Below, piece by piece: positions 1 through 33,836 of a stretch of DNA of 33,836 bases. Position 1 is the stretch's first letter, and every line of letters starts with the position of its first letter. This DNA is from a virus (lineage: Duplodnaviria; Caudoviricetes): positions 1 to 33,836 of IMG/VR virus record IMGVR_UViG_3300037462_000103. The stretch is one strand, 5' to 3'. The notes beneath the pieces are model-generated. The model was not told the DNA's origin. It saw only the letters and a list, made by a program, of their open reading frames with translations, and did not search any database. Made by a program: the position numbers and the translations under genes.

Positions 1-1033
1 TAACGGCCGTGGTGGTGATGCCGTTGTACATCACGTAACGGTCGTACGGGCGGGCCGGGTTGTGCTTCTTCATGCGGTTGCCCTGCATGTAGTAAAGCTG
101 GATCCCGGTCGGCGACATGTCGATGACGTACATGCGCTTGGAGAGGCCAAGGTTGTCGAGCGTCGGGTCGTAGACCATCGGCTTGCCCTTGAACGTCACC
201 GCACCCATGCCGCCGTCGACGCCGGACAGGAAGCCCTTGTCCGAGTACGAACCGTTGGCCCGGATTTCCTTCTGGTAGGCCGCGATGATGTCCGAACCGG
301 CGAAGATCTTCCAGTTCGGGGAGCCCTGCACGCGGCGAGCCAGCTGCAGCCATTCCTTCTCCAGGAACTCGATCAGCGCGCCGCCGTTGGCGGTTGCCGA
401 GGTGATCGCGCCCTGACCGCCGGCACCGCCGAAAGCGGCCGTTGCGGCGCGGTTACGCCACCAGGAGTTTGTCGCACGACCAAGACCGCCGGTCGTACCG
501 ACTGCCGGGTTGTCGAGGATGAAGGCGCGGATACCGGCGAGCGCCTTGGCGTCGCTGGAACCGTCGCCGTGGATGAGGCTGTCCATGGACGCGGCATAGT
601 CTTCACCAAGCATCTGCATCTTGGTGTCGAGGATGCCGGCCAGAACGTGCTCTTCACGGCCGCTCATTTCGCGGGTGTCCTGATCCGCACCGTCTTCAAC
701 GACGTCGATACCGTCGTTCTTCAGTTCGGTGTGGGTCACGACCATGCCGATGTGGTGCTCACGCCACGGATAGCGTGCGCGCTTGACGCCGGTCGGGTTG
801 CCGTAAGCCACCTGATCGTCGCCGGTATAACCCTGGAGGGTGAGACCGCCCTGACCGGACATGACGCCGACAGAGACGTACTCCTTGCCGCCCGGGAAGG
901 TCTTTGCGGATGCGTCGAAAGCCTTCAGCATCGGCTTGTTTTCGACGTTCTGGATTTCAACGCGGCCCTTGCGGATATAGTGCTCGAGGGCCGAGTTGTT
1001 GATGTTGGAAAGTTCTTCGGCTGTGAATGCCAT
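1..1033 (-). CDS. Major capsid protein (3' end runs off the window)
   Basis: Not in the ORF track because the stop is outside the window. Read manually from ATG at 1033: MAFTAEELSNINNSALEHYIRKGRVEIQNVENKPMLKAF..., open to the window edge. Follows portal and scaffold, the canonical capsid position. Confidence 0.85.
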   Translation of the reverse strand, partial: MAFTAEELSNINNSALEHYIRKGRVEIQNVENKPMLKAFDASAKTFPGGKEYVSVGVMSGQGGLTLQGYTGDDQVAYGNPTGVKRARYPWREHHIGMVVTHTELKNDGIDVVEDGADQDTREMSGREEHVLAGILDTKMQMLGEDYAASMDSLIHGDGSSDAKALAGIRAFILDNPAVGTTGGLGRATNSWWRNRAATAAFGGAGGQGAITSATANGGALIEFLEKEWLQLARRVQGSPNWKIFAGSDIIAAYQKEIRANGSYSDKGFLSGVDGGMGAVTFKGKPMVYDPTLDNLGLSKRMYVIDMSPTGIQLYYMQGNRMKKHNPARPYDRYVMYNGITTTAV

Positions 1034-1056
1034 TCTCTTTGACCTTTACTTCGTGG

Positions 1057-2046
1057 TCAGCCGGAGCGCCGGTTGGCGCGTATGATGTCGAGCGTCGACA
1101 TGTTTTCCGGCTGCTGGTTTCCTGCGACGTTGCCACCACGAACAGGCTGGACTGGCTTCCGCGGAGCCGGGGCTGGCGTCGCCCGGGGAAGGCTGTCATT
1201 GACTGCCTTGTAAGCCCGGTTGAGCTGGTCCCGCACGCCTTCCGGCGTGTTCGGACGTCCTTCCTGGTGCTGAAGGAAAAGGATTTCCTTCCGCAGGGCG
1301 GCTTCTTTGCTGCCGAAGTTGGGGTCTTTCGCGATGCGGTCCTGTTGCCAGGCTTCCGCTGCGCCCACGATCGCCTGAACTGCCGCTTCCTGCGTGCGGC
1401 GCTGCTCCTGCTGTTCGCGGAATGACTGCTGTGCTTCGAAGGACTGCGCGCGGGCTTTCGTCCGGCTGAGTTCCATCGCGGCTTCACGGCTCAATTCGCC
1501 GGCAGCGACACGCTGTTGAAGATCCTGTGGCAGAACCTCACCGGCGGCGACCAACACCTGCTGGACCCACGGCTTGATTTGCTCCCAACATTTCGCCGGA
1601 TCCGTCTTGGCGAGCGCGGCGGCAATCAGCACGTCGGCGGCCTCGTCAGGTCCGAGGTTGTTGTTGGTCAGGAACGTCTCAACGTTGCGATACCGACCAG
1701 CGTCCGCTTCGTAGGTCTTGGCCTTGCGAAGAAGTTGCTGGAACCGAGGGTGCTTGTTGAAGGGAACGTCCGAGTAGTCCTCGTCGTCTTCCTTCTTGGC
1801 GCCCTGCTCGTCATCGACCTTGGTTTCGACATTTTCGGCTGGCGAGGCCGGTTCAGAGGGTTCGCGGCTCTCCTTGACCACGTCGCGAACGACGGAAAGC
1901 AGATCCTTGTCCTCATTTTCGCCCGTCGCGGGAGACGAAGCCGCGTCATCGGCTGCCTGCACCTGATCGGCGCTTGCAGTCGTTTCGTCCAGGTCGGACA
2001 CGTTGGACGAGTTCGTGTCCTCGATTTGATCGTCCAGAATGGTCAT
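1057..2046 (-). CDS. Capsid scaffolding protein
   Basis: 329 aa, acidic low-complexity N-terminus, helical Q/E/A-rich body, basic C-terminal tip (DIIRANRRSG). Lies between portal and capsid; AAAGGAG RBS upstream. Confidence 0.7.
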   Translation of the reverse strand: MTILDDQIEDTNSSNVSDLDETTASADQVQAADDAASSPATGENEDKDLLSVVRDVVKESREPSEPASPAENVETKVDDEQGAKKEDDEDYSDVPFNKHPRFQQLLRKAKTYEADAGRYRNVETFLTNNNLGPDEAADVLIAAALAKTDPAKCWEQIKPWVQQVLVAAGEVLPQDLQQRVAAGELSREAAMELSRTKARAQSFEAQQSFREQQEQRRTQEAAVQAIVGAAEAWQQDRIAKDPNFGSKEAALRKEILFLQHQEGRPNTPEGVRDQLNRAYKAVNDSLPRATPAPAPRKPVQPVRGGNVAGNQQPENMSTLDIIRANRRSG

Positions 2047-2114
2047 TTTCGCTCCTTTGCAGCGTTAGAAATACTTCATGTCGGCCATTGTCGCAAGTCA
2101 AACCAGACAACAGC

Positions 2115-4322
2115 CTACATCGCAGACGGCGTCGGGTCGGTCTGGTTCGATCCGAACGCCGGGTCTGAGCCTGCCTGACGGGCAGGTTTCGGCGCGTTAT
2201 TCGCCCCCTGCCCGCCCTGATTGTTGGGATCGTCCTGCGGGCTCGCCGAGGTGATCTGTTGCTGCTGGTTCATGGACGCGATGGACGGCAGGGATGCGGC
2301 GAGCGCTTCCGTGAGGTCCAGACGGTCGTCCATGCGGCGCAGGGTTTCCTTCGCCAGCCAGTTCGGGTTGATGCCCGGGATCTGGAGGATGAGCGGCAGC
2401 AGGCGTTGCATGTTCGCGACTTCGATGGCCTGGTTCGGCTTGCCGGTCGATCCGGCCTCGACTTCCAGGAACACTTCGCTGGCGATGTCGGCGAGCGACA
2501 TGTCGGGCCAGACGGCGCCGGGGCCGACGACTTCGAAGACCTTCTCTTCCGACATTTCGCGCTGCAGGATCTGGCCGGAAGCACGGGCGAGAACCGTCAG
2601 GAAGCTGTCGAGATCGTCGATCGACGAGGCGTCCGAAGCATTGGTCGCGCCGGCCGCGATCGCACTCTCGGTGGCCGTTGCCTTCGCGACGCCGCCATAC
2701 TGCGCCTCCTGGGCGCCGCCGACCAGCTGCATGTCGTTGAAGATTTCGCCGGTATCGTAGAGGTTCGGATCGACGCCCGGGACCGGAACGGTCTGCAGGA
2801 TGTCGCCGATCTTCGACTGCGGGTCCATGTTGAGCGCGGCCATCTGGAAGGGCCGCAGATTGCGCAGGAAGAACTCGTCTTCCTCGTCGAAGGCGCCGTT
2901 CGCATAGACATAGCGCGGCCGGGCCGCGTCGCGGTGTTCGCGCTTGCCTTGGCGGGAGCGATTGTATTCCCGCTGCATGTCCATCAGCAGCGCCACGTCG
3001 GACGGCGGGAAGAGCTCCTTCTCGCTCTCGACGGCGTTGAAGGTCAGCGCATAGACGGGCCAGAAGTCCTCGACAAAGACGTCGGGAGCGGCGGGCTTGC
3101 GCAAGAAGCCGTTGTAGCCATCAGCCACGTAGTAGACGAGGCCGGAAGGCTTGTCGTAGTGCTTCCAGACGCAGACAAGCCCGTCCTTTTTCTTCTCCGG
3201 CGGCGCCCACTCGTAGTCGTCCTCGAGCGCGTCGTCGGGGCCGAAGGTCCGGGTCGAACCGTTCGAAATGTCGTATTTCGCGTAGGCGCCCTTCAGGTCG
3301 ATCCCGAAGATCTCCTTCACCTCGTCGATCGAGTAGTAATATTCGATCGTCAGGTGCCGGGCGCCGATGAAGCCGTCCAGGTACTTCGTCAGCCGATCCG
3401 GAATGACCCGCGTAGACTGCGGAAAGTCGATGATCAGGCCCTCGCGCAGCACGATTTCCGGCTCGTTCTGCAGCTGCTCGATCGAGTGCTGCAGTTCGGC
3501 CATCTCGCCGTCGTCTTCGAGGATTTCGCCCTCGCCGACCTGCTCGGTCAGGTTCCGCAGGTGGTCGAGCCGGGCGCGTGCGTCGGCGAGCTTTTCCTGC
3601 ATCCCGGGGCGCGGCCCCATTTCGCGCTGGAAGCCGAGCTCGACATAGCCGACGCCGGTTGTGCAGGCGCGGCGGACCAGCTGCTTCATGCCGCGCTTGA
3701 AATCGACCGGCTTCTGCTCGCGCAGCGCCTGGGCGAACAGGATCTCCAGCGTCTTGCCGTATTTCGACAGCATCTGCCGGCGCTGGTAGCCCTGCTGGAA
3801 GTCCGCGATCAGTGCCTGGGCCTGTTCGAAGCCGGGCGGCAGCTGCGGTTCGACCGCAGGCGGCATTCCGGTCATCGGATCGGGCGGAACCATCGACTGC
3901 ATGGCGTCGGCCTGTTGCATCGCCATCTGCGCCTGCTGGATGGTCATGAATGCCATTTCGAGCGCGGCGGGGTTCTCGTCCCAGACGGCGAAGTCCAGCG
4001 TCTCGCGGCGGCGCGCGACGGCTTTCGGGTTCTTCGCGTAGAGCGCCGCGGTCTTCATCTTCACATGCCGGCCGACAATGTTGGCGCGGTAGTTGTTCTC
4101 GCCCCAGCTTTCGTCGGCGCCGTGCATCGCAACGTGCATGTCGCGGCGCATCGCCTTGAAGGCTTTCGCGTGGTGCTGCTTGTCCTGGCGGATGCGGCGC
4201 TTGATGTCTTCCGCCAGCTTGCGATCGCGCTCGATCACTTCCGGATTGTCGACGTCCGTCACGCCACCGGCCGGTGCGGTGTCTGGCAGTCCGCTTGTGT
4301 CGTCCGTCAAATCATACATCAA
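2115..4322 (-). CDS. Portal protein (large, podovirus-type)
   Basis: 735 aa directly after TerL with overlapping stop/start; KATATES-type segment and Q/P-rich C-terminus; position in head module. Confidence 0.8.
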   Translation of the reverse strand: MMYDLTDDTSGLPDTAPAGGVTDVDNPEVIERDRKLAEDIKRRIRQDKQHHAKAFKAMRRDMHVAMHGADESWGENNYRANIVGRHVKMKTAALYAKNPKAVARRRETLDFAVWDENPAALEMAFMTIQQAQMAMQQADAMQSMVPPDPMTGMPPAVEPQLPPGFEQAQALIADFQQGYQRRQMLSKYGKTLEILFAQALREQKPVDFKRGMKQLVRRACTTGVGYVELGFQREMGPRPGMQEKLADARARLDHLRNLTEQVGEGEILEDDGEMAELQHSIEQLQNEPEIVLREGLIIDFPQSTRVIPDRLTKYLDGFIGARHLTIEYYYSIDEVKEIFGIDLKGAYAKYDISNGSTRTFGPDDALEDDYEWAPPEKKKDGLVCVWKHYDKPSGLVYYVADGYNGFLRKPAAPDVFVEDFWPVYALTFNAVESEKELFPPSDVALLMDMQREYNRSRQGKREHRDAARPRYVYANGAFDEEDEFFLRNLRPFQMAALNMDPQSKIGDILQTVPVPGVDPNLYDTGEIFNDMQLVGGAQEAQYGGVAKATATESAIAAGATNASDASSIDDLDSFLTVLARASGQILQREMSEEKVFEVVGPGAVWPDMSLADIASEVFLEVEAGSTGKPNQAIEVANMQRLLPLILQIPGINPNWLAKETLRRMDDRLDLTEALAASLPSIASMNQQQQITSASPQDDPNNQGGQGANNAPKPARQAGSDPAFGSNQTDPTPSAM

Positions 4323-5989
4323 AAGCCTCCGGCCTCTCTGATGGCCCTCTGTTCATTCGCCCATCGGTCGGCCAGTTTCACCCAGGCCAAGGATCCAAAT
4401 TCGGGTTTGTCGGCTTTCTTTTTAGCAGAAGAATTGCTTGGTGCGAACTGGCTTTGTAGGCCAAGGCCGATGTAGGCCAAGGCATCGACCGCGTCGTCGT
4501 TGTTGCCGTTCGGGAAGGCCAGCATCTCGTTGATGACCTTTTCGGTCCAGATGGCGGTCTTCGGAAACAGCACCTTGCCCATCGCAACGCGGGCAGCGAT
4601 CGACTGCGCGCGCTGTTCCTTGTCGGTTGCCGGCGTGACTTCCCGTATGTTGATGTAGGTTCCTGTCTCCAGCATCCGCTTGCGCAGGAACGGCCCGATC
4701 GACTTGGAGATGTGGCCGCGTTCCGCCCACCACAGCAGCGGCTTGTGCTGCCCGCCGGCCATTGCCAGCATCGCTTCGACGGCCCTGTCTGCGGGCACCT
4801 TCGAGCGGAAGCAGTCAAGCACGTAGATGTCGTTGTTCCGGTCCACTCCGACTTTCAGCATGACCGTGTAGTCGTTCCGCTGGCCCGTGCCGACCGCGTG
4901 GTCGGACGCGCAATAGATGCGCAGGTCTTCCGGCAGATCCCGGTTCTCGTAGTAGCGGATGTTCTCGCGCTTGAAGAGGATACCGTCCGCGACAGTCGGC
5001 CTCTGCTGGGCGAGCGCTGCGAAGCCGAGCGGGTCACGCCGCTGGTTGGCCCGATGATATTCCTCGTCGTAGCGTTCCGGCCAGAGTGCTGCGCCCGGCT
5101 CGCGGCCGAGCGGGTCGTCCTCTTCGGCAATCGCCGGCAACCGGATGATCATCCAGTTAGCGGCTTCCTCGGCGTTGTAGTGCGGGTTGTCCGGATCGGT
5201 GAGACGGCCGATCGGGTCGTCCGAGTGCCATCGCGTCATCGTCAGCAGCGTCAGGCGCTTGCCCATGCGGCGATAGAAGGCGACCTTGACCAGCCAGTCC
5301 CAAATCTGGTCGCGCATGGTCTGCGAGCGGGCCTCGTTCGCGTCCTTGATCAAGTCGTCGCAGGCGAGCAGATGCGCCCCTCGGCCGTTAATCTGACCGC
5401 CTCGGCCGGCGAAGATCACGCGGCCGCCGCGATCGGTCTGGATGTTGTCCTTGGCGTTGCCGCCCTTGCGCAGCCGGAAGTTCGGAAAGACCTGCTTGAA
5501 CGAGGGCGAGTGCATGATCGCCCGGACGTCGCCACCGAAGTCGGTCGCCAGGTCGTCACCGGCAGCCGCGACGATGATGTCGTGGTCCGGGTTATTGCCC
5601 GAATACTGCGCGACCAAGCGCTTCGTTGCGAGCTCCGTCTTGCCGTGACGAGGCGGCATACAGAAGATCAGCTGGTGGCAAAGACGGCCATCTGCGAACC
5701 GCAATTCGCCCTTGACGAACTGGTCGAGCACCGCGGCGACCTTGCGGTGAAACTTCGCGGCCTCGTAGCGCGAGCGCTCGATGTCGTTCGGGTCTTCCGG
5801 ATCCGGCATGGTGAACTGCGAAAAGGCCAAAAGGCTCGTCCGGGCCTCGAGCGCGCGCTGCGCACGCTTCAGCAGTGCCAGCTGCTTGTTGATCGCGGCT
5901 GCGTCGACCTGCTGGGCCTTCTCGGCGGCTCTTTCCGCCTCCCAAGCGTATCTTTTTCCCGTGAGCGGATTGACGCCACGTTTTACCAT
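4319..5989 (-). CDS. terL: Terminase large subunit
   Basis: Walker A-type MPPRHGKT, GRGAHLLACDDLIKD Walker B, MTRWH coupling motif, C-terminal nuclease with FPNGNNDDAVDA. Confidence 0.95.
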   Translation of the reverse strand: MVKRGVNPLTGKRYAWEAERAAEKAQQVDAAAINKQLALLKRAQRALEARTSLLAFSQFTMPDPEDPNDIERSRYEAAKFHRKVAAVLDQFVKGELRFADGRLCHQLIFCMPPRHGKTELATKRLVAQYSGNNPDHDIIVAAAGDDLATDFGGDVRAIMHSPSFKQVFPNFRLRKGGNAKDNIQTDRGGRVIFAGRGGQINGRGAHLLACDDLIKDANEARSQTMRDQIWDWLVKVAFYRRMGKRLTLLTMTRWHSDDPIGRLTDPDNPHYNAEEAANWMIIRLPAIAEEDDPLGREPGAALWPERYDEEYHRANQRRDPLGFAALAQQRPTVADGILFKRENIRYYENRDLPEDLRIYCASDHAVGTGQRNDYTVMLKVGVDRNNDIYVLDCFRSKVPADRAVEAMLAMAGGQHKPLLWWAERGHISKSIGPFLRKRMLETGTYINIREVTPATDKEQRAQSIAARVAMGKVLFPKTAIWTEKVINEMLAFPNGNNDDAVDALAYIGLGLQSQFAPSNSSAKKKADKPEFGSLAWVKLADRWANEQRAIREAGGF

Positions 5990-5990
5990 C

Positions 5991-6419
5991 TCAGTGCCCC
6001 GTCAGCGCGTTTCGGACGCCTGCGACGAATGCCGTGACGGCGTCGGAGAACTTGATGCCGAGCGTACCGGCGGCCAGTGCGACGGCCACCATGAAACCGC
6101 TGCCCATGGTCCGCATCCGCTTGTAGTCGTCCGTCTGCGGCTTGATCTCGTCGTCGATCAGCGTCTTGAGCGCCATGGCCTGATCGCGCGCCTGGGCGGC
6201 GATCTGGCCGGTGATGACGATCGTGCCTTCCGTGCGTTCCAGCTTCGTGTGCATTTCCTCGCGGAGCTCGTCGATGCGCTCATGGACGCGGGCGCGCTGT
6301 TCGTTGGCCTGCTTCCGGTCCTCGTCGGCCCGTTCGCTCTCACTGAGCAGTTTCCCGAGGGTGCGTTCAATGCCTGCAAGTTGGGCTGAGATCTGATCTG
6401 CTGTCGGCAATTCGGTCAC
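5991..6419 (-). CDS. Coiled-coil protein with C-terminal transmembrane helix, at the end of the lysis cassette
   Basis: 142 aa, heptad-like charged N-terminal part, then hydrophobic GFMVAVALAAGTLGI; translationally coupled to neighbours. Confidence 0.5.
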   Translation of the reverse strand: MTELPTADQISAQLAGIERTLGKLLSESERADEDRKQANEQRARVHERIDELREEMHTKLERTEGTIVITGQIAAQARDQAMALKTLIDDEIKPQTDDYKRMRTMGSGFMVAVALAAGTLGIKFSDAVTAFVAGVRNALTGH

Positions 6420-6613
6420 TTCCAGCAGTTCTGTGCCTGGCCGAATGCGTCGGTCGACACGATCCAGCGGCTCAACTGCTCTTCCTCGACAACGAGACGC
6501 ACGGGGTTATTCGGCTTCGGGGGCTTCGACCACCCCGCGCAGTTGTTCGCAGTCTGGCTGCACCCCGCCAATGCGAAGGCACAGATCATAAGCGCCAAGA
6601 TCACGGGTTTCAT
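6416..6613 (-). CDS. Outer-membrane lipoprotein spanin (Rz1-like)
   Basis: Signal peptide with lipobox ALAG-C, Pro-rich mature part, overlaps the 3' half of the i-spanin gene in another frame. Confidence 0.8.
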   Translation of the reverse strand: MKPVILALMICAFALAGCSQTANNCAGWSKPPKPNNPVRLVVEEEQLSRWIVSTDAFGQAQNCWK

Positions 6614-6770
6614 TGTCGATCCTTCCTCGTTCCTGGTACGCCTCGACGCTGTCCTTCAGCTGCTCGATCCGGCCGTCATACCGGCCCTTCTGGTAGCCGA
6701 CATAGGTCAGCCCGAAAGCGATGACGGCGACGATCCCAGCCTTCCAGGCCAATGCGCTCAGTGTGCCCAT
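6507..6770 (-). CDS. Inner-membrane spanin (Rz-like)
   Basis: N-terminal TM (AGIVAVIAFGLTYVGY), periplasmic helix with Cys; follows holin and overlaps the lipoprotein gene. Confidence 0.75.
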   Translation of the reverse strand: MGTLSALAWKAGIVAVIAFGLTYVGYQKGRYDGRIEQLKDSVEAYQERGRIDNETRDLGAYDLCLRIGGVQPDCEQLRGVVEAPEAE

Positions 6771-6976
6771 CCGCGCCTCTTTGCCAGCGCAAACCAGCCT
6801 TCCGCAGCAGCGGCCATCACAAAGCCGATCAGGACTTCGAGAAGGGCCTGTACGTCAACGTCACTCGCCAGTTCCGGCCCGACATCCGGAGCGAGCAAGC
6901 CCTTGGCGACGAGAAACCCGGCGCCCCAACGCAGCAGAATACGAGCGAAAATCGCGGCGAAGGCAGAAACGGTCAT
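6758..6976 (-). CDS. Putative holin
   Basis: 72 aa from ATG 6976 (ATGA overlap with endolysin stop); two hydrophobic segments and basic C-terminus (LAKRRGWAH). Confidence 0.65.
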   Translation of the reverse strand: MTVSAFAAIFARILLRWGAGFLVAKGLLAPDVGPELASDVDVQALLEVLIGFVMAAAAEGWFALAKRRGWAH

Positions 6977-7644
6977 TTGGCCCTCGTGAAGATGCGGACC
7001 AGCGCGTCGATCAGGGCGGTCCAAGGAGAGGATTTTGCCGCCGGAGCGGGCTTTGCCTCGGAAACAGGCTTCGGCGGCGTCTGGACCGGCTTCTGCGGCG
7101 GAACAGGCACGCTCTGGACGGTTGCGAAGGCCAGAGCTTCCTTGCGGACCCCGTTCACGCGGGACGTCCAGCCCTTGCCGAACGTGTTCCAGGTCGACAG
7201 ACGCTGCAGGAACATCATCCGCTTGTCGCAGAGCCGGCGGATCAGATCCTCGGGCTTGTGCTGGGCTACGGCCTTCAGAGTGAGCGGGCCGATCCGGCCA
7301 TCTGGCGCGACGCCGACGAGATCCTGGAGAAAAATCGCGGCGCGGGAGACGCCGCTGTTCACGGCAAAGTCGAAAACCGCATAATCGAGGCCGGAAGGCA
7401 GTTCGTCGCCGCGCACGGCGTCCCAGTATTTGGCCTTGTAGACGGGCGCGGCGGTCGCTGGCGTGATCAGCCGGACGTCGGCCTTGTCGACGTCTCCGTC
7501 GCGGTCCAGATCGAGCCGGTTGGCCTTTGCCGTGCCGATTGTGATGCCGAGGTTCGTCGCGCCGCCAGGGTCGCGAACGTGGTCCACATACCCGCCTTCG
7601 TGCCTCAAAACTAACGCTAGCGCTCGATCAAAGTTATCCCGCAT
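6973..7644 (-). CDS. Endolysin, glycoside hydrolase family 108 with peptidoglycan-binding domain
   Basis: HEGGYVDHVRDPGGATNLGIT catalytic motif, FDFAVNSG, DGRIGPLTL, FGKGWTSRV. Start taken at ATG 7644. Confidence 0.92.
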   Translation of the reverse strand: MRDNFDRALALVLRHEGGYVDHVRDPGGATNLGITIGTAKANRLDLDRDGDVDKADVRLITPATAAPVYKAKYWDAVRGDELPSGLDYAVFDFAVNSGVSRAAIFLQDLVGVAPDGRIGPLTLKAVAQHKPEDLIRRLCDKRMMFLQRLSTWNTFGKGWTSRVNGVRKEALAFATVQSVPVPPQKPVQTPPKPVSEAKPAPAAKSSPWTALIDALVRIFTRAK

Positions 7645-8212
7645 TATGCACAATCCTGTGGCAGTTGGCGCAAAGGAGCTCGCACTTGAGCACTTCGTTC
7701 ACGATCAGGTCCAAAGACGCGTCGTCAAACAACAGTGAAGGGTGTGCGTCCTTGCCTGAGGGGTCAGTGTGGTGAAAGTCATAAACTGCCTGCGGAAATT
7801 TACCGCCACAGGCTTGGCAGGCCCCGCCGAGAAAATCTATGCACTGCTGTTTTATTACGCTGCGGCGCTTCTTGCGGTAGTGCGATTTGCACAAACCCCA
7901 ACCGCCCTTTCCATCGACTGGCGTGTCGCACTCTCGGCAAATCAGTCGCCTGTTTCGATGTTGAAGCGGCGCGTTTATGTCGCGCCCAGCTTTCACGCGA
8001 AGATAGTGCGCGTTACAGTAACCTAGCGACAGGCGCACGTTCGGGCAGCCATTGACAGAGCAGGGGTCAGCGCCTTCTCGACCCTCTACCGCAACGTACA
8101 ACGCCGAGGACTGGCTTTTGAGGGCAAAACCGATTGCACGGCGAAGTTCCGCCCCTGCATCGACTTCACTCGTTTCGAATATACTCAGCATGTCGGCCAT
8201 CGTCAGTTGCAC
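7634..8212 (-). CDS. HNH endonuclease with N-terminal Cys/His zinc-finger repeats
   Basis: CQACG...YDFHH...CELLCANCHRIVH; CSVNGC...GYCNAHY and GLCKSHY repeats. Start uncertain (8200 or 8191 also possible). Confidence 0.8.
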   Translation of the reverse strand: MQLTMADMLSIFETSEVDAGAELRRAIGFALKSQSSALYVAVEGREGADPCSVNGCPNVRLSLGYCNAHYLRVKAGRDINAPLQHRNRRLICRECDTPVDGKGGWGLCKSHYRKKRRSVIKQQCIDFLGGACQACGGKFPQAVYDFHHTDPSGKDAHPSLLFDDASLDLIVNEVLKCELLCANCHRIVHNAG

Positions 8213-8242
8213 AGTGGCCTACAACCTACAGACTTGTCCGAC

Positions 8243-8281
8243 AAAAAACAAGGGCCGCCGGATCGGGGAAATCCAGCGGCC
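8243..8281 (-). terminator. Intrinsic terminator ending the sRNA
   Basis: GGCCGCTGGAT-TTCCCCG-ATCCGGCGGCC stem-loop followed by CTTGTTTTTT on the minus strand. Confidence 0.8.
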
Positions 8282-8333
8282 AAGGTGGGGTTTCTGGGAG
8301 GAAACTCAGTCCCCGGGAGGAGATGAGGACTGT
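8243..8333 (-). ncRNA. Putative ~90-nt small RNA with anti-Shine-Dalgarno loops (cuckoo/alpha-r14-like)
   Basis: Minus strand reads ACAGUCCUCAUCUCCUCCCGGGGACUG-AGUUUCCUCCCAGAAAC-CCCACCUU-GGCCGCUGGAUUUCCCCGAUCCGGCGGCC-CUUGUUUUUU: three hairpins with CU-rich loops and a U-tail; promoter immediately upstream. Confidence 0.75.
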
Positions 8334-8339
8334 AGGTTG

Positions 8340-8369
8340 ATGTTGGTCTAAGTCTGTCGGGTTGTCAAG
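8340..8369 (-). promoter_or_regulatory. Sigma70-type promoter for the sRNA
   Basis: (C)TTGACA-17 nt-CAACAT on the minus strand; predicted +1 near 8333, at the base of hairpin 1. Confidence 0.65.
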
Positions 8370-8685
8370 CGGTCAAAACGACGGCTACAGCCCACGCGAC
8401 CTTGCAGACGATGTGCAGGATCTGGTCCTGCGCGAAGGTTGTCTTGCCCTTGGTCTTGGCCTCGTCGATCAGCGTGTGCGCGGCCCATTCGAGGAGACCG
8501 AGCCACAGAGAGCCGGTGACGAGCAAAACGCCGCCGCCCTGAATGCCGGCGTGGGCGACCAGATGATAGGCGCGCAGCGGACCGTTCTGCTTCGCCGTCG
8601 CGAGGAAATCGCCCTGCAGCGGGTAGTCGGCCACCCAATGAGCGGCCAGAAGCGTGAACAGCGTCAGGAGAAACAGTTCGATCAC
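8365..8685 (-). CDS. DUF3307-like membrane protein
   Basis: AHWVADYPLQ...AK, LVAHAGI, HTLID..K and DQILH motifs in hydrophobic helices; GTG start with AGAAGG RBS. Confidence 0.8.
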   Translation of the reverse strand: MIELFLLTLFTLLAAHWVADYPLQGDFLATAKQNGPLRAYHLVAHAGIQGGGVLLVTGSLWLGLLEWAAHTLIDEAKTKGKTTFAQDQILHIVCKVAWAVAVVLTA

Positions 8686-8785
8686 AGTGTCGGCCTTCTT
8701 CCGGTGAAAACGCCCGATCAGGCGGTGCGGTCCTGATCGGGCTGGTTGGCTAGAAACTCAAATCCCTTGCCTGTAGCGTTGGCAG

Positions 8786-8814
8786 AGTATGTCGGGAGTT
8801 GGTCGGCTGTCAAG
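8786..8814 (-). promoter_or_regulatory. Sigma70-type promoter upstream of DUF3307
   Basis: CTTGAC-N17-CATACT on the minus strand, close to the rhizobial CTTGAC-N17-CTATAT consensus; leader has a hairpin GCCCGATCAGG...CCTGATCGGGC at about 8711-8743. Confidence 0.6.
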
Positions 8815-9172
8815 CGGGTTGGCCGACGAGGCCCGCTCAGGGGGCGGTGTCGAAACGTGAGGAAATCACCCCAAACACCCTGCAAAATAAGGCTTTTGGG
8901 GCGGTGCTCTGCTTGAAGGAAATCGGGCTTTTCGGCCGGATCGGGCGTTGCGGGCTGTTCGGACAGGGCGTCCAAAAGTAATTTTCGGGCGGATTTTTGT
9001 GCGCGGGGGTGGCACCGCCACCGGGTTGGCAATCGGTCTAACACCCGGGGGCCGGGTCCGGCCTGGCAGGTCGTCGAGCGGCTTTGCGCCGTCGTTAACT
9101 CCCTTCCTCATACAGTCAGAAGCCTTGATTTGCAGGGCTTGCAACGTCAACCTTGCGCACTACTTGCGCACA

Positions 9173-9646
9173 TCAGTCGAAAATCCCGCCTTTTTCGGCC
9201 TCTTCATCGTCGATCGACGAGATCTCGCCCTCAATGACCGGCTTGGCCCGATCGGCCGCCACGCGCTGCAGCTGCTCGATGGCCTTTGCGATCTCTTCTG
9301 CGGTCATTTCGTGGGCTTCTTTGCCGCCCATGGCCTCGCTGGCGCCTAGCGTGCGGTCCAGAATGACCTTTGATGCCTGGACACGCGCGCCGGCCGCCGC
9401 TTTCGCGTCTGTGGCGATCTCGATCAGGCAGTTAACAGCCGCTGGTAGGGCTTCACGAAACAGGATCTCCTGTTGCTGCCTGGCAATTTCGGCTTGAACG
9501 GCTGGCCTCGCAAGGACGGCGTGCGCTTTCACTTCCGGGTGCTTATACCCCGCTTTGGTGGCCGAATAGGCCTTATCGCCGGTTCTGGCCATATTGTTCA
9601 CAAAAACTCGCTCTTGCGGCGTCCATCGTTCACCTTTTCGGGGCAT
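9173..9646 (-). CDS. Probable terminase small subunit
   Basis: N-terminal TPQERVFV...SATKAGY...AHAVLARPAVQAEI and ARVQASKVILDR segments typical of TerS; first gene of the leftward late unit. Confidence 0.65.
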   Translation of the reverse strand: MPRKGERWTPQERVFVNNMARTGDKAYSATKAGYKHPEVKAHAVLARPAVQAEIARQQQEILFREALPAAVNCLIEIATDAKAAAGARVQASKVILDRTLGASEAMGGKEAHEMTAEEIAKAIEQLQRVAADRAKPVIEGEISSIDDEEAEKGGIFD

Positions 9647-9729
9647 TAACCAAGATCCAGTTAATCTTTACACTGCCAAGATCATAGCGCGAAAATCGCC
9701 AACCGCAAAAATAATTTGTCGTTTGTCTG

Positions 9730-9759
9730 TTGACAGGTGATATACAGGTGACATACATT
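9730..9759 (+). promoter_or_regulatory. Sigma70 promoter overlapped by tandem TGA(C/T)ATACA repeats
   Basis: TTGACA at 9730-9735, TGATATACA 9738-9746, TGACATACA 9749-9757, -10-like TACATT; AAGGAG RBS before ATG 9796. Confidence 0.65.
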
Positions 9760-9795
9760 ATTCGCAGGCAACCAACAAAAAGGAGTGAAACGGCC

Positions 9796-10146
9796 ATGTC
9801 GAAGATAATAACCTTCAAGGCGCCCGCCCTGGACAACGGCAAGATTGTGCATGTTGAAAAGCGCGGTTTCGTCTGCAAGCTCTACGTAGGCAACATTCAA
9901 GAAAAATTCATTCTGCAGCTAAGCGACCTTTTCGAGAACGAAGTCGAATTTTTGACCCACTATGCCAGCGGCAACAAGGTGGGCGCGCTTAACCCGATCA
10001 AGATCCGCAACATGTGCACCCGTGGAACCGCGTCGCGCCTCACAGACCGCGACGCAGCTAAGATCCTTGTTTCCGAATTGGTTGACAAGGTTGGCGCGGA
10101 CAAGGTGTTGCGTGTCATGAAAGCCGCGCCTGTCATCAACGTCTGA
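9796..10146 (+). CDS. Hypothetical protein (first gene of putative early operon)
   Basis: ATG 9796 with AAGGAG RBS; 116 aa. Confidence 0.75.
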   Translation: MSKIITFKAPALDNGKIVHVEKRGFVCKLYVGNIQEKFILQLSDLFENEVEFLTHYASGNKVGALNPIKIRNMCTRGTASRLTDRDAAKILVSELVDKVGADKVLRVMKAAPVINV

Positions 10147-10175
10147 TTTGCCGAACGACACGAAAGGACAAACCC

Positions 10176-10505
10176 ATGTCGAAGATAATACACCCTCACC
10201 CCGCAACGTCTGAAATGCCCGATAACGCTGCAGCGCATGAAGCGCGCGGCGTTGCACCTGCCGACGAAGTTTCCATTCCGAAAAACATTGCGATCTACAT
10301 CACCGACCAATCACACCCCTCACAGCGCGACCAGTTGCCCGAAGGCGCGATCCCGGGTTTCGCTGTGTGCGTCTATCGCCTCAAAGGCCACCGCCCCACA
10401 ACCCGCCTTGAAGGCATGTGGTGCCGCTCCCAGGCACAAGCCGAGCAGATGGCGCAAGAATACGCTCGCCAATACGCCACGATGGCCGCTTGCGGCTGGC
10501 GTTGA
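10176..10505 (+). CDS. Hypothetical protein
   Basis: GAAAGGA RBS, 109 aa, operon position. Confidence 0.7.
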   Translation: MSKIIHPHPATSEMPDNAAAHEARGVAPADEVSIPKNIAIYITDQSHPSQRDQLPEGAIPGFAVCVYRLKGHRPTTRLEGMWCRSQAQAEQMAQEYARQYATMAACGWR

Positions 10506-10507
10506 GT

Positions 10508-10812
10508 GTCTGAAATCACGACCAACAACCCTCACCAACCGACAAGGAACCCAGACCATGCCGACACAAGCGCAGATGTACTACGAGGCAGAACGCAAAG
10601 CCGGAGAACGTGACCGCGCGTTCATGGATCTCGTGAACCACCCAACCAACCCGCTGACGCGCGAGGATCTCGCCCGCAACATTGAACGCCGCCCGGCCTT
10701 GTGGTCGCGCTATGCGGGCTTCCTCGACAAGCTGCCGTCTGGATCCGAATAGCCCCACAGTCTGAAATCACGACCGACAATCCTCACCGACCGACAAGGA
10801 ACCCGACAAATG
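10508..10812 (+). repeat. Two ~50-bp imperfect direct repeats forming gene leaders (10508-10560 and 10760-10812)
   Basis: GTCTGAAATCACGACC(A/G)ACAA(C/T)CCTCACC(A/G)ACCGACAAGGAACCC...ATG precedes two consecutive genes. Confidence 0.9.
10558..10752 (+). CDS. Hypothetical protein (MPTQAQMYYEAERK...)
   Basis: ATG 10558 with AAGGA RBS inside a repeated leader; 64 aa. Confidence 0.7.
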   Translation: MPTQAQMYYEAERKAGERDRAFMDLVNHPTNPLTREDLARNIERRPALWSRYAGFLDKLPSGSE

Positions 10813-11304
10813 ACCATCACCGCTGAACAACTCGTCGCCCGCGAAGTCCACTATTGCGTTTCTTCGCTCGTCTCCACGCTGGCCTCTGGCTACGGAGCCG
10901 TTGACGGCTCTCGCGGCGCTAAGGCGCATGGCGACCTGTCAGACGCCACAGAGCAGGCTATGGAGCTTTGCAGCCCGATCCTCGACTACGAGGACGCGGC
11001 ACGCGATGCTGGCTTTGAGCGCTCTGATGCTGGCCACCTGATCCGCTACCCGACCGACCGCGACGCAGAGACGGCCGATAGTTGGGAGGAAGCTTGCGAA
11101 ATCGCAGAGGTGGAACCCTACGAGCGCGAAGTCTACGAACATTGGATCGTTTCCGACTGGCTGGCCGATCATCTGGCCAAGCGTGGCGAAAAGGTCGACA
11201 AGGACTTTTGCGGCCTGACGGTCTGGGCTCGCACCACAACAGGCCAAGCCATCGCGAACGATTACGTGATCGATGACATCTTGCGCGAACTGTCGGAGGG
11301 TTGA
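10810..11304 (+). CDS. Hypothetical acidic phage protein
   Basis: 164 aa with EVYEHWIVSDWLA..L...GE and VWARTTTGQAI segments; good RBS. Confidence 0.8.
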   Translation: MTITAEQLVAREVHYCVSSLVSTLASGYGAVDGSRGAKAHGDLSDATEQAMELCSPILDYEDAARDAGFERSDAGHLIRYPTDRDAETADSWEEACEIAEVEPYEREVYEHWIVSDWLADHLAKRGEKVDKDFCGLTVWARTTTGQAIANDYVIDDILRELSEG

Positions 11305-11307
11305 ACG

Positions 11308-11565
11308 ATGACCGATATAGAAATCAGCATCCCCGTTGTCACCGTTGCGACTGTATCGTTCTCGATCGACAAAGCCGATTGGGAGGCTATGGCCGACGAT
11401 CAGAAGCGCGCAGCTATCGCGGATCGTGTCGAGAGCACCCACTACGAGCTGCAGGGCGATGTTCTGCGATTTCAACGCGCCAACGTATACCTCGAAATCG
11501 TATCGCCCGCTGAAGACGGCGACATCGATCTGGACCAGATCGAGGCTTACGACCCCGAAGCCTGA
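11308..11565 (+). CDS. Hypothetical strongly acidic protein
   Basis: 85 aa, GGAGG RBS, D/E-rich. Confidence 0.7.
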   Translation: MTDIEISIPVVTVATVSFSIDKADWEAMADDQKRAAIADRVESTHYELQGDVLRFQRANVYLEIVSPAEDGDIDLDQIEAYDPEA

Positions 11566-11621
11566 TCGCGCCCGCATTGTCTCGTTTGCGCCGTGCAATT
11601 ATAACCCACAGGAGATGCACC

Positions 11622-11831
11622 ATGGTTCGGCCGTACCACCCCGACAACCTCGAATGCCACTTCATCAGCAAGGAAGCTTACCACTACGTCCTGCCCGTGC
11701 CTGGGATGCGCAAGCATCTGTTGCGCCGCTGCGGGCCCGACTGGGAGCAGTTCAGTTTCATCGGAACGCGAGATGACTGGCGCGACTTCCAACGTCGATG
11801 CGCTTTCCTTAACGATAGCGTGGCCACATGA
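11622..11831 (+). CDS. Hypothetical protein
   Basis: ATG 11622 with AGGAG RBS; 69 aa. Confidence 0.6.
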   Translation: MVRPYHPDNLECHFISKEAYHYVLPVPGMRKHLLRRCGPDWEQFSFIGTRDDWRDFQRRCAFLNDSVAT

Positions 11832-11923
11832 TCTGGCTTCTCATGTTCGGCGGGGTTGTCGTCATACTGTCGGCCCCTGCTTTGATCGTCGGACGGATTG
11901 TCCGGCATTGCTTCCGAAGATTT

Positions 11924-11952
11924 GGGTCGCCGTAGAGGCGGCCCTTTTGTTT
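11924..11952 (+). terminator. Intrinsic terminator of the rightward operon
   Basis: GGGTCGCC-GTAGA-GGCGGCCC followed by TTTTGTTT. Confidence 0.75.
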
Positions 11953-11995
11953 ATGCGTTCGGCCTCTCCCTTTTGCCTTTTCCCTGACATACAGA

Positions 11996-12166
11996 TGTGA
12001 GGCGCTTGAGGTTTGTGAGTTGTGAGGACTTCTATATAGTCGTCCTCACAATCCTCACAATTTGCCTTGCTCGACCCTCACTAAAACTCACAATTCCTCA
12101 CATTCCTATAAGCCATTGATTTCTAAGCGAATATGCTTTCCTCACAATCGCCTAACAAATCCTCAC
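11996..12166. repeat. Iteron/inverted-repeat array, candidate replication origin
   Basis: TTGTGAGGAC (12020-12029) and GTCCTCACAA (12042-12051) flank palindromic CTATATAG; further GTGAG copies on the left and CTCAC copies on the right; AT-rich; directly downstream of the primase-helicase gene. Confidence 0.7.
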
Positions 12167-14231
12167 TATCGATTTTGCGCTCCGAGAGCCAAAAGCCACG
12201 CGCCTTCTGCGAAATAAGCCCTTTTGCCTTCAATCCGCGTATGTGTTGATTGAGCGTGTCGCGCGTCATTCCGGACAAATTGTCCTTGCACCATGCTTCC
12301 AGATCCTTCGTCTTAGCGCCGCGATCCGGCTTATCGGACGTCTCGGAGATCGTCTCGATAGCATCCAGCACCGCCTGTTCGCCTTCCGTCGGCTCCCGCT
12401 TTCTGCCAGCCGTAACGGCATCCAGGCGCACCGTGCAAGACGTGATCGGATCGTTTTGCTTATCGAGCCCCAACTTGTGAACCTCAAGTGAAAAGGCCGA
12501 CGACCAGGCTTTGTCCAGGTCTCGTTGTTTCGTGACCTGAATAAGCCCCTCGGAGACTTCGAGTTCGGTATCGGTAGCAGCACGCAAGGATGAATGCCCA
12601 CGCGCTCCCTTGGCCCTGTCCTTGCCTGTGTGATGCACGATCATGACATGGGTGTCGATCGCGGCCTGGATCTCGCCCACGTTCTTGACGATAGCGCCCA
12701 TGTCGACCACAGAGTTTTCATCGCCGCCGGCAAGCGCTCGAGCCAACGTGTCGACGACGACAAGGCCGATCTTATGGCGCCCTGTGTCTTCGGCCTTCAG
12801 CAGTTCGATAAAAGCGTTTAGATCAATTTTCGGATTGCGGAGGTCTACTGCAGACTTGAGCAACCGGAACGGCGGTTCCTCGCCCGGATTGTACTTCGCC
12901 TTGAGCGCCTTCACGCGCTTGCTGGCCCCGCGGCCGCCTTCCATGGCAACATAGAGCACGCCCATCTGTTGCGTCCACATACCAGCATAGGGGCGACCGG
13001 TGGCGATGTGGTAGGCCATATCCATGGCGACGAACGTCTTGCCCACGTTGCTGTCGCCGTAAAGCACGCTCATGGCGCCCTGGTCGAGCAAACCCTTGAT
13101 CAGCGGATCTGCCATGTCGTCGAGTGCTTCCTCGGCGGCCTCATAGAACCCGACCGTCTTGAACTTCGTCTGCGGGGTCTTGGAAGCGTTTAGCTCAACA
13201 TCGGCGCCAAAGAGTTCTTCGCCAAGGCTGCGCACCGTTTCATCACGGAACCATGTCTCAGCTTGGATCCGGTCGCGCTTCTCCTTATATGCCTTATCGC
13301 CGTGCTGCTCGGCGAGCGACAGGATATAGTCGGCGCCGAGCGCAAACGGCGGCTGCAGACTGTTGTAGGCTCGTGTCGGATCCTCGGTGAGCTCGTCATC
13401 CGGTAAGCGCTCCGAGAACTCGCAGAAGATATCGAGGCCGACGTAAGGATCATCTTGACACGCCCCGCGAATGCCGGCGGCTATCTTGATCCAATCGTCA
13501 TAGCGGAACCTGCCGTCGTTCGGGATAGCACGTACGGCCTCGGCGATCTCTTCCAGATTGCCCTTCAGGCTTTCCTGATCAACGGCCTCACGGTCGATCT
13601 GCGTCGAGCCTGCGCCTTGCGCCTTCGGAAGATCCTTGGCGAGACGCGCGAAGAACTCCGATATCTGTTCCTCGGTGACTGTGGTCAATTGGCTGGCGTG
13701 CGGTATGCCCTCCGGCCACGTATAGGGCTTGCCGGTCACGGGATGCGTGCCGATCGCCACGAACCACTTTGTCCCGTCGCCACCCGACAGGCACTCGACG
13801 AGGCCGGGCTTCGCAGGATCGACGCCATCGTCGAAGCGGACCTGGCGGTAATCGATGCGGTCAGCAGCCCGGTAAACCAAAAGGCATTTAGGTGAACGGC
13901 CGATGCGGACGGGGGCTGGTCCGAGAACCTTGAGAGCCGCCTTGTGGACCTTGGCGGCCCACTCCGGGCTCATGCTGTCGATGTCGATCGCGATGAACTT
14001 GCCATTGCACCGGATGCCGGCGCCTCCACCCCAGCCGTTCCACATGTCGGCCTGTTGCAGTGTGGCGCCGTCGAACTCGCGCACGCCGACGCCATACCAG
14101 CCGTTCGGTCCCTTGCGGCCCGGACGCTTGCCCGCTTCGCGAACAGGCTCACCGGGCGGAATGACGCAGAGCAGGTGATCGTAACCAAGGTCGAGCAGCT
14201 GACGGAATTTGTTTGCTGGTGTCATGTTCAT
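12123..14231 (-). CDS. Bifunctional primase-polymerase / PriCT-2 / AAA_25 (RepA-like) helicase
   Basis: N-terminal AEP-type IAIDID and GTHPVTGKPYTW; YDDWIKIAAGI PriCT-like; Walker A GDSNVGKT, LVVVDTLAR, IVHHTGKD..KGARGHSSL; C-terminal wHTH-like region. Confidence 0.9.
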   Translation of the reverse strand: MNMTPANKFRQLLDLGYDHLLCVIPPGEPVREAGKRPGRKGPNGWYGVGVREFDGATLQQADMWNGWGGGAGIRCNGKFIAIDIDSMSPEWAAKVHKAALKVLGPAPVRIGRSPKCLLVYRAADRIDYRQVRFDDGVDPAKPGLVECLSGGDGTKWFVAIGTHPVTGKPYTWPEGIPHASQLTTVTEEQISEFFARLAKDLPKAQGAGSTQIDREAVDQESLKGNLEEIAEAVRAIPNDGRFRYDDWIKIAAGIRGACQDDPYVGLDIFCEFSERLPDDELTEDPTRAYNSLQPPFALGADYILSLAEQHGDKAYKEKRDRIQAETWFRDETVRSLGEELFGADVELNASKTPQTKFKTVGFYEAAEEALDDMADPLIKGLLDQGAMSVLYGDSNVGKTFVAMDMAYHIATGRPYAGMWTQQMGVLYVAMEGGRGASKRVKALKAKYNPGEEPPFRLLKSAVDLRNPKIDLNAFIELLKAEDTGRHKIGLVVVDTLARALAGGDENSVVDMGAIVKNVGEIQAAIDTHVMIVHHTGKDRAKGARGHSSLRAATDTELEVSEGLIQVTKQRDLDKAWSSAFSLEVHKLGLDKQNDPITSCTVRLDAVTAGRKREPTEGEQAVLDAIETISETSDKPDRGAKTKDLEAWCKDNLSGMTRDTLNQHIRGLKAKGLISQKARGFWLSERKIDSEDLLGDCEESIFA

Positions 14232-14776
14232 TATTCCGCATCCCGCCTGTTGCGACGGCGCCAGGCGCTGTCATCGCCAGCAGCCCGCCACTCCTCTTCG
14301 CTGTCGTAAAGACGGCAAAGGCGTTCGTCCTGAAGCTTCTCGACGCTGACGAATTGACGCTCTGTCGGTCTGCCGTCGAGCCAAGAGAACAGGCGCACGA
14401 CATAGCGATCAGGCCCGCCGCCCATGATCTGAAACTGGTGCTGCGCGAAGGCTTCGCCGTCGATCCACTGCAACGAATGGCCGAACGTTCCGAAGAGCGG
14501 GTCCATAGGCTCGGGCGGGATGATCTTCGGGCCTTTCGGCACGTAATCGACGTCCTTGTTCGACTTGCCGCTGTTGCATTCCCAACAGGCCGTGACGAGA
14601 TTGTCGATCTCATTGCTGCCGCCCTTGGAGACGGCGACCTTGTGATCGCACTCGATGATGACCTGTGGCGAGGAACGGCCGCAATAGACGCAGGTGAAGT
14701 TGTCCCGCCGGAACACGTCGAAGCGTACGCCCTGCGGAATGATGTCCCGCTTCGGGCCTCGGTTTTTCTTTTTCAT
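14231..14776 (-). CDS. HNH endonuclease with extra C-terminal domain
   Basis: RFDVFRRDNFTCVYCG...ECDHKVAVSKGGSNEIDNLVTACWECNSGK. Confidence 0.9.
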   Translation of the reverse strand: MKKKNRGPKRDIIPQGVRFDVFRRDNFTCVYCGRSSPQVIIECDHKVAVSKGGSNEIDNLVTACWECNSGKSNKDVDYVPKGPKIIPPEPMDPLFGTFGHSLQWIDGEAFAQHQFQIMGGGPDRYVVRLFSWLDGRPTERQFVSVEKLQDERLCRLYDSEEEWRAAGDDSAWRRRNRRDAE

Positions 14777-14964
14777 TCCCCGCCCTCCTGCGTCGAAGCC
14801 GCACGTTCAGCCCGCGTCACGAGTTCCAGGATCGCAGCCGACTTGACGACCGGCTCCAGCGAGGCCACCGTCTGCAGCTGGCCTATGAGGGTGTCGAAGG
14901 CATGAGCCTTCTTTCGGAGCCGGGCGACATGCTCCCGCGTCCGCTGTGTCTGTGATTTTGCCAT
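14773..14964 (-). CDS. Hypothetical small basic protein
   Basis: 63 aa, AGAGG RBS, ATGA overlap with the downstream HNH gene. Confidence 0.65.
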   Translation of the reverse strand: MAKSQTQRTREHVARLRKKAHAFDTLIGQLQTVASLEPVVKSAAILELVTRAERAASTQEGGE

Positions 14965-15038
14965 GATGACCTCTTGTAGTAGCTATGTACTACCTATTTG
15001 ATTTGTAGGCCGCCGTCAACCGACAACCAACAGACAAA

Positions 15039-15284
15039 TCATGCCAGCCCGCGATCGCGAAGCTCTTTTCGCGCTCGCTGTGCCGGCCGCCCCGTTCCTG
15101 CGGCGAGCCGCTTCAGCTTGTCGAGCCGCCAGGCGTCACGCTCGGGGTCCGGCGTGCCTCTGTACTCGATCGCGCACGCTGCGTGCTGAACGCGGAACTT
15201 GCCTTTGAACAATTCGAAATGGCCGTCGCCAGCAGGAACGTGCTGCCCGCAGCGATAACAGGTGCCGGGGAACTTGTTCCTCAT
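15039..15284 (-). CDS. Hypothetical zinc-finger protein
   Basis: MRNKFPGTCYRCG...HAAC motif. Confidence 0.7.
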   Translation of the reverse strand: MRNKFPGTCYRCGQHVPAGDGHFELFKGKFRVQHAACAIEYRGTPDPERDAWRLDKLKRLAAGTGRPAQRARKELRDRGLA

Positions 15285-15625
15285 GCCGGTTCTCCCACCT
15301 TCACAGGCGCATCGGCCGACATGAACGCTTCGGGCGTAAGCTTATGGAGAGGCCGGAAGCGGTAGGTCCTAAAGCAGGCTTCGCTGAGACCGCTGGCGTA
15401 ATCGCGCGGCTCGTTCACAATCTCATTCAGCCGAATGCATACGTTTCCAAGGTCGCCAAGGCCAACCCACCTTACGGTGTACACGACACCTCTGACTGGG
15501 AACGTTTCTTCGGGCAGAGGCGGCCGAGACCATTCGTCGTCCACCAACACAACATGCTGCCCGACCTCGAAGGCACAATATGTGCCGTTGTCTGCTTGTG
15601 TCGACCTACTATCTTTGATACTCAT
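15281..15625 (-). CDS. Hypothetical protein (SH3-like beta domain possible)
   Basis: ATG 15625 with AAAGGA RBS; FEVGQHVVLVDD...GVVYTVR...RFRPL pattern. Confidence 0.65.
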   Translation of the reverse strand: MSIKDSRSTQADNGTYCAFEVGQHVVLVDDEWSRPPLPEETFPVRGVVYTVRWVGLGDLGNVCIRLNEIVNEPRDYASGLSEACFRTYRFRPLHKLTPEAFMSADAPVKVGEPA

Positions 15626-15750
15626 GTCGGTGTTCCTTTCAGTCGGTGAAGGGTTCTTGTCGGTGAGGGCGGTGATCGGAAACGGTCGCCGCCTTTGTCT
15701 TTGGCAAGACAAACACTGTAGGCTATTGTCCGGCCTTGTGGGAAGCGAAA

Positions 15751-16212
15751 TCAGACATCGCGTTTGCGAAGAACGATCTCGTATCCCAGGACTTCCGCAA
15801 CGGCCTTGAACAGCGACAGCCGCGGATCGTTGTGTCCTTTCTTCCAGCGCGACAGCACATTCCACGACACGCCGGCCTTGGCTGCCACGTCTTCCTGGGT
15901 GACGCGCTGGTCCCACATCTCGTCGAAGATCTGCCGGATCAACGGCTCCCCGGTGACGATCGCGTTTCGACTGTCCAGCTTGCGGACCTTTTCCTTCGGC
16001 TCGCGGGGCTTCATCCGGGCCGCCTTGCGGCGCTCGACGGCTTCGCGCTTGCGCCGCTGGTATGCCTCGACGGCCTTCTCGCTGTCGTAGATCACGACGG
16101 CGCTCTTGCTGATCTTCAGCTTCTCGGCGACCTGGCGCTGCGTCATGCCGCCTTCCCGGAGCCGATGGATCTCGGCAACCACGTCGTCGGTTATCGCTCT
16201 ATGCCGGCCCAT
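15751..16212 (-). CDS. Two-domain HTH regulator (N-terminal HTH plus C-terminal XRE-type HTH)
   Basis: ATG 16212 with GGGAGG RBS; MTQRQVAEKLKISKSAV and VTQEDVAAKAGVSWNVLSRWKKG..DPRL. Confidence 0.8.
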   Translation of the reverse strand: MGRHRAITDDVVAEIHRLREGGMTQRQVAEKLKISKSAVVIYDSEKAVEAYQRRKREAVERRKAARMKPREPKEKVRKLDSRNAIVTGEPLIRQIFDEMWDQRVTQEDVAAKAGVSWNVLSRWKKGHNDPRLSLFKAVAEVLGYEIVLRKRDV

Positions 16213-16459
16213 GGCTCGCCCTCCCGCGCTTCCATTCCCGAACCGCCGCCCGTCGCTTCTCCATTTTCGCCGGATCGGACTTGATCTTCTGCCAGGTGTT
16301 TGCATCGCGAAGCCGCACCGCGTCTTCGTTCGCATCGGACAGATACTTCCAGGCAGTGCCGGGACTGACGCCGACCCGGCGGGCGATCTTCGCAAGCGTC
16401 AACCCGCGGCGTCTGAGCAGGCGGATCTCCTTGACCATGGCTGTTGTGACGACCGTCAT
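16199..16459 (-). CDS. HTH DNA-binding protein
   Basis: GLTLAKIARRVGVSPGTAWKYL; AGGAGG RBS. Confidence 0.75.
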   Translation of the reverse strand: MTVVTTAMVKEIRLLRRRGLTLAKIARRVGVSPGTAWKYLSDANEDAVRLRDANTWQKIKSDPAKMEKRRAAVREWKRGRASHGPA

Positions 16460-16707
16460 GCCTGCCGCCTCCTATAATCGCGCATGTAAGCCAGATAGGC
16501 CGCCCAGCGCTCAGGATCTGCCTTGATCCGGTAGTACCGTGCGACTTGCCGGCGGCGGTGCAGATCGTTCGAATGGGAGTTCAGATGGCGCTGCACCGAT
16601 GAGGTCGCGACGTTGAAGTGCTCGGCGATCTCGGGGCAGGTCAGCCCTTCCTGCCGCAGCCGCTGCATGTCCTTGACCATCCGGGCAGTGATGCGTTTCC
16701 ACTTCAT
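16456..16707 (-). CDS. HTH DNA-binding protein
   Basis: GLTCPEIAEHFNVATSSVQRHL; GGAGG RBS. Confidence 0.75.
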   Translation of the reverse strand: MKWKRITARMVKDMQRLRQEGLTCPEIAEHFNVATSSVQRHLNSHSNDLHRRRQVARYYRIKADPERWAAYLAYMRDYRRRQA

Positions 16708-17024
16708 GTCTCGCCCTCCAACGCCGTCCGGGCGATCTCGACCGAGCCCGGCTCGTCGAAGCTTGCGTAGGAGCCGGTTGCCCGCAGGTAAGCGCTGGCA
16801 GCCGCGTCGTCATAGGCGGCGATCTTCTTGAGGGCTGCGTACATGGTTGGCGCGAGCTCAAGGAGCTTCGCATTTTCCTCTGCGTCCATGCCTACGATGT
16901 AGGCTAGAACGAAACTGTCCTCGCCCCATTCCACCGGCACAACAGGGCCGCAGATAAATGGGTGAGGATGCGCACCTTTCTCGTGCCGCGTCCAAGGGCC
17001 GGGAGTATGTTTGATTTCAGACAT
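16704..17024 (-). CDS. Hypothetical protein (KHTPGPW-type)
   Basis: ATG 17024, AGGAGG RBS; KHTPGPW and ENAKLLELAPTM..AL motifs common in small phage proteins. Confidence 0.75.
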   Translation of the reverse strand: MSEIKHTPGPWTRHEKGAHPHPFICGPVVPVEWGEDSFVLAYIVGMDAEENAKLLELAPTMYAALKKIAAYDDAAASAYLRATGSYASFDEPGSVEIARTALEGET

Positions 17025-17182
17025 CAGCACCCCTCCTGGCAAATCAGGGCTTCGCGCTTGTAATGCGCATCGGCCGATACGAGGGCGCCGCCGAGGCCGA
17101 ATATGACGCTCAAGCAGAGCGCGGCGACGATCGTGTCCGTCAACGTCGGTCGCAAAACCAGACGCTTGTTATACTGTAACAT
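17024..17182 (-). CDS. Small membrane protein, 52 aa (below ORF-track cutoff)
   Basis: MLQYNKRLVLRPTLTDTIVAALCLSVIFGLGGALVSADAHYKREALICQEGC; GAAGGA RBS; TGATG overlap with next gene. Confidence 0.65.
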   Translation of the reverse strand: MLQYNKRLVLRPTLTDTIVAALCLSVIFGLGGALVSADAHYKREALICQEGC

Positions 17183-17194
17183 GGTTCTGATCCT

Positions 17195-17296
17195 TCACAT
17201 GATGTGCAACAGAAAGGCCGAGTAGACGGCCACGATGACCAGGGCCGCGATGTTCTTCGCGATCCGGTAGTCCTTGGGTGCTATGAGGGGCTTCAA
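17195..17296 (-). CDS. Small membrane protein, 33 aa (TTG start)
   Basis: MKPLIAPKDYRIAKNIAALVIVAVYSAFLLHIM; GGAGG RBS; TTGA overlap with upstream stop. Confidence 0.55.
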   Translation of the reverse strand: MKPLIAPKDYRIAKNIAALVIVAVYSAFLLHIM

Positions 17297-17445
17297 TTTC
17301 GTCCCTCCAGCTTGAACCAGCCGGTCAGTTCGGCCGGGTCGATGGCGGGCTGTTCGGCGCGGCGGTCGAGCACTGCGAACAGAATGGCGAGTGCGAGTGC
17401 AGCGAGCAGGATGACAGCCGATTTGGTGAGAGGACGGTCAACCAT
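17293..17445 (-). CDS. Small membrane protein, 50 aa
   Basis: MVDRPLTKSAVILLAALALAILFAVLDRR...; single TM. Confidence 0.6.
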   Translation of the reverse strand: MVDRPLTKSAVILLAALALAILFAVLDRRAEQPAIDPAELTGWFKLEGRN

Positions 17446-17782
17446 GCCGCACCACCTTGGCGCGGGCTCGCTGCGCTTTGGCGATTTCGACAAGTTGGTT
17501 CCAAGCGCCGACTAGGATGCGCGCGTGCTGCGGGCTGTTCGGGCTCATTCCAGTATGGGCGAGTACAGTTCCGGTGCCCTCAATGTAGACGCCGTGAATT
17601 GCGGTTTCTTCGTCGGCAATGCCGAAATGCTCTCGCGTGATGCGCATAGTGTCCAGCAGGTCGGAAGCGTGCTTCTCGTCGGGCTGCGTCAGCGACACAC
17701 CCCATTCCACCACGCCGATAGCGAGCAGGCTGTCGACCACGTCGGTCGGGAGCTCATAGGCTACCTGATCTTTCTCTTTCAT
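17438..17782 (-). CDS. Hypothetical protein
   Basis: ATG 17782 (MKEKDQVAYELP) with AAAGGA RBS in a repeated leader. Confidence 0.7.
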   Translation of the reverse strand: MKEKDQVAYELPTDVVDSLLAIGVVEWGVSLTQPDEKHASDLLDTMRITREHFGIADEETAIHGVYIEGTGTVLAHTGMSPNSPQHARILVGAWNQLVEIAKAQRARAKVVRHG

Positions 17783-17795
17783 GTCGGTGTTCCTT

Positions 17796-18020
17796 TCAGT
17801 CGAAGATTGATGTCGGTTCTTGTCGGTCTTCATCCCGGACATCGCCCGGAAATGCTGCAGCCAGCACGGCGGCCTCGGTCGGCCCCTTGAACTGGTAGGT
17901 CTGCTCGTCGGGAGTGATGATCTCCAGTGTGACCGGCTGGCCCGCATAGGCGTAGACGGTCATCGAAAGTTCAGGGTGCGCTGCCCGGGCCTCATCCAAA
18001 GATGTCAAGCTGGTTTTCAT
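17796..18020 (-). CDS. Hypothetical protein ending in SIFD
   Basis: 74 aa, AAGGAG RBS. Confidence 0.7.
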   Translation of the reverse strand: MKTSLTSLDEARAAHPELSMTVYAYAGQPVTLEIITPDEQTYQFKGPTEAAVLAAAFPGDVRDEDRQEPTSIFD

Positions 18021-18213
18021 CGGGCAACTCCTTCGCAGGCGCGGTCACGATGTCGCGGATCTCCGCATCGGACTTGGCGCAGTAGTCCCGCAGCACCCAC
18101 TCGACGAGCCGGGTACGGGATATCTTGAGTTTGCTGGCACGCCGGTCGAGCATCTTCATCAGGACGTTCGGCAGGCGCATCGTGGTTATGGCTGTGTTCG
18201 GCCCCGGGGCCAT
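17992..18213 (-). CDS. Ribbon-helix-helix (CopG/Arc-like) regulator
   Basis: ATG 18213 with AGAGGA RBS; TTMRLP..LMKMLDRRASKLKISRTRLVEWVLRDY strand-helix-helix pattern. Confidence 0.75.
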   Translation of the reverse strand: MAPGPNTAITTMRLPNVLMKMLDRRASKLKISRTRLVEWVLRDYCAKSDAEIRDIVTAPAKELPDENQLDIFG

Positions 18214-18236
18214 CGGCAAATTCCTCTTGCTTGGGG

Positions 18237-18277
18237 TTGACAAGACAACGTGTATGTCAGATGTATGTCATTGTCAA
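18237..18277. promoter_or_regulatory. Overlapping divergent promoters with tandem TGACATACA operator candidates
   Basis: TTGACA on + (18237-18242) and on - (18277-18272) enclose TGTATGTCA twice (18251-18259, 18262-18270). Confidence 0.7.
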
Positions 18278-18307
18278 CCGACAACTACCGACAAAAAGGA
18301 ACGCATC

Positions 18308-19477
18308 ATGGAAAAGCACATCGTTTACGGACAGCATGACGATCGCACTCTGGCGCAGATGGAGCGCTGCATGAACTCTGGCAGCGCGGCAGCCGGCGTG
18401 CTGTGCGCTGACGGTCATCTCGGCTATGCGCACCCGATCGGCGGCGTCGTGGGCTACACCGACCATATCTCGATCAGCGGCGTCGGGTTCGACATCGCCT
18501 GCGGCAATATGGCGGTGCGCCTCGACACCCCCTATTCGGCCATTAAGCCGAACATCGGCCAGATCCTGCAGGACATCTCCAAGGTCGTCAGCTTCGGCGT
18601 CGGTCGCGCGAATGATGAGCGGGTCGATCACGACCTTTTCGAAAGCGATCTCTGGGGGAAGGCCGACGTCACGGGCCTGAAGGAACTGGCGCGCAACCAG
18701 CTGGGGACGGTCGGTTCGGGCAACCACTACGTCGACATCTTTGAAGACGACGAGGGCGCAACCTGGATCGGCGTTCATTTCGGGTCGCGCGGCCTCGGTC
18801 ACAAGATCACGACGAAGTATCTCGCGATGGTCGGCGCTAAGGACGAGATGGAAGCCGATCCGGCTTTGCTGCCCGCTGACAGCGACATGGGTCGGGGCTA
18901 CCTCGCCGGCATCGAGCTCGGCGGCCTCTACGCCTATGCCGGCCGCGAATGGGTCGTTGAGAAGGTCCGGTCGATCATTGGCGGCGCGGTCACGTTCAGC
19001 GTTCATAATCACCACAACTTCGCCTGGCGCGAGCGTCATGACGACGTCGACATGTGGGTCGTTCGCAAGGGTGCGACGCCGGCCTTCCCCGGTCAGTACG
19101 GTTTTGTTGGCGGCTCCATGGGCGACGATGCGGTGATCCTGCGCGGCGTCGAGAGCGAGCAGTCGGCTAAATCTCTGTACTCGACGGTTCACGGCGCCGG
19201 ACGTGTCATGTCGCGCATGGAGGCCCGCGGGAAGGTCCATCGCAAGACCGGCGAGGTAATCAAGCCGCCCCGCGTCGACCGTGGCGAGTGGGAAGCCTGG
19301 CTGGCCGACAAGGGCGTTACGCTGATCGGCGCCGATCTCGACGAGGCTCCGCAGGCATACCGCCGACTGACCGAGGTTCTGGCCGCTCACGAAGGCACGG
19401 TCGAGATCTGCCACGTCCTGCATCCGCGCGGTGTCATCATGGCAGGGGCGAATGAGTTCGACCCTTACAAGGATTGA
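18308..19477 (+). CDS. rtcB: RtcB family RNA 2',3'-cyclic phosphate/5'-OH ligase
   Basis: DGHLGYAHPIG, VGFDIACG, QLGTVGSGNHY, VHFGSRG, HNHHN, VRKGATPA, GGSMG, STVHGAGRVMSR, DEAPQAY motifs; ATG 18308 with AAAGGA RBS. Confidence 0.95.
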   Translation: MEKHIVYGQHDDRTLAQMERCMNSGSAAAGVLCADGHLGYAHPIGGVVGYTDHISISGVGFDIACGNMAVRLDTPYSAIKPNIGQILQDISKVVSFGVGRANDERVDHDLFESDLWGKADVTGLKELARNQLGTVGSGNHYVDIFEDDEGATWIGVHFGSRGLGHKITTKYLAMVGAKDEMEADPALLPADSDMGRGYLAGIELGGLYAYAGREWVVEKVRSIIGGAVTFSVHNHHNFAWRERHDDVDMWVVRKGATPAFPGQYGFVGGSMGDDAVILRGVESEQSAKSLYSTVHGAGRVMSRMEARGKVHRKTGEVIKPPRVDRGEWEAWLADKGVTLIGADLDEAPQAYRRLTEVLAAHEGTVEICHVLHPRGVIMAGANEFDPYKD

Positions 19478-19480
19478 CCG

Positions 19481-19687
19481 ATGATACCCTTCATCGACAC
19501 CGAGACCCACCACTGCCGAACGCCCCTGGTCATGGCCCATAACCCGCCAGGCCCTGACATGCTGGTCTGCGGCCAGCCCACGGTCCCCGGCAAGACATAC
19601 TGCACCAGCTGCCGGGCGGTTCTCTACTACCGCCCGACGAAGACGGAACTCAAATCATTGGACTGGCTGCCTCCTAAGCCGAAGTAG
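19481..19687 (+). CDS. GcrA C-terminal-domain-like small Cys-rich protein
   Basis: CRTPL...MLVCGQPTVPGKTYCTSCRAVLY resembles the GcrA C-terminal CRWP...FCG...G.PYC..H...AY pattern. Confidence 0.65.
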   Translation: MIPFIDTETHHCRTPLVMAHNPPGPDMLVCGQPTVPGKTYCTSCRAVLYYRPTKTELKSLDWLPPKPK

Positions 19688-19707
19688 TCGCCTTTCATGG
19701 AGATAAC

Positions 19708-19929
19708 ATGACCATCGGAGATGCACTCTTCACTTGGGCCGTTGCGGCGGTCATCATGTGGGGCGCTTGGCTGCGTCACAAGGGCCACAAGCACAAGTGG
19801 CGCGAGACGTCTCGCGAACAGCTGGTGCGCCAACGCGACAAGGCCATCCTCGGCTATCGTTCCTACTGCGTTTGCGAGGAATGCGGCCGCCCCGAATACT
19901 TCAATCTCTACGATGACAGCGAGCGGTAG
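19708..19929 (+). CDS. Small membrane-anchored protein with His/Cys motif
   Basis: N-terminal TM, HKHKW and CEECG; GGAG RBS. Confidence 0.6.
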   Translation: MTIGDALFTWAVAAVIMWGAWLRHKGHKHKWRETSREQLVRQRDKAILGYRSYCVCEECGRPEYFNLYDDSER

Positions 19930-19992
19930 CCGCACGTTGTCATTGTCGGCCATGTAGGTTATTGTCTGTCGCAACTTTCGACGGAGACCTGC

Positions 19993-21441
19993 ATGGCCGA
20001 TCCCACTCCCTTCACCCCCGGCTATTCGTTCACGGACTGGCAGACCAGCAACCCGACCAAGCCCCTGCCCGGCAACAAGGTCGATCAGGACATGGCGAAC
20101 ATTGAGACGTCGATCGACGAGATTGTCGACGCGATCAAGGACGTTCGCCGGTCGGACGGCAAGCTGAAGAACGGGATCGTCACGGTCGACAGCCTGGATC
20201 CCACCGTAGCGGCCGGCGTGGGCGCGGGAGCATTGGCATCTGCTGAAGCCGCAGCGGCCTCGGCAGACGCAGCCGGCGACAGTGCCGATGCGGCAGCCTC
20301 GAGCGCGGTCGCATCGGCCGCGTCGGCGACAGCCGCCTCGGGCTATGCCAGCACGGCTTTGACCTATCGGAATGCTGCGTCGGGATTTGCGGATGATAGC
20401 GCGGCTGCAGCGACGCTCTCGCAGACGGCCCGCGATTTCGCGAACAAATGGGCTGTCGAAGCGGAAGGTGTGGACGTCAACGACGGCGTGAACCCGGTCG
20501 GCAAGTCGGCCTATCATTGGGCGCAGGTCGCTCTCGAAGCTGCGACGGGAGCTTTGCCGGATAATTCCGTCTCGATGAGCAAGATTGTCGACGGCGCGGT
20601 CACATCGGCGAAGATCGCAGACGGCGCTCTGTCCGCTGATACGACAGGTCGCGCCAAGATGGCGGACGGTTTCACCACCACAGCCAAGCTCGCGAATGGC
20701 GTCCTATCGGCCGACACAACAGGCCGTGCGAAGATGGCGGACGGCTTCTTATCCGCTGATACTACGGGTCGCGCGAAGATGGCAGACGGCTTCCTAACTG
20801 CCGTTAAAGCCGCCGCGGATTTCGTGTTCGGGCAGACGGCCAAGACAACGCCTGTTGACGCGGACGCGCTGCTGATCTCGGACAGCGCGGCGTCGAACGT
20901 ACCCAAGAAGCTGACCTTTGCGAACCTTAAAGCTTGGGTCAGATCGTTTACTGCGATAAACAGCATCGGCTCAACGGCTACTACGACAGGGACAACGGTT
21001 GAGTTCAATGCCATCCCGGCGAACGTTCGCCGCGTGACGGTCGTTTTAAGCGCCGTATCGCTCAGTTCTACATCCTCGATCCTAGTTCAGTTGGGAACTG
21101 CTAGCAGCTTTGAAACCACGAGTTATATTTCATCTGCTGCGGCAGCGCGAGACAATTCCACTACAGTTGGCGCAAACAGCGCCGCCGGCTTCATTATTGC
21201 CCTGGGGGCGTCCGCGACTGTCCGTGTATATGTGACGATGACGATTACTCGTGTAAATGGCAATGAATGGGTCTGCTCGTATTCTGGCGGCCTCTCTGAC
21301 GGAACAACTCTTGTTTCGCAGTCGACTAGCGGCGGCGGTAACAAGACGCTCTCAGGAGAACTGACGCGCCTTCGCCTCAACTCTGTGAGCGGAACAGACA
21401 CCTTTGACAACGGAACCGCCAACGTCTTTTACGAATTCTAA
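19993..21441 (+). CDS. Tail fibre protein
   Basis: N-terminal attachment-like domain, Ala/Ser-rich coiled coil, SAYHWA, repeated K(I/M)ADG..SADTTGRA units, beta-rich C-terminal tip ending DTFDNGTANVFYEF. Confidence 0.8.
   Translation: MADPTPFTPGYSFTDWQTSNPTKPLPGNKVDQDMANIETSIDEIVDAIKDVRRSDGKLKNGIVTVDSLDPTVAAGVGAGALASAEAAAASADAAGDSADAAASSAVASAASATAASGYASTALTYRNAASGFADDSAAAATLSQTARDFANKWAVEAEGVDVNDGVNPVGKSAYHWAQVALEAATGALPDNSVSMSKIVDGAVTSAKIADGALSADTTGRAKMADGFTTTAKLANGVLSADTTGRAKMADGFLSADTTGRAKMADGFLTAVKAAADFVFGQTAKTTPVDADALLISDSAASNVPKKLTFANLKAWVRSFTAINSIGSTATTTGTTVEFNAIPANVRRVTVVLSAVSLSSTSSILVQLGTASSFETTSYISSAAAARDNSTTVGANSAAGFIIALGASATVRVYVTMTITRVNGNEWVCSYSGGLSDGTTLVSQSTSGGGNKTLSGELTRLRLNSVSGTDTFDNGTANVFYEF
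20581..20800 (+). repeat. In-frame tandem repeats in the tail fibre shaft
   Basis: Three LSADTTGRAKMADG units plus shorter KIxDG units; synonymous codons differ between copies. Confidence 0.85.
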
Positions 21442-21450
21442 GGAGAAACC

Positions 21451-22530
21451 ATGCGTTCTTTGTTCGGCGCGATTGCCGCCTTCATTCTTGCATTCACGCC
21501 AACGCTTGCGCAGACCTACCACCCTAACATTGCTGCCATCAATCCGGCATCGCTGATCTCGGTCAACACGCCTGCCGATGTGGTTGCAGTGCGCGACAGC
21601 TTGCGGCAGCAAATCTTCAAGTCGTCTTCACTGCCGACGCTCACGCCGACATTCGACTTCGACTACATGGATAGCGTCTGGGCAGCTGTCCCGAACATGG
21701 GCGGCGTCAAGCGGCACACTGTGTGGATGTCAAAAGGCACGCGCTCGATTGTCTGGCGCTTTTCTCCTGCGGTGTTCCGCAAGCCCAACGACGGGAGGTG
21801 CGGTTTCATCGTCCATGGCGGTCACAGTCAGAACGCCACCAAACCGCCATATCGAAACATGATTTCCAAGCTGGTCGAGCTGGGCTGCGAAGTCTGGACA
21901 ATCGACATGCCGCAGGAAGGTCAGAACACCTTTGACGGCGTGATCAATACGGGGCGCGGTTACTTCGACGTGGACCGCTACGGGCGCGCTCATAACAATC
22001 TCCAGATCACTGCTGATGCAACGTTCAATCCTCTCCGCTTCTTCATGGATGCGCCGCTGGCCGTCGTCAACGACATGACTAATCGCGGGATCACAAACAT
22101 CGGCATGACGGGCCTTTCTGGCGGCGGCTGGACAACCGATCTCTATTCCGCGCTCGATGACAGAGTTGACATCAGCTATTCCATCGCCGGCTCGATGCCA
22201 GTCTATATGCGGTCATGGGTGCCGCCGATGTCGACCGGATCATTTGGTGACTGGGAGCAGATGCAAGTCCCGCATCTTGGGGTCGACTATATGGATCTTT
22301 ATATCCTGGCTGCAGTTGGGCCGGGCAGCCATCACGCAAACATTTACATCGTGAACGATGACTGCTGCTTCGGGGGCTACAACGGCAATCACTTCGCGTC
22401 CACCGTTTCCGGCATCGCGGCCTCGCTCGGCGGTTCCTATGCGGTGACCTATGACACGACTGTCAGTACGCACACGGTTTCGGCTTGGGCGGTGAATTTC
22501 ATCGCAGGGCAAGTGACAAGCCGGTTTTGA
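21451..22530 (+). CDS. Secreted alpha/beta-hydrolase (serine esterase-like)
   Basis: Sec signal peptide (MRSLFGAIAAFILAFTPTLA-Q), VHGGH oxyanion segment, GLSGGG nucleophile elbow, candidate Asp (NDDCC) and His (STHTV); AAGGAG RBS. Confidence 0.8.
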   Translation: MRSLFGAIAAFILAFTPTLAQTYHPNIAAINPASLISVNTPADVVAVRDSLRQQIFKSSSLPTLTPTFDFDYMDSVWAAVPNMGGVKRHTVWMSKGTRSIVWRFSPAVFRKPNDGRCGFIVHGGHSQNATKPPYRNMISKLVELGCEVWTIDMPQEGQNTFDGVINTGRGYFDVDRYGRAHNNLQITADATFNPLRFFMDAPLAVVNDMTNRGITNIGMTGLSGGGWTTDLYSALDDRVDISYSIAGSMPVYMRSWVPPMSTGSFGDWEQMQVPHLGVDYMDLYILAAVGPGSHHANIYIVNDDCCFGGYNGNHFASTVSGIAASLGGSYAVTYDTTVSTHTVSAWAVNFIAGQVTSRF

Positions 22531-22619
22531 TCAATCTTTCCGATACCGTTTCCCACGGTCGCTGCCAGTGGTCAACTCCTGACCTACCGCCCCTAGCCGG
22601 AAGTTTTTGACTTTCCTGT

Positions 22620-24833
22620 TCAATCCTTCTTGTACCGCTTCGCCCTGAAGCCGCCCGCCGTCAACGGCAGACCATCCGCCCAGGCCGGGAGTTCGCAGAT
22701 CAGCTTTTCGAACTCCCGCACGTCGCCATAGCCGCGCGGCACTTCCGCCAGGATTTCATCGTAGACGGTCGCGACGATTTCGTAGCCATTGCTCTCGGCC
22801 TTGAACATGCCGTTGGCGAGAATATCGCGCGCAATTGCTTGGGTATTGTTCTCAGCGATTATGCCCGAGTATAGGGCGTAGCGCTCCCATTTCCGTGTCA
22901 CCGAGTTGACGCCGAGCACCGTAACCTTGTCGGACGTCTCGCCTTCGATCCGCGCAGTTCCCTTGCGCTCACCGGCCTGCGCGGCTTCGCGGTCCATGAC
23001 CTCGCTGTCCGACCAGGTGCCATCGGGCAGCAGGATCTTCGCCCATACCTGTGCTTTCAGGCGCGGCGCGCCGTAGGCAAGGCACCGGCCGGACGGGAGA
23101 CGAGCCCACAGGAAGCCATTCCTGAAGATGTAGCTGACCATGGCCGCGGATGTGATCGTGCCGGGATTGGCGACCGCATCGCGCACAGCGGCCTCGAGGT
23201 CGCGCCACGACTTGGCAATGGCCGAGTTCTGCGCCCGCCAGCCCAGCTTGACGACTTCGCAGGCGATCCATGCGTCCTGCGACAGGATCTGCGTGCCTGA
23301 TAGCCCGCGCTTCGCCTGGCCCTCGTAGCGCTTGCGGGCCTTTTCCAGTCGCTCCCGATCGGCCTGTTCCAGGATCTGTTTTGCAATCCCTTCCAGGTTG
23401 ACGCCATAGCCGCGCGCGAAGGTGACGAACGCCATCACACCGCCGCCATACGAAAGGCCGAGCTCCGCTGGCTTCCCGACCGCCTGCCGCGCCCAATGCT
23501 TCTTCGTCACTTCCTCGGTCGTCAGGCCGAGGATCGAGGCAGCCGTGCGCCGGTACATGTCCGGCAGGGACGGATCGACGTTGAGTTCGCGGATCGCTTT
23601 CAGCTTCCATTCCTCGTTCGCCGTCCACGCGATGACGTTGCCTTCGATGTTCGAATAGTCGGCTTGCACGAACTCCTTGCCGGGTCCGGCCCAGATGAAG
23701 CCGCGGATCGCGTCGGAGATCAGGTGCAGGGAGCGACCGAGCTCGTCGCCATACAGGAAGGTCAGCCAGTCGGGGTCTTCGCTGCGGAACGCGTCGAACA
23801 GGACGTCCGGGCGGGGATGCTGTTCTTCGTATATCCGACGAGGGCGCGGCAGATTGCTCGTATTGACGCCTTGGCTCTGGAAACGCCCCGTGCCGGCGCC
23901 ATGATACATCGACGTTCCGCGCACTCGCCCGTCAGCGCTGGCGCGATCGAGCATGGCCTGCAGTTTCGCGACCGATGTCTTCGCAGCCTCCTGCCGGATC
24001 TCCAGCGCCTTACGCACATTGTCGGGCAAATCGTCGTAAGCCAGCAGATCGGTGATTTCGGATTTGGCCGCGGAGTTCAGTTCTATCCCCTGATCCTGAA
24101 CCCAGGCAACGAGCTTACCGGGCTCGGAGCATTTGCGCACTGCGCCACCGGTAATCTCGCGCATCTGCTGGTCAAACTGCGCCTTGGCCTTCTCCGCGAT
24201 GACGATCGCGTGCCGAGCGGAATTACGATCGACGCGAATGCCGCGCTGATTGATCTTCGCGTTCAGCGTCCATAGGGCCTGTTCGGCATCAGAGAGTGGT
24301 ACGATGCGGCGCGCTATGGCCTCTTCGACCTCGACGTCGGTCATGCAGTATCGGATGAATTTCTGCCAGTCCTCCGCGTTCTCCGGGGCCAAGGGATCGT
24401 TGAACCCGCCGCCCCGCTTCGGGATCGAGAACTTGCGGATCAGACGTTGACCTTCTTTGTCCTTCTGGACGTCCAGACCAAGGGCCGCCGCTGCGTCGCC
24501 AAGCGCGCGGGGCAAGGACATCGCCGCAGCGGCGGCCATGGTGTCGACGTATTGCCCGATCTTCGGTCGAGGCCAGCCGTGGCGGTCTGCCAGGGCCTCG
24601 AAGCCCAACATCTCGAATTGGGCGTTCCAGGCGTGAATGCGCGCGCCGCCTTCGATTGCCATGCACAGATCGCGAGGTTCGGGCTGATCGAAGGTCCAGA
24701 CTTGAAGAGGACAATCGTTGATCCGGTAGGCGCACATCAACGCTTCCGTCTCCGGATGCGCCCAATAGACATGCGCGCCGTGTTTCTTCAGATCGACGGG
24801 GCTTCTGCTCTCGAAGTCACAGGAAACCTTCAT
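22620..24833 (-). CDS. polA: DNA polymerase family A with 3'-5' exonuclease
   Basis: CDFES, AWNAQFE and YCMTDV exonuclease motifs; GTGRF, ADYSNIE (motif A), RQAVGKPAELGLSYG (motif B), ENNTQAIARD, TVYDEI (motif C). Start at ATG 24833. Confidence 0.93.
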   Translation of the reverse strand: MKVSCDFESRSPVDLKKHGAHVYWAHPETEALMCAYRINDCPLQVWTFDQPEPRDLCMAIEGGARIHAWNAQFEMLGFEALADRHGWPRPKIGQYVDTMAAAAAMSLPRALGDAAAALGLDVQKDKEGQRLIRKFSIPKRGGGFNDPLAPENAEDWQKFIRYCMTDVEVEEAIARRIVPLSDAEQALWTLNAKINQRGIRVDRNSARHAIVIAEKAKAQFDQQMREITGGAVRKCSEPGKLVAWVQDQGIELNSAAKSEITDLLAYDDLPDNVRKALEIRQEAAKTSVAKLQAMLDRASADGRVRGTSMYHGAGTGRFQSQGVNTSNLPRPRRIYEEQHPRPDVLFDAFRSEDPDWLTFLYGDELGRSLHLISDAIRGFIWAGPGKEFVQADYSNIEGNVIAWTANEEWKLKAIRELNVDPSLPDMYRRTAASILGLTTEEVTKKHWARQAVGKPAELGLSYGGGVMAFVTFARGYGVNLEGIAKQILEQADRERLEKARKRYEGQAKRGLSGTQILSQDAWIACEVVKLGWRAQNSAIAKSWRDLEAAVRDAVANPGTITSAAMVSYIFRNGFLWARLPSGRCLAYGAPRLKAQVWAKILLPDGTWSDSEVMDREAAQAGERKGTARIEGETSDKVTVLGVNSVTRKWERYALYSGIIAENNTQAIARDILANGMFKAESNGYEIVATVYDEILAEVPRGYGDVREFEKLICELPAWADGLPLTAGGFRAKRYKKD

Positions 24834-24922
24834 GACACCACCAGCCAGGCGATGAAGCCGATCGCGCACCACATGGCGATGCCGGCGGGAAGGGCGATAA
24901 GCAGTCCGCGGAAAAACGTCAT
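24830..24922 (-). CDS. Small membrane protein, 30 aa (below ORF-track cutoff)
   Basis: [30 protein letters not shown]; ATGA overlaps at both ends couple the methylase gene to polA; GGGGAG RBS. Confidence 0.7.
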   Translation of the reverse strand: MTFFRGLLIALPAGIAMWCAIGFIAWLVVS

Positions 24923-26169
24923 TCGAAAATACTCCCCTGCAAGGCGTTGTCGTTCGTCATTTCAGACACGGCGGTCAGTCGAAGATCGACGGTGTCGAGA
25001 TACGCTTCGATGAAGGTTTGCGCCGCTTGGGCAACGATTGCATTGCCGTAGCCGCGCAGTCGTCCCACTCGGGCGGCAGCCCCATGAGCCAGCGGGAATG
25101 TGCCGGGTTCAACTGGCCTCCACTTTCCATCCCGGCAGAAGAGCCAGTCAGCATCTCGCCAGTGGCCGTTAGTCGGGCCGGTTCTGTCTTGATGAAGGCC
25201 AGATGCGCCTGCGACGCCACCCCCATGTTGACCTTCCGGCCTGACGGGTGTTGCCCGGTCATCGTCGTGTCCGGATGCGGCCTCTTGCCTCCATTCCCGT
25301 CGCTCGCCGCCGGAGAGTTCCATGCCGCCAGCTGCACAAAGTCGTGCAGATCGTTTGATCGATCCGGGTTCATCGCTCGCTTCGCCTGACCGCCGCCCGT
25401 CCCATCCGAGGCTTGCGGCGTCGGCCACCCCGCCAAGTTGGCCTGTCTCGGCAACTGATCGAACCTCTCCGAGCCATCCGCCCTCGGCTTGATGTCCGCG
25501 CCGCTGTCCTTCCAGTCTCTCGTCGTCGTCGTCACCCACCCGGCCAACGCCGCGACGCTCGGCAATTCGTCCAAATGCCCCTTTCGCTCCAGTTCCTTCT
25601 GGATCCCCTGTTCGGTCCTCGCGCCTTTCGATCCGTCTATCGATCTCGGCGTCGGCCAGCTTTTCCGCGAACCACCAGAGCCGTTGTCTGATATGGGGCG
25701 CGCCGACGCCCGCAGCGCAGAGATCGACCGCCCCTGCGGCGTAGCGCGCTCCTTCCAGGTCAGTTTGAACAAGGTCGAGCCAAGCGAGGCCGTCCTTGCT
25801 TGCAACCTGCTCACCAAAGACGAGGCGAGGACGGCACTCTCGGATGAGGTGGATGAAGGACGGCCATAGATGCCGCTCGTCATCCATCCCGCCTCCCTTG
25901 CCTGCCGCGGAGAAAGGTTGGCAGGGACACGACCCGGTCCAAACTTCAGCGTCATCCGGCACGCCAGCGCGACGGAGGGCGTAAGACCAAACTCCGATGC
26001 CAGCGAAGAAATGTACCTGTCGAAATCCTCTAAGGTCATCGGCTCTGAGGTCGTCGATGCTGCGTCGATCGACAACGCCAGGCGCAATGTGTCCAGAGGC
26101 AATAAGCTGCTCGAGCCAAGCGGCTGCAAAGGGGTCGATTTCATTGTAGAGCGCCCATGGTTTCGTCAT
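24919..26169 (-). CDS. C5 DNA cytosine methyltransferase, alpha polypeptide
   Basis: FFAGIG (motif I), GSCPCQPFS (IV), GEQV (VI), [10 protein letters not shown] (VIII), [10 protein letters not shown] (X); central part looks like off-frame filler. Confidence 0.9.
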
Positions 26170-26218
26170 CCGAAGATATCTCCGAGGATGGGGTTGTCGT
26201 TCGTCATTTCAGACACGG
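24946..26218. repeat. 26-bp perfect direct repeat (24946-24971 and 26193-26218)
   Basis: GTTGTCGTTCGTCATTTCAGACACGG at both positions. Confidence 0.9.
24975..25883 (-). CDS. C5 methyltransferase beta polypeptide (variable region plus motif IX), nested in an alternative frame
   Basis: ATG 25883 preceded by GGGAGG; four W(P)T(P)...D repeats and [18 protein letters not shown] motif IX-like; the frame is open from 26144. Confidence 0.75.
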
Positions 26219-26390
26219 TCTTCACGCCCAGCGCGGCCTTCACGGCGACCACCGGATCGGCGTGCGTATCGCAGCGCCAGGACGTCCCGTCGCGCGACGT
26301 GTTGGCCTGCCAGCCGTCTTGCGTCTTCCATAAGGTCATCGCTCGGAGGCCGGACTTGCCGGCCTCCTGCAGTGCTTCGTCGATCGTCAT
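26166..26390 (-). CDS. Hypothetical protein ending in DIFG
   Basis: 74 aa, ATGA overlaps at both ends. Confidence 0.7.
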   Translation of the reverse strand: MTIDEALQEAGKSGLRAMTLWKTQDGWQANTSRDGTSWRCDTHADPVVAVKAALGVKTVSEMTNDNPILGDIFG

Positions 26391-26680
26391 GATGCGCCGC
26401 CCAGCAGAAGCTGTGCCTGCTTGTCGTCGAGTGACGTTGCGCCCTTGACTGTGTCGGTGCAGAGCCTGCCGAGCGCGTCACGGCGTAGCGGCTGATCGCT
26501 GCTCATGAAGTCGAGCCGCGTTTGCGCCTTGGTCGTAGAGCCATCGGCCATAAGGCGGATAAAGCCGCTGCCCGACTTGGCGTAGAGATAGCCGTCGCGG
26601 ATGAAGAGCGGCACTTGCTGATAGACGCCATTCTGGACGAGAACGGCCGCCTCACCTTCTAGTTCTTTGAAGAAGCTCAT
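26387..26680 (-). CDS. Hypothetical protein
   Basis: 97 aa, GGAG RBS, coupled to downstream gene. Confidence 0.75.
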   Translation of the reverse strand: MSFFKELEGEAAVLVQNGVYQQVPLFIRDGYLYAKSGSGFIRLMADGSTTKAQTRLDFMSSDQPLRRDALGRLCTDTVKGATSLDDKQAQLLLGGAS

Positions 26681-27023
26681 AGTTAAACTCCATCTGTTGC
26701 GTGACGAAGCCGAAGCGGTTTCGGGCGTTCATACCCGCCGTGGCCCATCGTAGATTGTTGCGTTGATTATCGAAACGATCGCCGTTCATGTGGTCGCCGA
26801 TCGTGTGAAGTGGGCTTGGCGGTAGGACGAAAGCCCTCCGCAGCACTTCCTTGTGCAGGAAGATCAATCGGCCTTTGACCGATCGGACAGCATAGCCGGG
26901 TTTGTCCGTTGCGCCGTGGGTGACGAACCAGTTTCCCTGGCTCGCCGCCCACTCGTAGTCTTCTTCGGACAACCGAACCGGGATGCAGTAATCCTTGCCT
27001 TGGCAGAGGAGTATCGCACCCAC
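26652..27023 (-). CDS. HNH endonuclease (HNH_3 type)
   Basis: IFLHKEVL...GDHMNGDRFDNQRNNLRWAT...NARN; start uncertain. Confidence 0.8.
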   Translation of the reverse strand: MGAILLCQGKDYCIPVRLSEEDYEWAASQGNWFVTHGATDKPGYAVRSVKGRLIFLHKEVLRRAFVLPPSPLHTIGDHMNGDRFDNQRNNLRWATAGMNARNRFGFVTQQMEFNYELLQRTRR

Positions 27024-27029
27024 TGCGGC

Positions 27030-27341
27030 CTACCCGAAGATCCCGATAGCGTGGCCGTATGTGTCGCGGAGGTCTTCCCACTCCTTGCGCACATCCGGCT
27101 CCATCTTCCGGAGCTTCAACATCTCGGCCAGGATCTTCTTGTCGTAGCCCTTGGAGGCGTACTCTTCCTTGACCGATTTGATGTCGTCGGCGATCGTCTG
27201 CTTCTCGGCTTCCAGGCGCTCGATGCGCTCGACGTAGCTGAGGACGTCTCGCCCGAGATCGTTCGCCGGCCGGGGCTGGCCGTCAGAAGTCGGGGCCTTT
27301 GCGGGCTTGCCGACTTCCATGGGGTTGAACTCTTCAGCCAT
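27030..27341 (-). CDS. gapR: GapR/DUF2312 family nucleoid-associated protein
   Basis: SYVERIERLEAEKQTIADDIKSVKEEYASKGYDKKILAEMLKLRK matches the UPF0335/GapR pattern. Confidence 0.88.
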   Translation of the reverse strand: MAEEFNPMEVGKPAKAPTSDGQPRPANDLGRDVLSYVERIERLEAEKQTIADDIKSVKEEYASKGYDKKILAEMLKLRKMEPDVRKEWEDLRDTYGHAIGIFG

Positions 27342-27573
27342 CGACCCGGCCCTCCATGTGCTTGACGAGCTCGCCGACCGTGTTGAACTGGCCGATCTCT
27401 TCGTCGTTCGTTTCGACGCCGAACTGATCTTCGATCAGCACTGCCGTCTCGACTACATCCAGGCTGTCGAACTTGAGGTCTTCCCGGAAGGTGTCGGTCA
27501 GGCTGATCGTCTCCTTGCCGGTCTGTTCCTTGAGCACGTCGAGGATGCGCTCTTCGATGGTCTTAGGCTCCAT
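27334..27573 (-). CDS. acpP: Acyl carrier protein
   Basis: 79 aa, acidic; FREDLKFDSLDVVE phosphopantetheine-Ser motif, IEDQFGV, TVGELV; AAGGAGG RBS. Confidence 0.9.
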   Translation of the reverse strand: MEPKTIEERILDVLKEQTGKETISLTDTFREDLKFDSLDVVETAVLIEDQFGVETNDEEIGQFNTVGELVKHMEGRVDG

Positions 27574-27781
27574 GGCGAGCCTCCTTGCGTTCACGGCGGC
27601 GTTTTTCGCCCTTGGAGACGCCGCGCTTCTCGTTCTGGCGCGGAGTGCGGAAGCCCTTGCCGCCCGTCATTGTCGCCATGATGTTCATGCGGCGATCGAT
27701 GGCGACCGGATCGCGGAGAGGAAGGCCGAGGCGGCGCTCCTTGGCGTCCAGATCGCTCATCACTTTGTCGAAGATATTCAT
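27563..27781 (-). CDS. Hypothetical basic protein
   Basis: 72 aa, Arg/Lys-rich C-terminus, AAGGA RBS. Confidence 0.65.
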   Translation of the reverse strand: MNIFDKVMSDLDAKERRLGLPLRDPVAIDRRMNIMATMTGGKGFRTPRQNEKRGVSKGEKRRRERKEARHGA

Positions 27782-27854
27782 GTCAGTGTTCCTTGTCTGA
27801 GGGTTGAGACACCGACCATTGTTGGCCGGTGTCGCTCGTCATAACCTACAACGA

Positions 27855-28499
27855 TCAGCCGAAAAGACCGGCAGCGCCTGCACCACCCTTCGTCTCGGCG
27901 GGCGCGTCGCCCTCGTCTTCGATCTTCTCGAAGAACTTGTCCGGGTCAGGACCGCCACCGCCGCCACCGAGGATAGCGTCGCCTTCGGCCTTCTTGACGC
28001 GCTGGACGTGGCTGATACCGAACGATACGCCCTTGCCGCCTTCGTCGTTCTCCCAGGCATAGCAGTTCACGACCGCATAGACTTCGGAGCCGGACGGGAT
28101 CTCGTCCTTCTCGTAGATCGGGTTGCGCTTCGCATCCCAGACCTTCGGCTTGAAGTCGATGCCGGATGCGCAGCGAATGAACCAGTGGCCGGGGAAGCCC
28201 TTGTGCGGCTCGCCGGTCTCCTTGTGCTTGCCCTGCCTGCCGTCGCCGTCCAGGAACGGGCTCTTCAGGATCTCGCTCTCGACGAGGGCCTTGGCCTTCT
28301 CGCCCCACTTCGCCAGCGCCGTGTCACCGACCAGCTTGCGAAGGGCCGAGATGTCGGCCGACTTGGGGAACAGCAACGTGCAGCCGTACTGCTTCTTGCC
28401 GTTGTCCCTTTCCTGGGGTTCGAACAGGTTGTGCGCGTAGGCGATCACCGCGAGCGGCGTCTTGATGTCATCGGAACGTACGTTTTTGCTCTTAGCCAT
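27855..28499 (-). CDS. ssDNA-binding protein (DUF2815 / gp2.5-Enc34-like)
   Basis: AYAHNLFEP..KYGCTLLFPK, PFLDGD, FPGHWFIR, SGSEVYAVVN.YAW...KGVSFGISHVQ, acidic tail. Confidence 0.85.
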   Translation of the reverse strand: MAKSKNVRSDDIKTPLAVIAYAHNLFEPQERDNGKKQYGCTLLFPKSADISALRKLVGDTALAKWGEKAKALVESEILKSPFLDGDGRQGKHKETGEPHKGFPGHWFIRCASGIDFKPKVWDAKRNPIYEKDEIPSGSEVYAVVNCYAWENDEGGKGVSFGISHVQRVKKAEGDAILGGGGGGPDPDKFFEKIEDEGDAPAETKGGAGAAGLFG

Positions 28500-28520
28500 G
28501 ATAAATCCTTTCAGTGGCGT

Positions 28521-29828
28521 TTAGTCGAGAATGTCGAAATGCTTGTGCGCTGCCGGCGGGATCGCCGACCGCGTTGTCTTCGAGGCGCGAACAAGGTTCG
28601 ATCCGTTCTCCGGAGTGAAGGACAGTTCCTTGATCTCGCGCAGTGCTGCGTCGGCCTTGGCTTTGGCGAGCGCGTCGCGGACCTGTTTGGGCGTGCGGAT
28701 CTTCGGTGCGTTGAACACCTTCTCATCCGGGATCCCGGCCTGCTTCGCGATGGCCGCTGCCTTGGCTTCTGCGTCTTCCGCCCACTTTTCCCGGCCCGTC
28801 TTCGGAACCAGGATGTAGTTCGGTATCTCGACGCCCTGCTCGGCCAGTTCGTGCGCGCGGGCACGGCGGGCCTTGATCCAGTCCTCGATCATGTCGAGGG
28901 CGTCGAGGTCGCGGGCGATCTTTGCGGGATCGTCCGCATCGGGCATGTTGGTCAGACGCGGCTGGTCGAGGTCGTCAAACCAGACACCAGCGGCGTCGAA
29001 CGCTTTTTGCTCCAAGGCCGGGCACGTACCGGCCGCTTTGCAAAATTTACACCAAGGGCCAGCGGCGAGATGTTTCTCGGCCCATGTCGCCATCGGCATA
29101 GGAAGGCCGAGAGACTTGTCGCCTTGTCTATCGGCAAAGGCATCCGCGGACCTGCGCATGGCTTCCATCAGATCGCCCGTCCATTCGACCAGATCGGCCA
29201 CATGGAAGGTTTCCGAGCGGGTTCGACCATCCTTGTGCGGAGCACGCGGCTGGACGATCGTCACCGTGACCTTTTCGACCGCCAAGCCCTTGTTCGCGAG
29301 CATGGCGCCGAGAGCATAGGTGCGAAGCTGGGGATTTCCCTTCACTTCGACGACATGCCCTCGCCCACCCTTCAGGTCGACGACCTCGAGTTCCTTGGTG
29401 AGCGGCTTGTAGATCACGGCGTCCGCTGTGCCCCCGGCCTCGAAAGGCGGGTTCATGGCGGCCAGGCTGAACTTCTGCTCAATCTGGATAAGATCGGCAG
29501 GGTTCGTGTTCTTCGGTGCGGCAGCGATGGCTGTCTGCCGCACATAGTCGACAAATTCCTGCGCAGTCTCGGCCATCTCTTCATCGACCTCGAAGGAGTG
29601 CATCTTCCCCTTCCTGGTTTCACCGATGAAGTTGTCGGCCTGAACACCTTTGCGCAGGCAGATTTCGGCGATCTCATGCGCGCAGGTTCCCCAATCGGCC
29701 GCCTCGGACGTTTTCTCCGGCAGGTCGATCGTGAGAGCGAGCGCTCCGGCGCAGGCCCAATTCCGTTCTGTGGAACTGGCCGACCAAGTCGCATGATCGC
29801 GGGCGGCGTGGTCAACCATTGCCGTCAT
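28521..29828 (-). CDS. DUF2800 family PD-(D/E)XK (Cas4-like) exonuclease
   Basis: HA.WSASS..R..AC, GTCAHE, GGTADAV, VVDLKGG, NPQL..YALG, IVQPR, GPWCKFCKA..TCP. Confidence 0.9.
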   Translation of the reverse strand: MTAMVDHAARDHATWSASSTERNWACAGALALTIDLPEKTSEAADWGTCAHEIAEICLRKGVQADNFIGETRKGKMHSFEVDEEMAETAQEFVDYVRQTAIAAAPKNTNPADLIQIEQKFSLAAMNPPFEAGGTADAVIYKPLTKELEVVDLKGGRGHVVEVKGNPQLRTYALGAMLANKGLAVEKVTVTIVQPRAPHKDGRTRSETFHVADLVEWTGDLMEAMRRSADAFADRQGDKSLGLPMPMATWAEKHLAAGPWCKFCKAAGTCPALEQKAFDAAGVWFDDLDQPRLTNMPDADDPAKIARDLDALDMIEDWIKARRARAHELAEQGVEIPNYILVPKTGREKWAEDAEAKAAAIAKQAGIPDEKVFNAPKIRTPKQVRDALAKAKADAALREIKELSFTPENGSNLVRASKTTRSAIPPAAHKHFDILD

Positions 29829-29997
29829 ACTCCGTAGTGGCCTGGAACTCGCGAGAGAGCCACGCCATGAACGCCGGGAGGTCTTCCCTGGCGACGAGGA
29901 TCTTGTCCGCTGTCTCCAGATCGCCGTTAGCGCTCACGCGAAAGTTCTCGTCTTCGGTCAGGAACTCTTCGGTTTTGCGGATTGCGTGTGGCATCAC
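29812..29997 (-). CDS. Hypothetical protein
   Basis: 61 aa, overlaps both neighbours in the operon. Confidence 0.6.
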   Translation of the reverse strand: MMPHAIRKTEEFLTEDENFRVSANGDLETADKILVAREDLPAFMAWLSREFQATTEYDGNG

Positions 29998-30680
29998 GCA
30001 CCATAACGGGTGTCAGACGCAGCGGCCTTCTGCCACGCATCGACGCACGCCTTCAGCTTCTTCTGGTCGTCCGGCAGGATCGACATCTTCCAGAACGGGT
30101 TGCCTGCCGGCGGCTCGCCCAGCACGGAGACGAACAAGGCCGGACCATCGGCCGTTGCGGCTTCCATGCCGAACTTGTTCACATACAGACCGACCGCATT
30201 GCGGACGTCGTCGGCGGTCAGCGGAGCTTCCGGCTTGCGCGCGGCTTCCACTTCGGCCTGTTCGTCGGCCTTGTCTTGTGCCGCCGTTTCTTCGTCGTCC
30301 TCGGGGCCGACACGCTCGCCGCCGGTCGAGATGGCCTGCGTATCGGACTTCTCGGCAGCTTCGTCCTCGGCGATCTCTTCCTTGGTACGGCGCTGTTTGC
30401 CCGGGGCGGGCTTGCCGCGCTCGCGCTTCGGCTCTTCGGAGACGGCCTCGGCCTGCGCCTTGATCGCTTCGACCGCCTCGCCCGAATACGGGGCCGACGC
30501 TGCGGGGCCGAGGACCGTCTTCGACGGCGAACCGATATAAGCCGCAGAGGCGTACATTTGGTCCTTCTTTTCGCGCAGTTCAGCTGCGGTCGGCAGAGTG
30601 CCGTTGATTGCGTCCAGGAGTGCGCGAAGGCCGGTGGCCTCCTCCTTGGACATATAGCCGGTGTCAAAGTTGATGTTCAT
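29994..30680 (-). CDS. Hypothetical acidic protein of the replication module
   Basis: 228 aa with RRTKEEIAED and LTADDVR segments; AAAGG RBS; upstream of DUF2800. Confidence 0.75.
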   Translation of the reverse strand: MNINFDTGYMSKEEATGLRALLDAINGTLPTAAELREKKDQMYASAAYIGSPSKTVLGPAASAPYSGEAVEAIKAQAEAVSEEPKRERGKPAPGKQRRTKEEIAEDEAAEKSDTQAISTGGERVGPEDDEETAAQDKADEQAEVEAARKPEAPLTADDVRNAVGLYVNKFGMEAATADGPALFVSVLGEPPAGNPFWKMSILPDDQKKLKACVDAWQKAAASDTRYGA

Positions 30681-30696
30681 GCGAGTACCTTTCTTG

Positions 30697-31200
30697 TCAG
30701 ATGTGCTTCCAGCAGCGGCGAGTTTTGATCCCGCTGACGTGGACTTCGGATATGCCGTATTCCTCAGCGATCACTCGCTGCTTCCTGCGATCGGCACGTA
30801 TCGCGAGAACTTGTTGTTCGGTTAAACGATGCTTTGGGTGGCCCTCGCCGCGGATCACGACGCTCATGCGTTCGCCGTACCAGTGACGGCGTTTCTGCAC
30901 GCAGTCGTCACGGTTGTCGCGAAACGGCCCTATGAAAAGATGGTCCGGACGCACGCAGCTTGGGTTGTCGCAGCGATGGCAAACGCACGTTCCGTGATAA
31001 CCTTCGCCTGGCGGGATCTCGCCATAAGCCATCTCATACGACAGACGGTGTGCTCTTATACCTTTGCGCCTATCGCTGATGATACCGTAGCCTTTGTCGT
31101 TCTTGCGTGCGGTCCACACCCAGCAATCGCCATCAGGACCGTGTCCGGGTGTCTTGTCGACTTTGCTCCAGAACCGTGTTTTCGGGTCGGACTTTTTCAT
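30697..31200 (-). CDS. HNH homing endonuclease with C-terminal HTH
   Basis: RFWSKVDK..CWVW..GYG..AHRLSY..VCHRCDNPSCVRPDHLF; ATGA overlap with helicase stop. Confidence 0.92.
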   Translation of the reverse strand: MKKSDPKTRFWSKVDKTPGHGPDGDCWVWTARKNDKGYGIISDRRKGIRAHRLSYEMAYGEIPPGEGYHGTCVCHRCDNPSCVRPDHLFIGPFRDNRDDCVQKRRHWYGERMSVVIRGEGHPKHRLTEQQVLAIRADRRKQRVIAEEYGISEVHVSGIKTRRCWKHI

Positions 31201-32552
31201 CGCAGAACCTCTCGGATCGCCGCCCATTTACGCATTAAAATTTCCTGAAGTGCCTCGTCGATCGAACCGGCCATGACGGCGACGCGGACGTTCACGATCC
31301 GCTGCTGGCCGAAGTTCGTGACGCGCAGCGACATCTGCCGCATCTGAGCGGGCTGGAACGACGTCTCGACGAACAGCATCTCGGCTGCGCGGCTTAGATC
31401 GATCGCCTCGCCGGCCGCTTGGATCTGGCCGAGGAACACCCTGGTCGACGGGTCGGTCTGAAACCGCTCGACGGAGGTTCGTCTGTTGTCCGCTGAACTC
31501 GTCCCATCTATTCCCACAACGCCAAACGTCGAGAGGCCGTCTTTCAGGATCTGCCCGACGTCCTTGTGCCAGTAAGCCAGCACGATCTTGTCGAGCCCGC
31601 AGGCGAACTCGTCCTTCACGGCCTCGACGACGGCCCTTGCCTTGATCTCGCCGGTCAGGCGGCGCAGAGGGCCGAGGTGCATGTCGAGTGCGCGGGTGTC
31701 GCCGGCTTCAGCGGCGGCCAGGATCTGTTCGGCTTTCAGGTCGCCTTCGACTTCGCGGCGGATGGCCGGCGAAACGGCGAGCGGCAGGATATCGTAAATC
31801 GGCTCGCGGATGCCGACGTCCTGTTGGGTGCGCAGGAGCATGAAATCGCCGACGCGCTCTCGCAGTTCGGGCAAATTGCGCCCGCCAATGACAACCGGTA
31901 TCTTGCGGAACGCCGATATCTTTTTCATGCGCACGATGCAGTATCGATGCAAAAAGTCCTGTTCGGCTGTTACGTCTGGAAAATCGGCCGTTGCCTGGAG
32001 GCAGCCTGGCTTGAGCGCCCGAAGCATCGGATAGAGATCGTTCGGCGCGTTCGGCATTGGTGTCCCGGTGAGGCACCAGACATTGCCGCCGGCCGCGTGA
32101 GTTAGGGCCGTGCTGGTGTTCAGGGTCGCGCCGCCCTGCGTGAAGTCACCATAGGCCGATTGCGTGCGCTTCGCTTCCGTGGACTTAGCCATGTGCGCTT
32201 CGTCTAGGATAAGCCGGTTCCACTTTCGCGACAGAAGCTGCGAGCGGATCTTCGGGTCCGTTATGCCGTTCCACCCCACGATCGCAACGTCAGTGGAGTG
32301 CAGAAGCTTCTCGGTTCCCTTGTAAAGAACCTGGACCGCCCGACCGAACGCCGACCACTCGCGCATCGCGCGGTTCCACACAGGGCGCCCAGAAGCGGTC
32401 GTGACGATAAGGATCTTCTCTTCGAGGTTCAGATCGGCAGCTATGATGCTCGTGCCGGTCTTCCCGCATCTTGGCTGATCGGCCAGCAACGCCGTATTGC
32501 GAGCAGCGAGGAAGTGCGCGCCGGAAAGCTGTGTCGGGAAAGGCTTCATCAT
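31197..32552 (-). CDS. SNF2-like superfamily 2 helicase
   Basis: LLADQPRCGKT, LILDEAH, LTGTPMPN, AAGEAIDL motifs. Confidence 0.9.
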   Translation of the reverse strand: MMKPFPTQLSGAHFLAARNTALLADQPRCGKTGTSIIAADLNLEEKILIVTTASGRPVWNRAMREWSAFGRAVQVLYKGTEKLLHSTDVAIVGWNGITDPKIRSQLLSRKWNRLILDEAHMAKSTEAKRTQSAYGDFTQGGATLNTSTALTHAAGGNVWCLTGTPMPNAPNDLYPMLRALKPGCLQATADFPDVTAEQDFLHRYCIVRMKKISAFRKIPVVIGGRNLPELRERVGDFMLLRTQQDVGIREPIYDILPLAVSPAIRREVEGDLKAEQILAAAEAGDTRALDMHLGPLRRLTGEIKARAVVEAVKDEFACGLDKIVLAYWHKDVGQILKDGLSTFGVVGIDGTSSADNRRTSVERFQTDPSTRVFLGQIQAAGEAIDLSRAAEMLFVETSFQPAQMRQMSLRVTNFGQQRIVNVRVAVMAGSIDEALQEILMRKWAAIREVLR

Positions 32553-33073
32553 GACGAAAACCTCGTACCGATCAGTTCAACGCCCGTAGGCTTTGCCCAC
32601 ACCTTGCCGCGCATGATGTGAGAGACCAGCGACTTGTGAATGCCGTAGATGTCGGCGATGTCCGCGTGGCGCCAGCCTCTGCGCGCCAGCTTGCGGATGT
32701 GATCGACCTTCTCTTCGTTCAGCTTAGCGTTCGGTGATGCTTCACCATTGAACGAATACGTCCAGTGGCGCTTCTTACCTGTCATGTCGGCCGAGTTGTC
32801 GGCCATTGTACCGACGAAGAGGTGGTTCGGGTTGACGCAGGCCGGGACGTCGCAGCGATGGCAGACAACCTCACCGGGGAGCAAGGGCCGAACGAAAGTG
32901 TGAAAGCTAAACCGGTGCGCAGCAACGACGCGCTCACCATCAGAGAAACGGCCGTAACCGAGCTCGTTCGCGCCAGCAAGCCATATGACGCAACCGCAAA
33001 ACGGAACCGGCATGGTCTTTGCGTGAAAAGCGGCTATTCGCTGTTCGGGGGAGTAGGAGTTTCGGTTGGGCAT
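32549..33073 (-). CDS. HNH homing endonuclease with C-terminal HTH
   Basis: GCVIW..GYG..AAHRFS..VCHRCDVPACVNPNHLFVGT..DN, GE..PNAKL, IADIYGI. Confidence 0.92.
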   Translation of the reverse strand: MPNRNSYSPEQRIAAFHAKTMPVPFCGCVIWLAGANELGYGRFSDGERVVAAHRFSFHTFVRPLLPGEVVCHRCDVPACVNPNHLFVGTMADNSADMTGKKRHWTYSFNGEASPNAKLNEEKVDHIRKLARRGWRHADIADIYGIHKSLVSHIMRGKVWAKPTGVELIGTRFSS

Positions 33074-33120
33074 TCCAGCAAGTCCTCAAAGTCCACAAAG
33101 CCATAAAGGGCGGATCGTCG

Positions 33121-33157
33121 TCCGTCGTTGTATGTCGCCATAACATACAATGACGGA
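33121..33157. promoter_or_regulatory. Long inverted repeat containing ACATACA half-sites (operator or hairpin)
   Basis: TCCGTCGTTGTATGT-CGCCATA-ACATACAATGACGGA, 15-bp arms with one mismatch. Confidence 0.55.
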
Positions 33158-33164
33158 CAGAAAG

Positions 33165-33587
33165 TCAATCGGATTTTTTCGTCAGCCGCGCGATTTCGCG
33201 ATCGATGTACCAGCGAGCCTTCTTAAGATCTTCGATCTCGTCGCCCTTCTCGCCTGCACGCCAGATGTACTTGACCGCGTTGCCGCGGCAGAAGTTCATG
33301 TGCTCGGTGATCTGGATGCACTCTACGCCGGACGGATGGCCGGTGTAGTGCGAAGGGTGTTCAATCGCGTCGTGAGTTGCGAGGACGAAGGTCTCGCAAA
33401 AAGCAGCATCGAGGACCCATGTGTGCCCGGTCCCGCCGTTCGTCTCCATTCCGAAGTTGTCGGTCATCTGAAAACCCTCTGCCGGCGTCGGGCCGCGCAT
33501 GACCTCGTAAGTTTTGCCCGCAGTGTAAAATGGCTCTGCGGAGCGAACGCATCGCCACTGCTGGCCCACCTGAATTTCTATCGTCAT
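33165..33587 (-). CDS. DUF3310 family protein (T7 gp1.7-like nucleotide kinase domain) with N-terminal extra domain
   Basis: HPSHY...VECI...FCRGNAVKYIWRAGEK...EDLKKARWYI. Confidence 0.88.
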   Translation of the reverse strand: MTIEIQVGQQWRCVRSAEPFYTAGKTYEVMRGPTPAEGFQMTDNFGMETNGGTGHTWVLDAAFCETFVLATHDAIEHPSHYTGHPSGVECIQITEHMNFCRGNAVKYIWRAGEKGDEIEDLKKARWYIDREIARLTKKSD

Positions 33588-33836
33588 CCAAATATTCCTT
33601 CTGTCGGTTGATCGGTCTTGTCGTTCGTCGTTTCAGACAGCGCCGACACGCGAATAGTCATGCCGGGCTTGTCGCCGTACCTCTTTTCGATCGAGGTCTT
33701 CACGATCTGGCTGTCATCCACCCATACGATGAGATTGCAGGCGTCGATCGTCTTCATGAAGTTGTCCAGGTCCGGCTTTTTCGTCGGAAGCTCCCTGCCC
33801 TCGCGAGCGGCCTGCTGGCGCTTCTTCGGCCACGAT
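33584..33836 (-). CDS. rusA: RusA family Holliday junction resolvase (5' end outside the window)
   Basis: Manual translation: ...PTKKPDLDNFMKTIDACNLIVWVDDSQIV...SETTNDKTDQPTEGIFG-stop; KPDxDN and DDxQ motifs. Confidence 0.88.
   Translation of the reverse strand, partial: SWPKKRQQAAREGRELPTKKPDLDNFMKTIDACNLIVWVDDSQIVKTSIEKRYGDKPGMTIRVSALSETTNDKTDQPTEGIFG

Follow-up and report, generated by a model that had tools for sequence, protein, structure and literature searches.

Ten proteins of the window, the whole stretch of 33,836 nucleotides of phage DNA analysed here, end in the same short C-terminal tail, and this tag system spans a group of temperate phages of alphaproteobacteria, not one genome. 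Each genome spells the tail its own way across unrelated protein families (I-F, V-F, L-F, A-F, V-L, or A-L). This genome-specific code is a new point, beyond what could be seen in the original prediction, which was made from this DNA alone. The common spelling across all tagged proteins (clients) of a genome makes it likely that the tail is a private docking code read by one of the phage's own proteins, because a private code that switches genome-wide needs a partner inherited with it. We think it rather probable that the tail is a copy of the docking tail of the phage SSB, and that it fits a single pocket of a reader encoded by the phage, most likely the C-terminal domain of ORF228. The tagged proteins of the window and their neighbours are given below, with the fraction of orthologues that are tagged under a strict and then a broad definition; the lower coordinate of each gene is its stop.

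9173..9646, minus strand: terminase small subunit (TerS; weak PF03592, phrog_51), ends in EKGGIFD, tag codons at 9173-9187 (24/31 strict, 30/31 broad)
12123..14231, minus strand: primase-helicase (AAA_25), ends in CEESIFA (27/33 strict, 32/33 broad)
17796..18020, minus strand: 74-residue protein of no known family, present in 33/35 genomes, ends in EPTSIFD (29/33 strict, 33/33 broad)
17992..18213, minus strand: small putative ribbon-helix-helix (RHH) protein, ends in NQLDIFG (19/22 strict)
22620..24833, minus strand: family A DNA polymerase, untagged (0/34), a rival candidate reader
24919..26169, minus strand: C5 DNA methyltransferase, main frame (MTase-alpha), ends in LQGSIFE
24975..26144, minus strand: methyltransferase subunit in the overlapping second frame (MTase-beta; phrog_1008), ends in STPSIFD (14/15 strict, 15/15 broad)
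26166..26390, minus strand: 74-residue protein of no known family, 3' end resembling the MTase main frame, ends in ILGDIFG (27/29 strict, 29/29 broad)
27030..27341, minus strand: GapR-like nucleoid protein, ends in HAIGIFG (28/34 strict, 33/34 broad)
27855..28499, minus strand: gp2.5/Enc34-type SSB (PF10991, phrog_112), disordered tail with motif A (PDKFFEKIED) and the tag GLFG
28521..29819, minus strand: DUF2800 PD-(D/E)XK exonuclease, ends in HFDILD (motif A-like)
29994..30680, minus strand: ORF228, untagged clade-wide protein (0/35) with an acidic linker and a three-helix C-terminal domain (about 29994-30239)
31197..32549, minus strand: SNF2-family ATPase, untagged (0/34), a second candidate reader
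33584..33836, minus strand: RusA resolvase, 5' end beyond the window, ends in PTEGIFG (21/24 strict, 24/24 broad)

Among the 53 window proteins called by our own gene caller, 10 end in [ILVM]-F-x; the motif occurs at 53 of 9,489 internal positions, which gives a binomial p of 4.6e-13. The excess is stronger for I-F-x alone, found in 9 of the 53 (p 1.4e-16, or 2.8e-13 after a correction for 2,000 choices of motif and position), and non-gene frames give a background of 100 in 18,767. The original prediction, that ten proteins share a C-terminal [I/L]-F-x tail, is borne out, with all ten tails found at their stops. It had placed most of the tags on acidic or flexible linkers, which does not hold for MTase-beta, where the linker is basic, or for GapR, which has almost none. 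Nor do all tails qualify as independent: the last 45 nt of MTase-alpha and of the 26166 protein match at 35 positions, and both proteins carry VSEMTNDN. The RHH label of the 17992 protein is best regarded as inferred, since there is no Pfam or PHROG match. RusA, truncated by the window end, has a complete copy in genome G001.

The enrichment extends to 35 related genomes of 41-53 kb, where 321 of the 2,100 called genes end in [ILVM]-F-x, compared with 0.64% of internal positions. Its register is sharp, since Phe occupies position -2 in 17.7% of proteins and positions -1 and -3 in 2.5% each. The residue before this Phe (n=354) is I (122), V (102), L (94), A (19), F (10), P (4), or M (3). The tag is spread over 53 protein families, and most genomes have 8-14 clients. 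These are non-structural, mostly DNA-acting proteins with tails on variable or disordered linkers; in TerS, only the last four residues are kept across the clade, and the linker varies in length. Core virion proteins are tagged in 1 of 419 cases. The conservation of the tail in orthologues of related phages had been proposed as a check, as had its occurrence on host GapR; the tail is conserved in the former and is lacking in 29 of 29 host GapR proteins. The clients also include Cro-like and RHH-like proteins and a capsid-region protein, which are not obvious replisome parts.

The SSB tail is the likely source of the tag. It is predicted to be disordered (pLDDT under 50), and 118 of the 120 SSB homologues listed end in [LVM]-F-x, with a penultimate Phe, terminal Phe being seen only in outgroup SSBs. 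We found no hit in Rfam, no description of this tail system among the entries listed by searches of an open-access library, and a single distant match in a prophage search of 401 genomes of the class of G041. A look-up of the 17796 protein in the Atlas gave only unnamed clusters, all under 0.9.

The agreement of residue -3 between different families of one genome is 0.565, compared with 0.299 when permuted (maximum 0.348 in 5,000 permutations). Whole codes can switch. Genome G009 uses V-L-[DE], and its SSB adds ASGGSALD after the ancestral GGLFG, in line with the switched code; the tails of L153 read A-L-G. The SSB tail itself is mostly G-L-F-G regardless of the dialect of the genome. The dialect may be determined by the host, and hosts are on record for a minority of genomes; two phages of Rhizobiaceae have different dialects (I in N65, V in G021).

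These patterns bear on whether the motif could be a by-product at the DNA level, either a ribosome-binding site with its AU-rich spacer ahead of an overlapping start codon or a DNA repeat that was copied. Three window tags do overlap the next start codon, and GGAGATATCTTCGGATGA can be read as such a site with its spacer and an ATG. The codon at -3 is richer in A/T endings than that of internal X-Phe pairs (for Ile, ATC in 58/122 versus 69%), and in one pair of tails the DNA has been copied. However, overlap with the next gene is as frequent in tagged genes (101/350) as in untagged ones (527/1,750), and the dialect signal persists when uncoupled genes are taken alone (0.569 vs 0.325). Synonymous codons agree at 0.35 within and 0.31 between genomes, which is no real excess, only one copied tail pair was found across the 35 genomes, and the shadow frames do not rise above background. 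This explanation is largely refuted, and we regard it as very improbable. The orthologue conservation, the lack of the tail on host GapR, and the failure of coupling or codon homogenisation to explain the tails support the earlier claim of selection at the peptide level for a shared addressing tag.

That claim left open which hub reads the tag, naming the host clamp or a phage factor, or whether it is a degron. The data favour the phage factor. Docking on the host beta clamp DnaN through degenerate clamp-binding motifs is quite unlikely, even if the core [SGD]-hydrophobic-F-G matches host DnaE motifs (QVSLFG, for example) at their positions 3-6, and phage Mu proteins use host DnaN, one of them through DLF only (PMC12867686). 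Like the bacterial motif QL[S/D]LF, the tails have an [S/D/G]-hydrophobic-F core, often followed by Gly, on DNA-acting proteins. They differ in their fixed C-terminal position, whereas clamp motifs can be internal, and in their Val and Ala dialects. The canonical motif fits poorly because Gln is rare and A-F dialects exist. Gln at -6 is found in 17 of 350 tags, 6 of these in the RHH-like family, the sole one often having Gln upstream (Q-[LIV]-D-[LI]-F). By contrast, of 29 host DnaE loci, 25 have the motif where it is expected, and all 25 retain Q and L/M. The V-F (102) and A-F (19) tags exist although a Leu-to-Ala change abolishes MuC-clamp binding. Moreover, the phage polymerase has neither a conserved clamp motif nor a conserved internal copy of the tag, and the two Rhizobiaceae hosts carry different dialects. 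A phage clamp has a precedent in T4, where gp43, gp33, and gp55 are unrelated proteins with interchangeable hydrophobic acidic C-terminal tails for one phage partner, gp45 (PMC2988020). There the gp43 polymerase is tagged, whereas the polymerase is untagged here, and no sliding-clamp family was recognised among the window proteins scanned (40 in one scan, 30 in another) or among the clustered clade-wide families.

The phage family A polymerase could itself be the hub, as in T7. The T7 gp4 primase-helicase ends in a Phe tail, and the primase-helicase of our phages likewise does. The likeness to T7 gp2.5 and Enc34 ORF6 (DUF2815) extends to the gp2.5-type SSB, its disordered acidic tail ending near Phe, and the family A polymerase module. 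In T7 the gp2.5 tail docks on the polymerase (PMC12339929, PMC5686142), and close polymerase pairs of our phages have a common dialect. Yet the Phe is terminal in gp2.5 and penultimate here, and the T7 tail occurs on two or three proteins, against 53 families with genome-specific dialects. The polymerase is also not the best-supported reader: among the module genes, its tree follows dialect least well (13 changes vs 8-10, 30 taxa), its nearest-neighbour score for dialect is -0.28, and the three A-F genomes are scattered on its tree. We consider this hub distinctly improbable.

A turnover signal, by which a phage adaptor or host protease would remove tagged early proteins at a set time, is also unlikely. 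It would account for the strict C-terminal register, typical of degrons, and for the presence of regulators (Cro-like, RHH-like, and GapR-like) among the clients while the integrase (1/30) and the cI-like repressor (0/26) are almost never tagged; a phage-encoded adaptor would explain the dialects too. But a Lon-type host degron fits poorly because a third of the tails end in Asp or Glu (114/350), and such a degron is expected to be intolerant of a terminal acidic residue. The LarA Lon degron of Caulobacter is disrupted by one terminal Asp (PMC10665427). Furthermore, the SSB bears the same tail, and in T7-type SSBs the tail is a docking device (PMC5686142); among the clade-wide genes we recognised no family of phage proteases or adaptors.

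Within the preferred explanation, docking on a phage-encoded reader, we predict the reader among the SNF2-ORF228-DUF2800-SSB block, which the dialect follows better than it does the polymerase. The ORF228 three-helix C-terminal domain is our lead candidate, with the SNF2 ATPase a close second; we would assign about half of our confidence to ORF228 and about a quarter to SNF2, leaving the remainder to SSB or DUF2800. ORF228 was found in 33 of 33 genomes, and its family, which is uncharacterised, comprises at least 755 clusters at 50% identity. Its domain is predicted with a pLDDT of 88. In a post hoc test on 3-4 records, the three A-F genomes fall within a set of 4 rows (support 0.99) for ORF228, the smallest among the 20 families that all three possess; RusA is nearly as tight (5 rows), and SNF2, polymerase, SSB, and DUF2800 require 17-28 rows. 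L153, left out of this test, lands in the same clade of the C-terminal domain. ORF228 is long (over 300 aa) in each of the four A-dialect records, with the domain in tandem, and the alignment was built on the last domain copy because of these tandem copies. The tree of the domain requires 12 dialect changes compared with 22.4 when shuffled (part of the gene trees were made with FastTree). The domain is also the best nearest-neighbour predictor of dialect (0.32, and 0.38 for the last 40 residues), with a scoring that favours a fast-evolving domain. However, on 43 taxa the SNF2 tree needs fewer changes (10 vs 12), and the A-dialect set is grouped as well by columns 320-399 of SNF2 as by the ORF228 domain. 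In none of the untagged proteins is there an alignment column that by itself predicts dialect well (best leave-one-out scores about 0.3). When a complex of the ORF228 domain and the 30 C-terminal residues of TerS was predicted, both runs scored 0.00, with the partner fold uncertain, which speaks neither for nor against binding; in the AlphaFold2 monomer of the SSB, its own tail is not docked. ORF228 could instead read motif A, in which case the link to dialect would reflect gene linkage.

Structural comparisons offer a parallel. Red-beta of phage lambda has a three-helix domain that binds the SSB tail, through its Phe, and the exonuclease (PMC6393309). Like this domain, the ORF228 domain is predicted to be a bundle of three helices, of roughly 70 residues, beside an exonuclease. 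ORF228 lacks the annealase domain of Red-beta, and the tail that Red-beta reads is that of the host SSB. Foldseek searches of the PDB and BFVD gave no match at E<=0.001, VIA-align gave no Z of 8 or more, and the Atlas clusters retrieved for ORF228 were all unnamed and under 0.9. In the VIA-align list, Orf (1pc6) ranks third (Z 5.2, rmsd 4.6, 75 aligned), and homology to it is not established because this Z is within the chance range for helical bundles.

If the preferred explanation holds, the [G/D/S/N]-hydrophobic-F-x tail at the free C-terminus of about ten proteins per genome, changing in step within each phage, would bind a protein whose pocket recognises the Phe and the terminal carboxylate. 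The outcome would be a tool-belt collecting SSB, primase-helicase, resolvase, methyltransferases, GapR, and TerS at the sites of phage replication, recombination, and packaging. This suggests a route by which methyltransferases, GapR, and other accessory genes are connected to a phage replisome, and would assign a function to a widespread uncharacterised gene adjoining DUF2800/DUF2815. A broader form, possible but doubtful, is a clamp-free, phage-private addressing system in which the ORF228 domain is a universal adaptor for a four-residue code, genes join the hub by gaining the tail, and reader and code drift together into insulated dialects. Tandem duplication of the reader domain would aid this drift, and insulation would prevent related phages, whether co-infecting or resident, from using one another's enzymes.

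In known shared docking tails, the hub is a sliding clamp or SSB; the same logic appears here in small temperate phages with no recognised clamp. Dozens of genomes provide natural variants in which the whole client set is respelled together, a ready test case for how a short motif, present on ten or more proteins at once, co-evolves with its pocket, and orthogonal four-residue tag/reader pairs could serve as tools. The group has a cultured member, Rhizobium phage RHph_N65.

We also considered the DILD end of DUF2800 as an eleventh tag, and rejected it in favour of motif A. HFDILD appears to be a second motif, common to this exonuclease and the SSB-internal PDKFFEKIED. In three relatives, DUF2800 has gained the full tag.

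All ten C-terminal tails of the original prediction were found in the window at their respective stops on the minus strand. The tag is a tail of the form [G/D/S/N]-hydrophobic-F-x (strict form [ILVM]-F-x), where -1 is the last residue and -2 the Phe. The strict form ends 10 of the 53 called window proteins versus 53 of 9,489 internal positions (p 4.6e-13), and its count in the non-gene frames of 35 genomes is 100/18,767. Genes were called with a purpose-written gene caller, and the second-frame methyltransferase ORFs were added by BLAST. Family scans support TerS, the primase-helicase, both methyltransferase (MTase) frames, GapR, the SSB (gp2.5/Enc34 type), and RusA; they gave no match for the proteins with stops at 17796, 17992 (RHH-like), and 26166. 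The tail is a real and strong feature on which selection acts at the peptide level, and its genome-specific spellings, or dialects, are the surprising part of the system.

The window comes from a temperate phage with an SNF2-ORF228-DUF2800-SSB-PolA module, where ORF228 is the untagged protein at 29994-30680 (-). Among named phages, Rhizobium phage RHph_N65 (N65; polymerase 55%) and EBPR siphovirus 2 (ESV2; polymerase 51%) are closest to this one, and the names of homologues suggest hosts in the Rhizobiales and Caulobacterales. The clade set comprises 35 records of at least 33 kb each. Near-duplicates (window/G001; G033/G034/G037) were counted, but removed from most covariation tests.

In these genomes 321 of the 2,100 called genes are tagged versus 0.64% of internal positions; in three outgroup records, 1 of 137 genes is. 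Phe occupies -2 in 17.7% of the clade proteins versus 2.5% at each of -1 and -3, hence a strict register to the free C-terminus. Position -4 is chiefly G/D/S/N, and -1 chiefly G/D/A/E/S. The tail is conserved in orthologues from related phages.

Tagged orthologues per family (strict form, broad form, total)
TerS: 24, 30, 31
Primase-helicase: 27, 32, 33
17796 protein: 29, 33, 33
RHH-like: 19, 20, 22
MTase beta: 14, 15, 15
26166 protein: 27, 29, 29
GapR: 28, 33, 34
SSB: 31, 34, 35
RusA: 21, 24, 24

Among the 120 SSB matches listed (the best 120 of 332), 118 end in the tag. In TerS the linker varies in length and conservation is limited to the final four residues. The 53 families with tags include many accessory methyltransferases and nucleases. 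Tags were not found in the polymerase (0/34), SNF2 (0/34), ORF228 (0/35), or the cI-like repressor (0/26), and in only 1 of 30 integrases. Core virion proteins lack it across the clade, with 1/419 tagged (leaving aside TerS and two virion-region families in which part of the members have tags), and host GapR lacks the tail in 29/29 cases (omitting one unpublished genome). A looser tag, often hydrophobic-[LM]-x, ends 19/32 products of a gene located between those for the capsid and the head-tail proteins (18619-19179 in G001).

Each genome has one preferred spelling, although some are mixed.

I-F: window, N65
V-F: ESV2, G005
L-F: G014, G038
A-F: G008, G011, G023
V-L: G009
A-L: fragment L153

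Different families of the same genome agree at residue -3 with a frequency of 0.565 versus 0.299 when permuted within families (5,000 runs, maximum 0.348; SSB excluded). The SSB of G009 retains the ancestral GGLFG and has ASGGSALD appended, matching the tails of the other tagged proteins (clients) of that genome, SVLD/SVLE.

That the motif is a DNA-level by-product is hardly credible. Stop-start overlaps are about as frequent in tagged (101/350) as in untagged genes (527/1,750), the dialect signal holds in uncoupled genes (0.569 vs 0.325), and synonymous codon agreement is nearly equal within (0.35) and between genomes (0.31). These tests agree with the predicted selection on the peptide rather than on DNA. 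One tail pair, within the window, is copied DNA, which suggests one route for the spread of the tag. Over all genomes together, codons at -3 ending in A/T are in excess (Ile ATC 58/122 vs 69% before internal Phe).

The original prediction left the choice between an addressing tag and a degron, and its host-clamp version and a Lon-type degron fare poorly. In the class to which G041 belongs, assumed to be Alphaproteobacteria, the internal DnaE motif is Q-x-x-[LM]-F at the expected place in 25 of 29 loci (three without match, one elsewhere). Docking of the tails on the host clamp (DnaN) is improbable: Gln stands at -6 in just 17/350 tags, and Val or Ala precedes Phe in 121/354, while Leu-to-Ala abolishes MuC-clamp binding in the excerpt of PMC12867686. 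The tags do not share the tested features that define beta-clamp motifs, and no conserved clamp motif was found in the phage polymerase. Canonical-looking motifs are frequent only in the RHH-like family, whose members might additionally bind the clamp. A turnover signal is rather unlikely. Against a Lon-type degron, 114/350 tags finish in D/E, whereas the LarA degron is disrupted when its last residue is Asp (PMC10665427); turnover may instead run through a phage adaptor. The phage polymerase is a doubtful hub, since it follows dialect worse (13 changes on trees of 30 taxa) than the SNF2-ORF228-DUF2800-SSB block (8-10).

We therefore lean, if slightly, towards docking on a phage-encoded reader within the SNF2-to-SSB block, a model that accounts only partly for the SSB tail staying mostly GLFG outside G009. 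As the code switches across whole genomes, its partner was presumably inherited with it. The lead candidate is ORF228. Of the 20 families that each of the three A-F genomes has, ORF228 is the one whose tree confines these genomes to the smallest group (4 rows, support 0.99; RusA 5, ORF228's neighbours 17-28), and L153, kept out of this test, falls into the same ORF228-domain clade. The C-terminal domain, a confidently predicted three-helix fold (pLDDT 88), occurs in 33/33 genomes of at least 40 kb and forms a family of at least 755 clusters; it is in tandem in the A-dialect records and also in several V, L, and I records. Its tree requires 12 dialect changes versus 22.4 when shuffled, and it best predicts dialect by nearest neighbour (0.32 vs 0.23-0.26). 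Against ORF228, the whole SNF2 tree requires only 10 changes on 43 taxa; SNF2 columns 320-399 group the A-dialect set equally well, and covariation by alignment column gave no single decisive column. ORF228 might instead read motif A, a second motif:

28521-28545 (-), DUF2800 C-terminus (HKHFDILD)
about 27920-27960 (-), SSB interior (PDKFFEKIED)

The two resemble each other, and the pairing recurs in outgroup G017, with AADFAGV in both proteins. Given the rivalry of SNF2, the lack of a decisive column, and the motif A alternative, the reader is a ranked guess. The structural match of the ORF228 domain to lambda Orf is within chance (Z 5.2, rmsd 4.6). The Red-beta domain, which binds an SSB tail and an exonuclease (PMC6393309), is nevertheless an apt analogy.

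Distant phages with the same module have fewer tail-sharing proteins, usually including SSB and often terminase:

Ralstonia phage DU_RP_II (L284): 3/38 tagged (gene before TerL PDIFS, TerL YNIFG, SSB GGMFD)
ct8d5349: 4/51 tagged
G017: three proteins ending PASLF
BcepC6B (L285): 0/46 by tag pattern; exonuclease and primase both end GSDLA
Mae-Yong1326-1: 1/57 tagged

We infer that the SSB-tail interaction is ancestral and that its clientele expanded in this clade. T4 clamp-binding tails (excerpt of PMC2988020) and the T7 gp2.5 tail (excerpts of PMC12339929 and PMC5686142) work similarly, but features that were tested set the clade tails apart from both. No account of this system was found in searches of open-access full text.

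The window and G001 are strongly mosaic (polymerase 95%, ORF228 96%, SSB only 63% identical). Other window genes include:

15751-16707 (-), three tandem HTH genes, all untagged
18308-19477 (+), RtcB RNA ligase (family scan), with no counterpart in other clade genomes at the clustering threshold used
27334-27573 (-), acyl-carrier-protein-like gene (PF00550), directly upstream of GapR; in the clade comparison only the window, G001, and G002 had one
24919-26169 (-), C5 methyltransferase in two overlapping reading frames

M.EcoHK31I is a C5 methyltransferase likewise split over two overlapping frames. This layout occurs in 15/35 genomes and in outgroup G019, whose copy is untagged.
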